In this document: positions 1 to 64,000 of the stretch, piece after piece
How positions within the stretch are numbered: position 1 is the stretch's first letter
How the letters are laid out: every line of letters starts with the position of its first letter
Source: Coriobacteriia bacterium
GTDB taxonomy: Bacteria > Actinomycetota > Coriobacteriia > Anaerosomatales > JBAZZO01
Assembly: GCA_041658765.1 (NCBI GenBank)
Contig: JBAZZO010000013.1
Span: 4,742 to 68,741, forward strand
DNA length: 64,000 bases
Direction: 5' to 3'
The notes under the pieces: model-generated
What the model was told of the DNA's origin: nothing
Seen by the model: the letters and a program-made list of their open reading frames with translations, nothing else
The model's database searches: none
Program-made: the position numbers and the translations under genes

Positions 1-266
1 AGTGAGTCGAAGTCCACGTCGACGGTTGCCGCAAGGCTGAGGAGCTTGTCCAGCTGGTGGGTCTTCTTGAAGGCGGTCGACTTGTATGCCAAGTAGGCTT
101 TCAGGGTCTTCTCTGCCGCCTGCTGATGATGGAACGCTGCTGCGTCCAAGTAGCTGGGGTCACAGCCTTCTTCATCGTCGCCCGGCTCGAGACGCTCCGC
201 GGCCTTGCGGTCCATCGAAGCCTTGGCGAGCCAGCAATCGACGAGCTCACGCAGGGCCTCATCCAT
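1..266 (-). CDS. HEPN domain protein, truncated by window edge (partner of adjacent nucleotidyltransferase)
   Basis: Own minus-strand translation from ATG at 266: MDEALRELVDCWLAKASMDRKAAERL...AAFHHQQAAEKTLKAYLAYKSTAFKKTHQLDKLL. Helical HEPN-like pattern. Overlaps the stop of the upstream MNT gene by 8 nt. Runs off the window, so it is absent from the ORF track. Confidence 0.6.
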   Translation of the reverse strand, partial: MDEALRELVDCWLAKASMDRKAAERLEPGDDEEGCDPSYLDAAAFHHQQAAEKTLKAYLAYKSTAFKKTHQLDKLLSLAATVDVDFDS

Positions 267-624
267 ACAGCAACCGGCCCTCGGTCGCCACCTCGTGCTC
301 GAGCGAGGTTTCGAGCCCTTTCATTCGCTCGAAGCGCTCCACGGTCGTGACGATGACGTCCTTCGAGATGCCCAGCCCGCGGAGCGCCCGATAGGCGCGC
401 CGGATCCTCGGGAGCGGCCGCTCTTGGCGCGACGGCATGACCACGAAGAAGTCGTAGTCGCTGTCGGGCGAGGCGTCTCCACGAGCTCGTGAGCCGAAGA
501 GATAGACGCTGGTAGGACTCAGCTCGACAACGAGGCGGTGTGTCGCCTCTTCGAGGACTGCGTCGTCATGACTCGTGTCCAATTCGACCCCTTGGCTTGC
601 CTGCCTCCTACAGTATATCCGCAA
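259..624 (-). CDS. MNT-type nucleotidyltransferase (HEPN/MNT module)
   Basis: Pol-beta-fold NTase motif LFGSRARGDASPDSDYDFFVV. Start uncertain: the track start at 624 is TTG, and an in-frame TTG at 582 is also possible. Confidence 0.75.
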   Translation of the reverse strand: MRIYCRRQASQGVELDTSHDDAVLEEATHRLVVELSPTSVYLFGSRARGDASPDSDYDFFVVMPSRQERPLPRIRRAYRALRGLGISKDVIVTTVERFERMKGLETSLEHEVATEGRLLYG

Positions 625-698
625 TCATCGCTACGAGCGGAGCGGCACGGACGCGCAAGAAGGGCCGGACCTCTCGGCCCGACCCTTCGTCATCGCTA

Positions 699-774
699 TG
701 GTGGCCAGAGACGGACTTGAACCGCCGACACGGGGATTTTCAGTCCCCTGCTCTACCAACTGAGCTACCTGGCC
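699..774 (-). tRNA. tRNA-Phe (anticodon GAA), CCA encoded
   Basis: The reverse complement reads GGCCAGGTAGCTCAGTTGGTAGAGCAGGGGACTGAAAATCCCCGTGTCGGCGGTTCAAGTCCGTCTCTGGCCACCA. Cloverleaf stems pair. The anticodon loop is CTGAAAA. Confidence 0.9.
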
Positions 775-840
775 GTGGTGATGGGTAATGGTACCCGCGG
801 CCGCTCGCGAGGGTCAAGCCGTTGTCTCTCTGCGTGACGT

Positions 841-860
841 GGTATACACTCGGTATACAC
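841..860 (+). promoter_or_regulatory. Tandem GGTATACAC direct repeat (each containing palindromic GTATAC) upstream of the AbrB-type antitoxin; candidate operator
   Basis: ggtatacac at 841-849 and 852-860, about 20 bp upstream of the ATG at 879. It is locally AT-rich in a GC-rich context. Confidence 0.4.
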
Positions 861-878
861 GATATCGGGGAGCCATCC

Positions 879-1142
879 ATGAAGGTCAAGGCGCGCAAGG
901 TAGGCAACAGCCTCACGATCACGATCCCGCGGGATGTCGTCATGGAGATGGACATCTCCGAGGACACGGACATGAACGTCTTCGTCCGTGAAGGCGCGGT
1001 CGTGATGGAGCCGGTGACGTCCCGGTGGGACCGCCTCATCACCCGCGTCCGCGCACAGGCCGCTGAGCGTGGGCTCACGGAAGCCGACGTCACCGAAGCC
1101 GTGGCCGACCTGCGCGGGCGGGACGACGACACGTCGCGATGA
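879..1142 (+). CDS. AbrB/MazE/SpoVT-family antitoxin
   Basis: MKVKARKVGNSLTITIPRDVV is a SpoVT-AbrB swapped-hairpin signature. GGGGAG lies upstream of the ATG at 879. The stop overlaps the PIN gene start (ATGA). Confidence 0.7.
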   Translation: MKVKARKVGNSLTITIPRDVVMEMDISEDTDMNVFVREGAVVMEPVTSRWDRLITRVRAQAAERGLTEADVTEAVADLRGRDDDTSR

Positions 1143-1546
1143 CGCGGCTCAGGGTCCTCTTCGACACCAACGTGCTGATCTCCGCCGTCCTGTTCGGCGG
1201 AGTGCCCGGGGAGATCGTCGACGCCGCGCGTGACGGCGCGATCGATGGCGTAGTGTCGCTCCACATCCTCGGCGAGCTGCGTGAGGTCCTGACGCGCGAG
1301 CGGTTCGGCGTCGACGAAGTCATCGCCGACGCCCTCGTCGAGGAGATCGCCGAGTCCTTCGAGGTCACTATGGTGGAACGAGCCTCAGCCGGCTGGAGCG
1401 CGGACCCGGACGACGACCCCGTGGTGGAGGCGGCCCTACTCTCGGGCGTCTCGCACGTCGTCACCGGAGACCGGCACCTGCTGGCCCTCGTCGTCCGCGA
1501 TGTGCTCTTCGTGACGCCCGGTGAGATGCTCGCACTTCTGCGCTAG
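1139..1546 (+). CDS. PIN-domain toxin (PIN_3-like)
   Basis: LFDTNVLISAVL at the N-terminus, and DPDDDPVVEAALLSGVSHVVTGDRHLL matches acidic PIN residues. 4-nt overlap with the antitoxin. Confidence 0.8.
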   Translation: MTRLRVLFDTNVLISAVLFGGVPGEIVDAARDGAIDGVVSLHILGELREVLTRERFGVDEVIADALVEEIAESFEVTMVERASAGWSADPDDDPVVEAALLSGVSHVVTGDRHLLALVVRDVLFVTPGEMLALLR

Positions 1547-1548
1547 GG

Positions 1549-1935
1549 CTACCCGCCCACGCGCTGCGAACCGCGCGCGGCCATCCCCCACACGAAGACG
1601 AACGCCCACAGCGCCCACGGCGCGAGCACCCACCGCGCGACGGTCGCGCTCAGGGCCGCGTCGGCCTTCTTGAGCGCCCAGGTACCGAACACGGCGGCGG
1701 CGAGCATCCCGGCCATCGCGAGCAGCGCGATCACCGTGTGCAGGCTCTTCTCGAACCCGCCGATCTGAAGCGCCATCATCGTCGTGGCCAGCACGTCGAA
1801 GAAGAAGCCGACCCACAGCAGGATCGCGTGCTTGCGCGCGACCCCCTTCGCGCGGAAGGCCCCCCACGCGCCCATCGAGTAGAGCACGAGCGCCACGACC
1901 ACGGACAAGACGCCTACCAGGATGTTGACGGGCAT
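1549..1935 (-). CDS. Small integral membrane protein (about 4 TM), function unknown
   Basis: 128 aa with four hydrophobic segments and coding-like codon usage. Convergent with the PIN gene, with a 2-bp gap. Confidence 0.55.
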   Translation of the reverse strand: MPVNILVGVLSVVVALVLYSMGAWGAFRAKGVARKHAILLWVGFFFDVLATTMMALQIGGFEKSLHTVIALLAMAGMLAAAVFGTWALKKADAALSATVARWVLAPWALWAFVFVWGMAARGSQRVGG

Positions 1936-1986
1936 TCGATCCCCCTTCGTCGACCTGACTCACCGGACCGTCGATGACACTGTACG

Positions 1987-2355
1987 TCAGTAAGACGCCA
2001 TGTTCACGCACTCGAGCATCGCCTCGACCACCTTCGCCGCTCCGCCGACGAAGACACCCTCGCGCAGGTCCTCCTCCGCGATGCCGCGCTCGAGCATGCA
2101 CGGCGAGCACACCATCACCGAGCAGCCGGCCTCGATGATCCCGGCGAGCATCGGCTCGAGCGGCTGAAGGCCCTTTGCCGCGATACGCTCGGCGAAGCCC
2201 TTCACGCCGAGCCGCACTCCCTCGCCCTGCAGGATGACGAGCGGCTCGACGTCCATCGCGAGCGCCATCGTCGCGATCATGAACGGCAGCGTCGCTTTCT
2301 CCGGATCGTCCTCCGCCTTCGTCACGATGAAACCGATCCTGCGCTTCTCCGTCAT
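1987..2355 (-). CDS. DsrE/DsrF-like sulfur-relay family protein
   Basis: About 120 aa: RIGFIVTKAEDDPEKATLPFMIA...GCSVMVCSPCM. This matches DsrE-family size and Cys placement. Confidence 0.7.
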   Translation of the reverse strand: MTEKRRIGFIVTKAEDDPEKATLPFMIATMALAMDVEPLVILQGEGVRLGVKGFAERIAAKGLQPLEPMLAGIIEAGCSVMVCSPCMLERGIAEEDLREGVFVGGAAKVVEAMLECVNMASY

Positions 2356-3392
2356 AGTCCCTCCTTCTCGCCACCGAGTCCCCTTCGGACCATGAACTCC
2401 ACCAGGGGCGCCATGTTCGTCGGCACGAACCGCGTGCCGGGATGCATCGACGGCCAGACGCGGAAGACCTCGTCGACGAACCCCTGACCCACCTCATCCA
2501 CACCCGAGAAATCGACCTCGACCTCGGTGAAGCGCTCGAGCCCTTCGAGCAGGCGCCGCGCCTCGCTGCGGGAGACGAACCCCGGCCCGGTCGCGAACAG
2601 CTTCACGACGGGGCGGGTCTTGTTGAAGACGAAGCCCTCCGAGAACCGCGCGAACACGTCGGAGAGGGCGCGGATCGTCTCGGGATCCACGACGCACACG
2701 ACACGCGTCCCGCGCGAGCGAGGCACGCCGCCCACCGACTGGTCGCCGATGCGATTATCCACCGTCCAGCGAATCCCGTCCGATGAGAGCTGGAAGACGT
2801 CGACCGCCTTCGATGTGAAGAAGATGCCTTCGCCGGTGTGGTTGACGGGATCGGTGGTGCGCTTGCCCTTCGTCAGCTCCTGGATCGCCGCAAGGTCGTC
2901 GGGCAGGCCAAGGCCTTCGCGCAAGCGGGCGAAGACACCGATCCCGTCGTCGGCGACCTCGAAAGCGAACGCGTCCGGCGTCTTCCACCACCGGACGGTC
3001 GCGGTGGCCGCCCCGGAGTGGTCGATGGCGTTGTTGAGCATCTCGTCGAAGGCGTACTGGAGGACTCGTCCCGCCGACGTCGTCGTGTCGAGACCGAGAT
3101 CGCGCGCTACGTCCTGCCACACCAGGTGTTCCTCGAGTCCCGCCAGCGCGACGGTCCGCTCCCAGAGCGGCGCACCGAACCTCGCCACAGCGTCCGCCGC
3201 CTGACGGGAGGCGCGACCCGCTAGCGCCCGTTCGGCCTCGGCGAGGTCGAAGACCCGATGGCCGCCCGGGGTGCGTTCGAGGGGAATGACCCCGGCATCG
3301 GCGAGTTGGCGCACGCGGCTGACCGAAAGGCCGAGCCGCCGAGCCACGACACCGATGCGAACGGTATTTTCGGAGCGTGACACGTCGCGCAC
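2352..3392 (-). CDS. HTH (MerR/excisionase-type) + GHKL ATPase-like + DUF4325/STAS-like protein
   Basis: N-terminus IGVVARRLGLSVSRVRQLADAGVI (HTH). Middle EMLNNAIDHS...VADDGIGV...GEGIFF (HATPase_c N and G boxes). C-terminus VEVDFSGVDEVGQGFVDEVFRV (DUF4325-like). Confidence 0.65.
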   Translation of the reverse strand: MRDVSRSENTVRIGVVARRLGLSVSRVRQLADAGVIPLERTPGGHRVFDLAEAERALAGRASRQAADAVARFGAPLWERTVALAGLEEHLVWQDVARDLGLDTTTSAGRVLQYAFDEMLNNAIDHSGAATATVRWWKTPDAFAFEVADDGIGVFARLREGLGLPDDLAAIQELTKGKRTTDPVNHTGEGIFFTSKAVDVFQLSSDGIRWTVDNRIGDQSVGGVPRSRGTRVVCVVDPETIRALSDVFARFSEGFVFNKTRPVVKLFATGPGFVSRSEARRLLEGLERFTEVEVDFSGVDEVGQGFVDEVFRVWPSMHPGTRFVPTNMAPLVEFMVRRGLGGEKEGL

Positions 3393-3546
3393 CTCCCCGG
3401 AGAGTAATCTACAATGCGCTATAGATTATGGCACCTGGATTCTCCGAAATCTACACCGTGTGTATCCCGTGTGTATGTTCGTCCACTCCCGCGTGGCCAC
3501 GCACTGCTCTACAATCGTGGAGGAGCCGACGACGGAGGGTGGCGAC

Positions 3547-4059
3547 ATGGAGGAACCGAGCGGCGCTGAAGAGGCGCTCGAGCGGTCGCGGCGAGAGACG
3601 CGCGCCGCGTTCGAGAACCGCGCGCTCATGTACTTCTACCTCTACGACGAGCTCACCGGGACGCTCGGGGCGCAGCGCGCCGCCGAGGTGATGAAGAAAG
3701 CGATACACCGGCGGGGCCTCCAGGTGGGCGCCAAATACCGGCCGGCGGCCGAGGCGGGCGACCTCGACGAGGTCGGGCGCATCTTCTGCGAGGACTCGGC
3801 GTGCGCCGGCGAGCTCTTCCGCCCGGGCGTCGAAGTCCGCGACGAGGAGAGCGTCGTGCTCAGCATGCGCGCGTGCCCTCTCGTCGACGCATGGCGGCGG
3901 CTGAGGCTCTCCCCCGACGAGATCGACACGCTGTGCTCCATCGCGGCCGCCGTCGACGAGGGCACGTTCGAGGGAGCGGGACTGCGCCTGGAGTTCCTCG
4001 ACAGGATCGGGAAGCCCGGCTCGGAGCGCTGCCTGCTCGAGCTCCGGCTCCCGGGGTAG
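3547..4059 (+). CDS. L-2-amino-thiazoline-4-carboxylic acid hydrolase family protein
   Basis: RAAFENRALMYFYLYDEL...MRACPLVDAWRRLRLSPDEIDTLCSIAAAVDEG...ERCLLELR resembles that family. Start chosen at ATG 3547, because the upstream part of the track ORF looks non-coding. Confidence 0.55.
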   Translation: MEEPSGAEEALERSRRETRAAFENRALMYFYLYDELTGTLGAQRAAEVMKKAIHRRGLQVGAKYRPAAEAGDLDEVGRIFCEDSACAGELFRPGVEVRDEESVVLSMRACPLVDAWRRLRLSPDEIDTLCSIAAAVDEGTFEGAGLRLEFLDRIGKPGSERCLLELRLPG

Positions 4060-4098
4060 GATAGGGATACCGGCACTTAGAAGCGGAAGGGGTCCGCC

Positions 4099-4764
4099 AT
4101 GGCACAGGAACGGCAGCGCTACGCGCTCCAGACCATCTTCTCCTTCTTCCTGGGGATAATGGTCACCGCGTTCATCGGGGTCGGGGTCAACACGTTCTAT
4201 CCGGCCCCCGATCAGACGTACCAGGAGGAACTTCAGAACCTGAACCGCAAGCAGGAAGACATCGACGCGCTTCGCTCCGGCAAGGAGGGCACTCTCACGC
4301 CCGCGGAGCAGAAGCAGTTACAGCAGATCCGCGACGACATCCGCAAGGTCGAGGACAAGCGCAACGCGCAGCAGAAGGTGTGGGCGCGCAACACGAGCAT
4401 CATCGTCATCCTCTTCGCGACGATCGTGATGGCGCTGTCGCTGATACGCAGCGAGCAACTCAAGGTGATATCGAACGGGTTGCTGCTCGGAGGCGTCTTC
4501 ACGATGGTCTACGGCACCGGATGGGTCATCTTCAGCGGCGAGTCGACGAGCCGCTTCTTCGTGATGGTCTTCGCTCTCGCCGTGACCGTCGGACTCGGCT
4601 ACGTGAAGTTCGTGCGCGGCCGGCAGCCGCAAGTGGTGCCGGCGGGCGCGGCGTTCGCGCTCGACGACGCGGCGATGGCTGGGCTGGCGGCGCGACTCGA
4701 TTCGCTCGAGGCTCGCGCGGCCGCGGCGGCCGCGGCGCTAGGCGCGGGACCGGACACCGAGTAG
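4099..4764 (+). CDS. Membrane protein with cytoplasmic coiled-coil segment, unknown function
   Basis: TM helices at the N-terminus and in the centre. There is a charged QEELQNLNRKQEDIDALR segment and an Ala-rich C-terminus. Confidence 0.5.
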   Translation: MAQERQRYALQTIFSFFLGIMVTAFIGVGVNTFYPAPDQTYQEELQNLNRKQEDIDALRSGKEGTLTPAEQKQLQQIRDDIRKVEDKRNAQQKVWARNTSIIVILFATIVMALSLIRSEQLKVISNGLLLGGVFTMVYGTGWVIFSGESTSRFFVMVFALAVTVGLGYVKFVRGRQPQVVPAGAAFALDDAAMAGLAARLDSLEARAAAAAAALGAGPDTE

Positions 4765-4776
4765 CCGATCGCGCCG

Positions 4777-5784
4777 CTAGTGCACGATGACGACGGGCGT
4801 CCCGATGGAGACCAGCGGGAAGAGTTCCTCGACGTCGTGGCGGAGCATCCGCATGCAGCCGTGACTCGCCGCGTGGCCGATGGAGCTCACCTTCGACGTG
4901 CCGTGGATGCGGATCCCCGAGATGCTCAGGTAGATCGCGCGCGTACCGAGCGGGTTGCGCGGACCCGGCGCGATGTAGCGCGGCATGTTCGACGCCCATC
5001 CGCTTCCAGGGTTCCCCCACGACGGGTTGGCGCGCTTCGCGACGACGCGGAACGAGCCCGTCGGCGTCGGGTACCGCGGCATGCCGATCGCGCACCGGTA
5101 GGTGCGCTCGACGGCCGTGCCGCGATAGAGGCGGATGCGCCGCTCGGAGAGATCGACGAGGATCGCACGCCCGAGACCCGCCTCGGTCACGCGAGGGCGG
5201 ACACGAGCGACGGGGACGACGACCGTCGGCTGGACGCCGCCGGTCGCGGTCGAAGCGCGCAGCGCGCGGGTGATGGAGGCGGCGCCGGTGCGGCGATCGG
5301 TGCGCCGTCCCTCGGCCGAGCGCGTGAAGAGGAAGCGGGATCCGCGCAACACGCGAGCGGCGTTGCGCGCGGTGCGGTCGACGCGGGCGGCGACGGTGGC
5401 GAGCCACGCGTTGACGCGCGTCGCGCTCACCGTGTAGCGCGGCGAGAGATCGAAGGCTTCGCTCGTCTCTCTCGAAGCGTACGCGTCCGCGAGCATCGCC
5501 TCGACGTCCACGCTGACCGCGGTCGCCGCGTCGAAGGTGAAGGCGACGCCGTTCGCGCGCACCGACAGCGGCGGCAGGACAGGCATCACCACAGCGGAGG
5601 CGATCGCCGAGCGAGCATCCGCCTCGGTCATCCCGAGGAGGTGGACGCCGCCCACGATCGCGTCGTTGGGGACCGGCCCGCGGTCCGTCGCGGAGGTGGT
5701 CGCGAGCGCGGGCACGGCGCCGAAGGCGAGCGCCACGACCGTGGCGAGCGCGACGAACGCGTGGGAGATGTGGCGTGCCTTCAC
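4777..5784 (-). CDS. L,D-transpeptidase (YkuD family), secreted
   Basis: Signal peptide MKARHISHAFVALATVVALAFGAVPALA. Catalytic motif IRIHGTSKVSSIGHAASHGCMRM. Confidence 0.85.
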   Translation of the reverse strand: MKARHISHAFVALATVVALAFGAVPALATTSATDRGPVPNDAIVGGVHLLGMTEADARSAIASAVVMPVLPPLSVRANGVAFTFDAATAVSVDVEAMLADAYASRETSEAFDLSPRYTVSATRVNAWLATVAARVDRTARNAARVLRGSRFLFTRSAEGRRTDRRTGAASITRALRASTATGGVQPTVVVPVARVRPRVTEAGLGRAILVDLSERRIRLYRGTAVERTYRCAIGMPRYPTPTGSFRVVAKRANPSWGNPGSGWASNMPRYIAPGPRNPLGTRAIYLSISGIRIHGTSKVSSIGHAASHGCMRMLRHDVEELFPLVSIGTPVVIVH

Positions 5785-5845
5785 TTGCGGCCTCCGGTGA
5801 CGCGAGGGAGAACGGGCTTCACCGGAGCAGTATACGGACGTAGGG

Positions 5846-6331
5846 CTATCGCGGAAAGGACTGCTGGTCGCGGCGCTCTCGGAGCATGCGTTCGAGAGCC
5901 GTGACGAAGCGCTCGCGGTCCTCGTCGTCGAAGGGGGACGGCCCGCCGGTGCGCCCTCCCGCGCGCCGGTGGCGCTGCTCCGCGTGACGGACGGCGAGCT
6001 CGGCGTCGATGGTCGCGACGTGGAAGACGCGGCCGCGCACGCTCAGCGCGCCCGCCCCGCGCCCGAGCGCCATCGCGGCGAGGCCGATGTCCTGCGTCAC
6101 GACGACGTCGTCGGGGGCCAGGCGCTCGACCACGGCGAAGTCGGCCGCATCACGGCCCCCCGACACCTGGACCGCCTCGACGCCCGGCCGACTCGCATAG
6201 CGTGAGAGGTTCTGCGTCGCGTTCGCCACGAGGACGACATCGACCCCGAGCGGCCGCGCGACCGAGATCGCCTCGCGGGTGACGGGGCACGCGTCGGCGT
6301 CGATGAAGAGGCGGGTCGTACTGGTGGACAT
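5846..6331 (-). CDS. YaiI/YqxD family protein (DUF188)
   Basis: STSTTRLFIDADACPVTREAI matches the DUF188 N-terminal signature. Start taken at ATG 6331. Confidence 0.7.
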   Translation of the reverse strand: MSTSTTRLFIDADACPVTREAISVARPLGVDVVLVANATQNLSRYASRPGVEAVQVSGGRDAADFAVVERLAPDDVVVTQDIGLAAMALGRGAGALSVRGRVFHVATIDAELAVRHAEQRHRRAGGRTGGPSPFDDEDRERFVTALERMLRERRDQQSFPR

Positions 6332-6392
6332 TCGGCCCTCCTTAGACGGCACGAGCATAGTCGCCTGCGAGCAGGGGGACAACGTGCGACTC

Positions 6393-6443
6393 TTGACAAC
6401 GACTCAGACCATTGAGATAAATAACTCACTCGTCTGAGTTATT
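6393..6443 (+). promoter_or_regulatory. Sigma70-like promoter (TTGACA-N18-ATAAAT) followed by a 9-bp inverted repeat
   Basis: TTGACA at 6393-6398 and ATAAAT at 6417-6422. Inverted repeat aataactca/tgagttatt at 6420-6428 and 6435-6443. AT-rich island just upstream of the ATPase gene. Confidence 0.45.
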
Positions 6444-6462
6444 ATTGCTGAGGAGAGTGTCC

Positions 6463-7656
6463 ATGTACGAGCGGAAGACCAACGCCGTGCTTCTGGCCCG
6501 CCTAGGTGAACCGAGGCGATTCATCCAGGTAGTGCTCGGCCCGCGCCAAGTGGGCAAGACGACTTCCGTTAGGCAGGTCCTCGAGAAGCTGGAGATGCCA
6601 TTCCACTACGCCACGGCCGACACGGCCACACTCCAATCGGGAGCATGGCTGGAGGAGCAGTGGGCAACGGCGCGGCGACTGCACGCGGACAGCGGTGGAC
6701 CGGTCGTGCTCGCGATCGACGAGATCCAGAAGGTCGGCGATTGGTCGGCATGGGTCAAACGGTCATGGGACGAGGACTCTTTCGAGGGCCGGGACGTGCG
6801 CGTGGTGCTAACGGGCTCCTCGCCACTGCTCATGCAGCAGGGCTTGAGCGAGAGCCTTGCCGGGCGGTTCGAGACCATCCCTGTCTGGCACTGGACGTGG
6901 TCCGAGTGCCGTGACGCCTTCGGCTGGGACCTCGACACGTTCGTCTTCTTCGGCGGTTATCCAGGCGCGGCGACGCTGAAGGACGACATCGAGCGCTGGC
7001 GAGCGTACGTGCTCGACTCGATCGTCGAGACGACGGTCTCGCGCGACATCCTGCTCATGACCCGCATCGAGAAGCCGGCACTGCTCCGTCGCGTCTTCCA
7101 TCTGGCGTGCGAGTACGCGGGGCGCGAGCTGACCTACGAGAAGATGGTCGGACAGCTCCAAGACGCGGGGAACACGACGACTGTCGCGCACTACCTCGAC
7201 CTGCTCGACGCGGCCGGACTCGTGGTCGGCTTGCAGAAGTACTCCGGTGAGGCTGTCCGCCGCCGGCGTTCCACCCCCAAGCTCGTCGCGCACGATACCG
7301 CACTCGTCAGTGCCGTGTCCGGTCTGACGCCCGGCGAGGCACGTGCTGACGGCGTCGTTTGGGGACGGCTCGTCGAGGCTGCCGTGGGCGCACATCTGTT
7401 GGCTCGAGCGCGCACAAAGCGCAGCAGACTCTATTACTGGCGAGAGAAGCGGGACGGCATCGACGTCGAGGTCGACTTCGTCACGGTGCACGACGGTCAC
7501 GTGACCGGCATCGAGGTGAAGAGCGGCGAGACGATCGGATCGCTCGCCGGCCTGCACGCCTTCCGGGAGACGTTCGGCGACGCGGTGGATACGGTCGTGG
7601 CGGGCACGGGCGGCGTACCGCTGGAGGAATTCCTCGCCGGGGAGTTAGGAACGTAG
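6463..7656 (+). CDS. AAA+ ATPase with DUF4143 C-terminal domain
   Basis: Walker A VLGPRQVGKTT and Walker B VVLAIDEIQ. The length and C-terminus are typical of the AAA_14/DUF4143 family. GAGGAG lies 6 nt before ATG 6463. Confidence 0.8.
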   Translation: MYERKTNAVLLARLGEPRRFIQVVLGPRQVGKTTSVRQVLEKLEMPFHYATADTATLQSGAWLEEQWATARRLHADSGGPVVLAIDEIQKVGDWSAWVKRSWDEDSFEGRDVRVVLTGSSPLLMQQGLSESLAGRFETIPVWHWTWSECRDAFGWDLDTFVFFGGYPGAATLKDDIERWRAYVLDSIVETTVSRDILLMTRIEKPALLRRVFHLACEYAGRELTYEKMVGQLQDAGNTTTVAHYLDLLDAAGLVVGLQKYSGEAVRRRRSTPKLVAHDTALVSAVSGLTPGEARADGVVWGRLVEAAVGAHLLARARTKRSRLYYWREKRDGIDVEVDFVTVHDGHVTGIEVKSGETIGSLAGLHAFRETFGDAVDTVVAGTGGVPLEEFLAGELGT

Positions 7657-7703
7657 CATGCAATGCAGCAAGGCCGCCTCTCGGCGGCCTTGTCGATATC
7701 CTG

Positions 7704-7780
7704 TGGCGGGATGCACGGGACTCGAACCCGCGACCTCTGGCTTGACAGGCCAGCGCTCTAACCAACTGAGCTAGCACCCC
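7704..7780 (-). tRNA. tRNA-Asp (anticodon GTC), CCA encoded
   Basis: The reverse complement reads GGGGTGCTAGCTCAGTTGGTTAGAGCGCTGGCCTGTCAAGCCAGAGGTCGCGGGTTCGAGTCCCGTGCATCCCGCCA. The anticodon loop is CTGTCAA. Confidence 0.88.
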
Positions 7781-7863
7781 GTTCGCGCCGGTCACCTCGG
7801 CGACACAGCGAAGCGATTCTAACGAGCGGCGGGCCGCATGTCCACTTATTACCCTCCCGCAGC

Positions 7864-8262
7864 CTAGCGGCGCCGGAAGAACATCGCCGCGAGCACCGCG
7901 GCGAATGCGGCTCCGAACGCCGCCGCGACGCCGACGCTCGCGCGCGGGTCGAGCAGCACCGTCGAGCCCTCGCCGAGTTCGACCTCGCTCGAGACGACCA
8001 TGCCGACCCAGCCCGAGCGGACCTCCGCGCGGCGTGCGACGAGGGTGCACGCGCAACTCTGCGTCAGCGCCATGTCGCCGCCGGCGATTATGGCGCACGC
8101 CCCGCTGCGCTCGGCCTCCACGTCGTGACGGGCGACCAAGGCGAGAGCGCCGCTCCCCGACATGCGCACGTCGTCGGCGTTCGCCATGACGACGAAACTC
8201 TCGCAGAGGTCCAGCTTCTCGGCCTCGACGGACCGAAAAGTCGTGCTCGCTTCTTCCTCCAT
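7864..8262 (-). CDS. Hypothetical protein with C-terminal membrane anchor
   Basis: Only the last 132 codons of track ORF 7864-8964 look coding (MEEEASTTFRSVEAEKLDL...AAFGAAFAAVLAAMFFRRR). No family recognised. Confidence 0.4.
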   Translation of the reverse strand: MEEEASTTFRSVEAEKLDLCESFVVMANADDVRMSGSGALALVARHDVEAERSGACAIIAGGDMALTQSCACTLVARRAEVRSGWVGMVVSSEVELGEGSTVLLDPRASVGVAAAFGAAFAAVLAAMFFRRR

Positions 8263-8276
8263 GCCATCCTCCTCGA

Positions 8277-9560
8277 TCAGTCCACGAGCAGTTCGCGCGT
8301 GGGCGAGAGCGCCCGCACGTGCGCGACGTCGTCCGGATGCAGCGCCCGCAGCCTCCACAGTCCTCTCGACGGGAGCGCGAAGGTGACGACCCATCGCGTC
8401 GAGCCCGCCCCGAGGGTGAGCGTCCGGGCGGGCAGCGACCGATCGAAGCGCCAAGCGCCGCTCACGCGACGGTAGCACAGCAGTCGCACCGCGACGATGC
8501 CGTCCGCGTGGCGCGGCGAGATCGTCCCGTACGCGGTGAAGAGGCGCCCGCGCACCACGCGACCGGGCGCGGTGGGATACCCGAGCGTCACCGGCCCCGC
8601 GCCGCCGTCCGCCGTACGCAGCACCACACCCGCGGAGCCGACCGCCCACGCGCGCGAAGAGCCGGCGACGGCAAGCCCGGCGAGCGCCGCGGTCGAAGGC
8701 ACGGGCTGCGCGATCCATCGCGAGCCGCCCGTGACGGTCTTGAGCACGACGCCCGCGGCGCCGACCGCCCACGCCACGGTCGCGTCGACCGCGCGCACGG
8801 CGCACAGGTCTCGCGCCACGCCGCTCGTCTGGCGCGTCCAGGTGGAGCCGCCGTCGAGCGTGCGCAGGAGCGTCCCGCGGTCGCCGACCGCCCAACCGCG
8901 GCCGTCCGCGGCGAGAGAGACAGCCGCGAGGTCCACGGTCGTCGGTGCCGAAGCCGTCGCCCACGTGCTCCCGAGGTCATCGCTGACGCAGGCGCACCCG
9001 CCGTCCCCGACCGCGACCAGCCTTCCGCCCGCGCGAGCGACTCCCCGCATCGCGCGCCCCTGCCCGTCCACGCGACTCACGGTCCATGTGAGGCCAGCAT
9101 CGGTCGTCGCGATGCACAGCCCGTTCGAGGTCAGCGCGCAGCACGCCGACGGCGCCAGCGATCGCACCGCGGTCAGCGTCGCGGAAGCCGGCACTGCGAC
9201 CGCCGTCCACGTCACGCCGCCGCTTGTCGTGCGCAACAGCGTCGAGTCCGCGCCTGTCGCCCAGCCCTCGAGCGTGCCGGCGAGCATGTCGACCGCGGCG
9301 AGGTCATGGGTCGTGCCGGACGGACGCGCTCGCCACGTCACGCCGCCGTCGGTCGTGCGCAGCACGACGCCGCGCGCTCCGACCGCGACGCCGAGCCGAC
9401 CGGAAGGGAACGACACCGCCGCGAGCCCGGCGCTCGTCGGCGCCGCGACGCGCGACCATCCGACGGCGGCCGAGGCGCTGGCGGGAGTCGCGAGCACGAG
9501 CACGACAGCCAGCCCGAGAGCGACTCGTCTCACATGAGCGGGAGATCGTAGATGCGCCAT
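8277..9560 (-). CDS. Secreted BNR/Ycf48-like beta-propeller protein with shared C-terminal module
   Basis: Signal peptide RRVALGLAVVLVLATPASASA. Repeated BNR-type motifs TDGGVTW, TSGGVTW, TDAGLTW, DDLGSTW, LDGGSTW, VTGGSRW. An alternative GTG start at 9533 overlaps the upstream stop (GTGA). Confidence 0.75.
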   Translation of the reverse strand: MAHLRSPAHVRRVALGLAVVLVLATPASASAAVGWSRVAAPTSAGLAAVSFPSGRLGVAVGARGVVLRTTDGGVTWRARPSGTTHDLAAVDMLAGTLEGWATGADSTLLRTTSGGVTWTAVAVPASATLTAVRSLAPSACCALTSNGLCIATTDAGLTWTVSRVDGQGRAMRGVARAGGRLVAVGDGGCACVSDDLGSTWATASAPTTVDLAAVSLAADGRGWAVGDRGTLLRTLDGGSTWTRQTSGVARDLCAVRAVDATVAWAVGAAGVVLKTVTGGSRWIAQPVPSTAALAGLAVAGSSRAWAVGSAGVVLRTADGGAGPVTLGYPTAPGRVVRGRLFTAYGTISPRHADGIVAVRLLCYRRVSGAWRFDRSLPARTLTLGAGSTRWVVTFALPSRGLWRLRALHPDDVAHVRALSPTRELLVD

Positions 9561-10693
9561 GTCTTGTACCGGTTCGCTCCCATGAACTTCGAAGCGCGGA
9601 GGATCAGGTCGTTGTCCTCGAGCAGCATCGAGATGTCGCACTCACGGTAGTGCTTCGTCCGACCGTACGCGAGCATCTCGTCGAAGAGCAGCGCGTCTAT
9701 GCCCATCCGCCGGAAACCGGGCCGGATGCCGAAGAACATCAAGCGCACGCGCGGGATGCGCCTCCGGAGAGCGAACAGCCTCGCGAGACGGACCGCGTCC
9801 GAGTCGCCGTACCAGCGCCAGCGGGGACGCAGCGCCCAGTTCGGATCGGGAAGCGTGCCGATCATCGCCGCCGGCTCGCCGTGAACGTACGCGAATCGCA
9901 CGAGCCCGGGATCGAGGATCGGCTTGAGGGAGTCGGCGAGCAGATCGGCCTCTTCATCGGTGATCGGGAGGAAGCCCCAGTTCGCGGCCCACGCGTCGTT
10001 GTAGATGCTCACGATGAGGCGCACCTCCTCGCGAAGCCGCGAGAGGTCGGCGCACCGGATCGTGATGCCGCCGCGCTCGCGCACCGCCGCCGCGACGCGC
10101 GTCAGCCGCTCGGAGCCCGTCTCGGCGACGGCGACGCGATACGCGTGGTAGTCCTTCGCCTTCACGAAACCGTACGCCTCGATGAGGTGCCGGTAGTACG
10201 GCGGGTTGTGCGTCAGCTCGACGGTCGGCGGCGTGTCGAACCCGTCGATCAACACGCCCTGGCGCTCGTGCGTCGCGTTCGAGTACTCGCCCGGCCCGCG
10301 CAGGACCTCCATCCCGCGAGCGGCCGTCCAGTCCCGCGCCGCGTCGAGCAGCGCATTCGCGACCTCCTGATCGTCCACGCACTCGAAGAAGCCGAAGAAA
10401 CCGTACCTCCCCCGGTAGTGCTCGTTGAAGCGGTGGTTGATCGCAGCCGAGACGCGGCCGAGCGCCTTGCCGTCGCGTCGGGCGATGAAGTGGGTCACGT
10501 CCGCGGAACGATGGTATGGGTGCGCGGGAGTGAGCAGACCGGGTACGCCGAGGAGCCGGCTGCCGAGAAGATCGGCATTCAGCGGAGGCGTCCAGCACGG
10601 GTCGCCGCGGTTCAACCTCCACGGCAGCCGCGCGAACTCGCGCAACTTCCGGTCGCCGAGCGGGACCTCCTCCACGCGCACGGGACCGGGCAT
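9530..10693 (-). CDS. GNAT-family N-acetyltransferase (about 390-aa type)
   Basis: DPCWTPPL...GFFGFFECVDDQEVANALLDAARDW...NPPYYRHLIEAYGF resembles the widespread long GNAT family. Confidence 0.65.
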   Translation of the reverse strand: MPGPVRVEEVPLGDRKLREFARLPWRLNRGDPCWTPPLNADLLGSRLLGVPGLLTPAHPYHRSADVTHFIARRDGKALGRVSAAINHRFNEHYRGRYGFFGFFECVDDQEVANALLDAARDWTAARGMEVLRGPGEYSNATHERQGVLIDGFDTPPTVELTHNPPYYRHLIEAYGFVKAKDYHAYRVAVAETGSERLTRVAAAVRERGGITIRCADLSRLREEVRLIVSIYNDAWAANWGFLPITDEEADLLADSLKPILDPGLVRFAYVHGEPAAMIGTLPDPNWALRPRWRWYGDSDAVRLARLFALRRRIPRVRLMFFGIRPGFRRMGIDALLFDEMLAYGRTKHYRECDISMLLEDNDLILRASKFMGANRYKTWRIYDLPLM

Positions 10694-10810
10694 GCCGGGA
10701 CCCCTTCCGGTTCGCGCCTCCTCTTGCGCCGATCATCCCACAAGCCGCGAGTGACCGGCGCTGCCCATGGGAAGGAACATCCAAGTAGCCGTCTGCCGAA
10801 GGAGGGCGTC

Positions 10811-11005
10811 ATGCGACTCGTCGTCGATCTCGACCTGTGCATCGGCTGCGGTGTGTGCGAGCAGGAGTGTCCCGAACTCTTCGAGGTCGGTGACGACGGG
10901 CTCGCGCACGCGATCGTGGACGACCCCGGTCCGGAACTCTTCGATTGCGCGGGCGCTGCCGAGGAGCTCTGCCCCGTCGACGCGATCAGCATCCTCGGGG
11001 AGTGA
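10811..11005 (+). CDS. Small ferredoxin (single-cluster type)
   Basis: MRLVVDLDLCIGCGVCEQECPELFEV...ELCPVDAI gives a CxxCxxC...CP cluster motif. GGAGGG lies 5 nt upstream of ATG 10811. Only the 3' end of the 593-aa track ORF is used. Confidence 0.8.
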   Translation: MRLVVDLDLCIGCGVCEQECPELFEVGDDGLAHAIVDDPGPELFDCAGAAEELCPVDAISILGE

Positions 11006-11011
11006 GCGCCC

Positions 11012-12055
11012 TCAGCGCACCGTGAAGTACCTCACCACGCTAGTCGCCGCATGGTCGGTGTCCGAGTGCACGGCGAGGACCTTCCAGCGACCTGCGCCCG
11101 CGATCGTGAACCAGATACCGTACCGCGACCCGCCGGCGACGTCCTGCGCCGCCGAGGTCGTGTAAAGGCGCTGGCGCCAGCGGCCGCTCTCGAGCCGGTA
11201 GAGCGTCACGCGCACGACGTTCGAACCCGCGCGGTGACGTGGCCGCAGCGTCCCCCACGCCGTGTAGCGGCGTCCGCGCGCCACGATGCTCGGAACGGCG
11301 GGTGCCGTGAGCGCCGCGCGTGAAGTCACGACACGGATCGGGCTCACGGCGAGCGCGTACGTGTCGTCCCCGGCGAACCCCAGGTAGAAGTACGTCCGGC
11401 GATAGCCGCGCAGCGCCGTCGCATAGCTCCCCGTCGTCGACGTGAGTGTCGCGACCGCGCTCCAGGTCACGTTGTCCGGTGAGGTGTAGAGCGTCACCGC
11501 CCGGCCCGCGATCGGCGCTCCCGCGCCGTCCAGCATCCGGCCGGTGATCGCCACGGTCCCGCCATAGGCGAGGGTCGTGCCGGGGGCCGAGATCGACAAC
11601 GTCGCCGTGTCTCCGTACAGGATCCGGTACGAGCCGGTGCTCTGCCCGGCCTGTGGGATGCTCGCCGCATATATGTCGAGGTAGTAGGTCCCGCCCCCAC
11701 CTTGCGGGACCGTGTAGACGAACCCGTCGACCTCGCCGGCGGCCTCGCGCGAAGATGCGACGGCCTGCGACGCGGTATCGACGCCTGTCACTCCCGGCGG
11801 GAAGAGGTACATGTCGAAGTCGGTGCCGGCGACGTTCGTGTCGGACGGGAGGAGCCAGAAGCGGATCGACTGCCCGGCGGCGAGCGTCACCTGGAAGACC
11901 TGGTCGGCGTCGTCGCCGCTGATGAAGCTGCCCGTGAACCCGGAAGCAGGCAGCGCGGCTCCGGGGAACGCCTCGGCACCTGCCACAGCGGGCAGCAGCG
12001 CGACGAGCAGGAGTGCGGCGGTCAGAACACTGAAGAGACGGCGGAATTGGCGCAT
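11012..12055 (-). CDS. Secreted protein: PPC (pre-peptidase C-terminal)-like domain + shared C-terminal tandem beta-sandwich module
   Basis: Signal peptide MRQFRRLFSVLTAALLLVALLPAVAGAEA. PPC-like DDADQVFQVTLAAGQSIRF...TDFDMYLF. The C-terminus is shared with four other proteins (see findings). Confidence 0.65.
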   Translation of the reverse strand: MRQFRRLFSVLTAALLLVALLPAVAGAEAFPGAALPASGFTGSFISGDDADQVFQVTLAAGQSIRFWLLPSDTNVAGTDFDMYLFPPGVTGVDTASQAVASSREAAGEVDGFVYTVPQGGGGTYYLDIYAASIPQAGQSTGSYRILYGDTATLSISAPGTTLAYGGTVAITGRMLDGAGAPIAGRAVTLYTSPDNVTWSAVATLTSTTGSYATALRGYRRTYFYLGFAGDDTYALAVSPIRVVTSRAALTAPAVPSIVARGRRYTAWGTLRPRHRAGSNVVRVTLYRLESGRWRQRLYTTSAAQDVAGGSRYGIWFTIAGAGRWKVLAVHSDTDHAATSVVRYFTVR

Positions 12056-12206
12056 GGACGCCTCCCGAACGCAGCCGCAGGACCTCCCGGCCCGCGGACG
12101 GTCTCGGCGGCCGGACTTCTCCGCCGGAGGAGCCGTGCTCCTCGCCATGAGGATACCCCTCACGGGCATCTCCCGAAACGTCCGCGGCACGCCGGCAGAG
12201 GCTACT

Positions 12207-12872
12207 TCACTTGATCAGATGTGGGCTGGGCCTGTGCACCAGGTCCGCGACGAGCACGTAGCGGCGCGGTGCGTTGCCGATGTAGTAGAACGGGTAGCAG
12301 GTGCTCACCGTCAGGACGGCGTGGTCGGTCGGCACGATGACCGTCCTGTCGTCCTTGTCGACGATCCGGATGCGCCGGATCTCGTAGTCGAATCTCCCGG
12401 CGGACGTCTGCGTGACGAACCGATCGCCTATCTCCAGATTGCCAAGTCTCCTGAAGACCGTGTCGCGATGTCCGGAGAGGACGCAGTTGTCCGTCTGCCC
12501 GGGCAGCACGCTCTTGGTGTAGTGCCCCACGCCCCTCTTCAGATCGTCCTCGTCGGTCCCCTGGATGATCGGCAGGCTCTGCCCGAGGGCCGGGATCGAC
12601 AGGACCCCGATGGTGTCGCCCTGCGCGGGGTACTTCGGGTACAGGGCCCGGTCGGGATCGGGCGTCTCGGACGACCCGCTCGGCTCCGTCGAGACGGTCG
12701 TGCTGGAAGAGGGATGCCGGTAGACATCGGCGGACCGCACAGACTGCGCCCTGATGTTGATCAGCGCCAGGAAGATGAGGCCTATCCCGAGGACCAGCAG
12801 CCCCAAGGACAGTCTGGAGACGAGGGAGGACTTGTCCCGCGACGATCTCGGCCTATACCTCGGCCTATACAT
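12207..12872 (-). CDS. Sortase (class D-like)
   Basis: N-terminal TM, catalytic His (VLSGHRDT), Cys (LTVSTCYPF) and Arg (APRRYVLVADL). 8-nt overlap with the upstream LPNTA-bearing gene. Confidence 0.85.
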   Translation of the reverse strand: MYRPRYRPRSSRDKSSLVSRLSLGLLVLGIGLIFLALINIRAQSVRSADVYRHPSSSTTVSTEPSGSSETPDPDRALYPKYPAQGDTIGVLSIPALGQSLPIIQGTDEDDLKRGVGHYTKSVLPGQTDNCVLSGHRDTVFRRLGNLEIGDRFVTQTSAGRFDYEIRRIRIVDKDDRTVIVPTDHAVLTVSTCYPFYYIGNAPRRYVLVADLVHRPSPHLIK

Positions 12873-13851
12873 GTGCCTTTCTGGTTCCCCAGAGGCCGGC
12901 AGCCCCGATGAGCGTCAGGACAGCGCCTGCGAGGAGGACGTTGTACCAAGGTGTGGCGGTGTTCGGGAGCACTCCCCCGCTGTCTGTCGACGGGACGACG
13001 TCCTCGCCCGGACCAGGTGTCGGCCCGGGCGTGGGTGTGGGCGTGGGTGTGGGCGTCGGTGTGGGCGTCGGAGTTGCAGCCGCGCAGACTCCGTTCGTGA
13101 TGGTGTTGGTGTCCAGCGTGACCGAACCGTTCCGGGCCAGAAGCTGTCCCTGCACCGTCGCACCGGTCTGGGCCGCGATGGACGTGAGCGCGAAGATGTG
13201 TCCCACGAACTGGGAGTTGGTCCCCAGGGTCGCGGAGCTTCCGACCTTCCAGAAGACCCGGCAGTACCGGGCGCTGTTGGTGAGACTGACGACACTGCCC
13301 GCGAATGTGACGAGCGTGGTGTCCGTCTGGAACACGAAGACACCATCGGGATCGCCCTGGGCGTCGAGCGTTAGAGTCTGGCCCGCCGCTATCTCGAACG
13401 TGCCGCTGTTCGAATGGTAGACGCCGGGGATCAGGGTCTGGCCACCAAGCTCGGTGTCGATGATGGTGGGCGTTCTTCCCGCGGCGTCGTCATATGCGGT
13501 GATCAGATCGTTCTTGGCATCGAGCGCGACGGCATCGGCCAGGTGCGTGGTCCCATTCGCCAGTGTCACGCTCGCCTGCCCGGTGAATGCGGGGTTCGGA
13601 TGCGACCCGACGTCTCCGCCGGCATCTCCGCCTATCCAGGTCGTTCCGGTATTGGTGATCCCCTGGCCGGACAGGATCGCGAAATTGGAGGTCGATCCAA
13701 GGAGCACCGGAGCTGCAAAGCTCACCGCAGGTAGTGCGATCATGACTGCCAGAAAGAACGCCAATAGCAGCGATACGTGCCGCAACCTGCTCGGTGTCGC
13801 CATCGATCGGCTCACTCCCCCCGCATTCGTCTTTCGTGGACGCGCCTTCAT
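12865..13851 (-). CDS. DUF3494 (ice-binding-like) surface protein with (TP)n linker and LPNTA cell-wall sorting signal
   Basis: LGSTSNFAILSGQGITNTGTTWIGGD...VFWKVGSSATLGTNSQFVGHIFA is the DUF3494 signature. The C-terminus is TPTPTPTPTPTPTPTPGPTPGPG...VLPNTATPWYNVLLAGAVLTLIGAAGLWGTRKAHV. Confidence 0.8.
   Translation of the reverse strand: MKARPRKTNAGGVSRSMATPSRLRHVSLLLAFFLAVMIALPAVSFAAPVLLGSTSNFAILSGQGITNTGTTWIGGDAGGDVGSHPNPAFTGQASVTLANGTTHLADAVALDAKNDLITAYDDAAGRTPTIIDTELGGQTLIPGVYHSNSGTFEIAAGQTLTLDAQGDPDGVFVFQTDTTLVTFAGSVVSLTNSARYCRVFWKVGSSATLGTNSQFVGHIFALTSIAAQTGATVQGQLLARNGSVTLDTNTITNGVCAAATPTPTPTPTPTPTPTPGPTPGPGEDVVPSTDSGGVLPNTATPWYNVLLAGAVLTLIGAAGLWGTRKAHV
13011..13074 (-). repeat. Imperfect hexanucleotide tandem repeat encoding the Thr-Pro linker
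   Basis: ggtgtcggcccgggcgtgggtgtgggcgtgggtgtgggcgtcggtgtgggcgtcgg on the plus strand corresponds to (TP)n/GP on the minus strand. Confidence 0.8.
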
Positions 13852-13899
13852 CCGTAGTATGTACCCTTCCTCGCCTTACAATGCAATACCAGGTCAGCC

Positions 13900-14325
13900 C
13901 TAAGGCTCATGGCAAGCTCGAGACTTTAGCGTGCGCCCACCGGCCCACAGCTCGCAGCGGTACTCCACACAAAGGGGGGCGCGATACTCCCGCGGCAGCA
14001 GACAGCCCGTGTCCGGGTGGCAGAACTGGCACTTCCTCGTGTCGATCCAACCCGGAAGGCTCGCCCTGTAGGCGGCGCCGTCCTCGGTGGGAAGGTGACT
14101 GAGGCGCGGGTCGTGCAGAGGCGGGACGCCAGCGACGCCGGGACCGTATCCGCCCTCACTCAGCGCCAGTGCGCCGCTCGCGACGAAGCGATCCAGCCAC
14201 TGGTCGATGTACTCGGGCAGCCAACCCTCGCCGATGTATGCCCCGTTCTCGTCGTGTGCCAGGTACAGACAGCAGCACAAGCCGCCGCAGGCGTGGCAGA
14301 ACTCGAAATCCGCGTCCTTGGGCAA
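13900..14325 (-). CDS. YkgJ-family cysteine-cluster (zinc/iron-chelating) protein
   Basis: FCHACGGLCCCLYL is a CxxCGxCC signature, with a second Cys cluster CQFCHPDTGC...CVEYRC. TTG start at 14325 preceded by GGGAGG. The rest of the 557-aa track ORF crosses a tRNA and is rejected. Confidence 0.6.
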   Translation of the reverse strand: MPKDADFEFCHACGGLCCCLYLAHDENGAYIGEGWLPEYIDQWLDRFVASGALALSEGGYGPGVAGVPPLHDPRLSHLPTEDGAAYRASLPGWIDTRKCQFCHPDTGCLLPREYRAPLCVEYRCELWAGGRTLKSRACHEP

Positions 14326-14360
14326 ACGAGCCTCCCGCTCCGGAGCGGACTGGTTGTTCC

Positions 14361-14435
14361 TGGTGGGCGATGAGGGATTCGAACCCCCGACTTCTTCCGT
14401 GTAAAGGAAGCACTCTCCCGCTGAGTTAATCGCCC
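14361..14435 (-). tRNA. tRNA-Val (anticodon TAC), CCA encoded
   Basis: The reverse complement reads GGGCGATTAACTCAGCGGGAGAGTGCTTCCTTTACACGGAAGAAGTCGGGGGTTCGAATCCCTCATCGCCCACCA. The anticodon loop is TTTACAC. Confidence 0.88.
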
Positions 14436-14510
14436 GCGCGCGGTCCGGGCGCGAGAGCGCCCGGCGATCCCGCCAAGTGTCGCATAGGCGCAGGTCGCGC
14501 GCCATGTGTG

Positions 14511-16484
14511 TCAGTAGCAGTTGAAGAACGTCGGGCGAGAGATCGAGTAGGCGTGGCCCGCTTCGGCGTGGTCGGCGGCGACGTACCATCTGCCGGTGCC
14601 TCTGACCCAACAGCGGGCCGCGAACCGCGTCCATGTGCCCGAGTAGTAGTACGTCGTCGCGGGGACCGTGCCTCGAAGCACCCACCCGTTCCACTCGTAG
14701 TGGAAGAAGCGGAAGTTGACGGTCCTCCGGCCCACTGCATGCCGCGGCGAGATATAGCCGGTGGCGAGGAAGATCTGGCCGCCGTAGACGGCCCCGGGCA
14801 CCGAAGGGGCCGTCAGGTTGTCGCGGATCCCGATGCTGACACTCCGACTGATGACGTCGCGATAGGGGTAGCCGCCGAGGAAGCGGGCCCGGTAGTTCGT
14901 GGGTCTCGTGATCGCCGGCATGGTCCTGACGGCCTGGCCGCCGCCCCCGGTCGTCGTCGTCCCGACCGTCACCCAACCGGTGCCCGGGACATACCTCTCG
15001 AAGCGGATGGGCTTTCCCGGCAGCGGGAAGACGTACGTCCCGATACTCGAGCCGCCGCCCGGGAAGTACCCTCGCAGGATCGCCGTCAGCGTCACTCCGG
15101 TCCCACCTATCACCGAGGTGACCGGGGCGGTGAGCTGGATGCCCGTGTCGTACCACTGCGGCGGCGGAGGGGTCGCCTCCACCGAGAACCTGACGGTGTG
15201 CTCGCTCTCGACGTTGCGGGCGAAGTCGGCCGCCCAGTACCGGAGAACATGGTTGCCGATCCCCGTGGCCACCTCGACGGAGGCCGACGTCGTCGTCTGT
15301 TCGGTGAAGGTGTCGAGTCTCCAGTTCAGCTGCGCGACGCCGCTCCCTTCGGCACCATCGGCCGAGGTCAGGCGTATCGTCGCGCTTCCGACCCTCGTGG
15401 TCACCTCGGAGCGCGACACGGGCGGGGTGTTGTCCGGCCGCGAGTTGATCTTCCGGAAGCGCTGGATCCGATTGCCGCCGTCGACGATGAAGACGTAGTC
15501 GCCGACCACATCGACGTCGGTCGGCCACCACACCTGTCCCAGAAGACCGTCGGTCCCGTTGACGCCCAAACACTCCACAGGGCCCGTGTTGCCCGATCTG
15601 AGCGTCCCGGCCGCATACCTCACCACGCCGGACGTCTCAGTGGAGGCGCCCGGTTCGGCCACGAAGAGGTTCCCGTCCGCGTCGAGCGCCATACCGCGCC
15701 GCCTGGGTGTCGAGCGGCCGAAGCTGAAGTAGTGCCGCAAGGGAGGTGTGAAGTAGGGGATCCGCCCGCTCTCGGACACGTAGATCGTGCCGTTCGTGGC
15801 GACGACGGCGCAGTTCGGGACGTTGAACCCCGTCCAGCCGAAATAGCTGCGAAGGACGACCGTGGGCGACGGGGGGTAGTCCACCCCCGTGTAGGAGTCG
15901 AGGAGCACGCCCTCGGGACTGTACTTCCGCAACCCGTCCGCGTCTTGGACGGTGTAGATGCTGCCGTCCGGGCCCACGGCGAGTCCCGGCCACTCCATCG
16001 AGAAGTTCGTGGCCGATCTCGGCGTGCTCCACGAACGCACGATCTCGCCGGTCGTGGTGTACGCCACGACCTTGTAGTTGTCGGAATCGGACAGCGCGAC
16101 GTAGAGCAGACCGTTCGGATGCCAGACGATGTCGCGTGGCCCCATGTAGTAGTAGCCGATAGGGCCGCCCGATGTCGGGAAGGAGCGGACGAACGTGCCG
16201 TCGGAATCGAAGACTTGGATACGCGCGTTGTTCGTGTCGGAGACGTAGAGACGGCCCGACGAGTCGTGGGTGATGTAAGATGCGCCGTTGAACTGCCCGG
16301 GAGCCGACCCCGTCCCGCCCCAGACAAGCTCCGGGACGTAGGCCGCCGATGCCACGGAGGGCGCGAACGCGGCGACCATCGCGAGCAAGAAGACGGCGAC
16401 CCGCAGCGAGGCGCGAACGAACCCCCGGGGGAGCCGGTGGAGGACGGTCTCTGTCGAGGCGGAGCCGGACGACATGTCGCCCAC
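14511..16484 (-). CDS. Secreted NHL-repeat beta-propeller protein with OmpL47-type repeat and shared C-terminal module
   Basis: NHL-type blades (GQFNGASYITHDSSGRLYVSDTNNARIQVFDSDG; GPDGSIYTVQD; DADGNLFVAEP; DYVFIVDGGNRIQRF), then DNTPPVS...LTSADGAEGSGVAQLNW, then the C-terminal module. Confidence 0.8.
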   Translation of the reverse strand: MGDMSSGSASTETVLHRLPRGFVRASLRVAVFLLAMVAAFAPSVASAAYVPELVWGGTGSAPGQFNGASYITHDSSGRLYVSDTNNARIQVFDSDGTFVRSFPTSGGPIGYYYMGPRDIVWHPNGLLYVALSDSDNYKVVAYTTTGEIVRSWSTPRSATNFSMEWPGLAVGPDGSIYTVQDADGLRKYSPEGVLLDSYTGVDYPPSPTVVLRSYFGWTGFNVPNCAVVATNGTIYVSESGRIPYFTPPLRHYFSFGRSTPRRRGMALDADGNLFVAEPGASTETSGVVRYAAGTLRSGNTGPVECLGVNGTDGLLGQVWWPTDVDVVGDYVFIVDGGNRIQRFRKINSRPDNTPPVSRSEVTTRVGSATIRLTSADGAEGSGVAQLNWRLDTFTEQTTTSASVEVATGIGNHVLRYWAADFARNVESEHTVRFSVEATPPPPQWYDTGIQLTAPVTSVIGGTGVTLTAILRGYFPGGGSSIGTYVFPLPGKPIRFERYVPGTGWVTVGTTTTGGGGQAVRTMPAITRPTNYRARFLGGYPYRDVISRSVSIGIRDNLTAPSVPGAVYGGQIFLATGYISPRHAVGRRTVNFRFFHYEWNGWVLRGTVPATTYYYSGTWTRFAARCWVRGTGRWYVAADHAEAGHAYSISRPTFFNCY

Positions 16485-16598
16485 CTCCTATCGAGGCTGG
16501 CGTCTCTTGAGCCCTAGCGTACTCCGTCAGCTCCGGAAGGCGAAACGTCGCACTTCAGAGCTGAGCTCGGGCCTCGCCGATCCCCTGATGCCGAGAGG

Positions 16599-16976
16599 TC
16601 AGCCCGCCGTCTCGCGGAACTCGACGCCCTCCATGCCTTTGAAATGCGCGTCCTGCGTCCAAAGGACAGCGTTCTCCGCACGAGCGGTCGCGAGGATGAT
16701 CGCATCGGCCATGGCGAGCCCTGTCGCCAACGACAACCGGGCCGCGTCGAGCGCGAGTGTCGAGGACAGCTCGACGACCCTGCCCTGCAACATCGCGCCG
16801 ACCGCCTCGAGGGCTTTCGCCTCGCCCGCGAGCTGGCACGTCCGCTTGAAGACCTCGAATAGGGCCAGTGAGGGAACGACCGACTCTTCGGGCGATTCGA
16901 TGACTGCGGAGAACTCGCTCGCATTCGGGGCGTCGCCGAAGTACTCGAGCCAAGCGGATGAATCGACGACGTTCAC
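16599..16976 (-). CDS. vapC: VapC PIN-domain toxin
   Basis: MNVVDSSAWLEYF...ADAIILATARAENAVLWTQDAHF matches PIN acidic residues. 4-nt overlap with the antitoxin. Confidence 0.85.
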   Translation of the reverse strand: MNVVDSSAWLEYFGDAPNASEFSAVIESPEESVVPSLALFEVFKRTCQLAGEAKALEAVGAMLQGRVVELSSTLALDAARLSLATGLAMADAIILATARAENAVLWTQDAHFKGMEGVEFRETAG

Positions 16977-17182
16977 ACCCTGTCCTCCCGGTCGCGCTCG
17001 AAACTCGTATCGAGACCTCGGAGCATGCCCCGAAGCTGGCTGACCGGCCTGACCGGCAGGAACTCGATGCGATCGCCGTACGCCAGAGCATGCACCTTCT
17101 GGCCGGGCACGAGCTTCAACTGCTCGCGAATGGACTTCGGGATGACGACCTGGAACTTAGGCGAGATGGTCACGGTCTCCAC
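16973..17182 (-). CDS. vapB: AbrB/SpoVT-type VapB antitoxin
   Basis: VTISPKFQVVIPKSIREQLKL. GTG at 17182 preceded by AAGGAGGTG is preferred over the track ATG at 17206, which lacks an SD. Confidence 0.75.
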   Translation of the reverse strand: METVTISPKFQVVIPKSIREQLKLVPGQKVHALAYGDRIEFLPVRPVSQLRGMLRGLDTSFERDREDRV

Positions 17183-17210
17183 GGCGCACCTCCTTGTGCT
17201 ACGCATAGTC

Positions 17211-17257
17211 TATCGATAAAGCACCTGACTAACAACTAGCTGGTCGATGTTATCGAT
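17211..17257 (-). promoter_or_regulatory. Repeated TATCGAT(A) palindromic boxes upstream of vapBC; candidate operator
   Basis: tatcgata at 17211-17218 and tatcgat at 17251-17257, plus gtcgatg at 17243-17249, in an AT-richer intergenic stretch. Confidence 0.35.
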
Positions 17258-17454
17258 GCTGTTTGTGGAGCGGAGGGACCGGCTTGCTGCCGAGTCATGC
17301 GCGCCTGCAATGACCCGGCCGACGTCCTTTCGAGTGGCGCCCAGAACAGGTCGTAGGTGGTGGCCCTACCGGCCGGCGTCGTCCAACATGCTTGGGCGAC
17401 AAATCCGGGGCGCTTCTCCGGCGCCCGCGGTCATCGACCAGCATCCCCTGCGGC

Positions 17455-18270
17455 TTAGGTGAGACCCTTCCACGGCTCGCCGGGAAGACGGGCGATCAGT
17501 TGGTCGTGCACGAGCGACGCTGCGGCGTCGACGTCGTATCCCGCCGGGTCGCGAAGCAGTGGAATCACGTCGACGCGGAAGTCGGAAGACGCGAGCTTTC
17601 CCACCATGTTCGCCTCGAACTCCGCGCGCGAGATCGAAGTCTCCATTCGCGCCAGGTACTCGCCGAGACACTCCATGATGTGCGCCTCATTCAGGTCGAG
17701 GGTGGTGAGTCCGAGCCACAAGTCGTAGAGGTCGCGCCCCTTCCGTCGCTGGAAGAGCGCCCTCATCTTCGTTGCCAACATCTCTTCCAGCGTGAACGTG
17801 GTGACCAGCTCGTCGGCGGAGTGCCACGGGCTCGATACGGCGAACGGCATATGCTGCAGCCCATCGACGCTGAAGTGCTCCCGAGTATTGATCTCCACCT
17901 TCACCCGCATCCGCTGCACGGGCAATGCGGTGGTCTCGAATCGGTAGAGCAGCTTGGCGCTGTCCGGGCGCTGCTCCCAGTTCGGGGCCCCCAGCCACGG
18001 ATCTAGCGCCTCGCGCAGCTCTCCGAGCACCGGGCCGATCGGACCGGCCTCGACCTGCACGAGATCAAGGTCCTCGGAGTAGCGCCCCGGAGGATCGAAG
18101 TGGAGCTTGTGCAGCGCGGTCCCGCCGCGGAAGGCGAGCGCGTGGCGCAGGGATGGACGGCCGAAGATCGCAGTCAGCGCTCTCGACAGGATCAGGTCCT
18201 GCTCGACTTGCTCGTCTTGGGGCCATGGCGCAGAAGCTCTCCACGCCGTGATCTGGGCTCGCGGGATCAC
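17455..18270 (-). CDS. AbiEii/AbiGii-family nucleotidyltransferase toxin (type IV TA)
   Basis: LAFRGGTALHKLHF...RYSEDLDLV is the AbiEii NTase signature. 4-nt overlap with abiEi. Confidence 0.85.
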   Translation of the reverse strand: MIPRAQITAWRASAPWPQDEQVEQDLILSRALTAIFGRPSLRHALAFRGGTALHKLHFDPPGRYSEDLDLVQVEAGPIGPVLGELREALDPWLGAPNWEQRPDSAKLLYRFETTALPVQRMRVKVEINTREHFSVDGLQHMPFAVSSPWHSADELVTTFTLEEMLATKMRALFQRRKGRDLYDLWLGLTTLDLNEAHIMECLGEYLARMETSISRAEFEANMVGKLASSDFRVDVIPLLRDPAGYDVDAAASLVHDQLIARLPGEPWKGLT

Positions 18271-19073
18271 AGATCGATCTCCACTTCCAGGTTCGGGATC
18301 ACACGCCAGGGACTGACTGCATCGGCGCCGGCCCGAGGCGCATCGGGAGCAAGCGCAACCGGCCGATACCGCTTGGAGCCAAGGACGCGGAGCAACGGGT
18401 CGGCGAGCCGGGGCTGGCCCGCTCGGTCCAAGAGGTAGCCGAGGCGCTGGATCTCGGGGGTCTTGCGCAGTTGCGCAACAGAATACAGGGCCTCCGGCTC
18501 AAGGCGCTCGGCGAGTTCAAGCAGCACCGTCGCGACGTTGCTCAAACCACCGCAGGCCGCCGAGAAGCGCACGAGATCGAACGCCGTCGACTCGGGCGTG
18601 GACACGAACATGGTGCCGGTCTCCGTCTGCATCGCGACAGCGGGGGTCTCGGCGACAGAGCCGCTCATGTGGAAGGTGATGCGCGCGCGTCCGGCCACGC
18701 CCTCGCGGGTGGGACGGTCGGTGACGACCTGAAACGTCATCGGCTGCTGATGAGAAGCGCCGTGGATGGCCGCTGCGGATAGCAACCCCACGTAGTAGGG
18801 CTGATCGAGGAACCGCATCAAGTCGTCGATGAACCACGACGGCGGCGAGCCGGCCGTGATGTACTCGGTAGGCACGATCACGTAGAACCCGCGACGCGGA
18901 GTCACTATGCGACCGCGCTTCTTGAGCCGGCGCAGTGCGTTGTCGACCGCTATCTCAGACGTCGGCAGCGCGGCCCGCGCGTCGGCGTGAGAGAACGTGT
19001 AGGTCCCCGTTGCCTGAAGCTGTTCGACGAACGCCGAGACCTCTTCAGGGGCTGTCACTTCTTGAATCGCCAT
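18267..19073 (-). CDS. AbiEi-family antitoxin/transcriptional regulator (type IV TA)
   Basis: N-terminal wHTH region (NALRRLKKRGRIVTPRRGFYVIVP) and C-terminal YYVGLLSAAAIHGASHQQP, typical of AbiEi. Confidence 0.85.
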   Translation of the reverse strand: MAIQEVTAPEEVSAFVEQLQATGTYTFSHADARAALPTSEIAVDNALRRLKKRGRIVTPRRGFYVIVPTEYITAGSPPSWFIDDLMRFLDQPYYVGLLSAAAIHGASHQQPMTFQVVTDRPTREGVAGRARITFHMSGSVAETPAVAMQTETGTMFVSTPESTAFDLVRFSAACGGLSNVATVLLELAERLEPEALYSVAQLRKTPEIQRLGYLLDRAGQPRLADPLLRVLGSKRYRPVALAPDAPRAGADAVSPWRVIPNLEVEIDL

Positions 19074-19240
19074 TTCACTTTCATAAGGTAGCGCTCAACG
19101 CTGCTTTACGCAAGTAGATTGGCGCTTTCAGAAGGAAGTTGAGAGCAACGGGGCATCGAGTGCAATCGGGCAACAAGCCGATGTCGAGGGCCGATCCTCA
19201 GCAACAGGGATTTTTGGGCACCAAGATGGAGCAGAAATGG

Positions 19241-19346
19241 CCTCTGAGCTGCGGTTTTGCTCTCTGCCTAGCCCTCAGAAGGGCACGATTTGTTGCCCGA
19301 TTTCAGGCACGCAAAAGGGATGTGCAATCCTCTGAGCTGCGGTTTT
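19241..19346. repeat. 18-bp perfect direct repeat cctctgagctgcggtttt (19241-19258 and 19329-19346) abutting tRNA-Glu
   Basis: Read directly. The second copy ends 1 nt from the 3' end of tRNA-Glu. gggcaacaa (19168-19176) and ttgttgccc (19290-19298) form an inverted pair. Confidence 0.6.
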
Positions 19347-19347
19347 A

Positions 19348-19423
19348 TGGTGCCCCCAAGGGAATTCGAATCCCTGTTGCCGCCTTGAAAGGGCGGAGTC
19401 CTTGGCCGCTAGACGATGGGGGC
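19348..19423 (-). tRNA. tRNA-Glu (anticodon TTC), CCA encoded
   Basis: The reverse complement reads GCCCCCATCGTCTAGCGGCCAAGGACTCCGCCCTTTCAAGGCGGCAACAGGGATTCGAATTCCCTTGGGGGCACCA. The anticodon loop is CTTTCAA. Confidence 0.9.
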
Positions 19424-19434
19424 ATGTACGCGTG

Positions 19435-19510
19435 TGGTGGGCCGTGTAGGTCTCGAACCTACGACAACCGGATTAAAAGTCCGGTGCTCTGCCAGCTGAG
19501 CTAACGGCCC
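19435..19510 (-). tRNA. tRNA-Lys (anticodon TTT), CCA encoded
   Basis: The reverse complement reads GGGCCGTTAGCTCAGCTGGCAGAGCACCGGACTTTTAATCCGGTTGTCGTAGGTTCGAGACCTACACGGCCCACCA. The anticodon loop is CTTTTAA. Confidence 0.9.
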
Positions 19511-19643
19511 CTTTCAAGAGACGAGGCGGCACGGGACAGCCGCCGACGCACGGGCAAGTGTAGCCAAGCCCGCACGCGACAGTCAACTCGCCGCAGGTAG
19601 TGCACCTAGTAGGGGCGGAATCGATTCGCGTGCCGCAGCACAT

Positions 19644-21197
<1,554 letters not shown>

Positions 21198-21221
21198 CGC
21201 GTTCCCCTCTCCCCTTCGCAC

Positions 21222-22397
21222 CTACTCGATCACTTGCCTCCATGCCGTGCCGGTGACCCGGTACGCCGATATCGCCTTGTTCGAGGTGTCGCCGTCGCCG
21301 TCGAATCGGAACTCGCCGGTGACTCCGTCGAAGGCCATCGAACGCAGCGCGTCGGCGACCTTGGCGCGGTCGGGTCCCGCCTCGAGCACGGCCCGCACCA
21401 GCGCCCACGCACAGTCGTACGCGTAGCTGTCCCATACCTCGGGATCCTGAGAGTACTCCTCGCGGTACGCCGCCTTGAAGTCGGACCCGCGGGGCTGCTG
21501 CTCGAGCGGGAGCCCGAGACTCGTGCAGATGTCGCCAGCGGCGTTCGCCGCGCCGGCGATCCTGATGTACTCGGGCGTATGCAGCACGTCGCCGCCGACG
21601 AGAGGCGTCTTCAGGCCCAGCCCCTTGGCCTGCTTGCTGATGAGCGCACCCTCGGTAGGGGCGCCTCCGTAGTAGATCGCCTGGACCTTCGCCGCCTTCA
21701 TCCTCGCCGTCAAGGCCGAGAAGTCGACGTCCTTCGCGTGGACGGTCTCCCGCAGAACGACCGTCCCGCCGCCGGACTCGAATCGCTCGACGAACTCGGC
21801 GACGAGTCCCTTCCCGTAGGGCGTCGAGTCATCGACGACCCCGACACGGGCGAAACCGAGCTTCTTCCGCATGAGATCGGCCGCGAACGCACCCTGGGCG
21901 TCGTCCTTCGCGACGATGCGGTTCACCACGTCATAGCCCTGAGCCGTGAGCAGAGGGTCCGACGAGACGGAGATCATCGGGACCCCGGCGTCCTGATAGA
22001 CCTTCGATGCGGGGAGGGAGCAACCCGAATCGAAGTGACCCACGACGCCGACGACGTCCGTGTCCGCGACGATGCCGTTCGCGACGCTCACCGCCTGCTT
22101 CGGATCCCCCCGGTCGTCCACGGCGAACAAGTCGAAACGACGTCCCGCGTCGCGCACGTCGCCGGAATCGTTCGCTTCCTTGAGGGCGAGTTCGACGGCA
22201 CGCTTCATGCCGAGACCGTACACCGCTTCGTCGCCCGTGAGCGGGACCGCGAGACCGATCTTGACCGGTGCGGCCCCGGTGGAGGTCCCTTCGAGCGGGA
22301 GCCCCTTCTCGCGAGAGGCGCAGCCCGAGACAGCGAGCACGACGAGGAGCATGCTGGCGACGAGCGCTGCTTGCGTCCGGCGGCGGCGTGCGGGCAT
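21222..22397 (-). CDS. Branched-chain amino acid ABC transporter substrate-binding lipoprotein (LivJ/K-like)
   Basis: Lipobox LAVSGCAS. KIGLAVPLTGDEAVYG...AIVADTDVVGVVGHFDSG is typical of the Peripla_BP_6 family. Confidence 0.8.
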   Translation of the reverse strand: MPARRRRTQAALVASMLLVVLAVSGCASREKGLPLEGTSTGAAPVKIGLAVPLTGDEAVYGLGMKRAVELALKEANDSGDVRDAGRRFDLFAVDDRGDPKQAVSVANGIVADTDVVGVVGHFDSGCSLPASKVYQDAGVPMISVSSDPLLTAQGYDVVNRIVAKDDAQGAFAADLMRKKLGFARVGVVDDSTPYGKGLVAEFVERFESGGGTVVLRETVHAKDVDFSALTARMKAAKVQAIYYGGAPTEGALISKQAKGLGLKTPLVGGDVLHTPEYIRIAGAANAAGDICTSLGLPLEQQPRGSDFKAAYREEYSQDPEVWDSYAYDCAWALVRAVLEAGPDRAKVADALRSMAFDGVTGEFRFDGDGDTSNKAISAYRVTGTAWRQVIE

Positions 22398-22499
22398 CTT
22401 CGCCGTCCCTTCGTACGCGGCTGCCGACGGGTCACGTGCGGAAGGGAGTCCCCCCGGCGCGACTATACCAGCACCGCCCGCGGACGCGGAAGGTCGCGC

Positions 22500-22958
22500 T
22501 CAGATGCAGGACAGCGGGCTGATGAACAGGGTGCACTCGACGAGCGCGCACAACTCGCCGCACGCGTAGACCGAGCGGCGCGCGAAGGTGTCGCGCCGCT
22601 TGGTCAGCGGCGGCACGAGGGGCCTCATCCGGCGTAATCGGCCGCTCTTCTTGTAGATCGCCTCGGCGATGTCGCCCCACTGCTCGACGCACGCCCGCTT
22701 CGCCAAATCCGGGTCTTCCGGGAGAAGCGGGCGGAATCCGCGCTTCATGAGAAGCGCCGAGCCGGCCAACGCCATCGAGCGGCGCATCTCACGATCGGCC
22801 GTCTCGTAGTCGCACCGCTTGTAGGCGGCCCTCGCAAGGCTCGCGGCGTCCCACGCGTCGCGCACCTGCGGAAGCGCCTCGTCCACCGCGGACTCGTCCA
22901 CGACCGCGAGACCTTCCTCGACCCACGCGCTGTAGTCGAAGAGCTTGACCCTGCCCAC
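22500..22958 (-). CDS. Hypothetical protein
   Basis: 152-aa ORF with coding-like composition. No family recognised. Confidence 0.4.
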   Translation of the reverse strand: MGRVKLFDYSAWVEEGLAVVDESAVDEALPQVRDAWDAASLARAAYKRCDYETADREMRRSMALAGSALLMKRGFRPLLPEDPDLAKRACVEQWGDIAEAIYKKSGRLRRMRPLVPPLTKRRDTFARRSVYACGELCALVECTLFISPLSCI

Positions 22959-23020
22959 CGGACGTCCTCCCTTCGGACGCGAGTCCGAGGTGATGATGTC
23001 CCACGCGGACTTACCAGAGT

Positions 23021-23932
23021 CTAAACGGGCTGCTCATCATCGGTGTCTGCAGGAGGCTCGGCATCCGCCTCGAAGTCGAGCTCGGCTTCGGTGGTCTCCT
23101 CGGGGGAGCCCTCCGCTTCCGGTGTGGCCGGACGGCCGCTGCGGTAAGCCCACCAGGCAGCGACGCCGAGGATCACGACGACGGCGAGGAGCGTGCCGAT
23201 GAGACCCCACGAGCGTCCGCCCGCCTGAGGCGCCTGCGCTCCCGCACCACCCGCACCGCCGGTGGCGCCTCCTGCGTCCGTCCCGCCGGGCTGGCCGTCC
23301 GCCGGAGGAACGGGCGGGGTACCGTAGGAGATCTCTAGAACGAATTCCTGCTCGGCTTTGACGTTCTTGAACGCCTTCGCGTACTCGGTCGAACCGGCGA
23401 CTCCCGGCGACGGCGTGAGTCCCTGGATGCCCTTGGGGTTCTTCGCGCCCTGGGGCACTTCGACCGAGAGGACAACGCTGTCCAGGTCCGACGGCGCCTT
23501 CCAGGCGAGCCGCTTGGTCGTGACGCCGTCCTTGACGGTGACGAGATCGGGGGCCTCGACCTCGACCTGCGCGGTGCGGGCCTTCTCCATCTGGAAGACG
23601 ACGTATCCGTAGTCCTTGCCCGGCATCGTGTTGGCCTCGCGCACGATGTCCGTGCCGCCCGCGCCCACCATCTCGCCGACCCACTTCAGGTTCGCCGCCG
23701 GCTCGGCGGGGATGCGCAGCGCCACCTGCACCGGGAGCTTCACGCTGTCCTTCAGCTTCGCGTTGACGACGACGAGGGGTACGCCGATCTTGCTCGTGAC
23801 GAGCTTGACCGTCGTCTGCTTGAAGTTCTGCGCGGGATTCGCTCCCGCGGCGATCGGCGCGGCGAGCGAGCAGAGAAGCGCCAGCAGGGCGACGAGAGCC
23901 GTGATCCGGACACGGGATTGCGTGCGAGACAT
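23021..23932 (-). CDS. Hypothetical surface protein (signal peptide, Gly/Ala/Pro-rich spacer, C-terminal TM, acidic tail)
   Basis: N-terminal ITALVALLALLCSLAAPIAAGA. C-terminal WGLIGTLLAVVVILGVAAWWAY followed by the acidic tail EAELDFEADAEPPADTDDEQPV. Confidence 0.5.
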   Translation of the reverse strand: MSRTQSRVRITALVALLALLCSLAAPIAAGANPAQNFKQTTVKLVTSKIGVPLVVVNAKLKDSVKLPVQVALRIPAEPAANLKWVGEMVGAGGTDIVREANTMPGKDYGYVVFQMEKARTAQVEVEAPDLVTVKDGVTTKRLAWKAPSDLDSVVLSVEVPQGAKNPKGIQGLTPSPGVAGSTEYAKAFKNVKAEQEFVLEISYGTPPVPPADGQPGGTDAGGATGGAGGAGAQAPQAGGRSWGLIGTLLAVVVILGVAAWWAYRSGRPATPEAEGSPEETTEAELDFEADAEPPADTDDEQPV

Positions 23933-23968
23933 GAAGGACCTCCTCAGGGTGTGACCTCGACATTGATA

Positions 23969-24595
23969 TCACACCTCAGGCACTATATGCACCTTTCGGC
24001 CGTCCACGCGCGCACTTCCCGACGCGATCGCCTGGATGGCCAGAGGGTAGAGCTTGTGTTCCACGGCGTGCAGCTTGGCTTCGAGCGTCTCGAGGGTGTC
24101 GTCCTCCGCGACCTCGACGCAGCCCTGCGCGAGTATCGGCCCCTCGTCGAAGACGGCGCTGGCGAAGTGCACGGTCACTCCCGCGACCTTCACGCCGTAG
24201 GCGAACGCGTCGGCGATGCCATGGGCGCCAGGGAACGAGGGGAGCAGCGCCGGGTGGATGTTGAGCACGGCGCCCGGGAAGGCATCGAGCACGACGGACC
24301 CGAGCAGGCGCATGTAACCCGCCATCACCACCAGGCCGACCCCGTGCTCGCGCAGCACGCGCACGATCTCGCCGCTGTACTCGGCGCCCGTGCCGAAGGC
24401 GTCGCGGTCGAGGAAGACCGCCGGGATGCCGGCGCGCCGCGCGCGCTCGAGCCCGAAAGCGTCGGCCACGTTCGAGACGACCACCGCGACGTCCGCTTCG
24501 AGAGAGCCGTCGGCGGATGCGTCGATGATCGCCTGCAGGTTCGTGCCGGAGCCCGAGATAAGGACTCCGAGCCTCAGCCTCTCGCGCGCGACCAC
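23969..24595 (-). CDS. purN: Phosphoribosylglycinamide formyltransferase
   Basis: LGVLISGSGTNLQAIID...VLAGYMRLL...NIHPALLPSFPG...GVTVHF is the PurN signature. Confidence 0.9.
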   Translation of the reverse strand: MVARERLRLGVLISGSGTNLQAIIDASADGSLEADVAVVVSNVADAFGLERARRAGIPAVFLDRDAFGTGAEYSGEIVRVLREHGVGLVVMAGYMRLLGSVVLDAFPGAVLNIHPALLPSFPGAHGIADAFAYGVKVAGVTVHFASAVFDEGPILAQGCVEVAEDDTLETLEAKLHAVEHKLYPLAIQAIASGSARVDGRKVHIVPEV

Positions 24596-24605
24596 CGCGA
24601 CCCCC

Positions 24606-25664
24606 TCAGCCGTAGACGACCCTGCCCGTGCCGGACACGATCTCGCCGATCTCCGTGACCGTCTCGCCCGCCTCCCGCAGAAGACGCGCGGTCCGCGGGC
24701 CGTCCTTGGCGCCGACTATCACGCAGAAGCCGACGCCCATGTTGAACGTGCGGCGCATCTCCTCGTCGTCGATACCCGCTGCCCGCTGGATCAGGCCGAA
24801 GACCGCAGGCGTCTTCCAGGAGCCGCGCGCGAGGAGCGCGTCGCAGTCCTTCGGCAGGGCGCGGTCGAGGTTCTCGGTGATGCCGCCGCCCGTGATGTGC
24901 GCCATCCCCTTCACGGGGACCTCGGCGAGCAGCGCTTGGATGCCGCGCGCGTAGATGCGGGTCGGCGCGAGGAGCGTCTGCGCCAGCGTCGCGCCGCCGA
25001 GGTCGACGCGCGGCAGCTCGAGCTCGGCCTCGTGGCCCTCGACGAGCACCCGCCGCACGAGCGAGAAACCGTTGCTGTGCACGCCCGACGACGCGAGACC
25101 GAGGACGACGTCCCCCGCGCACACGGTCGAGCCGTCGACGATCGCGGATCTGTCGACGACGCCGACGCAGAATCCCGAGAGGTCGTAGTCGTCCGCCGGC
25201 ATGACCCCGGGATGTTCGGCCGTCTCTCCTCCGAGCAGCGCGCAACCGGCCTGGCGGCAACCGTCGGCGATGCCCGAGACGATCGCGGCGACCTTCTCGG
25301 GCACGACACTGCCGATGGCGATGTAGTCGAGGAAGAAGAGCGGCTCCGCGCCGCTGACGAGGACGTCGTTGGCGCACATCGCGACGAGGTCGACGCCGAC
25401 CGTGTCGTGGCGGTCCACCAGCTGCGCGAGCTTCAGCTTCGTCCCGACGCCGTCGGTGCCCGAGACGAGCACCGGCTCCTTCATCCCATCGAGATGGGGC
25501 GCGAACAGCCCTCCGAAGCCGCCGATATCGCCGAGCACCTCGGGGCGGTACGTCGAGCGGACCGCCTCCCGCATCAGGTCGACGGCACGCGCGCCGGCGC
25601 CGATATCGACGCCCGCGTCGCGGTAGGAGACGGGACCGCGCTCGTCGCGGGGGGTATCCGGCAT
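24606..25664 (-). CDS. purM: Phosphoribosylformylglycinamidine cyclo-ligase (AIR synthetase)
   Basis: VSYRDAGVDIGAGARAV...GDIGGFGGLF...GTDGVGTKLKLA...ALLGGETAEHPG. ATG 25664 with GAGGAAGG upstream. Confidence 0.95.
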   Translation of the reverse strand: MPDTPRDERGPVSYRDAGVDIGAGARAVDLMREAVRSTYRPEVLGDIGGFGGLFAPHLDGMKEPVLVSGTDGVGTKLKLAQLVDRHDTVGVDLVAMCANDVLVSGAEPLFFLDYIAIGSVVPEKVAAIVSGIADGCRQAGCALLGGETAEHPGVMPADDYDLSGFCVGVVDRSAIVDGSTVCAGDVVLGLASSGVHSNGFSLVRRVLVEGHEAELELPRVDLGGATLAQTLLAPTRIYARGIQALLAEVPVKGMAHITGGGITENLDRALPKDCDALLARGSWKTPAVFGLIQRAAGIDDEEMRRTFNMGVGFCVIVGAKDGPRTARLLREAGETVTEIGEIVSGTGRVVYG

Positions 25665-25729
25665 GCTCGACCTTCCTCGTGCCGACTTCGCGGACAGCAT
25701 ATCAGAGACGGCCCGGCTCCCTCGCCGCC

Positions 25730-26134
25730 TCAGCCGAGCCCGGCGACGCGCCGCAGACCCGACACCAGGGGGTCGGCCACCGTGGAGAGCGCGACGGAGA
25801 GCGTTCCCGCCACGACGACCGCGGAGAGCCAGCCCGTGCCGTGGGTGACGCGGTGTCCGACGAGCACGCCCGCGCCCGCGGGCAGCGCGTATCCGAGCGC
25901 GAAGCCGGCCGCTCCCCAGAGCGCGACGAACGCCCACCCGGCCCGGGCGAAAGCGAGCGCGCGGACCCCGTCGCCCGCGAGCCACGCGAGGACGAGCACC
26001 GCCCACCCCCACGCGACGCGCGTGCGACCGGCGCGCGGGTGACCGGCGAGCGCGGCGCACGCGATGGACCCGGCGGCGGAGGCGAGAGGGTTGAACGCGG
26101 CGCCGAGCGCGAGCGCCGCGACACCGTCCTTCAC
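25730..26134 (-). CDS. Small hydrophobic membrane protein inside the pur operon
   Basis: GTG at 26134 overlaps the purF stop (GTGA). 134 aa, Ala/Gly/Leu/Trp-rich with about 4 TM segments. Confidence 0.45.
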   Translation of the reverse strand: MKDGVAALALGAAFNPLASAAGSIACAALAGHPRAGRTRVAWGWAVLVLAWLAGDGVRALAFARAGWAFVALWGAAGFALGYALPAGAGVLVGHRVTHGTGWLSAVVVAGTLSVALSTVADPLVSGLRRVAGLG

Positions 26135-27567
26135 GCCTTGCGCTCCAGCGCCATCTTCCCGCGACGGACGGCCTCGGGGATCTCGATGGGGTAGTCGCCG
26201 GTGAAGCAGGCGAGGCAGTAGTCCTCGGCGTCGCGGCCGGTCGCCTCGACCATGTCGTCGACGCCCAGGTACGCGAGCGAGTCGGCGCCGATGAACTCGC
26301 GCACCGCCTCGATCGTCTGTGTCGAAGCGATGAGCTGCTCCTGCGTGTCGGTGTCGATGCCGTAGAAGCACGGCCAGCGCACGGGGGGCGAGGTGATGCG
26401 CATGTGCACCTCGGACGCGCCGGCGTCGCGAAGCAGCGCGACGAGCTTGCGGGTCGTGTTGCCGCGCACGATCGAGTCGTCGACGACGACGAGGCGCTTG
26501 CCCGCGATGGCGTGCCGCAGAGGGTTGAGCTTCAGGCGGATGCCCTGCTGGCGCAGCGACTGCGAGGGCGAGATGAAGGTCCGCCCCACGTAGCGGTTCT
26601 TGATGAGCCCCTCGCCGAACGGGATGCCGCTCTCGATGGCGAACCCGACCGCCGCCGGTGTCCCCGTGTCAGGGACGCCCATCACGAGGTCGGCCTCGAC
26701 GGGCGAGGAACGCGCCATCGCCGCGCCCATGCGCTGTCGCGCCTCGTAGAGCGTACAGTCGTAGAGGACCGAGTCCGGCCTCGCGAAGTAGACGAACTCG
26801 AAGACGCACAGCGAGGGCTTCTCGGACGGCACGCCCTCCTCGGAGATGAGCCCCTCCTCCCCGATCTTCACGATCTCGCCGGCGGCGACGTCGCGCACGA
26901 ATTGGGCGCCGACGATGTCGAGGCCGCAGGTCTCGGAGCTCACGACCCATCCGTCACCGAGACGACCGATCACGAGCGGCCGCACTCCGTGGGGGTCGCG
27001 GAACGCGTAGAGAGCGTGCTCGGAGAGGACGACGACCGAGTACGCTCCCCGCACGAGCCGCATCGTCTCGCGGATCCCGGCCCTGATCGAGCCGTGCTCC
27101 TGCGTGAAGTGGTCGATCAGGCCGGCGATGACCTCGGAGTCGGTCGTCGAGCGGAAGCGGATGCCCCGCTCGCGGAGGTTGTCGCGCAGCTCGACGGTGT
27201 TCACGAGGTTGCCGTTGTGCGCGATGGCGACGGTCTCGTCTCCGACCGCGGAGAGCATAGGCTGCGCGTTCTCCCAGGCGCTCGAAGAGCCTGTCGTCGA
27301 GTAGCGCGTATGGCCTATCGCCACGTAGCCGTCGAGGGAGTCGAGGTCGGACTGCTTGAACGCCTGCGGCACGAGGCCGAGGTCCTTGACGACCGTCAGC
27401 GTCGTCCCGTCGGCGACGGCGATGCCGGCCGACTCCTGTCCGCGGTGCTGGAGAGCGTGGAGCCCGAAGTACGTGAGCCGGCCGACGTCCTCGCCCGGCG
27501 CGAACACTCCGAAGACGCCACACGCCTCCTCGGGGTGATCGGGCCTCTCCTCGTCTTCCATCGTCAT
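26131..27567 (-). CDS. purF: Amidophosphoribosyltransferase
   Basis: Short propeptide, then the catalytic CGVFGVF. GHTRYSTTG. PRTase motif RLVVVDDSIVRGNT. ATG 27567 overlaps the upstream stop (ATGA). Confidence 0.95.
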   Translation of the reverse strand: MTMEDEERPDHPEEACGVFGVFAPGEDVGRLTYFGLHALQHRGQESAGIAVADGTTLTVVKDLGLVPQAFKQSDLDSLDGYVAIGHTRYSTTGSSSAWENAQPMLSAVGDETVAIAHNGNLVNTVELRDNLRERGIRFRSTTDSEVIAGLIDHFTQEHGSIRAGIRETMRLVRGAYSVVVLSEHALYAFRDPHGVRPLVIGRLGDGWVVSSETCGLDIVGAQFVRDVAAGEIVKIGEEGLISEEGVPSEKPSLCVFEFVYFARPDSVLYDCTLYEARQRMGAAMARSSPVEADLVMGVPDTGTPAAVGFAIESGIPFGEGLIKNRYVGRTFISPSQSLRQQGIRLKLNPLRHAIAGKRLVVVDDSIVRGNTTRKLVALLRDAGASEVHMRITSPPVRWPCFYGIDTDTQEQLIASTQTIEAVREFIGADSLAYLGVDDMVEATGRDAEDYCLACFTGDYPIEIPEAVRRGKMALERKA

Positions 27568-30179
27568 CGTACGGTCACATACCGGTAGGCGGTGTACGTC
27601 GCCGCGTTCGTGGATGTGCCGCCGACGTAGGCGCGCAGGGCCCAACGCCCTGTATACGGAAGGCGCGCGAGCACGGAGTAGCGCGTGTAGCTCGAGTAGT
27701 TCGCGTTGCGCGCGAAGAAGGTGCGTCTCAGGCGCCAGACGCGACCTTCCAGCCGGTAGCACTGGATGCGGACGGTGTACGCGCCCGCCGTGTAGCGCGG
27801 CTTGAGGTAGCCGGCGCTCGTGAACGAGTACCTGGTGCGCGGGTACGTCGGAACGGTCGGGACGGTCAGGTAGGCGCGGGGCAGTATCCTCACCCGGCCG
27901 CTGACACTCGCGTCGGAGAACAGGTCTCCCGCGAAACGCAGGCGGTAGTAGACGCCGCGGATCGGGCGGACGGCGAAGCGGTAGACGCCGGGGGCGGTCG
28001 CGACGGCGGAAGCCGTGCCCGCGCGCGTGAACGTCGTGCCGTTCGAGGACGACTCGACGATCACGGTCTTGTCCGGCAGCGGAGTCCCCGTCGCGTCGAG
28101 CAGCGTACCGACGAGGGTGACGGGAGCCCAGTAGGTGGTGATGAGGGCCGTCGCGGTGGTGCTCGACAGCGCCAGCGTCAGGGTCGAGGTACGCATGCCG
28201 CCGCTCGGGTCGATGCGCACGAGCACGGTGCGCGTCGGCTCGACGTTGCCGACGGCGTCCACCGACCAGTACGACACGGTCGTCGTCCCGCCCGCGGAGA
28301 TCGCGATCGGCGCGGTGTATGTCGCCGTCGCCGCAGCACCGATGCGGTAGTACGTCGCGTGCACGCCGGACTCAGCATCCGTCGCGGTCAGGCTCACCGT
28401 CACAGTGGCGACATGCCAAGCGCCGTCGCCGTCGTCGACCGTCACCGGAGCCGTGCGGTCGATGCGCGGCGAGACCGAGTGTGTCGCCTCGACGTTGCCC
28501 GCGATGTCGACCGACCAGTAGGACACGGTCATCGTGTCGTTCACGGCCACGGGGAAGGATGCGGTGTAGGTGGTCACCGTCCCGGTGGCGACGCGATAGT
28601 AGGTGTTCCGCACGCCGGACAGCGCATCCGTCGCGCTCACGGAGAACACCGTGGACGTCGTGGTCGAGGGGAACCAGGAAGCGAACGAGGTGGTGGTGGC
28701 CGAGGGCGCGGTCCTATCGATGCGCACCACGGACGTCGTCGGCACCCCGGCGAGCCCGGAGGCGTCGATCGACCAGCAGCCGACCGGCGTCGTGCCTTCC
28801 GTCGAGACGACGAAGGGCGCGGTGTAGGTGGTGTTCGAGCCGGTGCCGACCCGGTAGAGGATCGTCGGCGCCGGCAGTCCGGGCTGCGTCGCCGCCATCG
28901 AGACGGTGACGTTGCCGCTGTGCCACGCCGTGTCGATCGTGCAGGTCGTGACTGGATCGGGCCTGCGGATGGTGAGCGTCGCGGACTTGGTCGTCTCGAT
29001 GTTGCCGGCGAGGTCCATCGACCAGAACGTCACGTTCGTCGGCCCGAGCGTGCTCACCGAGAACGGCGTCGTGTAACTCATCGTCGCCGCCGTGCCGAGG
29101 CGATAGTACATGCGCACGACACCGGAGTTGGCGTCGGTGGCCGAGAGGACGACAGAGTAGGAGGCGACCTGCGTGGGAGTGACGATGTTGGAGCTCGTGT
29201 TCGGCGCGACGCGGTCGATCTGAACGTAGGCGGTGCGCGTCGTCTCCACGAACGGGGCGCCGGAGACGCCCGCGGGCTCGTTGCGCGCGCTGAAGTAGAA
29301 CGCGTTCGTCCCCTCCGTCGATACGGTGAACGGAGAGGCGTACAGCGTCGCGACGGCGCTCATGCTCCCCGCCCGATACCAGACGCCCAGCACGCTGCTG
29401 TTGTTGCTAGGGAACAGCGGGTCGGTCGGCGTCATCGAGATGATCACCGGAGCCGAGGTCCAGCTCGACGAGAAGGTATGCGTGGTGCGGACGTTGTCCA
29501 CCTGCACGATACCCGTGCCCGCGGTGGAGGTGTTGCCCGCCGAGTCGACCGCCTCGTATCCGACCGTCGTGGTGCCTTCGGCCGTGATCGAGAACGTCGC
29601 GGCGGCGCTGTACATTCCGGCCCCGAAGGAGACGGTGGTGGTCGTCACCGTCGCGGCGCCGCTAGTCCAATACCTGATAGATGCGATGCCGGACGTGGCG
29701 TCCGTCGCGCTCACCGAGACGGCGTACGAACCGTAGCGCCACACCCCGTCGAGGTTCGCGGAGACCGTCGGACTGGTCACGTCGATGCGCACCGTCCCCA
29801 CGACGTGAGTCGCCTCGACGTTGCCCGACTCGTCGATCGAGCCCGCGTAGACGGTCGTCGTGCCCTCGTTCGCGACCGTGAACGTCGTGGACGTCGCCGC
29901 GACCGCGGGGCTGACCAGCACCGTCTGCGTCGTGATGGTGGTGGCGCCGCTCGCCGCGTACGTCACGGCCGCGACCCCGGAGGAGGCGTCGGTCGCGGTG
30001 AGCGTCACGGTCACCGAGCCCCTGTGCCACGCGCTGTCGGCGGTCGAGGTCGTCACCGGCGCGACACTATCGACCGCCATAGCGGAGATACGCCCCGAAG
30101 CGAGCGCGGCGGCGGTCCCCGCGAGGACGACGGCGAGCAAGGTGAGAAGGACTACTATCTTGCGGCTGGTGACGAGCAT
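27564..30179 (-). CDS. Secreted surface protein with 7 tandem OmpL47/Ig-like repeats + shared C-terminal module
   Basis: Signal peptide MLVTSRKIVVLLTLLAVVLAGTAAALASG. Seven repeats of about 85-95 aa of the type D-x-TAP-x-T...W...VTVSLTATD-x-SGV-x-x-YYR...EG-TTV-YWS-D-AGN-E. AAGGAAGGGA lies upstream of ATG 30179. Confidence 0.75.
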   Translation of the reverse strand: MLVTSRKIVVLLTLLAVVLAGTAAALASGRISAMAVDSVAPVTTSTADSAWHRGSVTVTLTATDASSGVAAVTYAASGATTITTQTVLVSPAVAATSTTFTVANEGTTTVYAGSIDESGNVEATHVVGTVRIDVTSPTVSANLDGVWRYGSYAVSVSATDATSGIASIRYWTSGAATVTTTTVSFGAGMYSAAATFSITAEGTTTVGYEAVDSAGNTSTAGTGIVQVDNVRTTHTFSSSWTSAPVIISMTPTDPLFPSNNSSVLGVWYRAGSMSAVATLYASPFTVSTEGTNAFYFSARNEPAGVSGAPFVETTRTAYVQIDRVAPNTSSNIVTPTQVASYSVVLSATDANSGVVRMYYRLGTAATMSYTTPFSVSTLGPTNVTFWSMDLAGNIETTKSATLTIRRPDPVTTCTIDTAWHSGNVTVSMAATQPGLPAPTILYRVGTGSNTTYTAPFVVSTEGTTPVGCWSIDASGLAGVPTTSVVRIDRTAPSATTTSFASWFPSTTTSTVFSVSATDALSGVRNTYYRVATGTVTTYTASFPVAVNDTMTVSYWSVDIAGNVEATHSVSPRIDRTAPVTVDDGDGAWHVATVTVSLTATDAESGVHATYYRIGAAATATYTAPIAISAGGTTTVSYWSVDAVGNVEPTRTVLVRIDPSGGMRTSTLTLALSSTTATALITTYWAPVTLVGTLLDATGTPLPDKTVIVESSSNGTTFTRAGTASAVATAPGVYRFAVRPIRGVYYRLRFAGDLFSDASVSGRVRILPRAYLTVPTVPTYPRTRYSFTSAGYLKPRYTAGAYTVRIQCYRLEGRVWRLRRTFFARNANYSSYTRYSVLARLPYTGRWALRAYVGGTSTNAATYTAYRYVTVR

Positions 30180-30220
30180 GACGTTCCCTTCCTTTGCCGG
30201 TAGGTTCTTCACGAGCGGCG

Positions 30221-32476
30221 CTACTGGGACGCCTCGCCGCGGACCAGACGTTCGAGCGTAGGCTCCCATGCCGCGCGCGCATCGGCGAGCGACACGTCGA
30301 CCTTCTCGCAGACCTTCAGACGATCTCCGCCGACGGTCCCGAGGACACCGTACGGCACCCCGTGCGCGAGCGCGATGTCCTCGAGCCGCTCGACATCCGC
30401 CTCGGCGACGGAGACGACGATGCGGCTCTGCGTCTCCGAGAATAGCGAGACGGCGGACTGAAGCCCGTCCTCGAGGTGGACGTCGGCGCCGATGCCGCCG
30501 ATCAGACAGCTCTCAGCAAGCGCCACGCCGATGCCGCCTTCGGAGCAGTCGTGGGCGCTCTTGACGATGCCCGCGCCGATCGCCTCACGCACGGCCGCCT
30601 GCACGTCCCGCTCGAGCTCGAGGTCGAGCGCGGGCGGGCGTCCAGCCACCTTGCCGAAGACGATCGAGAGGTACTCCGAGCCGCCGAGTTCGGCCTCGGT
30701 CTCGCCGAGGAGCACGATCACGTCTCCGGCGTCCTTGAAGCCCGAGGTCGCGCGGAGCTCGACGTCGTCGAGCAGGCCGACGAGACCGACGGTGGGCGTC
30801 GGGTATATGGCCTGGCCGAAGGACTCGTTGTAGAAGCTCACGTTGCCCGAGATGACCGGCACCCCGAAGAAGCGGCACGCGTCGGCGAGCCCGCGGACGG
30901 ACTCGCGGAACGTCCAGAAGACCTCGGGCTTCTCGGGATTGCCGAAGTTGAGGCAGTCGGTGATCGCCACCGGCTCGCCTCCCGTGCACGAGACGTTGCG
31001 CGCGGCCTCGGCGAACGCGATCTGCGCGCCGACGTACGGGTCGAGATAGCAGTAGCGGCCGTTGCAGTCGGTCGAGACGGCGATCGCGCGGTCGGTGACC
31101 TCGCCGCGACCCGGCGCGCCGATGCGCAGCACCGCCGCGTCGGAGCCGGGAAGGACGACCGTCGAGAGCATCACCTGGTGGTCGTACTGCTCCCAGATCC
31201 ACCGGCGGCTGCAGATGTTCGGACTGGCGAGCACGCGCAAAAGCGCGCGAGAGAGCTCGCCGGGATCGGTCGGGTGATCGAGCGCGAGCGGGTCGAACGC
31301 CTGCACCTCGTCGAGGTAGGCGGGACGGCGCGCCTCGGGATCGTACTCGGGTGCGTCGTGCGCGAGCGTGCGGGCCGGCATGTCCGCGACGATCTCGCCT
31401 TCATCGCGCACGATGAAGCGCCCGGTGTCGGTGACCGTCCCGATCACCGTCGAGCGCAGGCCCCACTTCTCGCAGACCGCCTGCGCCGCCGCGAGGTCGG
31501 CGGCGGTCACGACGCCGAGCATGCGCTCCTGGCTCTCGGAGACCATGAACTCCCACGGCGTCATGGCGTCCTCGCGCGCGGGGATCTTGCGCACCTCGAT
31601 GTCGAGGCCGACCCCGCCGCGCGACGCCATCTCCGAGGCGCTCGACGTGAGCCCGGCCGCGCCGAGGTCGCCGAGGCCGACGAGCAGTCCGCCTTCGAGC
31701 AGCTCGAGGCACGCCTCGATGAGCAGCTTCTCCTCGAACGGGTCGCCGACCTGCACCGCCGGACGCTTGTCCTCGGCGCGCTCGTCGAACTCCTGGCTCG
31801 CCAGAACCGACGCGCCGCCGATGCCGTCGCGGCCGGTCGTCGAGCCGATGAGCAGCAGGAGGTTGCCGGGGCCCGCCGCGACCGCCAGGGTGAGGCGCTC
31901 CTCGCGCATCAGCCCGATCGACATCGCGTTGATGAGACAGTTGCCCTCGTAAGCAGGGTCGAAGTAGACCTCGCCGCCGACGGTGGGCACTCCCAGGCAG
32001 TTGCCGTAGCCGCCGATGCCGGCGACCGAGCCTTCGAAGAGGTAGCGCTGGCGCGGCTTGTCGAGCGTGCCGAAACGCAGCGAGTCGAGCGAGGCGATGG
32101 GCCGCGCGCCCATCGTGAAGATGTCGCGGATGATGCCGCCGACGCCCGTCGCCGCGCCCTGGTACGGCTCGATCGCGGACGGGTGATTGTGGCTCTCCAT
32201 CTTGAAGGCGACCGCCCAGCCGTCGCCTACCGAGATGACGCCGGCGTTCTCCCCCGGCCCCTGCAGCACGTGCGCGCCCTCGGTCGGGAAGAGGCGCAGC
32301 GTCGACTTGCTGTGCTTGTACGAGCAGTGCTCGCTCCACATGAGCGAGTACATGTGCAGCTCGGTCGCGGAAGGTATCCGCCCTAGGATCTCGACGACCT
32401 TCTCGTACTCATCGAGCTTGAGACCGAGCGCTTCGGCGAGGTCCGGGGCGACGTCCGGGGCGAGCGACTGAGGCAT
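30221..32476 (-). CDS. purL: Phosphoribosylformylglycinamidine synthase subunit II
   Basis: ELHMYSLMWSEHCSYKHS...VAFKMESHNHPS...DLGAAGLTSS are PurL hallmarks. ATG 32476. Confidence 0.95.
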   Translation of the reverse strand: MPQSLAPDVAPDLAEALGLKLDEYEKVVEILGRIPSATELHMYSLMWSEHCSYKHSKSTLRLFPTEGAHVLQGPGENAGVISVGDGWAVAFKMESHNHPSAIEPYQGAATGVGGIIRDIFTMGARPIASLDSLRFGTLDKPRQRYLFEGSVAGIGGYGNCLGVPTVGGEVYFDPAYEGNCLINAMSIGLMREERLTLAVAAGPGNLLLLIGSTTGRDGIGGASVLASQEFDERAEDKRPAVQVGDPFEEKLLIEACLELLEGGLLVGLGDLGAAGLTSSASEMASRGGVGLDIEVRKIPAREDAMTPWEFMVSESQERMLGVVTAADLAAAQAVCEKWGLRSTVIGTVTDTGRFIVRDEGEIVADMPARTLAHDAPEYDPEARRPAYLDEVQAFDPLALDHPTDPGELSRALLRVLASPNICSRRWIWEQYDHQVMLSTVVLPGSDAAVLRIGAPGRGEVTDRAIAVSTDCNGRYCYLDPYVGAQIAFAEAARNVSCTGGEPVAITDCLNFGNPEKPEVFWTFRESVRGLADACRFFGVPVISGNVSFYNESFGQAIYPTPTVGLVGLLDDVELRATSGFKDAGDVIVLLGETEAELGGSEYLSIVFGKVAGRPPALDLELERDVQAAVREAIGAGIVKSAHDCSEGGIGVALAESCLIGGIGADVHLEDGLQSAVSLFSETQSRIVVSVAEADVERLEDIALAHGVPYGVLGTVGGDRLKVCEKVDVSLADARAAWEPTLERLVRGEASQ

Positions 32477-32566
32477 GCGAGCGACTCCTCGGCGGATCGA
32501 TGGCGGGGCTGCGCCCATTGTACGCAAACGGCTCCCGCGCGTGTGGGCGGAAACACCGCCGTCACG

Positions 32567-33715
32567 TCACCCCACGGCCCGTGGGTCGTCGCCACCCGAG
32601 ACGATGACGACGTCGATGTTGCGCGTCTCGCGCATGATGCGCGTGACGATCGAGCCATGCAGTATCTCTTCCCTGCGGCTGCGCACGGACTGGCCCATGA
32701 CGATGAACGTGATCTGGTGCGCCCGGGCGAAGTCGATGAGCTCGCCGGCGACGTTCTCTCCCGCGAGGCTGACGAAAGCTCCCCCGAGCTGCTCCGTCAG
32801 AGCGCGCAGCTCCTCGAGGGCCCGCTCCTCAGCGGCCGACAGGAGGACGGCGGGCGGGCGGACGCTGACCACCGTCAGCTCGCCGCTGAGACGGTGGACG
32901 AGCTGGTAGCCTCTTCGCACGAGCTTGGCGCCGGCGGGACGCGGCGTCACGGCGACGAGCACGCGGTCGACGGCGCCCCAGGTCTTGTCCACGTCGTGCG
33001 TGGCGATGAACTCGTCAAGGTCGTCGTCGACCTCGTCGGCGGTCTTGCGCAGCGCGAGCTCCCGCAACGCGACGAGGTTCCCCCGCCGGAAGAAGTTCGC
33101 GAGCGCCTGCTCGACCTTCCCCGCCTCGTAGATGACGCCGCGCTTGAGCCGGTTGATGAGCGCCTCAGGCGTGATGTCGACGAGGACTACCTCGTCGGCG
33201 GCGTCGAGGATGCGGTCGGGCACGGTCTCCCGAACGCAGACGCCGGTGATCTGCGCGACCACGTCGTTGAGGCTCTCGAAGTGCTGGACGTTCACGGTGG
33301 AGATCACGTTGATGCCGGCGTCGAGGATCTCCTCGACCGACTGCCACCGCTTCTCGTGACGCGTCCCGGGGGCGTTGGTGTGCGCGAGCTCGTCGACGAG
33401 CACCCAACCGGGATGTCTCGCCAGGACGGCGTCGGTGTCGAGCTCCTCGAGCACCGCCCCGCGGTAGTCGATACGCTTCGTCGGCACCAGCTCGAGACCC
33501 TCGGCAAGTGCTATCGTCTCCGGGCGCCGATGCGGCTCGACGAAGCCGATGACGACGTCCTCCCCGCGCGAGTGGCGGCGCTGCGCCTCGGCGAGCATCG
33601 TGTACGTCTTCCCGACGCCCGCGGCGTAGCCGAGGAAGATCTTGTGGCAGCCACGCTGACGGGGATATGGCACCGCGGGACCGTCCACCGGACCGCCTTC
33701 TCTCGTGTCGGACAC
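32567..33715 (-). CDS. kdpD: KdpD N-terminal sensor module (KdpD + Usp domains) encoded as a separate protein
   Basis: KIFLGYAAGVGKTYTMLAEAQRR...GFVEPHRRPET (KdpD N-domain Walker A), then a Usp-like C-terminus. No TM or kinase region. Confidence 0.85.
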   Translation of the reverse strand: MSDTREGGPVDGPAVPYPRQRGCHKIFLGYAAGVGKTYTMLAEAQRRHSRGEDVVIGFVEPHRRPETIALAEGLELVPTKRIDYRGAVLEELDTDAVLARHPGWVLVDELAHTNAPGTRHEKRWQSVEEILDAGINVISTVNVQHFESLNDVVAQITGVCVRETVPDRILDAADEVVLVDITPEALINRLKRGVIYEAGKVEQALANFFRRGNLVALRELALRKTADEVDDDLDEFIATHDVDKTWGAVDRVLVAVTPRPAGAKLVRRGYQLVHRLSGELTVVSVRPPAVLLSAAEERALEELRALTEQLGGAFVSLAGENVAGELIDFARAHQITFIVMGQSVRSRREEILHGSIVTRIMRETRNIDVVIVSGGDDPRAVG

Positions 33716-33717
33716 CG

Positions 33718-34296
33718 CTACTGTGAGGATAGCGCGTCGAGGGCGAGGTTGAGCTCGAGGACGTTCACCCGCGGTTCTCCGATGAAGCCGAGCTGCCTGC
33801 CGGCGACGTGACGCGCCACGAGCCGGCGCACGCTCTCGGCCGCCAGCCCGCGCGCCGCCGCCACCCGCGGAACCTGCAGGTACGCGGAGTCGGGCGAGAT
33901 GTCCGGATCCAGACCGCTGGCGGACGCCGTCACGAGGTCCACCGGCACCCTGCCCGCCTTCGAGCCCGGCTCGTCGCGTCGGACCTCGCGCACGCGCGAC
34001 GCGACGGCCGAGACGAGCGCCTCGCTCGTCGGCCCGAGGTTCGACGCGCCCGACGCGCCCGCGTCGTAGCCCGCGCCAGCCGACGACGGCCGCGGATGGA
34101 AATACCTGTCCGACACGAACGGCTGGCCGATGAGCTTCGAGCCGACCACCCTGCCGTGGATGACGATCAAGCTCCCGGCGGCCTGACGCGGAAAGGCGAA
34201 CGAGACGACGCCGGATACCGCGAGCGGATAGACCACGCCGGTGATGAGCAGCGTGATGAAGGCCATGCGTATCGCGACCCAGGATGTCCGTTTCAC
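33718..34296 (-). CDS. kdpC: K+-transporting ATPase subunit C
   Basis: VVYPLAVSGVV...SNLGPTS...TASASGLDPDISPDSA are KdpC motifs. GTG 34296 preceded by GGAGG. It is the only real part of the 1390-aa track ORF. Confidence 0.9.
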   Translation of the reverse strand: MKRTSWVAIRMAFITLLITGVVYPLAVSGVVSFAFPRQAAGSLIVIHGRVVGSKLIGQPFVSDRYFHPRPSSAGAGYDAGASGASNLGPTSEALVSAVASRVREVRRDEPGSKAGRVPVDLVTASASGLDPDISPDSAYLQVPRVAAARGLAAESVRRLVARHVAGRQLGFIGEPRVNVLELNLALDALSSQ

Positions 34297-34304
34297 GTCG
34301 CCTC

Positions 34305-36380
34305 CTAACCCGTGAACCTGAGAGCCACGAGGACCATGTCGATTAGCTTGATGCCGACGAAAGGCAAGACGATGCCGCCGGCGCCGTAGACGAGCAGGTT
34401 GCGCCTCAGCAGCGCCGCCGCCCCGACGGGCCGGTACTCGACACCGCGCAGCGCGAGCGGGATGAGTGCGACGATGATCAGCGCGTTGAAGACGACCGCC
34501 GAGAGTATCGCGCTCTCCGGCGAATGAAGCCCCATGACGTTGAGCGGCCGCAGCGCCGGTTGGCCGACCATGAACATCGCGGGGATGATCGCGAAGTACT
34601 TGGCGACGTCGTTGGCGATGGAGAACGTGGTGAGCGAGCCGCGGGTCATCAGGAGCTGCTTGCCGATGGCTACGATCTCGATGAGCTTCGTCGGGTCGGA
34701 ATCCAGGTCGACCATGTTGCCGGCTTCCTTCGCAGCGCTCGTCCCGCTGTTCATCGCGACGCCGACGTCCGCCTGCGCCAGCGCCGGAGCGTCGTTCGTG
34801 CCGTCGCCGGTCATCGCGACGAGCTTCCCGCTGGCCTGCTCCTTCCGGATGAGCTCCATCTTCGTCTCGGGCGTGGCCTGGGCGAGGAAGTCGTCCACCC
34901 CCGCCTCTTTGGCGATGACCGCGGCGGTGATCGGGTTGTCGCCGGTGATCATGACGGTGCGGATGCCCATCGCCCGCAACTGCTCGAAGCGCTCCCGGAT
35001 CCCACCCTTCACGATGTCCTTGAGATGCACCACGCCCAGGGCCCGATCGTCGGTCGCCACCACGAGAGGCGTCCCGCCCCGCTCCGAGACGGAGCGGACA
35101 AGGTCCTCGAGATCCGCGGGGGGCGTGCCTCCGACGGATTCGACCCACGCTTCGACGGCATCGGCGGCGCCCTTGCGGATGCACCGGCCATCGACGTCCA
35201 CGCCGCTCATGCGTGTCGAGGCGCTGAATGGGACGAAAGACGTGGTCTCGGGATTGAGATGCCGCTCCCGGATGCCGAACCGCTTGGCGAGCACCACGAT
35301 GGAGCGGCCCTCCGGCGTCTCGTCGGACAGCGACGCGAGTTGCGCCGCGTCGGCGAGATCCTGTTCGGCGACCCCCTCGACGGGCAGGAACTCGGCGGCC
35401 TGCCGGTTCCCGAACGTGATCGTGCCGGTCTTGTCGAGCAGCAGCGTGTCGACGTCGCCCGCCGCCTCGACCGCGCGGCCGGACACCGCGAGCACGTTGC
35501 GCTGGACGAGTCGGTCCATGCCGGCGATCCCGATGGCGGAGAGCAGGCCGCCGATGGTGGTCGGGATGAGACACACGAGCAGCGCGATCAGTACGCTCAC
35601 GGGAACCGCGACGCCCGAGTAGACGGCGAACGATTCGAGCGTCATCACCACGAGCAAGAAGATGATCGTGAGCACGATGAGCAGGATGTCCAGCGCGATC
35701 TCGTTCGGCGTCTTCTGACGGCTCGCTCCCTCGACCAGCGCGATCATGCGGTCGAGGAAAGTCTTGCCCGGGTCCGAGGTGATGCGCACGACGATGCGGT
35801 CCGAGAGCACCTTCGTGCCCCCGGTGACCGCCGAACGATCGCCGCCGCTCTCGCGGATGACCGGGGCCGACTCGCCGGTGATCGCCGATTCGTCCACCGA
35901 CGCGATGCCCTCGATGACGTCGCCGTCGCCGGGGACGATCCCGCCCGCCACGATCACGACCACGTCGTCCCGGCGCAGCTGCGAAGCGGGTACGCTCTCG
36001 ATACTCCCGTCGACGAGCAGGTCCGCCATCGTGTCGGTCTTCATCGCGCGCAGCGCGTCCGCCTGGGCCTTGCCGCGTCCTTCCGCCATCGCCTCGGCGA
36101 GGTTCGCGAAGAACGCAGTGAACCACAGCCACGCGGCTATCGCGACGAACAGCCTCGCCTCGTCCGAGCGCGCCAGGGACGCCTTCACCGCGTAGTACGT
36201 GGTGATGACGCTCCCGATCTCGACGACGAACATGACGGGGTTGCGGTACATCTTCCGGGGGTCGAGCTTGACGAACGCATCGAGGGCCGCCCGCATGACG
36301 AGTCGCGGGTCTGCCGCGGCGACTCGGCGCGAACCCTTGTCGCGCCTCTCGTGCGCATCCGTGAGTCTCGTGTCCGTCAT
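34305..36380 (-). CDS. kdpB: K+-transporting ATPase subunit B (P-type ATPase)
   Basis: Phosphorylation motif [14 protein letters not shown], hinge [18 protein letters not shown]. 691 aa. Confidence 0.95.
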
Positions 36381-36389
36381 CCCGCCACC

Positions 36390-38129
36390 TCAGAACGTCC
36401 CGCCGGCGAGCATGAGCGCGTGCTCGAGGACCGGACCGAGCGCGAAGACCGGGAAGAACGTGAGCGCCCCGACGATCACGATCACGCCGACGAGCAACCC
36501 GACGAACAGCGCGCCGTTCGTCGGGAACGTGCCCGACGTCGGCGGCGTGGTCTTCTTCGAAGCCATCGAGCCGGCGATGGCGAGCACCGGGATGATGAAG
36601 AGGAAGCGGCCCACGAGCATGCCGATCCCGAGCCCGATGTCCCAGAACGGGGTGTCCGCGGCGAGCCCGGCGAACGCGGACCCGTTGTTGCCCACCGCCG
36701 AGGAAGCCGCGTACAGGATCTCGGACAGACCGTGCGGGCCGGCGTTGGCGACCGATGCGAGCGCAGGGCCGTAGACGGCGCCGATGCCCGCGATGACGAG
36801 GACTCCCGCTTCGAGCGCGAGCAGGGCGAACATCGCGAGCTTCATCTCGACGGGCCCGATCTTCTTGCCGAGATACTCCGGCGTCCTGCCCACCATGAGA
36901 CCGGCGATGAAGACCGCGATGATCGCGAAGACGAGCATCCCGTAGAGCCCCGAGCCCACACCCCCGAACACGATCTCGCCGAGGACGATGTTGAGCATCG
37001 CCATGCCCCCCGCGAGCGGCGTGAGGCTGTCGTGAGCCGCGTCGACCGCGCCGCACGAGGCGGCGGTCGTCGAGTTGACGAAGATGGCGCTCCCGGCGAT
37101 CCCGAAGCGGACCTCCTTGCCCTCCATGTTCCCGCCCGGTCTTCCGATCGAGGCCGTCAGGTCGGCTCCGGCACGCGTCAGGTTCGGGTTCCCGGCGCGC
37201 TCGCTGCCGTAGACCACGCCGAGTCCGATGACGAACAGGACGAGCATCGCCGCCAGGAGCACCCGGCCCTGACGCACGTCTCCGGCCATCTTCCCGAAGA
37301 GGTGCGTCAGACCCGCGGGTAGGAGCAGGATCGCGAAAGCCTCGAGGAAATTCGTCAGCGGCGTGGGGTTCTCGAACGGGTGCGCCGAGTTCGCGTTGAA
37401 GAAGCCCCCGCCGTTCGTGCCGAGTTCCTTGATCGCCTCCTGGGATGCGACCGGACCCTGGGCGATCGTCTGCCGCGCGCCCTCCAGCGTCGTGACGTGC
37501 GTCCAGGGGCCGAGGTTCTGGACGACCCCCTGCGACGCGAGCACGACCGCGAGGACGAATGCGAACGGAAGGAGCACATAGAGGCACGACCGCGTGAGGT
37601 CGACCCAGAAGTTGCCGATGCCCTTGCGGCCCTTGCGGGTGAGCCCGCGAGCGAACGCGACGGCGACCGAGAGGCCGACACCCGCCGAGACGAAATTCTG
37701 CCACGTCAGCCCGAGCATCTGCGTCAGGTAGCTGGCGCCCGACTCGCCGGCATATGCCTGCCAGTCGGTGTTCGTGACGAAGGCGATCGCAGTGTTGAAG
37801 GCGAGCACGCTCGACATCCCCGAGACGTGCGCCGGGTTCAAAGGAAGCATCCCCTGGATCCTCAGGAGCACGAAGAGGCCGACGAAGCATGCGAACGAGA
37901 AGATCAGGACCGAGCCCGCATATGCGACCCAGGTCATCTCCCCGCTGCTGTCGACGCCCGCGAACCGGTACACGGCTCTCTCAAGCCACCCGAGGGCCGG
38001 ATGCAGGAACGTCCTCTCTGCGCCGTAGACGCGATGGAGATACGAGCCTACCGGCACCGCCGCCGCGGCGACGAGCCCGACGAACAGGAGGAGTTGCACG
38101 AGATCGGCGGCGGGCATCGCGCCGATCAC
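36390..38129 (-). CDS. kdpA: K+-transporting ATPase subunit A
   Basis: 579 aa, polytopic. TNTDWQAY and NGGGFFNANSAHPFENP are selectivity-filter-like KdpA motifs. GTG start overlaps the kdpF stop. Confidence 0.95.
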   Translation of the reverse strand: MIGAMPAADLVQLLLFVGLVAAAAVPVGSYLHRVYGAERTFLHPALGWLERAVYRFAGVDSSGEMTWVAYAGSVLIFSFACFVGLFVLLRIQGMLPLNPAHVSGMSSVLAFNTAIAFVTNTDWQAYAGESGASYLTQMLGLTWQNFVSAGVGLSVAVAFARGLTRKGRKGIGNFWVDLTRSCLYVLLPFAFVLAVVLASQGVVQNLGPWTHVTTLEGARQTIAQGPVASQEAIKELGTNGGGFFNANSAHPFENPTPLTNFLEAFAILLLPAGLTHLFGKMAGDVRQGRVLLAAMLVLFVIGLGVVYGSERAGNPNLTRAGADLTASIGRPGGNMEGKEVRFGIAGSAIFVNSTTAASCGAVDAAHDSLTPLAGGMAMLNIVLGEIVFGGVGSGLYGMLVFAIIAVFIAGLMVGRTPEYLGKKIGPVEMKLAMFALLALEAGVLVIAGIGAVYGPALASVANAGPHGLSEILYAASSAVGNNGSAFAGLAADTPFWDIGLGIGMLVGRFLFIIPVLAIAGSMASKKTTPPTSGTFPTNGALFVGLLVGVIVIVGALTFFPVFALGPVLEHALMLAGGTF

Positions 38130-38215
38130 AGACGCTCGGGATTGACGAGGGCCCAGAGCAGGTACGCGAGCACGCCGAGAGCCACGACGCCGACGACGAC
38201 GTCCTCGACGTTCAC
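38126..38215 (-). CDS. kdpF: K+-transporting ATPase subunit F
   Basis: 29 aa from GTG 38215: (M)NVEDVVVGVVALGVLAYLLWALVNPERL, matching the KdpF pattern (single TM ending ...L-x-x-PE-x-F/L). Confidence 0.7.
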   Translation of the reverse strand: MNVEDVVVGVVALGVLAYLLWALVNPERL

Positions 38216-38316
38216 CGGTCCGAGACCATCCGCTCGGCGAGGTGCACGTAAGCGGCGCACAGACACAGGAACGCTCCCGCGCCCGCTACCGCGACGATGT
38301 CCGCGAACATCCACAT
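38212..38316 (-). CDS. Candidate 34-aa hydrophobic micropeptide upstream of kdpF
   Basis: Own translation: MWMFADIVAVAGAGAFLCLCAAYVHLAERMVSDR. GGAGACGGAGAA lies upstream of ATG 38316. Its TGA overlaps the kdpF GTG. Too short for the ORF track. Confidence 0.3.
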   Translation of the reverse strand: MWMFADIVAVAGAGAFLCLCAAYVHLAERMVSDR

Positions 38317-38384
38317 GGCGTTTCTCCGTCTCCCGCCCCGAGACACAGCACGCGGACAAGTATCTCGCCTCGGGTGTGCTGTTC

Positions 38385-38423
38385 GCGTGAAGGAGAAGGC
38401 TCACAGCGTGAAGAATGCGTGAA
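38385..38423 (-). promoter_or_regulatory. Three TTCACGC direct repeats (11- and 21-bp phasing); candidate KdpE (OmpR-family) operator for kdpFABC
   Basis: Plus-strand gcgtgaa at 38385-38391, 38406-38412 and 38417-38423, between the kdpE stop (38442) and the micropeptide/kdpF. Confidence 0.45.
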
Positions 38424-38441
38424 ATATCCGGCTGAGTGGCC

Positions 38442-39143
38442 TTACTCGCGATCGGCGAAGCGGAACCCGACGCCGGGCTCGGTGACTATCAAGCGCGGCA
38501 CGTCGCCCGGGACCTCGATCTTGCGACGCAGGTGAGAGATGTGGACGCGCAACGCCTGCGTGTCGCCGACGTACTCCGGCCCCCAGACGTGATCCTGGAG
38601 CATGTTCGCCGTGACCACCCTTCCCGCGTTGCGGGCGAGCATCTCGAGGATGTCGAACTCGATACGCGTGAGGTGCACCTGCCCGCCACGGACGGTCACC
38701 GTCCGCTTCGCGAAGTCGATCGCGATGTCGTCCGAGCGGAACTCCTTCGCGGAGGCGTCCGCACCGCCGGCACGCCGCAGCAGCGCACGCAGCCGGGCGA
38801 GGAGCTCGCCCGTGGAGAACGGCTTCGTGAGGTAATCGTCGGCGCCGAGGTCGAGCGCAGCGATCTTGTCGTCGTCCGCGTTGCGGACGGATAGGACGAG
38901 GATGGGACCCGTGTACCACTCACGCAGTCGCCGGCATGCCTCGAAGCCGCTCATGCCCGGAAGGGTGAGATCGAGGATCACGATGTCCGGGGTGCGCTCG
39001 GCGGTCAGCGCGAGCGCCGCTTCGGCCGTCTCGGCGAGATCGACCTCGTAATCGCGGGCCTGGAGTATCGAACGGAGTGCGCGGCGGATCTGTTCCTCGT
39101 CGTCGACGACGAGCACGCGGATCGGCCGCTCCGGTGCACCCAT
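38442..39143 (-). CDS. kdpE: OmpR-family response regulator KdpE
   Basis: IRVLVVDDEEQIRR...DIVILDLTLPGMSG receiver, with winged helix LTRIEFDILEMLARNAG...HISHLRRKIE. ATG 39143 overlaps the kinase stop by 1 nt (TGATG). Confidence 0.9.
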   Translation of the reverse strand: MGAPERPIRVLVVDDEEQIRRALRSILQARDYEVDLAETAEAALALTAERTPDIVILDLTLPGMSGFEACRRLREWYTGPILVLSVRNADDDKIAALDLGADDYLTKPFSTGELLARLRALLRRAGGADASAKEFRSDDIAIDFAKRTVTVRGGQVHLTRIEFDILEMLARNAGRVVTANMLQDHVWGPEYVGDTQALRVHISHLRRKIEVPGDVPRLIVTEPGVGFRFADRE

Positions 39144-40714
39144 CAGGAACCTCCACTCGAGACGGGATGGGTGAAGGGGAGCGACACGACGAAGCGAGCG
39201 CCCGTCGGCTCGGCGTCCTCGACCCACACGCGTCCGCCATGGCTGCGGACTATCTCGCGCGCTATCGCCAGGCCCAGACCCGTGCCGGCCGGCGCGGCCG
39301 CGGCGGCTTCACCGCGGTAGAACTTCTCGAAGACCCTCGACTTCTCGGCGTCACTCACACCCGGGCCGTCATCCTGGATCCACATGCGTATCTCGTCACC
39401 GACCACTCGCGAGCCGACCGTGACCGGCTCCGTCGCCGGTGAGTACGCGAGAGCGTTCTCCACGAGATTGTGCATCGTTCGCGCTATCTGCGCGAAATCG
39501 ACGTGGATCGCCGGAAGATCGGGAGCGAGCTCGAAGCGGAGACGCGACCGCTGGCCGGCAGGGATACGGGACAGGACCGTGCCCAGCACGTCGCTCACCT
39601 CGTGGTCCTCGAACTGGGGGCGCCACGACTCGGACTCGAGCCGGGAGAGGTCGAGCAGGTCGCCGATCGACGCGTTCAGCCGCTCGAGGTCGTCGGCGAC
39701 GGCGACGAGCTCGTCCCGCACGCGCTCGGCCGAGCAGTCCGCGCCCTCGTCGACGAGCCCGGTGACCCGGGCGGTCGCCGCGGCCAGGGGCGTCTTGAGC
39801 TCGTGCGACACAGAGGACACGAGGGTGGATCGAAGCCTGTCCGCCTCGCGCAGGGCCGATGCGTGCGCGGCCTCCTCCTCGAGACGTCTACGAGACAGCG
39901 ACGCGGCCGCGAGGTTGGCTATCGCGACGAGAAGGTCCGGCTCGTGCGCCGCCTGATCGAGCGGCCCCGGGAGCTTCCGGGCGTACAGGACGCCCTCGAT
40001 GCTCTCGGCCGTCTGCAGCGGCACGTAGACGCCGTCGGCCACGAGGTCGGGCACCGCCTCGTCGACAGGAACGGACGCGGGAGGCCGCTCGGCAGAGAGT
40101 CCGCCGACCGGCACGAGCCCTATCGCCTTGTTCGTCCGCATCACCCAGTCGACGAACGACGTCTCGTCGCCCGAGCCGGCGGAACGCCCCGCTTCCGCAA
40201 GGAGCGTGGGACCGCCCCCATCGCCGACGTAGAGCGCGGCGCGTTCGGCCCCGAGCACACCGGTCACCTGGCTCACGATGAACTCTCCCGTCGAGCGCGC
40301 CGACTTCTCGGAGGCGATGCGGAAGGTGAGACCGTTGAGCAGCTCGAGTTCCGCCTGACGGCGGACGGCGGCCTGCTCGCGCTCCCTCAGCCGCGCCGTC
40401 TGCTGCCCCGACACGAGTGCGACGATGAGGAAGACCACGAGCGCGAGCCACTCCGGCAGCGAGGCGACAGTCAGCCGGTGGTAGGGCGGGACGAAGAGGA
40501 AGTCGAGCAGGAGGAAGGCGATGATCGCAGCCGTCGCGGAGGCCCGGACACCGGACAGGCTCCCGACGGTGACGATGACGGGGACGCACAGCAGCATGAA
40601 CGTCGTCGGAGCCAAGAGGGACCTGAACGGCACGAGCGCGGCGACCGACACCAGGACGGCGGCGATCGCGAAGGGGTAACCCTGCCCCGCGGTGAAGACG
40701 CGCTTCCACTCCAT
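39143..40714 (-). CDS. kdpD: KdpD C-terminal module: DUF4118 membrane domain + GAF-like + HisKA/HATPase histidine kinase
   Basis: Four TM helices at the N-terminus, H-box SVSHELKTPLAA, N/G boxes NLVENALAY...DDGPGV...GTGLGLAI. It lacks the KdpD N-terminal and Usp region. Confidence 0.85.
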   Translation of the reverse strand: MEWKRVFTAGQGYPFAIAAVLVSVAALVPFRSLLAPTTFMLLCVPVIVTVGSLSGVRASATAAIIAFLLLDFLFVPPYHRLTVASLPEWLALVVFLIVALVSGQQTARLREREQAAVRRQAELELLNGLTFRIASEKSARSTGEFIVSQVTGVLGAERAALYVGDGGGPTLLAEAGRSAGSGDETSFVDWVMRTNKAIGLVPVGGLSAERPPASVPVDEAVPDLVADGVYVPLQTAESIEGVLYARKLPGPLDQAAHEPDLLVAIANLAAASLSRRRLEEEAAHASALREADRLRSTLVSSVSHELKTPLAAATARVTGLVDEGADCSAERVRDELVAVADDLERLNASIGDLLDLSRLESESWRPQFEDHEVSDVLGTVLSRIPAGQRSRLRFELAPDLPAIHVDFAQIARTMHNLVENALAYSPATEPVTVGSRVVGDEIRMWIQDDGPGVSDAEKSRVFEKFYRGEAAAAAPAGTGLGLAIAREIVRSHGGRVWVEDAEPTGARFVVSLPFTHPVSSGGS

Positions 40715-40762
40715 GGCCGAACAGTAGCACCACGCCGCTTCGGCCGCAGGGATGCGGACGGG

Positions 40763-41458
40763 CTACCCCGCCACCTGTGCGAGGCGCTTCGCGATGCTGG
40801 TGAAGAAGGGGCGCCCGTCGGTGCCGTTCGCGAGCGGGTCGCACGCGCGCTCGGGGTGCGGCATCAGCCCGAAGACGTTCCCGCGCTCGTTGCAGATCCC
40901 CGCGATCGAGTCGAGCGCGCCGTTGGGCGCCGACTCCGGCGACACGCTGCCGTCGTCCTCGCAGTAGCGGAGCACGACCTGCCCGTTCGCCTCGAGTCGC
41001 GCCAGCGTCTGCTCGTCGCAGATGAAGTTGCCTTCGTTGTGGTTGATCGGGATGGTTAGCAGCGTTCCCGGCTCGAGGTCGAGCCACTCGCACGCGCTGC
41101 GCTCGACGCGCAGGCGCACCGGGCGGCAGAGGAACTTCAGGCCGACGTTTCGCAGGAGCGCCCCAGGCAGCAGGTGCGCCTCGGCGAGTATCTGGAAACC
41201 GTTGCAGATGCCGAGCACCGGGCCTCCGCGCTCGGCGAACCGCACGACCTCCCCCATGATCGGCGAGAACCGCGCGACCGCCCCGCAGCGGATGTAGTCG
41301 CCGTACGAGAAGCCGCCGGGAAGGACGACCGCGTCGAACCCGGAGAGGTCCGTGTCGCCGTGCCACACGTACTCGGCTTCGAAGCCGAGCATGTGCGCGG
41401 CGTGCACGACGTCCTGCTCGCAGTTGGAACCCGGGAAGATCACGACGCCGAAGCGCAT
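40763..41458 (-). CDS. purQ: Phosphoribosylformylglycinamidine synthase I (glutaminase)
   Basis: [16 protein letters not shown]...[10 protein letters not shown]...GICNGFQIL...MPHPER is the triad glutaminase signature. Confidence 0.95.
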
Positions 41459-41461
41459 GCG

Positions 41462-41704
41462 CTAGACCTCCTCGGCGGTCTCGATGCGGAAATCCTCGAT
41501 GACGGGGTTGGCCAGCAGCTTCTCGCACATCTCGCGCACCCGCGCCTCGGACGTGGCGTCGGCCACCTCGATGCGTATGTACTTGCCGATCCTCACCGAA
41601 GAGACCTCGGAGTAGCCCAGGTTCACGAGCGCGCGCTCCGCTGTGGCGCCGGGCGGATCGAAGATGCCGTGCTTGTACGTCACGAAGACCTCATACCTCG
41701 CCAT
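41462..41704 (-). CDS. purS: Phosphoribosylformylglycinamidine synthase subunit PurS
   Basis: 80 aa: YEVFVTYKHGIFDPPG...LANPVIEDF. Confidence 0.9.
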   Translation of the reverse strand: MARYEVFVTYKHGIFDPPGATAERALVNLGYSEVSSVRIGKYIRIEVADATSEARVREMCEKLLANPVIEDFRIETAEEV

Positions 41705-41707
41705 CGC

Positions 41708-42139
41708 TCACGCGTCCTTTCCAGTGCCCGAAGCGCCGACCTTCTTGCCGCTCTTCGCGCCCGCGATCAGCTCCTTGCGCAGCTTCCGGACGATGGCGAA
41801 GTCGATGTAGAGCGCGGCGGCGAGCCCGCTCACCTCGATCGCGAGAGAGATGCGCTGCAGGTCGGTAGAGCCCTTCACCGGAGGTACGAGGATCGAAGCC
41901 GCCGAGAGGATGGCCACGCCCATGAACACCCACCATACGCGGCGCCACTTCTTGATCTCCGGGCTCGAAGGAAGCTGCCACGGCTTGCGCTTGACGGCCG
42001 GCTTCGCGGTCGCCGACTTCCGGCCCGCCACCTCGCCGGCGGCGCGCTTCGGCTTCATCGAGCTCGCGCTCTTCCTCGTCGAACCGCCCTTCTTGCCGGG
42101 CTCCGTGTAGCGCGCGTTGAACGGGCTGCGGCGAGCCAC
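41708..42139 (-). CDS. Basic N-terminus/2-TM membrane protein between purC and purS
   Basis: Lys/Arg-rich N-terminus, then WWVFMGVAILSAASILV and VSGLAAALYIDFAIV. 4-5 bp gaps to neighbouring pur genes. Confidence 0.5.
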   Translation of the reverse strand: MARRSPFNARYTEPGKKGGSTRKSASSMKPKRAAGEVAGRKSATAKPAVKRKPWQLPSSPEIKKWRRVWWVFMGVAILSAASILVPPVKGSTDLQRISLAIEVSGLAAALYIDFAIVRKLRKELIAGAKSGKKVGASGTGKDA

Positions 42140-42143
42140 TCCC

Positions 42144-43028
42144 TCACGTCCCTTCCGGCACGAAGGTGCTGCCGGTGATCAGTTCGAAGGCCTGCACGTA
42201 CTTCTCGCTCGTGCGCGCGATCACGTCGGCTGGAAGCGTCGGCGCTGGAGGCGTCTTGTCCCAACCGCTCGCCTCGAGCTGATCGCGCACGTACTGCTTG
42301 TCGAAGGAAGGCTGACCGTGACCGGGCTCGTAGGCGTCGGCCGGCCAGAAACGGGACGAATCGGGGGTGAGGACCTCGTCGACGAGGGTGAGCACGCCGT
42401 CGACGAGCCCGAACTCGAACTTCGTGTCGGCGATGACGATGCCCCTCTCCGCTGCGTGGTCGCGCGCGGCGCCGTAGACCGCCAGCGCCGTCGACCGTAG
42501 CGCCTCGGCGTGCCCGTCGCCGACGATGGCGGCCATCCGCTCGAAGGAGATGTTCTCGTCGTGCGTCCCGAGCTCGGCTTTGGTGGACGGCGTGAACATC
42601 GGCTCGGGCAGCCTGTCGGACTCGCGCAGGCCGGGGGGGAGTTCGACGCCGCACACCGTCCCGGCGCGACGGTACTCGGCCCAGCCGGAGCCCGCGAGAT
42701 AGCCTCGCACGATGCACTCGACCGGGAAGACCGACGCCTTCCTCACGAGCATCGACCGGCCGCGCAGCTCGTCCGCGTGCGAGCGGAACGGCTCGGGGAA
42801 GTCGGCGACGTCGGCCGAGACCAGGTGGTTCGCCACGATGCCGGAGAGGAGATCGAGCCAGTACAGGGAGAGCCTGGTGAGGACCTCCCCCTTGTGCGGG
42901 ATCGGGTCGGGGAGCACGACGTCGAAAGCGCTGAGCCGATCGGTCGCGACGATGAGGAGCTCGTCACCGAGGTCGTAGAGGTCGCGCACCTTGCCTTGCG
43001 CGTCCGGCCTCATCATCGCCTGCTCCAC
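42144..43028 (-). CDS. purC: SAICAR synthetase
   Basis: GKVRDLYDLGDELLIVATDRLSAFD...ADTKFEFG...DEVLTPDSSRFW. Confidence 0.95.
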   Translation of the reverse strand: MEQAMMRPDAQGKVRDLYDLGDELLIVATDRLSAFDVVLPDPIPHKGEVLTRLSLYWLDLLSGIVANHLVSADVADFPEPFRSHADELRGRSMLVRKASVFPVECIVRGYLAGSGWAEYRRAGTVCGVELPPGLRESDRLPEPMFTPSTKAELGTHDENISFERMAAIVGDGHAEALRSTALAVYGAARDHAAERGIVIADTKFEFGLVDGVLTLVDEVLTPDSSRFWPADAYEPGHGQPSFDKQYVRDQLEASGWDKTPPAPTLPADVIARTSEKYVQAFELITGSTFVPEGT

Positions 43029-43112
43029 GCCGCAGCCGTCCTTTCGGGGCTTGTCGGGACGGCTCCCATTGTAGGGGAAGCGGGGCGTAGCGGTAAGGCG
43101 GTGGAAGGGCCT

Positions 43113-43319
43113 TCAGAGCCTGAAAGGCCAACCCAAGAAGACGCTCGTCGCCGCGAGGCCGTGCAGCGGCGCCGCTATCAGCAGCGCCCAGGCCACACCG
43201 CGATGCACCTTCATGTGCAGCGGACCCTTGAAGTGGATCACCCGCTTGCCGACGAGGAACTGAAAGAGCAGCACCAGGAAGAGGAAGAGTCCTCCCAGCG
43301 GGACGAGTCTCGGGTCCAT
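43113..43319 (-). CDS. Small 2-TM membrane protein (hypothetical)
   Basis: 68-aa ORF with two hydrophobic helices. Confidence 0.35.
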   Translation of the reverse strand: MDPRLVPLGGLFLFLVLLFQFLVGKRVIHFKGPLHMKVHRGVAWALLIAAPLHGLAATSVFLGWPFRL

Positions 43320-43338
43320 CGTGGCTCCTTGCGTCGGT

Positions 43339-43656
43339 TCAGGCGCGCTCGTGGCGAAGGCGCCAGCGCTCGACCCACGAGCGGGAGCGATCGTTGCGCC
43401 ACGCGAGCAGTGCCCGGCTGTCGAGCTCTTCGACGCCTTGCGCGTCGAGCTCGACGCAGTCGCGCGGCGTGCCGCGCATGATACCGCTGCGGAGACTCAA
43501 AGGACGCGCGTGCTCGGGCTGCACGAAGAGGCACCCGTGGTTCGAGTTGTAGACGAGCCGCCCGCCGCCGTGGACCGACTCGGGCGCGAGGTCGGCGAGG
43601 GTGACGAAGCTGCCGTTGTGGACGAACACTCGCTTGTACCAGGGCGTCTCGGGCAT
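43339..43656 (-). CDS. Hypothetical protein
   Basis: 105-aa ORF. No family recognised. Confidence 0.4.
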   Translation of the reverse strand: MPETPWYKRVFVHNGSFVTLADLAPESVHGGGRLVYNSNHGCLFVQPEHARPLSLRSGIMRGTPRDCVELDAQGVEELDSRALLAWRNDRSRSWVERWRLRHERA

Positions 43657-43706
43657 GGCGGGCTCCCTTCCGTCGCCACCCTATCGGCATCCCGGGTGTG
43701 AGGTCT

Positions 43707-44405
43707 TTAGCCCCAGACGGCACGCAACGCGCCGTCGAACGCGCGCAGCACCTCTCCGCCGCGTCCGCGGGCCGCGACGGCCCCGCCGAACGCGTTCGTG
43801 AAGAAGACCTCGCTCGCGGAGTCGAGTTCCTCCGCGCTCAACGGCCCGACCTCGACCTCGACACCGAGACCCGGGGCCTTCTCGAGAAGGAGGGCGCGGG
43901 CGACCCCGGCGACCGCGGGCGGCGACGGCGGCGTGCGTGCGACGCCGCCCAGGACCGCCCATACCGTCGCACTGCCGCCGTCGATGACCAGACCGTCGGG
44001 GCCGACGATCACCGCCTGGTGGCCGCCGGCCGCTCCCGCCGCCCGCTGCGCGGCGTCCCACGGCGCGCGGTCGGCGGGCTTCGCCGCGCCCGGCGGCAAC
44101 TCCGCGGGAACGTCGACGCGCACGAGCACCGGCACGGGTCCGCCCGGCACGTCGAGCGAGGAGAGGCGGCGCGAGACCGCCGTCTCGATCGTCCCGTCGG
44201 CGCCGACCGTGACCGACAGGCGCATCCGGCTCGAGCCCTCCCCGCCGGCCCCGCCGGCCGCGGCGGCGACGGCCTCGTCCACGAGCGCGAGTGTCTCTTC
44301 AGCGCACCCGCCGGCCGCGAGCCTCGCCCGGTGCCACGGCCACAGGGGCACCGCCCCTGCGACGACACGGCAAGTCTCGCGCAGCGCGACCGGGACAGCG
44401 CTCAC
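43707..44405 (-). CDS. Aminotransferase class IV family protein (aminodeoxychorismate lyase-like)
   Basis: The C-terminal half, AVIVGPDGLVIDGGSATVWAV...TPPSPPAVAGVARALLLE...GPLSAEELDSASEVFFTNAFGG, fits the fold-type IV pattern. GTG 44405 overlaps the upstream stop (GTGA). Confidence 0.55.
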   Translation of the reverse strand: MSAVPVALRETCRVVAGAVPLWPWHRARLAAGGCAEETLALVDEAVAAAAGGAGGEGSSRMRLSVTVGADGTIETAVSRRLSSLDVPGGPVPVLVRVDVPAELPPGAAKPADRAPWDAAQRAAGAAGGHQAVIVGPDGLVIDGGSATVWAVLGGVARTPPSPPAVAGVARALLLEKAPGLGVEVEVGPLSAEELDSASEVFFTNAFGGAVAARGRGGEVLRAFDGALRAVWG

Positions 44406-45112
44406 TTCGTCCCGGGACGCAGCACCGAGGCCAGCGTCTGGGCCTCGAGATCGGTGTAGCAGTGGACGGCGTAGACGACGTCGCGCTTCGTCGTCGGGTC
44501 CGGGGCGAGGAACGACACGCAGCGCCCCGCGGCGAGCCCGTCGATGGCCCGCGCCACCGGCCAGATGACGAGGCCTATCCCCTGACGGGACCATCCGGCG
44601 CCGACGCGGACGTCCTTCACGGAACTCGTCGGGAACGTGACTCGCGTCAACGTCCCCGGCTCGCTGCACGCCGCGATGCGGGGCATCTCCCAGAGCGACC
44701 CCGCCATCAGCGACGCGACGGCTATCTGCGCGACGCACAGAAGGACCGCGATCCCGGCCCAGCGCCACCTCCGGTACATCACCGCCGCCACGAGCGCGAC
44801 TATGGCGAGCGCCCACATGACCATGAGCAGTCCGATGAAGAGGGTGTAGACGCCGGTCGAGACGCGCGATCCCGCGACCGAGACCTCGCCCTCGCGGACC
44901 GTGACGGTCACGTACTCTCCGAAGCGCGACGTCGTGCGGTAGTGATAGCCGGTGATCGAGCCCTCCGCGTCCGAGCCCGGTCGCACGCCGACGACGGACC
45001 CCGCGCTCTCCGGCGCCCCGCCGAGGACGACCCAGCGCGCGAACACGGCCGCGGCGACGATGAGGACCACTGCGATCGATGCGAGCACGATCCGTCTCGT
45101 ACGCGGGGTCAT
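44402..45112 (-). CDS. Membrane protein, unknown function
   Basis: 236 aa with an N-terminal TM and central TM helices. Confidence 0.5.
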   Translation of the reverse strand: MTPRTRRIVLASIAVVLIVAAAVFARWVVLGGAPESAGSVVGVRPGSDAEGSITGYHYRTTSRFGEYVTVTVREGEVSVAGSRVSTGVYTLFIGLLMVMWALAIVALVAAVMYRRWRWAGIAVLLCVAQIAVASLMAGSLWEMPRIAACSEPGTLTRVTFPTSSVKDVRVGAGWSRQGIGLVIWPVARAIDGLAAGRCVSFLAPDPTTKRDVVYAVHCYTDLEAQTLASVLRPGTK

Positions 45113-45125
45113 GCGCGTCTCCTCC

Positions 45126-45578
45126 CTAGGATACCGATACCTCGGACGTGCAGGCCGGACAGCGCGTCGCCTCGAGCGGGACCTGCGTGAGGCAGAACGG
45201 GCACGGCTTGGTCGTCGGCTCCTCCGCCTCCCTCGTGCGCCGCAGCCTGTTGATCACCTTGACGACGAGGAAGATCGAGAAGGTGACGATGACGAAGGTC
45301 ACGATGGTGCTGACGAACGCGCCGTAGTTGAGCGTGATCGCTCCGGCGTCCTTGGCCGCGGCGAGCGAGCCGTACGGACCCGGCGCCTTCGTCCCGTTCT
45401 GGAGCACGACGAAGAGGTTCGCGACGTCGACCTTGCCGAGCAAGAGACCGATCGGAGGCATGATCACGTCGTTGACCAGCGAGTTCACGATCGCGCCGAA
45501 TGCCGCACCGATAACCACACCTATGGCGAGGTCAAGAGCATTGCCCTTGATCGCGAACTCCTTGAACTCCTTGAACAT
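45126..45578 (-). CDS. mscL: Large-conductance mechanosensitive channel with C-terminal CPxC...CPxC extension
   Basis: [44 protein letters not shown] is the MscL signature. Extra tail [30 protein letters not shown] upstream of ATG 45578. Confidence 0.9.
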
Positions 45579-45604
45579 GACAGCCTCCCGCCTCGTGTGC
45601 ACCA

Positions 45605-45610
45605 GTATAA
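45605..45610 (+). promoter_or_regulatory. TATAAT -10-like hexamer in the mscL/GT2 divergent intergenic region
   Basis: accagTATAATcgag lies 28 bp upstream of the GT2 GTG start. No clear -35. Confidence 0.3.
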
Positions 45611-45638
45611 TCGAGTCACCGACGCAGAGAGGGGGACC

Positions 45639-46793
45639 GTGGCTATCTCGATCGCCGTCGCCGCGGGCTGCACGCTGTGGCTCGGCATGGGCGCCTTCGG
45701 TATCTCTCACCTGCTGCAGCTGCGCTCTCTCGCTCGTGCGGTCCCGGAAGAACCATCGCGCTGGCCACGTGTCTCGGTGATCGTCGCGGCCCGCGACGAG
45801 GCGACCGACTGCGAGGCGGCGCTCCGGTCGCGTCTGGCGGACGACTACCCCGACCTCGAGGTCGTCTTCGTCGACGACCGCTCCACCGACGGCACGGGCG
45901 AGATCGCCGCGCGCGTCGCGGCCGAGGATCCGCGGGTGCGTGTCGTGCGTGTCGAGACGCTGCCGGCGGGATGGCTCGGAAAGGTCAACGCCCTCGCGCA
46001 TGGCGTCGCCGTGGCCGACGGCGAGTGGTTCCTGTTCTCCGACGCCGACGTCTACGTGGCCAGCGGCGGCCTCCGGCGCGCGATCGCGCACGCGGAGGCG
46101 GACGGTCTCGACATGCTCGCGCTGGTTCCCGAGTACGCGTCGAAGGACCTGCTGGTGAACGTGGTGTGGACTGTGTTCTTGCGTGTGATGATGCTCGTGC
46201 TCAGCCCGAGAGCGATCCGCGACCCGCGCAGGAAGACCTCGCTCGGCTCGGGCGCCTTCAACCTCGTGCGGCGCAGCGCGTTCGAGCGGACTCCCGGCTT
46301 CGAGTGGCTGCGCCTCGAGACCGCCGACGACATGGCCCTCGCGATGATGGTCAAGGGCGCGGGCGGACGACTCGAGACGATGGACGGGCGAGGCATCGCG
46401 CGGGTCGAGATCTACCGCAGCGCTGCGGAGTTCTTCCGGGGGATCGAGAAGAACGGCGGCACGACCGCCGCCCATCCATGGCGTTTCACCTTCGGCATGG
46501 CCGTCTTGCTCGCCGTGGAGTACTCGCCGTTCCTCGCGCTCGCGATCGGCCCGGCCTGGATGCGTGCGCTCGGCGCTGTCGCGCTCGTGGTCGCGACCGT
46601 GACCGACGTGCTCGCTCTGCGCATCAACACCGGCCGCATCGCGCCGGCGCTGATGTGGCCGCTCGGGACGCTGCTCTTCGTCGCCGGGACCCTTCGCGCC
46701 ACCTGGCTTGTCCACAGGCGCGGCGGCGTTCTCTGGCGCGGGACGTTCTACCCGCTCGCCGAGATCCACTCGCAGCGACGCTTCCGGTTCTGA
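45639..46793 (+). CDS. Family 2 glycosyltransferase, membrane-bound
   Basis: [10 protein letters not shown]...[12 protein letters not shown]...LFSDADV (DxD), with C-terminal TM helices. GTG 45639 with a purine-rich SD. Confidence 0.75.
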
Positions 46794-46801
46794 GTACCCG
46801 C

Positions 46802-48934
46802 CTAGTGCGCCGCGGTGGCGGCGAGAGCGTTCGGGTCGTCGTGTGCCGTGTCGGAGTACCCGGCGTGACAACCGCGCTGCGCGCTCGTCCCGCCGCAGCT
46901 GGTGAGCCACCGGCCGAAGATGTTCCCGGTGCGCGCGTGACACCCGGCCGTCATGCACCCCGTCTCCACGTGCACCCTGCTCAGGTCCGTCGTCGTGTGG
47001 CAGGTGCGACCGTCACCGCAGTACCCGGGCTGGGCGACGCCGCTCGGCGCGCGCTCGACGCCGACGTGCGCGGCGTCCCTTCCCCTGTGGTAGCCGGTCG
47101 AGCCGTGGCAGGCCGCGCACGCGGACCGGGAGTCGCGGGCGGTCCATCCGCTCCTCACGCGCGACGCGGTCGTGGAGCTGTGGCTGTGACAGCGCACGCA
47201 GAGCGTGCCGGAACCGCGGGCGATCCTCGAGTTCGCGCGGGCGTGCTCGAGACCGAGCACCATGCTGTGGCACGAGCCGCACGTCATGCCCAGTGTGGTG
47301 GCGGGGTCGACGTAGACCGCGTCCCGCTGCGCGTCTCCCGCGATGTGGGAGTCGTCGCGACCATCGAAACGTCCGAACCTACCGTCATGCACGGACGTCC
47401 GCGGGTCGTACTGCCTGCCGCGAGAGTGACAGGCGCGCCCAGAGCCGCAGGTCTTGTCCGACGGGTCGTAGGCTCGGTTGTCGCCCGCCCTGTGGCGGTC
47501 GTGGCAGCGCATGCAGTCACGGTGGAGGTACGATCCCGCGCCGACCCGCGAGAGATCCCCGGTCGGATGACAGCCCGCGCCCGTCGAGGCGCACCCCGTG
47601 CTGCGCGAGGCGTGGGAACCCATGGCGGCGTGCGCCGCGGAGAGACCCTTGCGGCCGTGGCAAGCCTCGCACGCGTCGCGCGTGTCGCGTGCCGACCAGT
47701 CGTTCGCGATCGCGGCCGCCGAGGCGGGGTTGTTGTGGCAGTTCCGGCAGTTGTCGCCTGGGACCTTCGAGCGCCTCGAAGTCCGCAGCGCGTGTTCGTC
47801 GGTGAGGCTCGTGCCGTTCGGAGACATCAGATGGCACGATCCGCACGAGATGCCCCGGAAGGTGTAGGACGCCGCGCGGCGCGACTTCGGCGCGTGCAGC
47901 GAGCGGTCCTTCTTGTGTGTATACGACGTGTTGAGGTAGCTGCGATGGCAAGGCGCGCCCACGGTCCCGCCGCAAGCGGTCACCGTCGGCTCCATCGCCT
48001 GCACCTTGAGGACGTGGCAGCCGGGCTCGCCCTTCTTCGCCGAACCCGAACACTTCGCGGGCTTGGCGGGATGAAGAGCGTGGACGTCGTTCGCGACATG
48101 GCAGCCGGACCCGGTACGTCCGCATCCGAGTTCTCCCGAGGCCACGACCGTTCCCGCCACCGATGCCGAGTGCATCGGCGACGAGGCACCCTCCCTGTGG
48201 CAGTCCTCGCAACGGCGCTTCTTCCAGTCGGAGAGCACCTGCGTCAGACCGAACGATCGCGTGTCGTTGTGGCACTCGCCACAACCGAGATCGCGCCCGT
48301 AGACGCTGCCGGCGACGGTCGGCACTCCCGAATGCGACGTCCTCAGGTCGCGGGAATGGCACTCGTCGCACGACGCCTTCGCGCTACCGCCCTTCACCGC
48401 GTGGACGGGCTGGGTCATGTCGGTCCCCATGGCGGTGTGCGTCGCCTCGCGATAGTGGCCCCGGGGGAACGGGTCGGATATGCGCACCCGGTCGACCGGC
48501 ACCTTCTCCGAACCGTCATGGCACGCCGGGCACTCGTCCTCCTTCAGGTAGTGACACGGGATGCAGCCGACGCCCTGGTAGTCGTGGCAGGGCACGCATT
48601 TCGCATCCTTGTGGTACGCGTTGAAGTCGCGGTAGGACGTCTCGTCCCCGTGGCATCCCTTGCCGGAGTTGGTGCAGCCGCTCTCTCGGACGGGATCGTA
48701 GTCGCTCGCCTTGGTGAAGGAGTGGACCTTGCCCGTAGGAGGGTTCCAGACGGCGGAGAAGACGACCGCCGCGACGATGACGAAGACAAGCCCGGCTCGA
48801 CGCAGCCTCGTGGCGCGCACTTCCTTCGCCAGACTCTCCGAACGGTTCGGTTCCCGCACCGGCGTACCCCCTCCGCGCGCGTGAGGCCGGACCTCACGCA
48901 CTCTCCCAACAGAATGATATCCCGAAAGCATCAT
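46802..48934 (-). CDS. Membrane-anchored multihaem cytochrome c (22 C-Xn-CH sites)
   Basis: One N-terminal TM ([17 protein letters not shown]). 13 CXXCH (CVPCH, CIPCH, CPACH, CDECH, CGECH, CEDCH, CGSCH, CRNCH, CEACH, CMRCH, CGSCH, CVRCH, CAACH) plus 9 CX4-10CH. All 44 Cys are in such pairs. Confidence 0.85.
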
Positions 48935-48959
48935 CTTGGGGGCATCACTCGGCCGTGAC

Positions 48960-48968
48960 TGCTATACT
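48960..48968 (+). promoter_or_regulatory. Extended -10-like element TGCTATACT in the divergent cytochrome intergenic region
   Basis: tgctatact lies 43 bp upstream of ATG 49012. Confidence 0.3.
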
Positions 48969-49011
48969 CGCCTCGGGGTACGAGTCTCGCTCGATCGGAC
49001 GGAGGGGACCG

Positions 49012-49926
49012 ATGAAGAACGTATCGATCCGTACGCGGATCCTCGGTGGCATCGTGCTCGTCAACCTGCTCGGCGCGCTCGTGGTGATGGTCTACCTCCA
49101 CCAGTCGTTCTCGGGCGGCCTCGACGTCGCGTCGAAGAAATCGATGAGCGTGTCCTTGAGCGTGTGGAACGACGTCACATCGCACACGGGCAAGCCTATC
49201 GACTTCGCGAGCCTGTACAAGGACGGCGGATCCTACCTCGAGCGCATGAAGCAGGTGACCGGCTCCGAATACGGCCTGCTCCTCGACAAGGCGGCGACCG
49301 ACGCCCAGTCGTACGAGAAGCTCCGCTCGGCTGCGAACCTGCCCAACGACTGGGACGAGCGCGAGAACAGCGTCCTGTCCGCCGTGACCGATCGCGGCCT
49401 CGCCGACCGGATGACCATCGGCGTCGACTCGGGCTCCATACCCGAGATCGGGAAGATGATCGGCATCGAGAACGGCGCCTGCTCGAAGACGTGCCACGCC
49501 GGCGTCAAGGGCAAGGGCGACTTCTGGGGCGTCTCGTGGAGCGACGACTCGCGCAGCCGCGCGCATGCGGTCTTCCCGGTCGCGGACGCGGCGGGGAAGC
49601 CCCTCGGCCTCGTCTACTCGATCGAGGACATCTCGGCCCAGGCGGACGCCGACAAGGGATCACTCTATCGCACGTTCTTCATGATCATCACCACGCTCTT
49701 GATCGCCACGGCGGTCATCGGCTACATGCTCGACGCCCTCGTCTTCAAGCGTCTCAACCACATGATCATGAGCATGGAGGACCTCTCCATCCGCGTCGCG
49801 GGCGGTGACTTCGGCGCCCACTTCGAGACCGACGGCACCACCGACGAGATCGGAAGGTTCCAGCAGTTCTTCGCGAAGTTCCTGGACCTGATGTCGTCGA
49901 CGCTCGACGCGCTGCTCAAGAAGTAG
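49012..49926 (+). CDS. Two-TM sensor-like protein: extracytoplasmic haem-c (CXXCH) domain + HAMP, no output domain
   Basis: TM1 ILGGIVLVNLLGALVVMVYL. Outer domain with NLPNDWDERENSVL...GACSKTCHAG (resembles the Tll0287/DUF3365 haem-c sensor). TM2 FFMIITTLLIATAVIGYML. HAMP FKRLNHMIMSMEDLS...TDEIGRFQQFF. GGAGGGG SD. Confidence 0.65.
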   Translation: MKNVSIRTRILGGIVLVNLLGALVVMVYLHQSFSGGLDVASKKSMSVSLSVWNDVTSHTGKPIDFASLYKDGGSYLERMKQVTGSEYGLLLDKAATDAQSYEKLRSAANLPNDWDERENSVLSAVTDRGLADRMTIGVDSGSIPEIGKMIGIENGACSKTCHAGVKGKGDFWGVSWSDDSRSRAHAVFPVADAAGKPLGLVYSIEDISAQADADKGSLYRTFFMIITTLLIATAVIGYMLDALVFKRLNHMIMSMEDLSIRVAGGDFGAHFETDGTTDEIGRFQQFFAKFLDLMSSTLDALLKK

Positions 49927-49951
49927 CACGCCCGGGACTCGGGGAGGGTTC

Positions 49952-52381
49952 ATGACAAGGACCAAAGGGGTCGCGCTAGCCGTTGCGGCGGCGGCGCTCG
50001 TCCTGGCACTGCCCGCGCTGGCCGACGGCGTACCGGTGACCTACAACGCCTACGGCCGCGCATTCGTCGGGCGGGGCTGCTCCGACCAATCGGGCGGGAC
50101 CGGCCTGGGCTGCCATTCGACGGGCCGCGACGGCGCGAGCATCGTCAACAGCGACACCCCGCACCACAAGATGGTGCAGGACGTCCGCGCGCATCCTTCG
50201 GCCCTCCTCCCCGCGGCGTCCGCATCGGGAATGTGGCCGACGCCGACGTTCGGGACGGGCCTGCGGGTCTTCCCCTCCAACATCGCCTACATCATCGGCG
50301 GCTCGAACCTCGGCAAGGAGTACGTGCTCATCCCGGGAAGCGCCATCACGGCGGGCTACGGACCCACGAGCGTGCCGTTCCCCTCTGGCGCGCCCGCCGA
50401 CGACCTGCCCCTCCTCAACGGCTGCAACGGCGCGTACGAGAACGGCGCATGGACGTGGGCGGCCGAGGGTGTCGTCGGCGTCAGCGCGTATTTCCAGCGC
50501 TGCGGAGGCTGCCACAATCTCGGCGTCACAAGAGCGGCGAACGCCACGTACACGCTCGGCGACGGGGTGGCCACGATGGGCCGTTCGACGCCGACGACGG
50601 TCGCCGCGCTGAGCATCCTCTGCGAGGTCTGCCACGGCACGGGCCGCGAGGGCGGGCGCTGCGGCGTCGAGGTCGCCGCGTGGACGACGGCGGGCCCGCG
50701 GCCGATCCTCTCGTCTCGGGTCTGCGGCCAGTGTCACGTGACCGGCACGGCGCGCGAGACCAACTACGCCGGGAGCGGCAAGTTCTCGAACCCCAACGGC
50801 TACACCGTCGACCAGACGCTGACCGCCTACTTCGACGTCGCGAGCACGGTGCCGAGCGAGGGCGGCTTCGTCGCGGGGACCGGGAGCAGCGCCAGCAAGT
50901 TCTACCCGAATGGCGCCAACCAGACGATGCGCCACAGCTACTACAACGAGTGGCTGAAGACGGGGCACGCCAAGACACTCACGAGCCCGGGGAACAACGT
51001 GCTGAATGCCGCCCGGGGCCGCGTGAAGTGCCTGCGTTGCCACACCGGCGAGGGCTTCCTCGACTACATCGGCGCGAGCATCGTGCCCACACAGTTCGAC
51101 GTGACGTTGACCACCTTGCCCGTCAGCGGGCGCTGGACGACCAACGCGATGTACGCACAGGAGTGCGTGATCTGTCATGTCTCCCACGACTCCAGGTCGG
51201 GACTCGGTAGAAGGACCAACCAGCGGACCGGTAGGCGCGTCTCCTGCGGGGACTGCCACAACTGGCAGTACGAGGTGCTCGAGACGACGATAACCTCCAA
51301 CTACGACCTGCCGATCTCGAGCTACCGTTCGGGCAGCGTGCGCGTGAGCCACCCGAACCGCGAGATGCTCGCCGGCCGCGGCCTTCCCGAGGTCACGCTG
51401 GGCGAGGAGTTCATGCCCGGGGCCAGGTGCTCCGGATGCCACATGCCCGACACCGCCCGCAACGCGCAGCGCCCGAGCCACCGGTTCCTGCCGATGGAGC
51501 CGGGCGACGCCGAACGTTGGCAGGTGAAGGAAGAGGGCGACTCCTGCACGCCTTGCCATCCCAGCTTGAGTCGCGAGAGCCTGCAGGAGAGCATCGAGGA
51601 GTGGAAGGACACCTTCGCGGCCGGCGATCGGACCGCGTCCGCCGCCATCGACGCCGGGTACCTGCGTGGCTTCGCGACGTCGTCGGCGACGAACTGGATG
51701 CTCTACAAGAAGGCCTATCTCATCCGCTCGTATCTCCGCAACGACGGCAGCTCCGGCGTCCACAATCCACCGTACGCGGCGGCCGGGTGGGCGAAGGCCG
51801 CGTACATGGCGAAGGCCATCGGGGGTTCGGTCTCCATCGCGGACGCGGGCGGCGGCACCTACATCTGGGGGACCGTCTCGTTCGGCGACGGCACGGCCGT
51901 CCGCGAGCAGGTCGTATCCGTCGAGGCGAAGCCCTACGGCGCCACGGGCTGGGCCACTCTCTCGAGCACGAAGACCGACTCGGCGGGCCGCTATTCCGTG
52001 AACATCGCCCCGACCGTGAACACGCGCTACCGCGTCGTATGGCGCGTCACGTCGACGGAGCGGATCTCCAGCTCCGACCGTCTCGTCAGCGTCCGGGCCC
52101 GCACGAGCCTCGTCGCCACGCCCTTCATCGTCCCGTTCGGACGGGCGTTCACGCTCACCGGGAGAGTCACCCCCGCGCAGGCCGGCAGCGTGGTCATCCA
52201 GTACCGCCCCAGCACATCATCCGTGTGGCGCACGCTCACCCGGCGGACGCTCTCCGGGACGGGCACCTTCGCGTATCGCCTGACACGCGCCCGCGGCGCA
52301 TGGTGGTTCCGCGCGACCTGGGCGGGCAACGCCCGGTATGCCGGTTCGACGTCCGCCCCCGTGATCGTCTTCGTCCACTGA
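49952..52381 (+). CDS. Secreted multihaem cytochrome c (8 CXXCH + 1 CX10CH) fused to the shared C-terminal surface module
   Basis: Signal peptide VALAVAAAALVLALPALADG. CGGCH, CEVCH, CGQCH, CLRCH, CVICH, CGDCH, CSGCH, CTPCH plus CSDQSGGTGLGCH. NrfA-superfamily-like helix DGSSGVHNPPY. Two beta-sandwich domains at the C-terminus. Confidence 0.85.
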   Translation: MTRTKGVALAVAAAALVLALPALADGVPVTYNAYGRAFVGRGCSDQSGGTGLGCHSTGRDGASIVNSDTPHHKMVQDVRAHPSALLPAASASGMWPTPTFGTGLRVFPSNIAYIIGGSNLGKEYVLIPGSAITAGYGPTSVPFPSGAPADDLPLLNGCNGAYENGAWTWAAEGVVGVSAYFQRCGGCHNLGVTRAANATYTLGDGVATMGRSTPTTVAALSILCEVCHGTGREGGRCGVEVAAWTTAGPRPILSSRVCGQCHVTGTARETNYAGSGKFSNPNGYTVDQTLTAYFDVASTVPSEGGFVAGTGSSASKFYPNGANQTMRHSYYNEWLKTGHAKTLTSPGNNVLNAARGRVKCLRCHTGEGFLDYIGASIVPTQFDVTLTTLPVSGRWTTNAMYAQECVICHVSHDSRSGLGRRTNQRTGRRVSCGDCHNWQYEVLETTITSNYDLPISSYRSGSVRVSHPNREMLAGRGLPEVTLGEEFMPGARCSGCHMPDTARNAQRPSHRFLPMEPGDAERWQVKEEGDSCTPCHPSLSRESLQESIEEWKDTFAAGDRTASAAIDAGYLRGFATSSATNWMLYKKAYLIRSYLRNDGSSGVHNPPYAAAGWAKAAYMAKAIGGSVSIADAGGGTYIWGTVSFGDGTAVREQVVSVEAKPYGATGWATLSSTKTDSAGRYSVNIAPTVNTRYRVVWRVTSTERISSSDRLVSVRARTSLVATPFIVPFGRAFTLTGRVTPAQAGSVVIQYRPSTSSVWRTLTRRTLSGTGTFAYRLTRARGAWWFRATWAGNARYAGSTSAPVIVFVH

Positions 52382-52386
52382 CCGGC

Positions 52387-53346
52387 ATGCCAGGACGCCG
52401 GCTCGGCACCGACCCGCGGCTCAAGCGCTACGACCGCCTCGAGGACATGATCGGCGACACGGCGAACCCGACGCCGATCGTCGCGTTGCGCCGGATGGCG
52501 CCTCCCGGAGTCGCACTCTACGTGAAGCTCGAATGGGTGAACCCGTTCGGCTCGATCAAGGACCGCGCGGCGAAGTGGATGCTGACCGGGCTCGAGGCGC
52601 GCGGCGAGCTCGGCGACCGCACCATCGTCGAGGCGACCTCGGGCAACACGGGCATCGCGCTCGCCGCGATGGCGGCGCTGATGGGCAAGCGCATCGTGAC
52701 GACGGTCCCCCGCGAACTCTCCGACGAGAAGGACGCGCTCCTTCGCATGTTCGGGGCTAGCGTCGTCCGCACCCCCGCGGACGCCCCCGCCGGCGAGCAC
52801 CCGATGGACACCGCGTTCGCGATGGCCGAGGCGATGGCTCGCGACGCGGACGCGTACGTGATGCCGAACCAGTACGACAATGCCGACAACGTTCGCGCCC
52901 ACTACGAGACCACGGGCCCGGAGATCTGGGAGCAGGCCGAGGGCACGGTGCGCTACTTCTTCGCCGGCTTCGGGACATGCGGCACGCTCGTCGGCGCCGG
53001 ACGCTACCTCAAGGAGCGCGACCCCGACGTGCGCGTCATCGGCATCGAGCCGGTTCCCGGCCACCACATCTCGGGACTGAAGAACCTCACCGAGACGAGC
53101 GTCCCGGGCATCCTCGACCGATCGGTCCTCGATGAGGTCGTCTCCGTCGACGACGAGATGACCAACGAGACGATGGTGCGCCTCTATCGCGAGGAGGCGC
53201 TCGCCGTCGGTCCGTCCGCCGCGGCGATACTCGCGGGCGCGCTGCGCTACCTCGAAGGCCGCGAAGGCGTCGCCGTCGCGATCGCCCCCGACAGCGGGCA
53301 GAAGGCGGCGAGCTACCTCGCCGACGTCATGCGGGACGAGGCGTAG
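52387..53346 (+). CDS. Cysteine synthase family PLP enzyme (CysM/CysK-like)
   Basis: YVKLEWVNPFGSIKDRAA (PLP Lys), EATSGNTGIALA, FAGFGTCGTLVGAG. 319 aa from ATG 52387. Confidence 0.85.
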   Translation: MPGRRLGTDPRLKRYDRLEDMIGDTANPTPIVALRRMAPPGVALYVKLEWVNPFGSIKDRAAKWMLTGLEARGELGDRTIVEATSGNTGIALAAMAALMGKRIVTTVPRELSDEKDALLRMFGASVVRTPADAPAGEHPMDTAFAMAEAMARDADAYVMPNQYDNADNVRAHYETTGPEIWEQAEGTVRYFFAGFGTCGTLVGAGRYLKERDPDVRVIGIEPVPGHHISGLKNLTETSVPGILDRSVLDEVVSVDDEMTNETMVRLYREEALAVGPSAAAILAGALRYLEGREGVAVAIAPDSGQKAASYLADVMRDEA

Positions 53347-53349
53347 ACC

Positions 53350-53658
53350 GTGCCCGCGGGAGAGCGTGCGACCGTCCACATGTTCGGCGTGCTCCACTCG
53401 CTGCGGGTGGAGCGGGGCCTTCCCTCGAGCGTGGAAATGGACGTCCCGCCCGAGGGTGTGCCGGCGCGCGCGATCGCGCTCGATCTCGATCTGCCTCTTG
53501 AAAGCATCGAGGCGGTCTTCGTGAACCACACCGCGTTCGGACTCGACCACGTCGTCCTGCCGGGCGACCGGGTCGCGTTCGCGCCGTTCGGCACTCCCGG
53601 CCCGCATCGGTTCTGCCTCGGCCTCTTCGACGCCGGCCGTGAGGGCCGCGACGATTAA
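53350..53658 (+). CDS. MoaD/ThiS-like ubiquitin-fold protein lacking a C-terminal GG
   Basis: ATVHMFGVLHSL...VFVNHTAFGLDHVVLPGDRVAFAPFGTPGP follows the MoaD/ThiS layout, but ends FGTPGP plus a further extension instead of GG. It starts 3 nt after the cysM-like stop. Confidence 0.4.
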   Translation: MPAGERATVHMFGVLHSLRVERGLPSSVEMDVPPEGVPARAIALDLDLPLESIEAVFVNHTAFGLDHVVLPGDRVAFAPFGTPGPHRFCLGLFDAGREGRDD

Positions 53659-54242
53659 GCTTCGTCGATGCCGAACAGCAGGCGGATCGCCATGTGCGCC
53701 TCATGCGCGGCGGCCGTCATGACCCGCGAGGCGATCAGCGGCGAGCCGAGACTCGCGTCGCTCGTCAGGTCGCCCACCACGTAGAGACGCTGCGCCATGC
53801 GGTCCGTGACGATGTCGTTCGCCGAACCGGTCCCGGCGAGCCCCGACGCAGTGATGAGAGGCGTGCCGGGCGCCACGCGCATGCATGCGTTGACGATCAT
53901 CGCCTTCGTCGCCGCCGCATCCACCGCCTCGATGATGACGTCGGCGCCGCGCACGAGGCGCGGTAGGTTCTCCTCGGTGATACGCTCGGTCACGAGCGTA
54001 AGACGCACTTCGGGGTCGATGCGCGAAAGGGTCTCGGCGAGCGCCTCGGTCTTGAGCCGGCCGATCTGGTCGCGGAAGTAGAGCTGGCGGTCGAGATTCG
54101 ACTCCTCCACGCGATCGAAGTCGACGAGCGTGAGCGCGCGCACCCCGCCGCGGACGAGCATGGCGGCCGCGTTGCTGCCCAGCCCGCCGCAACCGAGGAC
54201 GACGACACGTGCCGCGCCGAGGCTTGCGCGCACGTCGCTCAT
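53655..54242 (-). CDS. ThiF/MoeB/HesA-family E1-like adenylyltransferase (short form)
   Basis: RVVVLGCGGLGSNAAAMLVRGGV...LVDFDRVEESNLDRQ is a Rossmann/ATP motif. 195 aa. Only the 3' part of the 569-aa track ORF is used. Confidence 0.8.
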   Translation of the reverse strand: MSDVRASLGAARVVVLGCGGLGSNAAAMLVRGGVRALTLVDFDRVEESNLDRQLYFRDQIGRLKTEALAETLSRIDPEVRLTLVTERITEENLPRLVRGADVIIEAVDAAATKAMIVNACMRVAPGTPLITASGLAGTGSANDIVTDRMAQRLYVVGDLTSDASLGSPLIASRVMTAAAHEAHMAIRLLFGIDEA

Positions 54243-54478
54243 CCCCCCGCCACCGGCGGGAAGACGGCGAGACGGTCGCCGTCGCGCAGGACCGTCGTCT
54301 CCTCCGCGTGCCGTCCGTTGACGAAGACCACCCGCGGCTCGTCCGGAAGCGCCAGAGACGCCGCCACGTCGGCGACGGTCGTACCCTCGGCGAGCTCGAA
54401 GGGGCGGGCGTGGCGTCCGCCCGCCCCGTCGGGCTGGTAACGCGCGAGTGTCGCGAAGAGCGCTATGTCGACCTTCAT
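54239..54478 (-). CDS. MoaD/ThiS-family sulfur carrier (C-terminal GG)
   Basis: 79 aa ending ...DGDRLAVFPPVAGG. The stop overlaps the ThiF-like start (ATGA). Confidence 0.8.
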   Translation of the reverse strand: MKVDIALFATLARYQPDGAGGRHARPFELAEGTTVADVAASLALPDEPRVVFVNGRHAEETTVLRDGDRLAVFPPVAGG

Positions 54479-54493
54479 TCCGCTCCCGCTCTA

Positions 54494-56266
54494 TCAGAGA
54501 CCCATCGACGCGGCGGTCTCGGGGACGAAATCGAAGACGGTGTCGAGCTCGGCGTCCGGGACCTCGAAGACGACATCGTGCGGCGGCAGGGGGTCGGTGA
54601 GGAAGAAGCTCGGCAGACGGTCGTCGGCCGCGGTGAACCCCGCATTCGCGTTGAAGAACCGCTCGTACGTGAGGACCTCCTTGCCGAGCGTCATCAGTTC
54701 GTCCGCGCCCCACACCTCGCCGAGGTGCGCCGAGACCATCTCGTGGATGGCCGCGAACGCCTCGGGGATGTCGAGGACGGGGAAGGCGACGAAGATGCAC
54801 AATCCCAGCGCGTCGAGCATCGCGGTGGCGATCTGCAGGTTCCTGGAGAGCTCGATCTGCCCGGCAGGCTTGAGAGGATCGACGAAGCCGCCGACCTTGA
54901 GGATGTTCGCCGTGACCGCATAACCCGCCGTGTGGTCCGCACCCATCGTAGAGGTCGCGTACGTCACGCCGATCCCCATGACCGAGCGCGGATCGTACGC
55001 GGGCAGCGCCTGATGCTTGACGACCGGGATGCGCGCGACGCCGAACGCCTTGCCGGTCGCCTCCGCGCCGTGGCCGAGTATCGGCCCGGGCTTCCCGCCG
55101 CCGAAGACGCTGCGCAGCGCCGCGAGCGCGGCCTTGCCGTCGCCGAACGGGATCGCCCCGGAGTCCATGTAGACGGCCATCGTCGCGCCGGTCTCGATGG
55201 TGTCGAGACCGAGGTCGCCGCACAGCCGGTCGAGCTCGGCGATGTCGTCCAGGTCGGATATGCCGCAGTCTGCGCCGAACGACCAGACGGTCTCGTACTC
55301 CGGCCCCTTGGTCTTGTACTTGCCGTCCTTGTCGACCCAGTAGCGGGAGCATTGGATGACGCAACCGCTGTGGCAGCCGTGCTGGACGTCACCGCCGCGC
55401 TCGAGGATGATCTCGCGCTGCCGCTCGCCGGAGGTGGCCTCCGCGCCCTCGAACGTGCCGCTCGAGAAGTTGCGCGTCGGCAGGCCGCCGGCCTCGGACA
55501 GGATGTTGGTGAGCACGTTCGTGCCGTACATCGGGAGAGCGGTGCCGGAGACGGCGTGCTCCTTGAGCGCCGCGGCGAACCGTTTGACGGCCGCATTGAA
55601 CGCGTCCTTGTCGGCGTGAGCGAGGTTCGGCAGGCCCTTGTCGGACACGACGATCGCCTTGAGTCCCTTGCTCCCCATGACGGAGCCGAGACCCCCGCGG
55701 CCGGCGAAGCGGTTCGGGTAGCCCTTCATGTCGGAGACCGCGATGCCGGCGGCCTTCATCCCGGCCTCGCCCGCCGGGCCGATCGTGATGGTGGCGTAGC
55801 GGTCGTCGGCCGGGCGCTTCGCCTTGATGGCGTCGGCGACCTCGTAGTTGCCTTTCTCCGCCCATTCATCGACGCGCTCGAACCTCACCGAGCCGTCGGC
55901 TTCCATGATCATCATGTAGCGCGCGTTCGCGTCGGTGGGCTTGCCGCTGACCACTACCGCGGCGATCCCGAGACGACCCAGCGCATTGGCGGCCTGACCG
56001 CCCGAGTTCGACTCCTTGATGCCGCCCGTGAGCGGGCTCTTCGCCCCGAAGGAGAGCCGTCCGCCGTTGGGCGCGGTGGTGCCTCCGAACAGCCCGGGGG
56101 CGATCACGAGCACGTTCTCGGCGCCGAGCGGGTCGGCTTTCGGCGGCACTTTCTCCCAGACGAGCGCGCTCGTCAGAGCCCTGCCCCCATAGTGGGCCCA
56201 CTTCGCGGGGACCGGCTCCTTGACCGCGGTGGGGCCGGACATGTCCACGTACAGGATCTCTCTCAT
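54494..56266 (-). CDS. aor: Aldehyde:ferredoxin oxidoreductase family (tungstopterin enzyme)
   Basis: ILYVDMSG...YGGRALTSAL...SPLTGGIKESNSGG...GADHTAGY...ALGLCIF are aldehyde:ferredoxin oxidoreductase N- and C-domain signatures. 590 aa. Confidence 0.9.
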   Translation of the reverse strand: MREILYVDMSGPTAVKEPVPAKWAHYGGRALTSALVWEKVPPKADPLGAENVLVIAPGLFGGTTAPNGGRLSFGAKSPLTGGIKESNSGGQAANALGRLGIAAVVVSGKPTDANARYMMIMEADGSVRFERVDEWAEKGNYEVADAIKAKRPADDRYATITIGPAGEAGMKAAGIAVSDMKGYPNRFAGRGGLGSVMGSKGLKAIVVSDKGLPNLAHADKDAFNAAVKRFAAALKEHAVSGTALPMYGTNVLTNILSEAGGLPTRNFSSGTFEGAEATSGERQREIILERGGDVQHGCHSGCVIQCSRYWVDKDGKYKTKGPEYETVWSFGADCGISDLDDIAELDRLCGDLGLDTIETGATMAVYMDSGAIPFGDGKAALAALRSVFGGGKPGPILGHGAEATGKAFGVARIPVVKHQALPAYDPRSVMGIGVTYATSTMGADHTAGYAVTANILKVGGFVDPLKPAGQIELSRNLQIATAMLDALGLCIFVAFPVLDIPEAFAAIHEMVSAHLGEVWGADELMTLGKEVLTYERFFNANAGFTAADDRLPSFFLTDPLPPHDVVFEVPDAELDTVFDFVPETAASMGL

Positions 56267-56338
56267 CGAGACCTCCGATCCGTCGTGCGCGAGCGGTGCA
56301 TAGGGTCACGCACATATATCCCCGCCCGGGCACAGAAG

Positions 56339-57100
56339 TCACCGCGCCGCGTTCGCCACGATCGCGTCGCGGACGTAACGCGCCATGCCGGGGCGGATCT
56401 TCTCGTAGTTCGCCGTGAACCGGGGGTCGGCGACGTACATCTCGCCGAGCGCGACGTGCATCTCGCGCGAGCACGGGTAGAACCACTTGTCGATCTGGAG
56501 ACGATGGCGGTCCACGGCGTCCATCGCGCGAGGGTCGCCGGCCGGCACGCCCTCGTCCATGAGCGCGGCGATGGCCGAGCCTATCTCCTCGCTCTCGTCC
56601 TTGAAGCGCTGCCAGTCGGCCTTGGTGTAGCGGGCGGTGCGGCGCGCCGACTCCTTGTACGCGTCGGTATCGCCCCAGCGCTGCCGCACCTCGTCCTCGT
56701 ACTGCGTGGGGTCGAAGTCCTCGAAGACCTCGAACATCTCTTCCTTGCTCATCGTCGTCCCTTCTTCCATGGCGTGAAGCGTCCTGTCGATGAGGCCGAG
56801 CATCGCCTCGAACCTGATGGCCTGCCCGGCGATGAGGTCGCGCTGGACGAGCAGCGCCTCCCGGCGGTCGAACGCGGGGTCGGCCATAAGGCCGCGGATC
56901 TCGTCGAGGCCGAACCCCAGCTCCTTGTAGAAGAGCACCTGCTGGAGCCGCTCGAGGTCTGCCTCGGTGTAGAGCCGGTAGCCCGCCTCCGAGCGATGCG
57001 AGGGCGTCAGCAGACCCGCCTCGTCGTAGTGGTGCAGCGTCCGAACGCTCACGTGCGCGAGCTTGGCCACTTCGCCGACTCTGTACGCCATCGCGTCCAC
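56339..57100 (-). CDS. MerR-family regulator with TipAS-like C-terminal domain
   Basis: YRVGEVAKLAHVSVRTLHHYDEAGLL (MerR HTH) and a C-terminal TipAS-like antibiotic-recognition region. The start could be ATG 57091. Confidence 0.85.
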   Translation of the reverse strand: MDAMAYRVGEVAKLAHVSVRTLHHYDEAGLLTPSHRSEAGYRLYTEADLERLQQVLFYKELGFGLDEIRGLMADPAFDRREALLVQRDLIAGQAIRFEAMLGLIDRTLHAMEEGTTMSKEEMFEVFEDFDPTQYEDEVRQRWGDTDAYKESARRTARYTKADWQRFKDESEEIGSAIAALMDEGVPAGDPRAMDAVDRHRLQIDKWFYPCSREMHVALGEMYVADPRFTANYEKIRPGMARYVRDAIVANAAR

Positions 57101-57121
57101 CTCCGTGCGACAGCGTAGACC

Positions 57122-57136
57122 CTCACGTTACGTGAG
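57122..57136. promoter_or_regulatory. Perfect 7-1-7 palindrome CTCACGT-T-ACGTGAG; candidate MerR/TipA operator in divergent promoter
   Basis: Read directly. It lies 22 bp upstream of the merR-like start and 50 bp upstream of the DinB-family gene. Confidence 0.55.
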
Positions 57137-57186
57137 AGTCAAGCGGATGGCGCAAGAGCGCTATCATCATCTCGACGCCCCGACGC

Positions 57187-57684
57187 GTGAAGGAGCCCGA
57201 CATGACCGACGCCGCCCTCTCCCCGGCCGAACTCGTGGCCGCCTACCGTCGAGGACCCGAGATCCTGCGCTCGGCGATAGCCGGGCTCGACGTCGCGGCG
57301 CTGCATGCCCGGCCGATCGCCGGCAAGATGAGCTCGCAGGAGGTCGTCGCCCATATCGTGGACTCCGACCAGTTCATGGCCGACCGCCTCAAGCGGACGA
57401 TCGCCACGGACCGGCCCCTGCTGATGGGGGTGGAGTCGGCCGCATACATCGGGCCGCTGCGCTATCACGACCGCGACCTCGAGCTCGACCTGCGCCTGCT
57501 CGAAGTCACACGCGAGCAGATGGCGGCCGACCTCGACCGCCTGCCCGCCGAGGCGTGGAGCCGCACGGCGGTCCACTCCGAGAACGGGACGCAGTCGCTA
57601 CGCGAGATCCTCCACCACGCGGTCGAGCACCTCGAGGACCACGTCGAGGCCATCCTCGAGAAGCGCCGCGCCCTGGTGCACTAG
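57187..57684 (+). CDS. DinB-family (DinB_2) metal-dependent protein
   Basis: Four-helix-bundle pattern with conserved His residues (VVAHIVDSDQF...HHAVEHLEDH). Confidence 0.7.
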   Translation: MKEPDMTDAALSPAELVAAYRRGPEILRSAIAGLDVAALHARPIAGKMSSQEVVAHIVDSDQFMADRLKRTIATDRPLLMGVESAAYIGPLRYHDRDLELDLRLLEVTREQMAADLDRLPAEAWSRTAVHSENGTQSLREILHHAVEHLEDHVEAILEKRRALVH

Positions 57685-57959
57685 TCGCGCTTGGTGACCT
57701 CGATGAGGTGGTAGCCGAACCGCGTCTTCACCGGTCCGTGCACGACGCCGACCGCTTCGTTGAAGCACACGTCGTTGAACTCGGCCACCATCTGGCCCGG
57801 GCCGAACTCGCCGAGGTCTCCGCCGTTGCGTCCCGAAGGACATGTGGAGTGCTGCGCGGCGAGCTCGGCGAAGTCGGCGCCTCCAGCGATCTGGTTCTTC
57901 AGGTCGATGGCCTGCTCCTCGGATGCGACGAGGATGTGGCGAGCGCTTGCGGTCGTCAT
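57681..57959 (-). CDS. Parvulin-type peptidyl-prolyl cis-trans isomerase (PpiC)
   Basis: ARHILV...ADFAELAAQHSTCPSG..GGDLGEFGPGQMV.EF...GPVKTRFGYHLIEV. ATG 57959. Confidence 0.85.
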   Translation of the reverse strand: MTTASARHILVASEEQAIDLKNQIAGGADFAELAAQHSTCPSGRNGGDLGEFGPGQMVAEFNDVCFNEAVGVVHGPVKTRFGYHLIEVTKRD

Positions 57960-58128
57960 GTGTGTCTCCCGTCTCGATCTTGTGACGTGGTGATGATGCG
58001 CGAAAGTCGGCATTCGCGCCACTCGGGGGAATCACGCGACCGCTCGCGGTCTGCCTATCGGCAGGATGATGCTCTTCGCTGCATAATCCGGACAGGGGCA
58101 TCGCATCCGGCAGCGTGGAGGAAGACCC

Positions 58129-60033
<1,905 letters not shown>

Positions 60034-60049
60034 GGATTCCCTGGAGAGG

Positions 60050-60595
60050 ATGCCGACCATGCGCACAGAGATCGTGTTCACCCTGACCGGTCCCGACCGG
60101 GTCGGCATCGTCGAGGAAGTCACGCGCGTGATGCTCGCGCTCGACGCGAACGTCGAGACCAGCCGCATGGCGCGCCTCGGCGGCGAGTTCGCGATCCTCA
60201 TGCTCGCCTCGCTGCCCGAGGACGCAGTCACCCGCGTCGACGGGGCGTTCGCCTCGCTGGTCTCGCGAGGCTACAAGGTGACGACCAACCGGACCGAGGC
60301 GGGTGACGCCGGCGACGCTGCCGGGCGACTCAGATACCGCATCGTCGTGGAAGGCGCCGACCATGAGGGCATCATCCACGAGATCGCGGCAGGGCTGTCG
60401 GCTCGCGGAGTCAACATCGAGTCGATGGAGACCGCGATCAGCGAGGCGCCGGTGAGCGGCACGCCGCTGTTCTTCATGACCGCGATCGTGGCCGTCCCGC
60501 CGGACCTCGCGGAGACGGACTGGATCGAGGCGGTCACGGAAGCCGGCGAGCAGGCGAACGTCGACGTCGAGGTGACGGTCGCCGAGAGGGCGTGA
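60050..60595 (+). CDS. Tandem ACT-domain protein (GcvR-like)
   Basis: Two ACT-like repeats (IVFTLTGPDRVGIVEEVTRVM... and IVVEGADHEGIIHEIAAGL...). Confidence 0.7.
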   Translation: MPTMRTEIVFTLTGPDRVGIVEEVTRVMLALDANVETSRMARLGGEFAILMLASLPEDAVTRVDGAFASLVSRGYKVTTNRTEAGDAGDAAGRLRYRIVVEGADHEGIIHEIAAGLSARGVNIESMETAISEAPVSGTPLFFMTAIVAVPPDLAETDWIEAVTEAGEQANVDVEVTVAERA

Positions 60596-60596
60596 C

Positions 60597-61616
60597 TCAC
60601 GCCCCGTTCGCTCGCGCCACGATGCGCTCCAGCCCCGTGCGCACCTCGTCCACCACGTACTGCGCCGCCCTCACCTCCCCGGAGTCGAGCCCGAGCAGCG
60701 CCACCTGTTCCGGCCCCTTCTCGGTGCACAGGATCAGCCCGATGGGCGCCGAGTCACCCGGATGCCGCTGATGGTGGTCGAGCCAGCGCAGGTAGAGCAT
60801 CATCTGCCCGTAGTCACCCGGTTCGAGCGGGCGTGTCTTGAGCTCGAGGGCGACGTAGCACCGCATCGTGATGTGGTAGAGGAGCAGATCGAGCCGGTAG
60901 TCGTGCCCGTCGACGGTCATGCGCTTCTGCCGCTCCACGAACGCGAAGCCGACACCGAGTTCGAGCAGGAAACGCTGCATCTCGTCGAGGATCGCGCGTT
61001 CGAGGTCGGCTTCGCCGTGTTCCGGTGCCAGACCGAGGAAATCGAGCACGTACGGGTCTCGGAAGGCGAGGGCCGGCTCGACGGTGCCGGTGGTGGCGAG
61101 CGCGGCGAGATCGGCTTCGATCCCGTCGGCGGAGCCTCGCGCGGCGATGGTGCGCTCGTAGAGCTTGCCGACGATCTTTGCCCGCAGGGTGCGCTTCGAC
61201 CAGCGCTCGTGTGTGCAGAACGCGAGGTAGAAGTCGCGTTTCCGCTGGTCGGGGATTGTGAGGAGCTCGGTGATGTTCGTCCATGTCAATTTGCGCGCCA
61301 GTGGCGCGCATTTCTCGCGATCAGGTAGCCACTCCGCGAAGTGGATCATCCGCTCGATGTTCCGCCGACTCCAACCGCGTCCGTAGCGCTCGGTGAGCCT
61401 CGCGGCGAGTCGCCTGATGACTTGCTGCCCGTACGCAGCGCGCTCTCCGCCCAGGACGTCCTCGCGTACGCGCTTGCCGATGCTCCAGTAGAGCATGACG
61501 AGCTCGCTGTTGACCGACGCCGCGACCCGCTGGCGCGCACTGTCGATCAGGTCCGCGACATCGCCGAAGAGAGCGTCGTCCACGGGCGTCAGCGCTCTCA
61601 GGTCATCGTCGTCCAT
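60597..61616 (-). CDS. DUF1016 / YhcG-family PDDEXK nuclease-domain protein
   Basis: N-terminal LVMLYWSIGKRV...WTNITELL. C-terminal DLLLYHITMRCYVALELK is a PD-(D/E)xK-like core. Confidence 0.8.
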   Translation of the reverse strand: MDDDDLRALTPVDDALFGDVADLIDSARQRVAASVNSELVMLYWSIGKRVREDVLGGERAAYGQQVIRRLAARLTERYGRGWSRRNIERMIHFAEWLPDREKCAPLARKLTWTNITELLTIPDQRKRDFYLAFCTHERWSKRTLRAKIVGKLYERTIAARGSADGIEADLAALATTGTVEPALAFRDPYVLDFLGLAPEHGEADLERAILDEMQRFLLELGVGFAFVERQKRMTVDGHDYRLDLLLYHITMRCYVALELKTRPLEPGDYGQMMLYLRWLDHHQRHPGDSAPIGLILCTEKGPEQVALLGLDSGEVRAAQYVVDEVRTGLERIVARANGA

Positions 61617-61870
61617 CCGGTTGTCGCCTCTCGCGCGGGGGCACACGCCGATCCGCGTGTGCCACACGAGACTACGAGGGCGGCCTTACCGGAATCTGAG
61701 CGGAGCCCAAACGGCGGCGGCGCATGAGGAGAGACAAGGGCGTATGCACCGCAAGTGGCTTGCGAACTCATGTCGGTCGACGCGGTCGGTCCCCCTACCA
61801 CCGCGGACCGACCGAGGGGATGGCATCCCCGGGCGACCATGTGCCCACTACGACAACTAAGTGGCTCCGG

Positions 61871-61903
61871 CTCGATTGTCCTGGCGATGTCTGGACAATC
61901 GAG
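61871..61903. repeat. Perfect 11-bp-stem inverted repeat (ctcgattgtcc N11 ggacaatcgag) at the truncation point of the duplicated yhcG copy
   Basis: Read directly. It ends 1 nt from where similarity between the two YhcG copies stops (61904). Confidence 0.6.
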
Positions 61904-62281
61904 CTGATCGGAGATGGTGAGGAGTTCCGTGATGTTGGTCCAGGTCAATTGTTGCGCCAGTGGCGCAACAATCTGCCCTTCGGGGTACATGTCCGCGAAC
62001 TTCATCATCCGGGTCAGGGCGGAGTAGGAATACCCGCGACCGTAGCTGACGGTCAGTCGAGCCGCCAGGCGTTTCACCGTATCCTGCCCGTACGCAGCGC
62101 GCTCTCCGCCCAGGACGTCCTCGCGTACGCGCTTGCCGATGCTCCAATAGAGCATCACGAGCTCGCTGTTGACCGACGCCGCGACCCGCTGGCGCGCACT
62201 GTCGATCAGGCTGGCGACATCGCCGAAGAGGGCGTCGTCCATGGGCGTCAGCGAGCCAAGATCGTTCCGCTCCGAATCCAT
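61904..62281 (-). pseudogene. Truncated tandem paralogue of the YhcG/DUF1016 gene (N-terminal ~126 codons only)
   Basis: MDSERNDLGSLTPMDDALFGDVASLIDSARQRVAASVNSELVMLYWSIGKRVREDVLGGERAAYGQ... parallels the full copy up to LLTISDQ and then diverges. DNA 62084-62253 versus 61425-61594 shows about 7 mismatches by eye. Confidence 0.7.
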
Positions 62282-62417
62282 GCAGGCGCCTCCGTGACGA
62301 TGCTCGCATGACGCTCTTGCCGGGTTCTAACCCGAGTCTGCACGCGGCATATATCGCGCTGTGTGAGCAGCTGCGCGGCACCCGCACGTCGACCTTCACG
62401 CGTTCGAGGTCCAGCGA

Positions 62418-63197
62418 TCACATCCGCGGCGGATAGAAGACACCGATGGCGCTGAATTGTGCGTGGCGAAGGTAGTGCGTGCCGACGAAGAGACAGACAT
62501 CGTGGCTAGGGGTGCCGAGCCGCACGTTGTACTGGTTCTCGACATCCGCCGCTGCCGCATCCGGGTCGCCCTTCTTCGCCAACTGGCCGCGATAGAGCGC
62601 ATATGCCTCCCAGTCGAACAGCTGGTACGTATGGCCCCCGCACCCGTCGCTGCATCGAAACGTGTACATGAACCTCCACGGCACGCGCTCGAGCGGACGC
62701 TTGCTCCGGCCGAACAACTGCTGCCGCTCGACGACCTGGCGCTGCCCCTCGTCCCACTCGCCGGGGTCTGGAACCGCCTTCAGAATCGCCGGTCCGTGGA
62801 CTCTCACGACTCCCAGGGAGCACTCGTGAGCTTCTGCTTTCGGTCGAAGCTCTTCGATCGTCGTGACGAGCGGCAAGGTCAGATCCTTGCGCTCCTTCCA
62901 ATCGGGAGGCTTTCCGCAGCCGGTGCCGACGTGATCCACGACCGTGTAGCTGTCGCCGACCGGCGTCCAGGTGTCTCCCCTAGGATCCGACCCTTTGTGC
63001 TTGACCTCTATCTCGATGACGTCCCACTTCTTGAACTGGTCGATGAAGGGCAAGTCCCGAAACCTGACTGGATAGAGCCTGATCAGTCGACCCGTCGCCA
63101 AGTCGATGCCGGCGGTACACACGGTCTCGTCATACTTGGCACTGGGATTCGGATACGTCTTGACGGTGACGAGAATCCGCTTCAGTTCAGCAAGCAT
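62418..63197 (-). CDS. Conserved-looking hypothetical protein (259 aa) coupled to DUF488
   Basis: MLAELKRILVTVKTYPNPSAKYDETVCTAGIDL...FRCSDGCGGHTYQLFDWE. No family recognised. The start overlaps the DUF488 stop by 11 nt. Confidence 0.5.
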   Translation of the reverse strand: MLAELKRILVTVKTYPNPSAKYDETVCTAGIDLATGRLIRLYPVRFRDLPFIDQFKKWDVIEIEVKHKGSDPRGDTWTPVGDSYTVVDHVGTGCGKPPDWKERKDLTLPLVTTIEELRPKAEAHECSLGVVRVHGPAILKAVPDPGEWDEGQRQVVERQQLFGRSKRPLERVPWRFMYTFRCSDGCGGHTYQLFDWEAYALYRGQLAKKGDPDAAAADVENQYNVRLGTPSHDVCLFVGTHYLRHAQFSAIGVFYPPRM

Positions 63198-63636
63198 GGC
63201 GAAGGTGCTCCACTCGGATCGCCCCTTCGCTCAGTCGAGATACCCGCTCGGCCACGAGACTCCGATGGCAGCACGAAGGATCCTCTTCGAAGCAGACCAG
63301 ACACGCTGAGCGCTGCGAAGCGATGACAGCCAGCTCGCCCAGAGCCTCGCCGCGTCCGTCAAGGAGACACTCGAACGACACCGAGAACTCCGCGAACGTC
63401 ATGCCGGACTTGAGCGCTTCCCGCAGATGCTTCGGGTTGCCGAGAGAGCGGATGTGGACATAGTCCACGCCGCGCGCCGCCAGCGATTCGCGCAGCGCGG
63501 TCTTCGAGAAACCCTTGCGGCGACTCAGCGGCATGTCGCGAACGTCGATGACGACCTCGACACGTGAAGCGCAGAGCGCGTCCAGCCAGTCGCCGGGCTG
63601 AAATCCCTGGTATCCGATGGTACGCAGCGGGGTCAC
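63187..63636 (-). CDS. DUF488 family protein
   Basis: LRTIGYQGF...VVIDVRDMPLSRRKGFSK...LGNPK...ACLVCFEEDPSCCHRSLVA matches DUF488. GTG 63636 preceded by AGGGAGG. Confidence 0.75.
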   Translation of the reverse strand: MTPLRTIGYQGFQPGDWLDALCASRVEVVIDVRDMPLSRRKGFSKTALRESLAARGVDYVHIRSLGNPKHLREALKSGMTFAEFSVSFECLLDGRGEALGELAVIASQRSACLVCFEEDPSCCHRSLVAERVSRLSEGAIRVEHLRHAC

Positions 63637-63727
63637 GATCGCACCTCCCTCGGCGGCGGTCCCATCGTAGTGGATGCGCCCTACCGGAATCTTACTCGAT
63701 TCGACCACATCAGCGCCTCGGCTGCCG

Positions 63728-64000
63728 TCAAGACTGGGGCAAATCCTTCTCTCCGTGGGGCACGACCCTCGCATCATCTTGAAGCGCGGACAAGACGCGC
63801 ATGAATCGTCCTTGGACGTTCGAGACCGCCTTCCGCAGTTCCGACTGAAGAATCCAGCCGTCCTCAACCTGAAAGGCGAATTGGTTCTCTAGCACATACT
63901 GCCGGTGAGGAATCTCCTTCCTGTGCTTCAGCGTGTTCGCCATCGCCTCGAACATCAGCCAGTCTGGATCCGCCTGGAGGGCATCGACTGCAGCAACGAC
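63728..64000 (-). CDS. Hypothetical protein, 5'-truncated by window edge
   Basis: The frame is open from the window end: ...VVAAVDALQADPDWLMFEAMANTLKHRKEIPHRQYVLENQFAFQVEDGW... It is visibly less GC-rich than the rest of the window. Confidence 0.35.
   Translation of the reverse strand, partial: VVAAVDALQADPDWLMFEAMANTLKHRKEIPHRQYVLENQFAFQVEDGWILQSELRKAVSNVQGRFMRVLSALQDDARVVPHGEKDLPQS

Follow-up and report, generated by a model that had tools for sequence, protein, structure and literature searches.

A basic Ig-like domain family at the extreme C-terminus of secreted proteins from uncultured Coriobacteriia-like Actinomycetota, and its possible role in surface anchoring

The C-terminal domain of the T9SS is a secretion signal of diderm Bacteroidota that is cleaved by PorU, and Lactobacillus S-layer proteins have basic C-terminal wall-binding regions that act on anionic lipoteichoic/teichoic acids. 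Known non-covalent anchors that are attached as modules to diverse exoproteins include WXL, SLH, CWB2 and GW (PMC5817068). The WXL domain (about 120–190 aa) binds the wall non-covalently and its genes are clustered, conserved Arg residues of SLH and CWB2 contact an anionic secondary wall polymer, and the basic C-terminal GW (SH3-8) modules of Listeria hold acidic surface proteins on anionic lipoteichoic/teichoic acids (PMC5817068).

The module described here occurs in secreted proteins of a Coriobacteriia bacterium. Its proposed logic is shared by WXL (PF13731, Lactobacillales/Bacillales), which is likewise C-terminal, carried by diverse extracellular proteins that lack LPXTG, and encoded in gene clusters. 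WXL differs in coming from another phylum, in having no sequence similarity to the module at E ≤ 1, and in that its wall binding is experimental, whereas that of the module is predicted. SLH and CWB2 are also modular non-covalent anchors found on many surface proteins of one organism, but they have other folds, occur as triplets, often at the N-terminus or at either end, and do not match the module in sequence. GW modules and the Lactobacillus S-layer regions have SH3-like or other folds, are repeated, belong to Firmicutes and are not homologous to it. The T9SS C-terminal domain is similar in being an Ig-like beta-sandwich (about 80–100 aa) that forms the very end of diverse secreted cargo proteins. 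Big_3_5 (PF16640), Big_1 and CarboxypepD_reg are, like the module, Ig-like beta-sandwiches (about 90–100 aa); Big_3_5-type domains, however, are found anywhere in proteins and in tandem arrays, whereas the module is strictly terminal and strongly basic, has hallmarks of its own and lies below all Pfam thresholds.

The window, which is the whole 64,000 nt stretch of DNA that was analysed, encodes five proteins that a first-pass annotation had proposed to share one C-terminal beta-sandwich module. The translations given there for the five coordinate ranges are correct; all lie on the minus strand except the cytochrome, which is on the plus strand. Direct reading of the sequences shows a Sec-type signal peptide in each of the five proteins. 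Sharing of the module holds for the BNR, PPC, NHL and seven-repeat (Ig7) proteins but not for the cytochrome. In these four the module is about 104 aa long and occupies the extreme C-terminus, with 0 aa between its end and the stop codon. The secreted BNR/Ycf48-like beta-propeller protein (nt 8277–9533, minus strand; 418 aa as called; Pfam PSII_BNR, E = 2.6e-28) carries copy 1 at nt 8277–8591 (minus strand, 104 aa plus stop, pI 11.7; BLASTP E = 6e-12 to 2e-7 against the other three copies). Its propeller, which is basic as well (pI 9.3), is followed directly by the module without a preceding Ig domain. The secreted PPC-domain protein (nt 11012–12055, minus strand; 347 aa; weak Pfam PPC and Big_1 matches) is identical to MFA5844803.1 (WC971_08250, family member P0010). 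Its module, copy 2 (nt 11012–11326, minus strand, pI 11.8), was identified by BLASTP and alignment and served as the query for the AF2 model (pLDDT 92.3). Copy 3 (nt 14511–14825, minus strand, pI 9.9; BLASTP and alignment) ends a secreted NHL-repeat beta-propeller protein (nt 14511–16475, minus strand; 654 aa from the gene call; Pfam NHL, E = 1.2e-9) that also has one OmpL47-type barrel (NCBIfam barrel_OmpL47, E = 2.2e-9). Copy 4 (nt 27564–27878, minus strand, pI 10.8; BLASTP and alignment) belongs to a secreted protein of 871 aa (nt 27564–30179, minus strand) with seven OmpL47-type beta-barrel repeats (NCBIfam barrel_OmpL47, E = 8e-82, seven stretches), which is identical to MFA5844820.1 (WC971_08350, family member P0011). 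Pairwise BLASTP identity among the four copies (pI 9.9–11.8) is 31–39% over 66–104 residues; the matches are mutually significant (E = 1e-5 to 6e-12) when the complete window was searched in six-frame translation, which yielded no further module ORF. All four match the family profile significantly over its full length and rank among the top family members. A PRH motif is present in three of the four copies (Ig7 has PRY); BNR and PPC keep H-x-D-x-x-H, which NHL has in altered form (HAEAGH) and Ig7 has lost.

The fifth protein is a secreted multihaem c-type cytochrome (nt 49952–52381, plus strand; 809 aa, eight CXXCH; Cytochrome_C7, MtrC-MtrF and C552 matches). Its C-terminus is built of two generic Big_3_5-like Ig domains on the same strand, at nt 51839–52099 (pI 9.7) and, terminally, at nt 52124–52372 (pI 12.0), both of which match the HMM of the domain that precedes the module in other window proteins (E = 5e-12 and 3.6e-9, respectively). 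The terminal domain had been read as a divergent module copy; this is ruled out, as it is closer to the preceding-domain family. In hhalign comparisons the last ~85 residues gave 96.9% (E = 1.7e-10) against that family and only 65–74% (E ~3e-5) against the module family. BLASTP of the cytochrome C-terminus against the four module copies was not significant (E = 0.7–11), an HMM built from these copies did not find the cytochrome at E ≤ 10, and the terminal domain has neither PRH nor H-x-D-x-x-H. The C-terminus scores 29.3 bits with Pfam Big_3_5 (E = 1.3e-6; gathering threshold 35.5), is listed as a precomputed match, and by sequence is probably a distant Big_3_5 member. Since the terminal domains are generic, the suggestion that the module puts the cytochrome on the same surface as the other proteins lacks homology support, and the window's extracellular-electron-transfer cytochrome is not tied by homology to the module of the other four. 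The very basic Ig tandem that ends it could work in an analogous way.

A domain preceding the C-terminal one had also been described for four of the five proteins, and the family HMM finds it in PPC, NHL, Ig7 and the cytochrome, with none in BNR. In the PPC protein it is a Big_3_5/CarboxypepD_reg-like Ig domain (nt 11327–11578, minus strand; HMM E = 8e-24) with weak matches to CarboxypepD_reg (PF13620; 18.4 bits, gathering threshold 32.3) and Big_1 (PF02369; 21.7 bits, threshold 34.9). Among the window proteins this is the only domain with a match to either model, and the module itself matches neither. The Ig-like domain of NHL carries an insertion and is a partial match (nt 14829–15026, minus strand; E = 2.6e-13), while that of Ig7 is Big_3_5-like (nt 27879–28142, minus strand; E = 5e-25) and, modelled in tandem with its module by AF2, gave a pLDDT of 93.8 and a pTM of 0.82. 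The L-T-x-P-x-V-P stretch, thought to be a linker, is indeed present in PPC, NHL and Ig7 (BNR reads LGYPTAP) but represents the conserved first strand of the module, with P9 in 98% and P12 in 87% of the family. The start of the module is modelled by AF2 with a mean pLDDT of 82 over residues 1–10 and 95 over the next ten.

No Pfam or NCBIfam model matched the module, including Por_Secre_tail, TIGR04183 and other sorting-signal models. The four window modules have no Big_3_5 match at E ≤ 1 (gathering threshold 35.5 bits), and weak matches were seen in two of 79 family members (best E = 6e-4). SLH, CWB2, CWB1, LysM, WXL, SH3b/GW, SPOR and PGB are absent from the five window proteins (Pfam, E ≤ 1). 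The same types of wall-binding domain (SLH, CWB2, LysM, WXL etc.) are missing from the 25 most frequent of 31 Pfam families matched by 79 modules (E ≤ 1). Of the 80 families seen in 79 full-length members, the 25 commonest likewise include no known wall-anchor domain. A PDB profile search returned one non-significant match (E = 0.88). The AF2 model is confident (pLDDT 92) and gives an Ig-like fold; its structural neighbours are generic Ig or macroglobulin domains only, so the fold gives no hint of function. The module is best explained as a ~104-residue Ig-like beta-sandwich, a specialised and strongly basic branch that arose from the Big_3_5-like Ig domains of bacteria. Its hallmarks are YL(T/S)xPxAP, GYLKPRH, LPYxGxWRxRAYHxDxxHA and a terminal V(R/K). 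Basic residues are conserved at positions 28, 30, 39, 44, 53, 54, 68, 80, 82, 84, 99 and 104, and aromatic positions are also conserved. The B-C and F-G loops hold a conserved site of H31, H87, D89 and H92. Since acidic internal copies retain this site as well, a structural or metal-binding role within the fold is more likely for it than that of a charge-based binding determinant.

The C-termini were proposed as the seed of an HMM for wider scanning, and an exhaustive profile search revealed a large family, with 2139 representative proteins at E ≤ 1e-3, of which 1391 reach E ≤ 1e-10. A word-indexed protein search with module profiles returned one match followed by short fragments. A single window module had no match among genome contigs, hence the window's genome is not a GTDB representative. 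Contigs were scanned with a tight sub-alignment of the family, giving 39 independent loci with 52 module ORFs. All 51 complete ORFs end 0–5 aa before the stop, and module genes often adjoin one another (up to four in a row). Of the top 150 matches, 138 likewise have no more than 5 aa between the module and the C-terminus; as terminal copies had been used to build the query profile, the basic terminal subtype is over-represented in this list. K or R is the final residue of 111 of 135 modules. Signal peptides were recognised in 29 of 43 locus ORFs by a crude scan of ATG starts only, and passengers are diverse, including PPC, CarboxypepD_reg, BNR, NHL, Peptidase_S8 (subtilases), FG-GAP and fn3. 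Nearly all source genomes are MAGs of uncultured Coriobacteriia-like Actinomycetota, and record titles indicate soil, sediment and subsurface metagenomes. The module thus represents a real, hitherto undescribed family that is restricted to a lineage, as first suggested, and is distinct from common generic Ig or CarboxypepD_reg domains, with an extreme C-terminal bias on diverse signal-peptide proteins.

Terminal copies have a median pI of 10.5, compared with 5.1 for the remainder of the same proteins. Repeat proteins combine acidic internal copies (pI 4.6–6.8) with a basic terminal one (pI 10.8). This pattern fits binding to an anionic envelope component, and a non-covalent anchor to an anionic envelope polymer is our preferred, if tentative, reading, at slightly less than even chances. 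After Sec export and signal-peptide cleavage of the carrier, the terminal module, usually together with the preceding basic Ig domain, would bind such a polymer, for which a teichoic-acid-like or other secondary wall glycopolymer is a candidate. Conserved Arg/Lys and aromatic residues, e.g. the R-x-R-x-R ladder on strand F, may form the binding surface. The acidic passenger (propeller, protease or repeat protein) would thereby be retained on a monoderm Coriobacteriia-type cell surface. The wall of cultured relatives (Anaerosomatales) is of the Gram-positive type (PMC9686372), in line with such an anchor. Points against it are the purely generic structural neighbours, the bias of the top-150 list, the basic BNR propeller and the gene neighbourhoods of the 39 loci, which show no recurrent wall-polymer synthesis gene within ±3 kb.

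The module could instead be a generic structural end domain, a stalk, stabiliser or folding aid without targeting, whose charge would only reflect the Arg-rich composition of a high-GC lineage. Its generic Ig neighbours, its distant homology to the ordinary preceding domain (hhalign 87%, E = 4e-6) and the mostly basic nature of that domain too (median pI 9.8) all agree with this. Such a spacer, however, would not be confined to the extreme C-terminus or keep ~20 conserved surface positions across 1391 diverged clusters. Composition by itself also fails to account for the charge, given that this lineage has internal copies of the fold that are acidic. The remainder of the same proteins is acidic too, and this explanation is rather improbable.

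External anionic material is an equally possible target for a basic Ig domain. As an outward-facing adhesion or substrate-binding module, comparable to a C-terminal CBM or adhesin tip, the module would contact mineral or clay, humic or acidic polysaccharide, eDNA or other cells. The charge and aromatic pattern is just as compatible with this function, propellers and repeat proteins of adhesin-like type are among the passengers, the metagenomes from which the organisms derive are of soil, sediment and subsurface origin, and cultured relatives attach tightly to ferrihydrite (PMC9686372). Outward binding has no obvious need for the strict protein end seen in 51 of 51 ORFs, and carriers with SPase-I type signal peptides and no other anchor would be lost to the medium. 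Ferrihydrite, in addition, is not anionic at neutral pH, and on this balance outward binding is a credible but unlikely role.

Docking of the module into an S-layer or scaffold, similar to cohesin and dockerin, would suit the clustering of module genes. It might involve tandem-copy proteins such as P0002 and P0003, which have 7–8 acidic copies of the fold in the same lineage and with which basic terminal copies could pair electrostatically. Proteins with at least seven copies are, however, rare (two of the top 150). P0002 was considered as a non-terminal exception and rejected, since its tail looks like a frameshift, with the remainder of the last repeat continuing in another frame. Within ±3 kb of the 39 loci no recurrent neighbour gene (wall-polymer synthesis or partner protein) was found: the two largest neighbour families were out-of-frame shadows of module genes and the sole other was an ABC ATPase at five of 39 loci, so no partner emerged and docking appears quite improbable. 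The same loci bear on a further idea, a C-terminal sorting domain that a dedicated machinery for export or attachment would recognise and then remove, as in the T9SS. Size, beta-sandwich fold, strict C-terminal position and diverse cargo agree with it, but no machinery genes recur there, no sorting-signal model (Por_Secre_tail included) matches, all carriers already have ordinary Sec signal peptides, and relatives of the lineage are monoderm (PMC9686372). These points make the idea very improbable indeed. An exosortase-family gene lies near family member L047; it was set aside because it does not adjoin a module gene and because proteins with the module have no TM tail.

In its fullest form, which we hold a shade more cautiously, the anchor reading is that the module is an unrecognised class of non-covalent wall anchor, with a His3-Asp site and an Arg ladder recognising a lineage-specific anionic wall polymer, and that it may define which proteins uncultured Coriobacteriia-type Actinomycetota display on their surface. 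As an anchor it would extend the small set of non-covalent wall-binding domains in Gram-positive bacteria by a new fold and serve as a simple sequence tag for surface proteases, propellers and adhesin-like repeat proteins, so that a module HMM would predict the whole surface-protein set of a widespread group of Actinomycetota from the subsurface, soil and sediment that has hardly been cultured. The module would also be a candidate display tag.

None of the five window proteins has an LPXTG-type signal, as had been noted. The LPYTG of Ig7 was rejected as a cryptic sorting signal: it lies inside the fold, at the conserved E-F turn (family L75-P76-x-x-G79), and is followed by charged beta-strands with no hydrophobic segment. 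A link between the module and the sortase encoded in the window is likewise ruled out. The sortase gene overlaps that of a dedicated substrate, a DUF3494-like protein with LPNTA, a TM segment and an RK tail, and the enzyme serves this neighbour.

Four secreted proteins encoded in the window (68% G+C) end in a common C-terminal module: a BNR/Ycf48-like propeller (nt 8277–9533), a PPC protein (nt 11012–12055), an NHL propeller (nt 14511–16475) and Ig7, an 871-aa protein with seven OmpL47-type barrels (nt 27564–30179), all on the minus strand. Their last ~104 residues share 31–39% identity with each other (E values of 1e-5 to 6e-12), and a search of the six-frame translation of the window matched no further copy beyond these four. 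The first-pass annotation had listed five carriers; its five coordinate ranges translate as it reported (four of the five on the minus strand), and all five proteins begin with a Sec-type signal peptide. The shared C-terminus holds for the four proteins above but not for the fifth, a secreted multihaem cytochrome (BLASTP E values of 0.7–11). The PPC and Ig7 proteins are identical to GenBank entries MFA5844803.1 (WC971_08250) and MFA5844820.1 (WC971_08350), respectively, both hypothetical proteins of a Coriobacteriia MAG on a 70.4-kb contig that Logan and ENA assemblies also contain.

Neither Pfam nor NCBIfam has a model that matched the module of the four proteins at E ≤ 1, and 79 family members scanned singly gave no consistent match, the best sporadic ones being DUF2914 in 10 members (E ≥ 0.006) and Big_3_5 in two. 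An AlphaFold2 model of the module is confident and all-beta (pLDDT 92.3, pTM 0.81). A PDB sequence-profile search with the module found nothing, and the structural neighbours given by Foldseek against the PDB (E ~1e-4 to 1e-6, TM 0.45–0.70) were limited to Ig-like, macroglobulin and antibody domains of a generic kind. In three of the proteins (PPC, NHL and Ig7) the module directly follows another Ig domain, which resembles Big_3_5, and the model of this tandem (pLDDT 93.8, pTM 0.82) suggests, from its pTM, that the two form a fairly fixed unit. The segment previously taken as an LTxPxVP linker between them is the conserved first strand of the module (P9 98%, P12 87%). The two domain families are distantly related (hhalign 87%, E 4e-6), and we read the module as a derived branch of the Big_3_5-like bacterial Ig domains.

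The cytochrome (nt 49952–52381, eight CXXCH motifs) lacks the module, and an HMM of the four modules does not match its C-terminus. An HMM of the preceding domain, iterated on family members and matching 93 of 128 upstream regions, has one match each in PPC, Ig7, NHL and the cytochrome, and matches the cytochrome again in its last 85 residues (E 3.6e-9). By hhalign, this terminal domain groups with the preceding-domain family (96.9%, E 1.7e-10) rather than with the module family (65–74%), and its Pfam name is Big_3_5. The cytochrome therefore terminates in a pair of generic Big_3_5-like Ig domains, with pI values of 9.7 and 12.0, and counting it as a fifth carrier was an over-extension. It lies in a cytochrome cluster (nt 46802–52381) with a second multihaem cytochrome (nt 46802–48859, minus strand; 685 aa), which has an N-terminal membrane anchor and lacks Ig domains. 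Besides this and the 809-aa secreted octahaem protein, the cluster holds a membrane protein of 304 aa with no Pfam match; it adjoins genes for a GT2 glycosyltransferase and MscL. The cluster is possibly an extracellular electron-transfer module, a process that has been discussed for Anaerosomatales (PMC9686372).

Beyond the window, an exhaustive HMMER search over 1.84 billion cluster representatives yielded 2139 proteins at E ≤ 1e-3; the number falls to 1391 with a cut-off of 1e-10 and to 26 with one of 1e-30. Of the 150 best matches, 138 have no more than five residues between the end of the module and the C-terminus. Representative genomes in GTDB, which do not include the window's own genome, were scanned with two conserved peptides, giving 39 loci in 20 assemblies, every one a MAG. 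Seven of these are labelled Coriobacteriia (one as Slackia heliotrinireducens), seven unclassified Actinomycetes/Actinobacteria, two 'Thermoleophilia', three 'Eubacteriales' and one a Deltaproteobacteria contig. The five loci in 'uncultured Eubacteriales' MAGs (L007, L021, L023, L029 and L034) have a G+C content of 64–68%, which suggests that these three MAGs are mislabelled Actinomycetota bins. An HMM search of the 39 loci found 52 module-bearing ORFs, 13 of them outside the targets of the scan, and all 51 that have a stop codon end 0–5 residues after the module, mostly at 0. The genes often lie side by side, up to four in succession, and no recurrent gene family was found beside them within 3 kb on either side of the 39 loci. 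Signal peptides were seen in 29 of 43 locus ORFs by a crude scan limited to ATG starts. The passengers of the 79 full-length members include PPC (13), CarboxypepD_reg (10), PSII_BNR (7), NHL (5) and Peptidase_S8 (5) domains, followed by FG-GAP, fn3, Phytase-like, SdrD_B and others; known wall-anchor domains are absent from the 25 most frequent families.

The initial find is a real, undescribed and lineage-restricted C-terminal domain family; its C-terminal bias and lack of a database match set it apart from a generic domain with no preferred position, the outcome that would have spoken against it. One apparent non-terminal exception, P0002 (L046, nt 4642–8348, on a Coriobacteriia-like contig), was rejected because its gene looks frameshifted: the 1073-aa protein has at least seven acidic copies of this fold in tandem, and the last repeat runs on in another reading frame, suggesting a frameshift or assembly error. 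Next to the gene are a multihaem cytochrome and part of a NiFeSe hydrogenase. On another contig with a module protein (L047), an exosortase (EpsH-family) gene (nt 5527–5973) lies beside that of a 967-aa S8 peptidase; the module is absent from this peptidase and from a 1531-aa neighbour.

Terminal modules are strongly basic, with a median pI of 10.5 against 5.1 for the remainder of the same proteins, and 111 of 135 have Arg or Lys as the final residue. In the window, the modules have pI values of 9.9–11.8 against 4.2–6.6 for three passengers, the BNR passenger being basic. Internal copies in P0002 and in P0003, another member with tandem copies, are acidic (pI 4.6–6.8), while P0003 ends in a basic copy (pI 10.8), and the PxH and RHxDxxH motifs are retained in every copy of both; charge therefore tracks terminal position and the His/Asp motif tracks the fold. 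By column statistics, K/R is conserved at positions 28, 30, 39, 44, 53, 54, 68, 80, 82, 84, 99 and 104 and aromatics at 21, 43, 50, 63, 66, 69, 81 and 100, as are H31 (94%), H87 (75%), D89 (86%) and H92 (81%). Judging from the model's strand pattern, R80, R82 and R84 would alternate along strand F, and H31, H87, D89 and H92 would lie in the B–C and F–G loops; in Ig-like folds these two loops sit side by side at one pole. With such a charge, the module might face outward and bind anionic material, a somewhat unlikely reading.

These features point to retention or targeting rather than a spacer, because the module is strictly terminal, its exported passengers are diverse and without other anchors, paralogues are multiple per genome, the positive charge depends on position, and the family is confined to a lineage with cultured relatives that have a Gram-positive type wall (PMC9686372). 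That it is a purely structural end domain is unlikely. The closest functional analogues are WXL, SLH, CWB2 and GW, the non-covalent wall-binding modules of Firmicutes, and WXL in particular is likewise C-terminal, on diverse exoproteins and encoded by clustered genes (PMC5817068); none is homologous to the module. It would then belong to a known kind, the modular C-terminal surface-retention domain, here with an Ig-like fold. The envelope anchoring first proposed is reasonable, and an anchor is the likeliest of these readings, though we put it forward tentatively; docking to an S-layer or scaffold is quite unlikely.

A processed sorting signal would share the terminal position, but this reading is highly improbable. 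A sortase is encoded in the window (nt 12207–12872, minus strand), and its gene overlaps that of its likely dedicated substrate, a secreted DUF3494/ice-binding-like protein (nt 12865–13803, minus strand) with a (PT)n linker and a classical sorting signal (LPNTA, TM segment and RK tail). The enzyme serves this substrate and has no relation to the module; the connection drawn earlier went too far. An 'LPYTG' in Ig7 was also rejected as a sorting signal, being the conserved L75-P76-x-x-G79 turn inside the module.

Between the NHL gene and the sortase-substrate gene lies a Cys-rich 201-aa ORF (nt 13900–14505, minus strand; CxxCGGLCCC...CxFCHPDTGC) with no Pfam match on record, and also beside the NHL gene are two toxin–antitoxin-type pairs, AbiEi/AbiEii and MazE-like/PIN (nt 16555–19073). 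The Ig7 gene occupies an odd site for a surface protein, inside a purine-biosynthesis string (nt 26131–32476, minus strand) between FGAM-synthase-like (purL-like) and purF-like genes, and its stop overlaps the purF-like start by four bases. At 32.5–41.5 kb, the kdpFABC operon for potassium transport is complete and is accompanied by a KdpD-like sensor and an additional histidine kinase/response regulator pair.

What the first reader, a model, noticed from the sequence alone, without database searches (positions are those of the whole stretch)
46802..52381. Divergent multihaem-cytochrome locus: candidate extracellular electron-transfer conduit in a sortase-bearing (monoderm) high-GC organism
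Seen in sequence:
- 46802-48934(-) encodes a 710-aa protein with a single N-terminal TM helix and 22 C-Xn-CH sites.
- 77 bp away and divergent, 49012-49926(+) encodes a 2-TM protein with one CSKTCH in its outer domain plus a HAMP domain.
- 25 bp further on, 49952-52381(+) encodes a signal-peptide protein with 8 CXXCH and one CX10CH. It also has a helix resembling the conserved C-terminal helix of NrfA/octahaem-family enzymes (DGSSGVHNPPYAAAGW). It ends in the two beta-sandwich domains found at the C-termini of other exoproteins in this window.

Established: chains of multihaem cytochromes from membrane to cell surface underlie extracellular electron transfer in Geobacter and Shewanella, and in the monoderm Thermincola.

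Inference: a membrane-anchored haem wire feeds a wall-associated 9-haem protein, with a haem-based redox sensor encoded in the same unit. Together this gives about 32 putative haem sites. No ccm or resBC/ccsBA maturation genes lie in the window.
Basis: partly seen in the sequence, partly recalled or inferred. Interest (0 to 1): 0.8.

Follow-up and report, generated by a model that had tools for sequence, protein, structure and literature searches.

The report
Gram-positive multihaem electron-export gene cluster
An uncultured Coriobacteriia bacterium carries three adjacent genes for about 32 haem sites, one a clear relative of OcwA, the surface protein Thermincola uses to pass respiratory electrons to minerals; the cluster is a plausible, only partly new way for a thick-walled bacterium to move electrons outside the cell.

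Summary
Three real genes (GC3 0.86-0.94) carry 22, 1 and 9 C-Xn-CH sites, against about 1.3, 0 and 0.1 in shuffles.

- **C** belongs to the OcwA/OmhA clade of Gram-positive cell-surface reductases. The family profile hits PDB 6I5B at E=2e-84, against about 1e-10 for NrfA. It has no CXXCK, and relatives carry cell-wall-binding (CWB2) or SLH anchors.
- **A** is a membrane-anchored protein with a tetrahaem head and three hexahaem repeats. All 44 cysteines sit in C-Xn-CH pairs. Nine long-loop sites (CX4-10CH) are conserved in 32-36 of 36 homologues. It has no solved relative. Here it is a short form, lacking about 385 C-terminal residues found in relatives.
- **B** is a TM-PAS/sCache-TM-HAMP protein with an invariant CX3CH and no output domain.
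- **Synteny:** A precedes B in 33 of 35 informative loci. C is present in roughly 14.

The best reading is a haem chain from membrane to cell surface, with direction and substrate unknown. Multihaem cytochromes, an OcwA homologue and Fe(III) reduction are already reported for cultured Coriobacteriia, so this is a new variant of a known kind. No maturation genes lie in the window. Function is untested.

The parts
46802..48859 (-). Gene A: membrane-anchored 22-site multihaem cytochrome. It is 685 aa from GTG 48859; the ORF is open to ATG 48934, which would give 710 aa. Residue numbers below use the 710-aa frame.
   Evidence: ORF; GC3 0.86. It has 13 CXXCH and 9 CX4-10CH, and 44 Cys equals 22 pairs. 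Homologues of 50-55% identity occur in Coriobacteriia MAGs. There is no solved relative: the profile's best hit is NrfB at E=0.001.
48746..48796 (-). A: N-terminal hydrophobic anchor helix (residues 47-63), preceded by an Arg-rich stretch
   Evidence: Hydropathy. AlphaFold2 predicts a helix at 31-63 with pLDDT about 80. No small-x-small cleavage site is evident, which is my reading of the sequence.
48395..48745 (-). A: tetrahaem head (residues 64-180) with CX6CH, three closely spaced CXXCH and invariant His71 just after the anchor
46805..48394 (-). A: three tandem hexahaem units (residues 181-350, 351-540, 541-710). Each has three CXXCH followed by three mostly long-loop sites.
   Evidence: Pairwise BLASTP between units gives E=4e-12, 2e-11 and 1e-22. 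Pfam Cytochrome_C7 hits 181-247 at 43 bits. Site conservation is 32-36 of 36.
48860..49011 (.). Divergent intergenic region between A and B-C. It contains a small hairpin at 48879-48899.
   Evidence: No sigma-70-type match was found.
49012..49926 (+). Gene B: TM - PAS/sCache-like domain with one haem-c motif - TM - HAMP, with no output domain (304 aa)
   Evidence: AlphaFold2 mean pLDDT 85.7. Foldseek hits a model of WalK at 2.8e-8, plus sCache chemoreceptor sensor domains and CitA PAS. There are 248 homologues, nearly all about 303 aa.
49480..49497 (+). B: CSKTCH (CX3CH) haem-c attachment motif within the invariant GIENGxCxxxCH
49750..49923 (+). B: HAMP-type helix-connector-helix (…RVAGGDF…DEIGRFQQFF…) ending the protein
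   Evidence: Motif conservation; helices 208-263 and 279-303; weak NCBIfam matches to the WalK and chemoreceptor HAMP regions. Pfam's HAMP model gave no hit.
49952..52381 (+). Gene C: secreted nine-site cytochrome of the OcwA/OmhA clade with two C-terminal Ig-like domains (809 aa)
   Evidence: The single sequence hits 6I5B at E=5.8e-25. The family profile hits 6I5B at 2.4e-84 and 6QVM at 4.9e-28.
49952..50026 (+). C: Sec-type signal peptide (residues 1-25, …LPALA|DG)
   Evidence: Hydropathy, plus my reading of the sequence.
50078..50116 (+). C: CX10CH site at the position of OcwA haem 1. Relatives have CXXCH, CX3CH or CX4CH here.
51410..51799 (+). C: last two haem sites plus the NrfA/OcwA-type C-terminal helical region
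   Evidence: Pfam PF02335 hits residues 487-616 at 27.4 bits. The alignment to OcwA runs to residue 609.
51839..52375 (+). C: two Ig-like beta-sandwich domains (residues ~630-703 and 723-808). They replace the CWB2 or SLH anchors of relatives.
   Evidence: Big_1 E=0.07 and Big_3_5 E=1.3e-6, both below cut-off. Relatives P0003 (3 x CWB2, 1e-31) and P0023 (3 x SLH, 3.5e-24) are.

Best explanation
The locus encodes a cell-envelope multihaem electron-transfer module of a monoderm Coriobacteriia bacterium. This is the same kind of system as the Thermincola and Carboxydothermus extracellular electron-transfer pathways.

Proposed mechanism:
- **A** is held in the cytoplasmic membrane by one N-terminal helix. 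It carries about 22 covalently bound haems on the outer face, arranged as a tetrahaem head followed by three hexahaem repeats. It takes electrons at the membrane, presumably from menaquinol or a membrane oxidoreductase, and relays them outward by haem-to-haem hopping. At roughly 1 nm per haem this chain could reach some tens of nanometres, comparable to a Gram-positive wall. That length is inference.
- **C** is exported by a signal peptide. As an OcwA-type nonahaem protein it acts as the terminal surface oxidoreductase that contacts minerals, shuttles or soluble acceptors. Its Ig-like domains stand in for the CWB2 or SLH anchors that hold its relatives in the wall or S-layer.
- **B** is a two-TM protein with a haem-c-bearing PAS/sCache domain outside and a HAMP hairpin inside. 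It most likely reports the redox state of the chain or of the extracellular acceptor to an unidentified cytoplasmic partner.

Shown here: gene reality, motif statistics and conservation, membership of C in the OcwA clade, the fold of B, the repeat architecture of A, and synteny.

Inferred: haem occupancy of the long-loop sites, topology, the A-to-C hand-over, the electron donor, the direction of flow, and B's signalling role.
For: - C is in the OcwA clade. The single sequence hits 6I5B at E=5.8e-25 with eight CXXCH in register. The family profile hits 6I5B at 2.4e-84 across the whole chain and OmhA (6QVM) at 4.9e-28. NrfA and octahaem nitrite reductases reach only about 1e-10.
- 6I5B is OcwA, the characterised terminal surface reductase of Thermincola potens (PMC6703420).
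- The clade-defining non-bonding distal histidines H282 and H381 (PMC9250108) correspond to H328 (32/32) and H467 (27/32) in C's family. No member has CXXCK.
- Relatives of C carry three CWB2 repeats or three SLH domains, above Pfam cut-offs.
- In A, all 44 Cys form 22 C-Xn-CH pairs. Each site is conserved in 32-36 of 36 homologues. Some sites switch between CXXCH and CX4/CX8CH. Observed 22 sites against a shuffle mean of 1.3. A has one N-terminal helix and a tandem hexahaem repeat structure.
- A-type units also build signal-peptide proteins with 60-121 candidate sites.
- For B.
- Synteny: A lies immediately upstream of B in 33 of 35 informative loci, and C is adjacent in roughly 14.
- The host is monoderm: a sortase sits next to an LPNTA substrate in the window.
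- Cultured relatives in the class respire Fe(III) and encode 17-18 multihaem cytochromes, including an OcwA homologue (PMC9686372). A 67% GC Coriobacteriaceae strain expresses multihaem cytochromes on a cathode (PMC7943316).
Against: - There is no functional, expression or localisation evidence for this locus.
- No cytochrome c maturation genes lie in the window or within 10 kb of any of 68 related loci. The rest of the genome could not be searched.
- A is C-terminally truncated here relative to its family (22 sites against 28-35). It is also inverted relative to B-C, so the local chain may be impaired.
- This C lacks a recognisable wall anchor (no CWB2, SLH or LPXTG).
- C is absent from over half of the A-B loci.
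- In the two cultured Anaerosomatales, the OcwA-homologue cluster is reported in the strain that does NOT reduce Fe(III) (PMC9686372).
- OcwA's HH pairs are RH and SH here, so haem 2 and haem 5 chemistry may differ.
- OcwA also turns over nitrite and hydroxylamine in vitro.
- The AlphaFold2 model of A is poor (pLDDT 55.8) and gave no fold matches, so haem-chain continuity is untested.
- B has no output domain.
Confidence: 0.65

Rival explanations
1. The module is an extracytoplasmic respiratory or detoxifying reductase for soluble substrates such as nitrite, hydroxylamine, NO, sulfur oxyanions, flavins or humic quinones. C would be the catalytic subunit, using its two open-site haems, and A would be its membrane electron donor. 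This parallels NrfA-NrfH or MccA systems rather than a mineral or electrode conduit.
For: - C belongs to the NrfA/c554/MccA superfamily. PF02335 hits residues 487-616, and the family profile reaches NrfA and octahaem nitrite reductases at about 1e-10.
- OcwA has two five-coordinate haems and reduces nitrite and hydroxylamine in vitro.
- The distal His of both pockets is conserved in C's family, and an Arg commonly precedes it (R327 in 19 of 32).
- The OcwA-homologue cluster is reported in the isolate that does not reduce Fe(III).
Against: - There is no CXXCK, and no MccA-type CX15CH or copper-site residues were seen.
- OcwA's nitrite kcat is only about 1 per minute (PMC6703420).
- The match to OcwA and OmhA is 60-70 orders of magnitude better than to any dedicated reductase.
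- No NrfH-size partner is present. A 22-35-haem partner is far larger than needed to feed a periplasmic enzyme.
- Wall and S-layer anchors in relatives point to a surface role.
Confidence: 0.2
2. The hardware is the same but runs inward. The module would take up electrons from Fe(II) minerals, cathodes or syntrophic partners and deliver them to the membrane quinone pool, hydrogenase or formate dehydrogenase.
For: A high-GC Coriobacteriaceae strain dominating a methane-producing biocathode highly expresses multihaem cytochromes and was proposed to take up cathodic electrons (PMC7943316). Haem chains are intrinsically bidirectional, which is established knowledge.
Against: Nothing in the sequence indicates direction. 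It is not known whether that strain carries the A-B-C module. OcwA, the characterised relative, works outward in Thermincola.
Confidence: 0.1
3. In this particular genome the module is a rearranged remnant. A lost its C-terminal third (six haem sites) in a rearrangement that also inverted it. The chain would then be non-functional, or reduced to a B-C pair.
For: - A aligns to residues 7-674 of a 1,059-aa homologue and stops 9 bp from a convergent gene.
- The missing part is nowhere in the window.
- The usual orders are C-A-B or A-C-B on one strand.
Against: - The ORF is intact, with coding GC3 of 0.86. All 22 sites and all cysteine pairs are preserved.
- The break falls exactly at a repeat-unit boundary, as expected for modular pruning.
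- The closest relative, L004, shares the divergent A<-|->B-C layout, so the arrangement is inherited rather than an assembly artefact.
Confidence: 0.1
4. B is not a sensor but a structural or electron-entry subunit of the A complex. For example, it might help oxidise menaquinol at the membrane surface and hand electrons to A through its single haem.
For: - The A-B pairing is near-obligate (33 of 35 loci).
- B has no output domain in about 250 homologues.
- An invariant Tyr28 and His30 sit at the outer end of TM1.
- No other conserved membrane partner lies near the module.
Against: - The fold and HAMP hairpin are those of signalling proteins.
- Haem-less dCache-TM-HAMP-only relatives exist in Anaeromyxobacter and Coriobacteriia, mostly away from cytochrome genes.
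- In L001 the slot after A holds a Tll0287-like-GGDEF protein, a bona fide signalling architecture.
- A single haem in a PAS pocket is probably too far from the membrane for quinol oxidation, which is inference.
Confidence: 0.15

Closest known systems
OcwA (TherJR_2595, PDB 6I5B), the nonahaem cell-surface terminal reductase of Thermincola potens
   Same: C aligns over the whole haem domain. It has nine sites, eight of them CXXCH in register, the two conserved distal histidines, the NrfA-type C-terminal helices and a signal peptide, in a Gram-positive host.
   Different: - Identity is only moderate.
- The haem-1 site is CX10CH.
- The HH pairs are RH and SH.
- C has about 190 extra C-terminal residues forming two Ig-like domains (CWB2 or SLH in relatives), which OcwA lacks.
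- The host is an actinobacterium, not a clostridial thermophile.
OmhA (PDB 6QVM), the undecahaem S-layer cytochrome of Carboxydothermus ferrireducens
   Same: It is the second-best solved match to C's family (E=4.9e-28). It is a surface-layer-associated member of the same clade (PMC9250108).
   Different: OmhA has two extra N-terminal haems. The match covers mainly the C-terminal module.
Thermincola pathway: ImdcA (membrane decahaem), PdcA (periplasmic decahaem), CwcA (wall hexahaem), then OcwA
   Same: The logic is the same: a haem relay from the quinone pool through a 20-80 nm wall to an OcwA-type surface protein (PMC7911101).
   Different: Here one anchored polypeptide of 22 sites (28-35 in relatives) would replace the three separate carriers. 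No sequence relationship of A to ImdcA, PdcA or CwcA could be tested. A haem-c PAS-HAMP protein is an additional conserved partner.
c7-type multidomain 'nanowire' cytochromes (Pfam PF14522 Cytochrome_C7; NCBIfam TIGR04257 nanowire_3heme, which I recall from memory as modelled on Geobacter GSU1996) and NrfB
   Same: A's repeats begin with a c7-like trihaem element (PF14522 at 43 bits). The A-family profile weakly matches the pentahaem NrfB (E=0.001). The design is modular and tandem.
   Different: The TIGR04257 score of 19.7 is below its cut-off of 40. A's units are hexahaem, with three conserved long-loop CX4-10CH sites each. A is membrane-anchored. No significant solved homologue exists.
Haem-c PAS sensors (Tll0287-like PF11845; from memory, Geobacter GSU0582/GSU0935-type chemoreceptor domains)
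   Same: B has a covalent haem-c motif in an extracytoplasmic PAS/Cache-like domain flanked by TM helices and followed by HAMP. A Tll0287-like-GGDEF gene takes the position downstream of A in L001, where B usually sits.
   Different: There is no Pfam PF11845 hit. BLASTP to the L001 protein gives only E=0.003. B's motif is CX3CH, and it has no transmitter or output domain.

Membership tests
OcwA/OmhA clade of cell-surface multihaem cytochromes | Significant sequence homology across the whole haem domain to OcwA (6I5B) | tested here: met
   phmmer gives E=5.8e-25 for residues 145-609. The family profile gives E=2.4e-84, covering profile positions 36-605 against chain residues 15-492.
OcwA/OmhA clade of cell-surface multihaem cytochromes | Nine haem-binding sites in the OcwA order | tested here: met
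   Eight CXXCH align one-to-one with OcwA motifs. The N-terminal site occupies the haem-1 column, which is CXXCH in many relatives and CX10CH here.
OcwA/OmhA clade of cell-surface multihaem cytochromes | Non-bonding distal histidines over the two open-site haems (OcwA H282 and H381), conserved in all OcwA/OmhA sequences (PMC9250108) | tested here: met
   H328 is present in 32 of 32 family members and H467 in 27 of 32. Both are present in the window protein.
OcwA/OmhA clade of cell-surface multihaem cytochromes | Accompanying histidines H281 and H380 (the HH pairs) | tested here: not met
   The window protein has R327 and S466. The family shows R/N/K at the first position and R/H/S at the second. 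[quoted passage not shown]
OcwA/OmhA clade of cell-surface multihaem cytochromes | Cell-surface location and Fe(III), electrode or flavin reductase activity | not testable with these tools
   There is only indirect support: a signal peptide and CWB2 or SLH anchors in relatives.
NrfA pentahaem nitrite reductase | CXXCK catalytic haem motif | tested here: not met
   No CXXCK occurs in C or in any of 31 relatives.
NrfA pentahaem nitrite reductase | Full-length match to the family model, and an NrfH or NrfBCD partner gene | tested here: not met
   PF02335 matches only profile positions 241-369 of 438. The NCBIfam NrfA equivalog scores 11.5 bits against a cut-off of 595. There is no NrfH-size tetrahaem gene in the window.
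MtrC/OmcA outer-membrane decahaem cytochromes | Staggered-cross decahaem architecture with a porin-cytochrome (MtrAB) partner | tested here: not met
   PF22113 gives a partial hit (37 bits, profile positions 6-140 of 176). No PDB MtrC or OmcA match reached E<=1 with the single sequence or E<=0.1 with the family profile. The host is monoderm, and no porin gene was seen in the part of the window scanned. OcwA is stated to be unrelated to MtrC (PMC6703420).
NapC/NirT/NrfH/CymA quinol dehydrogenases (considered for A's anchored tetrahaem head) | Match to PF03264 or TIGR03153 over the N-terminal TM plus tetrahaem region | tested here: not met
   A has no such hit at E<=1. In the long homologue P0087 the PF03264 hit lies at residues 893-1010, in the part missing here.
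c7-type trihaem repeat cytochromes (PF14522 / TIGR04257) | Score above the family cut-off | tested here: inconclusive
   PF14522 scores 43.2 bits, above its cut-off of 24.8, for residues 181-247. TIGR04257 scores 19.7, below its cut-off of 40.
HAMP-containing transmembrane sensors (B) | TM - extracytoplasmic sensor domain - TM - HAMP topology | tested here: met
   AlphaFold2 pLDDT is 85.7 with that order of elements. Foldseek hits a model of WalK at E=2.8e-8, plus sCache and CitA PAS domains.
HAMP-containing transmembrane sensors (B) | HAMP domain recognised by a curated model | tested here: inconclusive
   There is no Pfam HAMP hit at E<=1. Weak NCBIfam matches cover the WalK and chemoreceptor HAMP regions (E=4.5e-4 and 4.8e-3). 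The conserved AGGDF…DEIG motif is present.
HAMP-containing transmembrane sensors (B) | Cytoplasmic transmitter or output domain (kinase, MCP, GGDEF or similar) | tested here: not met
   The protein ends about 25 residues after the DEIG motif. The same is true in nearly all of the roughly 120 listed homologues, which are about 303 aa long.
Tll0287-like haem-c PAS domain (PF11845) | Match to PF11845 | tested here: not met
   B has no hit at E<=1. BLASTP to a PF11845-GGDEF protein from L001 gives only E=0.003.

The most novel reading that the evidence does not exclude
The A family would be an undescribed class of Gram-positive 'wall-spanning' haem wires with three features:
1. It uses a second, conserved type of haem-c attachment site: Gly-rich CX5-10CH loops, three per hexahaem unit. 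Such sites would probably need a dedicated haem lyase, as CX15CH and CXXCK do in Wolinella (from memory).
2. It is built from hexahaem units that can be concatenated. Chains range from 22 sites here to more than 100 sites in single secreted polypeptides of the same lineage.
3. It works as an obligate pair with a haem-c PAS-HAMP protein that couples the redox state of the chain to the cytoplasm.

Together with a wall-anchored OcwA, this would be a complete pathway from quinol to the cell surface, encoded by two or three genes.
Probability: 0.3. Interest if true: 0.8.

Novelty: new variant of a known kind. Interest (0 to 1): 0.58.

Why it matters
How electrons cross a thick Gram-positive wall has been worked out, and only partly, for Thermincola and Carboxydothermus. 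The locus shows three things.

- **Wider distribution of the terminal reductase.** The OcwA-type reductase is widespread in uncultured, high-GC Coriobacteriia of sediments and the subsurface. There it is fused to CWB2, SLH or Ig-like anchoring domains.
- **A new partner pair.** It travels with a previously uncharacterised pair of genes. One is a very large anchored cytochrome rich in conserved non-canonical haem sites. The other is a haem-c PAS-HAMP protein.
- **Practical consequences if the model holds.** It would give a compact two- or three-gene marker for electroactivity in Actinomycetota. It would offer a test bed for haem attachment to long CXnCH loops. It would also supply a modular scaffold (22 to about 120 haems) for long-range electron transport.

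The general idea is not new. Multihaem cytochromes, an OcwA homologue and Fe(III) respiration have been reported for cultured OPB41 Coriobacteriia, which limits the surprise.

Tried and rejected
- **Structure of A.** AlphaFold2 with 36 homologues gave mean pLDDT 55.8 and pTM 0.37. Foldseek against the PDB returned no match. No structural claim is made for A.
- **Promoter and terminator scans.** They found nothing at 46500-52700. The consensus is probably unsuited to this 69% GC organism.
- **Maturation genes.** A search for the WWD motif of CcsA/ResC/CcmF in the window and 68 loci gave only one spurious out-of-frame hit.
- **Missing C-terminal third of A.** It was not found elsewhere in the window at tblastn E<0.01.
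- **Tll0287-like identity of B.** No Pfam hit was found.
- **NapC/NrfH identity of A's head.** No hit was found.
- **Shared beta-sandwich domains with other exoproteins.** Matches were only about 9 bits.
- **Distant B-like proteins.** Those in Anaeromyxobacter and some Coriobacteriia lack the haem motif, and only 4 of the 18 loci checked had a haem-motif-rich ORF nearby. They say little about function.
- **Literature.** The supplement of PMC9686372 held nothing on the OcwA-homologue cluster. Two recent preprints on multihaem cytochromes do not mention this lineage.

Full report
**Observation**

The three ORFs are present as described. Their third-position GC is 0.86 (A), 0.94 (B) and 0.91 (C), in a window averaging about 68% GC, so they are real genes. 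A regular-expression count reproduces the finding:
- A has 13 CXXCH plus nine CX4-10CH, giving 22 'CH' sites.
- B has one CSKTCH.
- C has eight CXXCH plus one CX10CH.

Twenty thousand composition-preserving shuffles give on average 1.3, 0.0 and 0.1 such sites, with maxima of 7, 1 and 3. Hydropathy shows one N-terminal helix in A, two in B and a signal peptide in C.

Ribosome-binding sites support ATG 49012 for B and ATG 49952 for C. For A they point to GTG 48859 (GGAGGGGG upstream), not ATG 48934. A is therefore most likely 685 aa, as in the public gene call P0064, and the divergent spacer is about 152 bp. No other haem-motif-rich ORF lies in the window.

**Source and host**

Identical proteins are on record from a 70.4-kb contig of a 'Coriobacteriia bacterium' MAG. 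The window also holds a sortase (12207-12872, Pfam E=3e-31). Directly beside it is an ice-binding-like protein ending in LPNTA, a hydrophobic stretch and a basic tail. This fits a monoderm host.

The flanking genes include MscL, an aminotransferase, a PALP enzyme, ThiF, an aldehyde:ferredoxin oxidoreductase-like ORF, a MerR/TipAS regulator, Kdp and purine synthesis genes. None bears on the cytochromes.

**Protein C**

- Pfam gives partial hits to Cytochrome_C7, MtrC/MtrF domains II/IV and the C-terminal part of Cytochrom_C552.
- Against solved structures, the only single-sequence hit is 6I5B (E=5.8e-25). Eight CXXCH motifs align one to one, and the alignment runs through the terminal helix GSSGVHNPPYA.
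- A profile of 32 family members hits 6I5B at E=2.4e-84 over the whole chain. It hits 6QVM at 4.9e-28. NrfA and octahaem nitrite reductases reach only about 1e-10.
- 6I5B is OcwA, the nonahaem cell-surface terminal reductase of Thermincola potens (PMC6703420). 6QVM is OmhA, the S-layer undecahaem of Carboxydothermus ferrireducens (PMC9250108).
- PMC9250108 states that all OcwA and OmhA sequences keep the non-bonding distal histidines H282 and H381. By the alignment these are H328 and H467 of C, conserved in 32/32 and 27/32 family members.
- The accompanying H281 and H380 are R327 and S466 here. No member has CXXCK.
- The first haem site sits in one alignment column but is CXXCH, CX3CH, CX4CH or CX10CH in different members. 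The long loop in C is therefore a variant of a genuine haem site.
- Most relatives are about 1,020 aa and end in three CWB2 repeats (P0003, E=1e-31) or three SLH domains (P0023, E=3.5e-24).
- The window protein and its closest relative (P0002, 52% identity) instead end in about 190 residues. Only P0002's length (812 aa) was compared, not its tail. In the window protein these residues score weakly as Ig-like domains: Big_3_5 at 29 bits and Big_1 at 14 bits, both below cut-off.

**Protein A**

- It has no PDB relative by sequence. The family profile finds only NrfB at E=0.001.
- An exhaustive HMMER scan of 1.84 billion representatives finds just 126 clusters at E<=0.001.
- All 44 cysteines belong to the 22 C-Xn-CH pairs. 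Relatives show the same bookkeeping, with 58 Cys for 28-29 sites.
- Each of the 22 sites is conserved in 32-36 of 36 homologues. Most long-loop sites have fixed spacing (6, 10, 6, 4, 4…). Several sites alternate between CXXCH and CX4/CX8CH among homologues.
- I take this as strong evidence that the long loops bind haem. It is not proof.
- A resolves into an anchor helix (47-63), a tetrahaem head (64-180, with invariant His71 just outside the membrane) and three tandem hexahaem units. The units match each other at E=4e-12 to 1e-22.
- Compared with its 1,060-1,150-aa homologues, A stops after unit 3. It lacks about 385 residues carrying six more CXXCH, including the stretch that scores as NapC/NirT-like in P0087.
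- The missing part is nowhere in the window, and a convergent gene ends 9 bp away.
- The AlphaFold2 model is poor (pLDDT 55.8) and gives no fold match.

**Protein B**

- About 250 homologues exist, nearly all about 303 aa.
- Invariant residues include GIENGxCxxxCH, His30 at the outer end of TM1 and the AGGDF…DEIG HAMP signature. His185 is nearly invariant.
- The AlphaFold2 model (pLDDT 85.7) shows a TM helix, an alpha/beta PAS/Cache-like domain, a second TM helix and a helix-connector-helix.
- Foldseek matches a model of WalK (2.8e-8), sCache chemoreceptor sensor domains and CitA PAS.
- There is no output domain.
- Pfam gives no HAMP hit and no Tll0287-like hit.
- Distant relatives (25-30% identity) in Anaeromyxobacter and some Coriobacteriia are dCache-TM-HAMP-only proteins. 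They lack a haem motif and mostly do not sit beside cytochromes.

**Synteny**

- In loci fetched through C homologues the order is C-A-B (L003) or A-C-B (L005). In L001 it is C-A followed by a Tll0287-like-GGDEF gene.
- The closest relative, L004, shares the divergent A<-|->B-C layout of the window.
- Among 62 species-representative genomes with a B relative, all close ones are Coriobacteriia or Actinomycetota MAGs.
- A lies immediately upstream of B on the same strand in 33 of 35 loci with enough upstream sequence. An OcwA-like C is adjacent in roughly 14.
- The conserved core is thus A+B, with C as a frequent add-on.
- Several loci hold further multihaem genes nearby.
- No CcsA/ResC-type WWD motif occurs in the window or in any locus.

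**Interpretation**

The evidence fits a Thermincola-like pathway (PMC7911101) compressed into fewer proteins:
- an anchored chain of 22 haems (28-35 in relatives) in place of ImdcA, PdcA and CwcA;
- an OcwA-type terminal protein held at the wall;
- a haem-c PAS-HAMP partner.

Literature support comes from two sources. Cultured OPB41/Anaerosomatales encode 17-18 multihaem cytochromes including an OcwA homologue, and one isolate is an obligate Fe(III) reducer (PMC9686372). A 67% GC Coriobacteriaceae strain expresses multihaem cytochromes on a biocathode (PMC7943316).

Cautions:
- The OcwA-homologue cluster is reported in the isolate that does not reduce Fe(III).
- OcwA turns over nitrite and hydroxylamine slowly in vitro.
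- This C lacks a recognised anchor.
- This A is truncated.
- Maturation genes, localisation, direction and substrate are all untested.

**Novelty**

The kind of system is known, and the presence of OcwA homologues in this class has been noted. I found no description of the following in the searched library:
- the A family;
- its invariant CX5-10CH sites (no paper mentions CX5CH, CX6CH, CX8CH or CX10CH);
- its near-obligate pairing with B;
- the CWB2/SLH/Ig-fused OcwA subfamily.

I therefore class the locus as a new variant of a known kind.

Noticed in passing
Proteins P0337, P0306, P0314, P0301 and others; P0301 lies on OW818687.1, the same genome as L040: The A-type haem unit also builds signal-peptide 'mega-cytochromes' of 2,000-4,917 aa with 60-121 C-Xn-CH sites in one chain. 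P0337, for example, has 121 sites and 256 Cys. P0301 consists of tandem copies of the whole A unit and ends with the same C-terminal module as long A homologues.
   Followed up: partly
L046-L068 (Anaeromyxobacter, Myxococcota and some Coriobacteriia MAGs): These loci encode a wider family of about 400-aa dCache-TM-HAMP-only proteins that end with the same DEIGxFExFF motif as B. They lack a haem motif and have no output domain. Their signalling partner is unknown.
   Followed up: partly
L001:16406-17623 (-): In one relative the position downstream of A, where B usually sits, is occupied by a Tll0287-like (PF11845)-GGDEF protein on the opposite strand. A B homologue (P0188) lies elsewhere on the same 449-kb contig.
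   Followed up: partly
window 12207-13851 (-): A sortase gene is directly followed by its likely substrate. This is an ice-binding-like (PF11999, E=1e-53) secreted protein with a Pro/Thr linker and an LPNTA sorting signal.
   Followed up: partly
window 8277-9641 (-), 11012-12190 (-), 14511-16484 (-), 27564-30269 (-): Four large predicted secreted proteins (one with NHL repeats, one with DUF7743, one with a weak Big_1 hit) end in a similar tail pattern (…G-R/L-W-x-h-R/L-A…V/T-V-R). It loosely resembles the end of C's last Ig-like domain, with phmmer scores of only about 9 bits.
   Followed up: partly
L015:14718-15998, L016:14571-15806, L017:7291-8586, L031:9953-11251 (all -): A 412-433-aa ORF with 11-12 CXXCH recurs about 4.5 kb downstream of B on the opposite strand in several A-B loci that lack an OcwA-like gene. 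It may be an alternative partner cytochrome.
   Followed up: no
window 56339-57100 (-) and L001:8493-9257 (-): A MerR/TipAS-type regulator lies within a few kb of the cytochrome genes both here and in a distant relative's locus. This could be coincidence or a regulatory link.
   Followed up: no
window 52447-56266: This cluster holds a PALP (cysteine-synthase-like) enzyme, a small ThiS/MoaD-sized ORF (53350-53658, no Pfam hit), a ThiF-family protein and a 590-aa ORF that reads like an aldehyde:ferredoxin oxidoreductase by eye, not tested with a family model. It suggests sulfur-carrier chemistry next to the cytochrome locus.
   Followed up: no
window 48879-48899: A perfect 8-bp inverted repeat (GCGTGAGG…CCTCACGC, 5-nt loop) lies in the divergent region just upstream of A's likely start.
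   Followed up: no
window 60597-64000: A YhcG/DUF1016 PDDEXK nuclease gene (60597-61667) is followed by a drop in GC to 0.63 in the last 2 kb of the window. This may be the edge of a mobile or foreign segment.
   Followed up: no

Follow-up and report, generated by a model that had tools for sequence, protein, structure and literature searches.

Three neighbouring genes in the window (the whole 64-kb stretch of DNA that was analysed) are considered here:

46802–48934, minus strand: multihaem cytochrome c of 710 aa with 22 C-Xn-CH motifs, based on the translation and on Pfam Cytochrome_C7
48955–49926, plus strand: conserved partner of 323 aa with two hydrophobic segments, one CSKTCH (nt 49480–49497) and a HAMP-like C-terminus
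49952–52381, plus strand: cytochrome of 809 aa with eight CXXCH and CSDQSGGTGLGCH (X10, nt 50078–50116), MtrC/NrfA-like regions and Ig-like C-terminal domains

The 710-aa cytochrome contains 44 Cys and 49 His. Pairing of consecutive Cys generates 22 C-Xn-CH motifs, 13 of the X2 type and nine extended ones. The original prediction placed every Cys in such a pair, with 13 CXXCH and nine extended motifs. This was borne out by translating the open reading frame, and the nine extended spacings (X6, X6, X10, X7, X6, X5, X5, X4, and X8) and their sequences match the translation exactly. Two Cys and a His right after the second Cys, the form of a haem site, are seen in all nine extended motifs as well as in all 13 CXXCH. 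The extended loops are indeed Gly-rich (37% Gly, vs. 11% protein-wide), and six of the nine have the G-CH end that was described as usual. The X10 motif of the same style that was expected in the 809-aa neighbour is present at the position listed above. An identical protein (100%) is found in a JGI gene call, where the start is 25 codons later and the product is 685 aa.

A chance origin of the motif set is excluded. In 20,000 residue shuffles of the 710-aa protein, C-Xn-CH appeared 1.1 times on average and seven times at maximum, compared with 22 observed. When the 13 CXXCH were held as blocks, the shuffles contained 0.27 extended motifs on average and four at maximum, compared with nine observed. 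The pattern is not restricted to this protein. Among 117 proteins (the query and its homologues), 97.8% of 6,680 Cys are in C-Xn-CH pairs, and the extended type represents 40% of all motifs. Giant paralogues contain up to 94 motifs, dozens of which are extended.

The order of motifs along the 710-aa protein is X6 | X2 X2 X2 | X2 X2 X2 | X6 X10 X7 | X2 X2 X2 | X6 X2 X5 | X2 X2 X2 | X5 X4 X8. CXXCH and extended motifs were originally described as interleaved. Both are present, but they do not alternate singly; they are grouped in triple-haem modules. Based on the motifs, the cytochrome is an alternation of two kinds of predicted triple-haem module, a c7-like module with three CXXCH (M) and a module of mostly extended motifs (E). 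Its parts, all on the minus strand, are as follows:

48749–48838, minus strand: N-terminal hydrophobic helix, residues 33–62 (AF2 helix), followed by the conserved WNPPT..VH
48485–48748, minus strand: N-terminal four-motif block, residues 63–150, with CTNSGKGCH (X6) and three CXXCH
48650–48676, minus strand: extended motif 1, CTNSGKGCH (X6), of fixed length, with the consensus GC[TV]NSGxGCH
48185–48484, minus strand: M1, c7-like, residues 151–250, three CXXCH, with the Pfam Cytochrome_C7 stretch at residues 181–247
47930–48184, minus strand: E1, residues 251–335, three extended motifs, CGRTGSGCH (X6, nt 48098–48124), X10 (nt 48014–48052), and X7 (nt 47945–47974)
47645–47929, minus strand: M2, residues 336–430, three CXXCH
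47399–47644, minus strand: E2, residues 431–512, with CASTGAGCH (X6, nt 47567–47593), the canonical CMRCH, and CGSGRACH (X5, nt 47426–47449)
47099–47398, minus strand: M3, residues 513–612, three CXXCH, assigned by hhalign with the other M modules
46805–47098, minus strand: E3, residues 613–710, with CGDGRTCH (nt 46997–47020), CMTAGCH (nt 46937–46957), and the X8 motif (nt 46865–46897)

The helix at residues 33–62 is preceded by an Arg-rich sequence. It can be read as a predicted signal-anchor, which would put the haem domain outside the cytoplasm. The three M modules are related to one another with hhalign probabilities of 97.8% (M1-M2), 97.4% (M1-M3), and 99.5% (M2-M3), and M2 weakly matches NrfB in a PDB profile search (E 9.7e-5). 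The E modules are related with probabilities of 97.1% (E1-E2) and 96.8% (E1-E3). The first part of the N-terminal block resembles the E modules (N0-E2, 91% probability). E3 is predicted by AF2 with pLDDT 81–92 at residues 621–690.

The E module is about 80 residues long, with three motifs and hardly any helix. Its typical sites are C-x4/6-CH, C-x2/4/10-CH, and CGG-x3-8-CH. Between M and E modules, hhalign gave no significant similarity except at overlapping ends. The 46 E modules compared with Pfam (E up to 10) matched no family. The E-module profile had no sequence match in PDB, and no fold match to a solved cytochrome was found. A word-indexed protein search with this profile returned zero matches, and an exhaustive search returned 33 cluster representatives among 1.84 billion. 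The profile PF09698/TIGR01904, which we take to be the Geobacter CxxxxCH...CXXCH domain, is absent from the 710-aa protein (Pfam and NCBIfam, E up to 1) and from the E modules (E up to 10). The consensus of extended motif 1, GC[TV]NSGxGCH, served as the pattern for a genome scan.

The homologue set contains 116 proteins, about 50% identical to the query, all from uncultured Coriobacteriia/Actinomycetota. Over residues 60–700, identity to the query residue averages 48%, and conservation reaches 90% or more at only 19% of the positions. It had been proposed to check the Cys, Cys, and His of the extended motifs in an alignment of homologues; they are conserved in about 97–100% of the 116 homologues, as at CXXCH. 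Extended motif 1 keeps C, C, H, and X6 in all 113 homologues that cover it. In E1, the first motif is X6 in 115 of 116 homologues and the second is X10 in 108, while the third varies from X5 to X8 (site 321). Drift of the spacer with fixed Cys and His is seen also at site 496 (X5–10), site 680 (mostly X7–10), and site 448 (X4 or X6).

Extended and canonical motifs replace each other in the same columns. At site 474, the CMRCH column of E2, 89 homologues have CXXCH and 25 have CX4CH. By hhalign (about 97% probability), this column corresponds to CMTAGCH in E3 and to the X10 motif in E1, and the middle motif is X10, X2, or X4 across paralogous E modules. In the 809-aa neighbour, the column of the X10 motif is occupied by CXXCH in seven homologues and by CX3CH in one more.

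The extended Cys pairs might instead be structural disulfides, or Zn/Fe-binding Cys/His clusters that stiffen the chain, and the protein would then carry 13 haems only. Disulfide knots and metal ribbons also have Gly-rich Cys-Cys loops, and the E module lacks detectable similarity to any solved cytochrome. A few single E-module sequences are matched marginally, but not significantly (E about 0.04), by Cys-rich VWC-type domains in Pfam. However, a disulfide needs no His, and all nine sites have an invariant His right behind the second Cys. The loop length is free at several sites, unlike that of metal-binding loops, and canonical CXXCH is found in the same columns of orthologues and paralogues. 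There is also a matching extra conserved His for each site, and for 13 haems the non-motif His would be more than twice the need. Such a structural or metal-binding role appears very improbable. As one of the two options in the original prediction, it gained no specific support, leaving the invariant His, the loop drift, and the CXXCH swaps unexplained. The other option, a distinct haem-attachment motif class, is supported by the conservation of C, C, and H, by the swaps between extended and canonical motifs, and by one extra conserved His per motif.

These extra His are found outside the motifs. In the alignment of 116 homologues, 22 non-motif His of the 710-aa protein are conserved and the other five are not. 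Exactly 22 further conserved His would be enough for bis-His ligation of 22 haems. Each E module contains three His of CH and three further ones, of which H7 and H46 are invariant and H14 is present in at least 90%. The invariant positions in the E-module alignment (A2) are H7, C30, C36, H37, H46, C51, C56, H57, C71, G72, G73, C80, and H81. Distal ligands are thus sufficient in terms of counts (22 His for 22 motifs, and 3 + 3 His per E module), which do not assign individual His to individual haems. Across the family, the number of non-motif His per motif has a median of 1.3. The 22:22 count was rejected as a proof of ligation, because two of the 22, His 698 and His 710, belong to a truncated module. 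The N-terminal block has only two obvious partner His, and the equality is partly fortuitous. From the numbers and conservation of these residues, we infer that the haems would be ligated by two His.

Based on these comparisons, the most likely haem content of the cytochrome is 22, with nine haems on stretched Gly-rich sites. The two-residue spacer would be expanded into a glycine-rich bulge, while the thioether cysteines and the proximal histidine would stay put. The product could be a largely bis-His electron wire of roughly 22 haems, with about 30 residues per haem.

Cytochromes c3 and c7 (PF14522) are similar in their very low residue-to-haem ratio and in their probable bis-His ligation. 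Pfam Cytochrome_C7 matches the 710-aa protein with 43.2 bits (cut-off 24.8) at residues 181–247, in CXXCH modules only. The tetrahaem cytochrome c3 of Desulfovibrio vulgaris (PDB 1a2i/2cth) also mixes CXXCH with stretched Gly-containing motifs. Its sequence contains CGTAGCH and CKKSKCH, comparable to CMTAGCH of the 710-aa protein, and both of them bind haem in the c3 structure. The spacers of c3 are X4 at maximum, while those of the 710-aa protein reach X10 and the extended type represents 40% of sites. In addition, c3 is small and soluble, unlike the predicted 22-haem membrane-anchored chain. Kinship of the E module to c3 was considered and rejected: hhalign sets C-x4-GCH on CGTAGCH, but with a probability of 4.9%, so that the resemblance is one of motifs only. 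Pfam, hhalign between M and E modules, and hhalign against c3 all place the E modules outside the Cytochrome_C7/class III domain family.

The octahaem sulfite reductase MccA/SirA (CX15CH or CX11/CX17CH) is another comparison, as MccA shows that covalent haem is possible at long spacers. MccA has one special motif at the catalytic site and its own synthase. In contrast, the 710-aa protein has nine extended motifs of X4–10 and variable length, situated in apparent plain electron-transfer modules. No MccA is found among the PDB profile matches, and no synthase gene is seen within the window. The tandem triple-haem modules and the long haem chain resemble the c7-repeat nanowires of Geobacter (GSU1996 type; TIGR04257), OcwA of Thermincola, and the cytochromes of Carboxydothermus. 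Electron transport away from the membrane is predicted here as it is for Geobacter nanowires and cytochromes of Gram-positive Fe(III) reducers. The score against TIGR04257 is 19.7 bits (E 7e-4), below the cut-off of 40, and unlike in the c7-repeat nanowires, every second module is of the unannotated, extended-motif type.

A WWD-motif scan of the 64-kb window found no maturation genes. In at least four genomes, ResB and CcsA (System II) genes directly adjoin paralogues of the family. Haem is presumably attached outside the membrane by this ResB/CcsA synthase, encoded beside giant paralogues in related genomes. Variable Cys-Cys spacing would have to be accepted by such a synthase, either through general tolerance or through specialisation. 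For CX15CH a dedicated synthase is required, and in Wolinella the maturation is by System II (PMC10663686). Because of this requirement, a standard System II enzyme might not serve the extended sites. The extended motifs might bind haem only via a dedicated, lineage-specific System II synthase paralogue, as CX15CH does via CcsA1 in Wolinella. The ResB/CcsA immediately beside the giant paralogues would be that enzyme, and its position fits this idea. However, the visible loci contain a single CcsA per genome, and the seven CcsA sequences, 30–58% identical, are compatible with one orthologous group. Besides, single polypeptides contain both kinds of motif in alternation, with the extended type at 40% of all motifs, and one tolerant enzyme is the simpler reading. 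To our knowledge, CX3CH and CX4CH require no special synthase in other organisms, which also argues against a dedicated enzyme. The dedicated paralogue is possible but rather doubtful.

The 710-aa protein is shorter than its relatives. Nearly all homologues are 1,050–1,150 aa and run on past the conserved His at which the 710-aa protein stops. Because the C-terminal domain of homologues (roughly 370 aa) is absent, the gene could be decaying. It would then be a nonfunctional truncated remnant of a cytochrome of roughly 1,090 aa, and the motif pattern would be inherited history. No trace of the C-terminal domain was detected by tblastn within the 64-kb window. In more than 30 related loci, the family cytochrome is followed directly by a homologue of the 323-aa partner, and the order of the three-gene cluster is rearranged compared with these loci. 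On the other hand, the frame is intact over 710 codons with a coding-type GC3 of 0.86, none of the 22 motifs or the 22 conserved His is lost, and the C-terminus falls cleanly behind a complete module. A nonfunctional remnant is thus improbable, and decay would touch only the 710-aa copy, not the nature of the motifs across the family.

The preferred reading remains a functional haem chain, and the N-terminal helix would serve as its membrane anchor in a monoderm bacterium of the Coriobacteriia type. Most likely, the 710-aa cytochrome, the 323-aa monohaem membrane protein, and the 809-aa cytochrome would together form a route by which respiratory electrons leave the membrane, cross the cell wall, and reach an acceptor outside the cell. 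Residues 202–317 of the 323-aa partner show weak WalK/MCP-type matches. Cultured relatives in Anaerosomatales reduce Fe(III), and their multihaem genes are clustered with biogenesis genes (PMC9686372). An anode-enriched Coriobacteriales genome contains 37 multihaem cytochromes (PMC7399161). The covalent attachment of haem at the extended sites is inferred from sequence comparison, as are the maturation route and the role in extracellular electron transfer. As a whole, it is probable that the nine C-X4-10-CH motifs are haem c sites in a membrane-anchored predicted electron wire of about 22 haems, likely directed to an extracellular acceptor.

The family is probably also an example of a wider habit: an uncultured lineage of Coriobacteriia would use Gly-rich C-X4-10-CH as a routine haem c site (about 40%), together with a triple-haem domain that has no solved or annotated relative. 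Haem-binding spacings on record are CX3CH, CX4CH, CX11CH, CX15CH, and CX17CH (PMC11492766). If the above is true, the accepted motif list (X1–4, X11, X15, and X17) would be extended across the X5–X10 gap. A literature search on haem at CX5CH to CX10CH found nothing relevant, which is weak evidence because notation varies and subscription papers were outside its scope.

Routine use of these sites would call for a System II synthase whose two Cys pockets take spacers of nearly any length, or else for a new, specialised paralogue. The current CcsBA model has two Cys pockets and His ligation. This two-pocket model predicts that any spacer is tolerated, yet CX15CH has its own enzyme. If haem is attached at X5–X10, the family would be a test of substrate recognition by cytochrome c synthases. 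The E module could be a candidate for a minimal building block of engineered haem wires.

Genome surveys count haems by CXXCH or C-X2-4/5-CH patterns (PMC7399161, PMC12545173, PMC5815863). In this family, up to about 40% of the sites escape such patterns: 13 instead of 22 are counted in the 710-aa cytochrome, and a giant paralogue with 94 is credited with 55. This undercount would alter the wire lengths and charge capacities estimated for subsurface Actinomycetota that have been linked to iron and electrode reduction.

The 710-aa cytochrome (46802-48934, minus strand) contains 44 Cys and 49 His in its translation. Taken consecutively, the 44 Cys form 22 pairs, and each pair is immediately followed by His. 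Thirteen pairs are canonical CXXCH motifs, and the other nine, here called extended motifs, have spacers of 6, 6, 10, 7, 6, 5, 5, 4, and 8 residues, with sequences and spacings exactly as listed in the original prediction. Upon shuffling of the residues (20,000 shuffles), C-Xn-CH motifs numbered 1.1 on average and 7 at maximum, versus 22 observed; when the 13 CXXCH were held intact, extended motifs numbered 0.27 on average and 4 at maximum. Gly accounts for 37% of the nine extended spacers versus 11% of the entire protein, and six of the nine motifs end with G-CH. The GC3 of the frame is 0.86 (window GC is ~68%), and a JGI metagenome protein, P0001, is an identical 685-aa product with its start called at an internal GTG. 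These facts indicate that the frame is a real gene. The antisense 1,093-aa ORF (45677-48958, plus strand) is not a gene but a shadow frame of the kind commonly seen in high-GC DNA.

The motifs are ordered as (X6), (X2 X2 X2), (X2 X2 X2), (X6 X10 X7), (X2 X2 X2), (X6 X2 X5), (X2 X2 X2), and (X5 X4 X8). The two kinds are thus grouped in blocks, not singly interleaved as originally described. Profile-profile comparison of sub-alignments revealed two kinds of triple-haem modules alternating along the protein: c7-like M modules with three CXXCH, and E modules composed mostly of extended motifs. M modules are related to one another (97-99.5% probability), as are E modules (~97%), and no relationship was detected between M and E modules. 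At the N-terminus, the four-motif block begins with a motif that is similar to an E module (91%). A helix at residues 33-62 follows an Arg-rich sequence and resembles a signal anchor. The sole Pfam match is Cytochrome_C7 (43.2 bits; cut-off 24.8), located in M modules. The E module has no match in Pfam, PDB sequences, or Foldseek; its AF2 model has a pLDDT of 79.6. Searching 1.84 billion proteins with its profile yields only 33 cluster representatives, and all labelled ones are from Actinobacteria/Actinomycetota.

The protein search yielded 117 proteins, ~50% identical and mostly 1,050-1,150 aa long, whose named members are all from uncultured Coriobacteriia or Actinomycetota. The pattern GC[TV]NSGxGCH is seen at 60 loci of species-representative genomes, only in MAGs of the Coriobacteriia/Actinomycetota group. 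In the MAFFT alignment, both Cys and the His of each extended motif are retained in ~97-100% of the sequences covering the site, equal to the conservation of CXXCH sites. Over residues 60-700, mean identity to the query residue is 48%, and conservation reaches 90% or more at only 19% of positions. Among residue types, Cys (86%) and His (74%) clearly stand out as the best conserved. Three extended sites are invariable in length and sequence (GCTNSGxGCH, CGxTGxGCH, and CSGSAxxGEPGCH). At others the spacer length drifts while Cys and His are fixed: X5-8 at site 321, X5-10 at site 496, and mostly X7-10 at site 680. The 117 proteins contain 6,680 Cys, of which 97.8% are within C-X1-17-CH pairs, with counts of 1950 (X2), 458 (X4), 116 (X5), 355 (X6), 60 (X7), 139 (X8), 48 (X9), and 128 (X10). 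Gly just before the second Cys is seen in 64% of extended versus 8% of canonical motifs. The use of extended motifs is general within the lineage.

Canonical and extended motifs also replace each other at aligned positions. In the column of residue 474 (CMRCH here), 89 homologues have CXXCH and 25 have CX4CH. The middle motif of the three paralogous E modules of this protein is X10, CMRCH (X2), and CMTAGCH (X4). The third case is in the neighbouring cytochrome:

49952-52381, plus strand: 809-aa cytochrome with nine motifs, MtrC domain II/IV and NrfA-like matches, and Ig-like C-terminal domains
50078-50116, plus strand: X10 motif CSDQSGGTGLGCH of the 809-aa cytochrome

Its counterpart in the alignment is CISCH, CLSCH, CLECH, or CAACH in seven homologues; one further homologue has CLEDCH. 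Since seven homologues have plain CXXCH there, the CSDQSGGTGLGCH loop appears to have been inserted recently in the source organism. These three independent cases show that the two kinds of motif are interchangeable, the long loop being an insertion into an ordinary haem site or reverting to one.

Conservation is 64-99% for 22 of the 27 non-motif His in the 710-aa cytochrome, with 14 reaching 95% or more, whereas the other five are not conserved (1-7%). The alignment of 46 E modules has the invariant columns H7, C30, C36, H37, H46, C51, C56, H57, C71, G72, G73, C80, and H81, and H14 is at least 90% conserved. Besides its three attachment sites, each E module thus has three more His that are invariant or nearly so. 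Across the family, the number of non-motif His per motif has a median of 1.3. These numbers fit bis-His ligation of haem at every motif. The exact 22:22 match is partly fortuitous, because the conserved His 698 and 710 are the equivalents of H7 and H14 in a next module that is absent from this copy, and the N-terminal four-motif block has just two obvious partner His.

The original prediction left two readings, a distinct class of haem-attachment motif or a metal/disulfide element alternating with the haems. The comparative evidence supports the former well and gives no specific support to the latter; the extended motifs are probably haem-attachment motifs. The motifs CGTAGCH and CKKSKCH of cytochrome c3 bind haems II and IV. 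Both are contained in the D. vulgaris cytochrome c3 sequence (identical to PDB 1a2i/2cth). Stretched spacers are already known from c3 and MccA, and the extended motifs are not a new category. The non-standard spacings known to a 2024 survey are CX3CH, CX4CH, CX11CH, CX15CH, and CX17CH (PMC11492766), and genome mining uses C-Xn-CH with n = 2-4 or 2-5 (PMC7399161, PMC12545173, PMC5815863). No X5-X10 motif was found as a characterised site in the literature searched, where motif notation is limiting. What is new here is the X5-X10 range, the commonness of such motifs in the lineage, the Gly-rich loop signature, and an unannotated triple-haem domain, the E module, made of extended sites.

Dedicated synthases are needed for CXXCK and CX15CH (PMC10663686, PMC3601427). 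No CcsA-type WWD motif was found within the 64-kb window. Seven related loci have a CcsA-like gene within 10 kb, and the seven CcsA sequences are 30-58% identical. ResB and Cytochrom_C_asm genes directly adjoin a paralogous multihaem cytochrome in all four loci of related genomes examined:

L038, 5731-7950: ResB and CcsA (System II cytochrome c synthase)
L032, 16420-18401: the same pair
L041, 15878-18149: the same pair
L058, 15280-17613: the same pair

These genes indicate that the lineage uses System II; either a single tolerant synthase or an additional specialised one may serve the extended motifs.

Related Coriobacteriia MAGs also encode giant paralogues of ~3,000-3,500 aa:

L039, 5807-15994: giant cytochrome
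L032, 7019-16225: giant cytochrome
L045, L049, and L054: giant cytochromes

Giant paralogues reach ~3,400 aa and 94 motifs, 39 of them extended. They match Cytochrome_C7 and the MtrC domain II/IV profile, and the cut-off of the latter (30 bits) is reached only by the L032 paralogue (40.5 bits; L039, 27.7 bits). Each of the five contains between 63 and 94 C-Xn-CH motifs, with extended ones mostly making up 30-40% (in L049, just 7 of 63), and the Cys number is about twice the motif number in each.

The 710-aa cytochrome belongs to a three-gene set with the 809-aa cytochrome and the following protein:

48955-49926, plus strand: 323-aa protein with two hydrophobic segments, one CSKTCH, and a HAMP-like C-terminus without output domain

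The 323-aa protein is a conserved partner: in over 30 related loci, a homologue is encoded immediately downstream of the family cytochrome. It is possibly a haem-based sensor or membrane adaptor. A homologue of the 809-aa cytochrome is adjacent in about ten related loci. Cultured relatives of the class reduce Fe(III) and have 17-18 multihaem cytochromes (PMC9686372), and an anode-enriched Coriobacteriales genome has 37 (PMC7399161). Based on the three-gene set and these relatives, a role as a membrane-to-surface electron conduit can be inferred for the 710-aa cytochrome. The rest of the window is housekeeping: Kdp, purine synthesis, MscL, a family-2 glycosyltransferase, aldehyde:ferredoxin oxidoreductase, and ThiF. 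Next to the cytochrome genes, the cluster at 52399-56266 (a PLP-dependent, cysteine synthase-like enzyme, a 102-aa protein, a ThiF-family enzyme, and the aldehyde:ferredoxin oxidoreductase) may be a sulfur-carrier or molybdopterin-related set.

The 710-aa copy ends at a conserved His, and ~110 homologues run on for ~370 aa through an additional E module and a domain bearing six CXXCH and the conserved stretch HAWKRPRLL. Searching the window revealed no remnant of this region. Eight nucleotides separate the cytochrome stop from the end of the convergent family-2 glycosyltransferase gene (46802-46835 and 46793). The order and orientation of the three-gene set differ from those of all related loci, the 323-aa gene being transcribed divergently. 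This copy may still be functional in a shortened form, or may recently have fallen victim to a rearrangement; the motif analysis holds for the family in either case.
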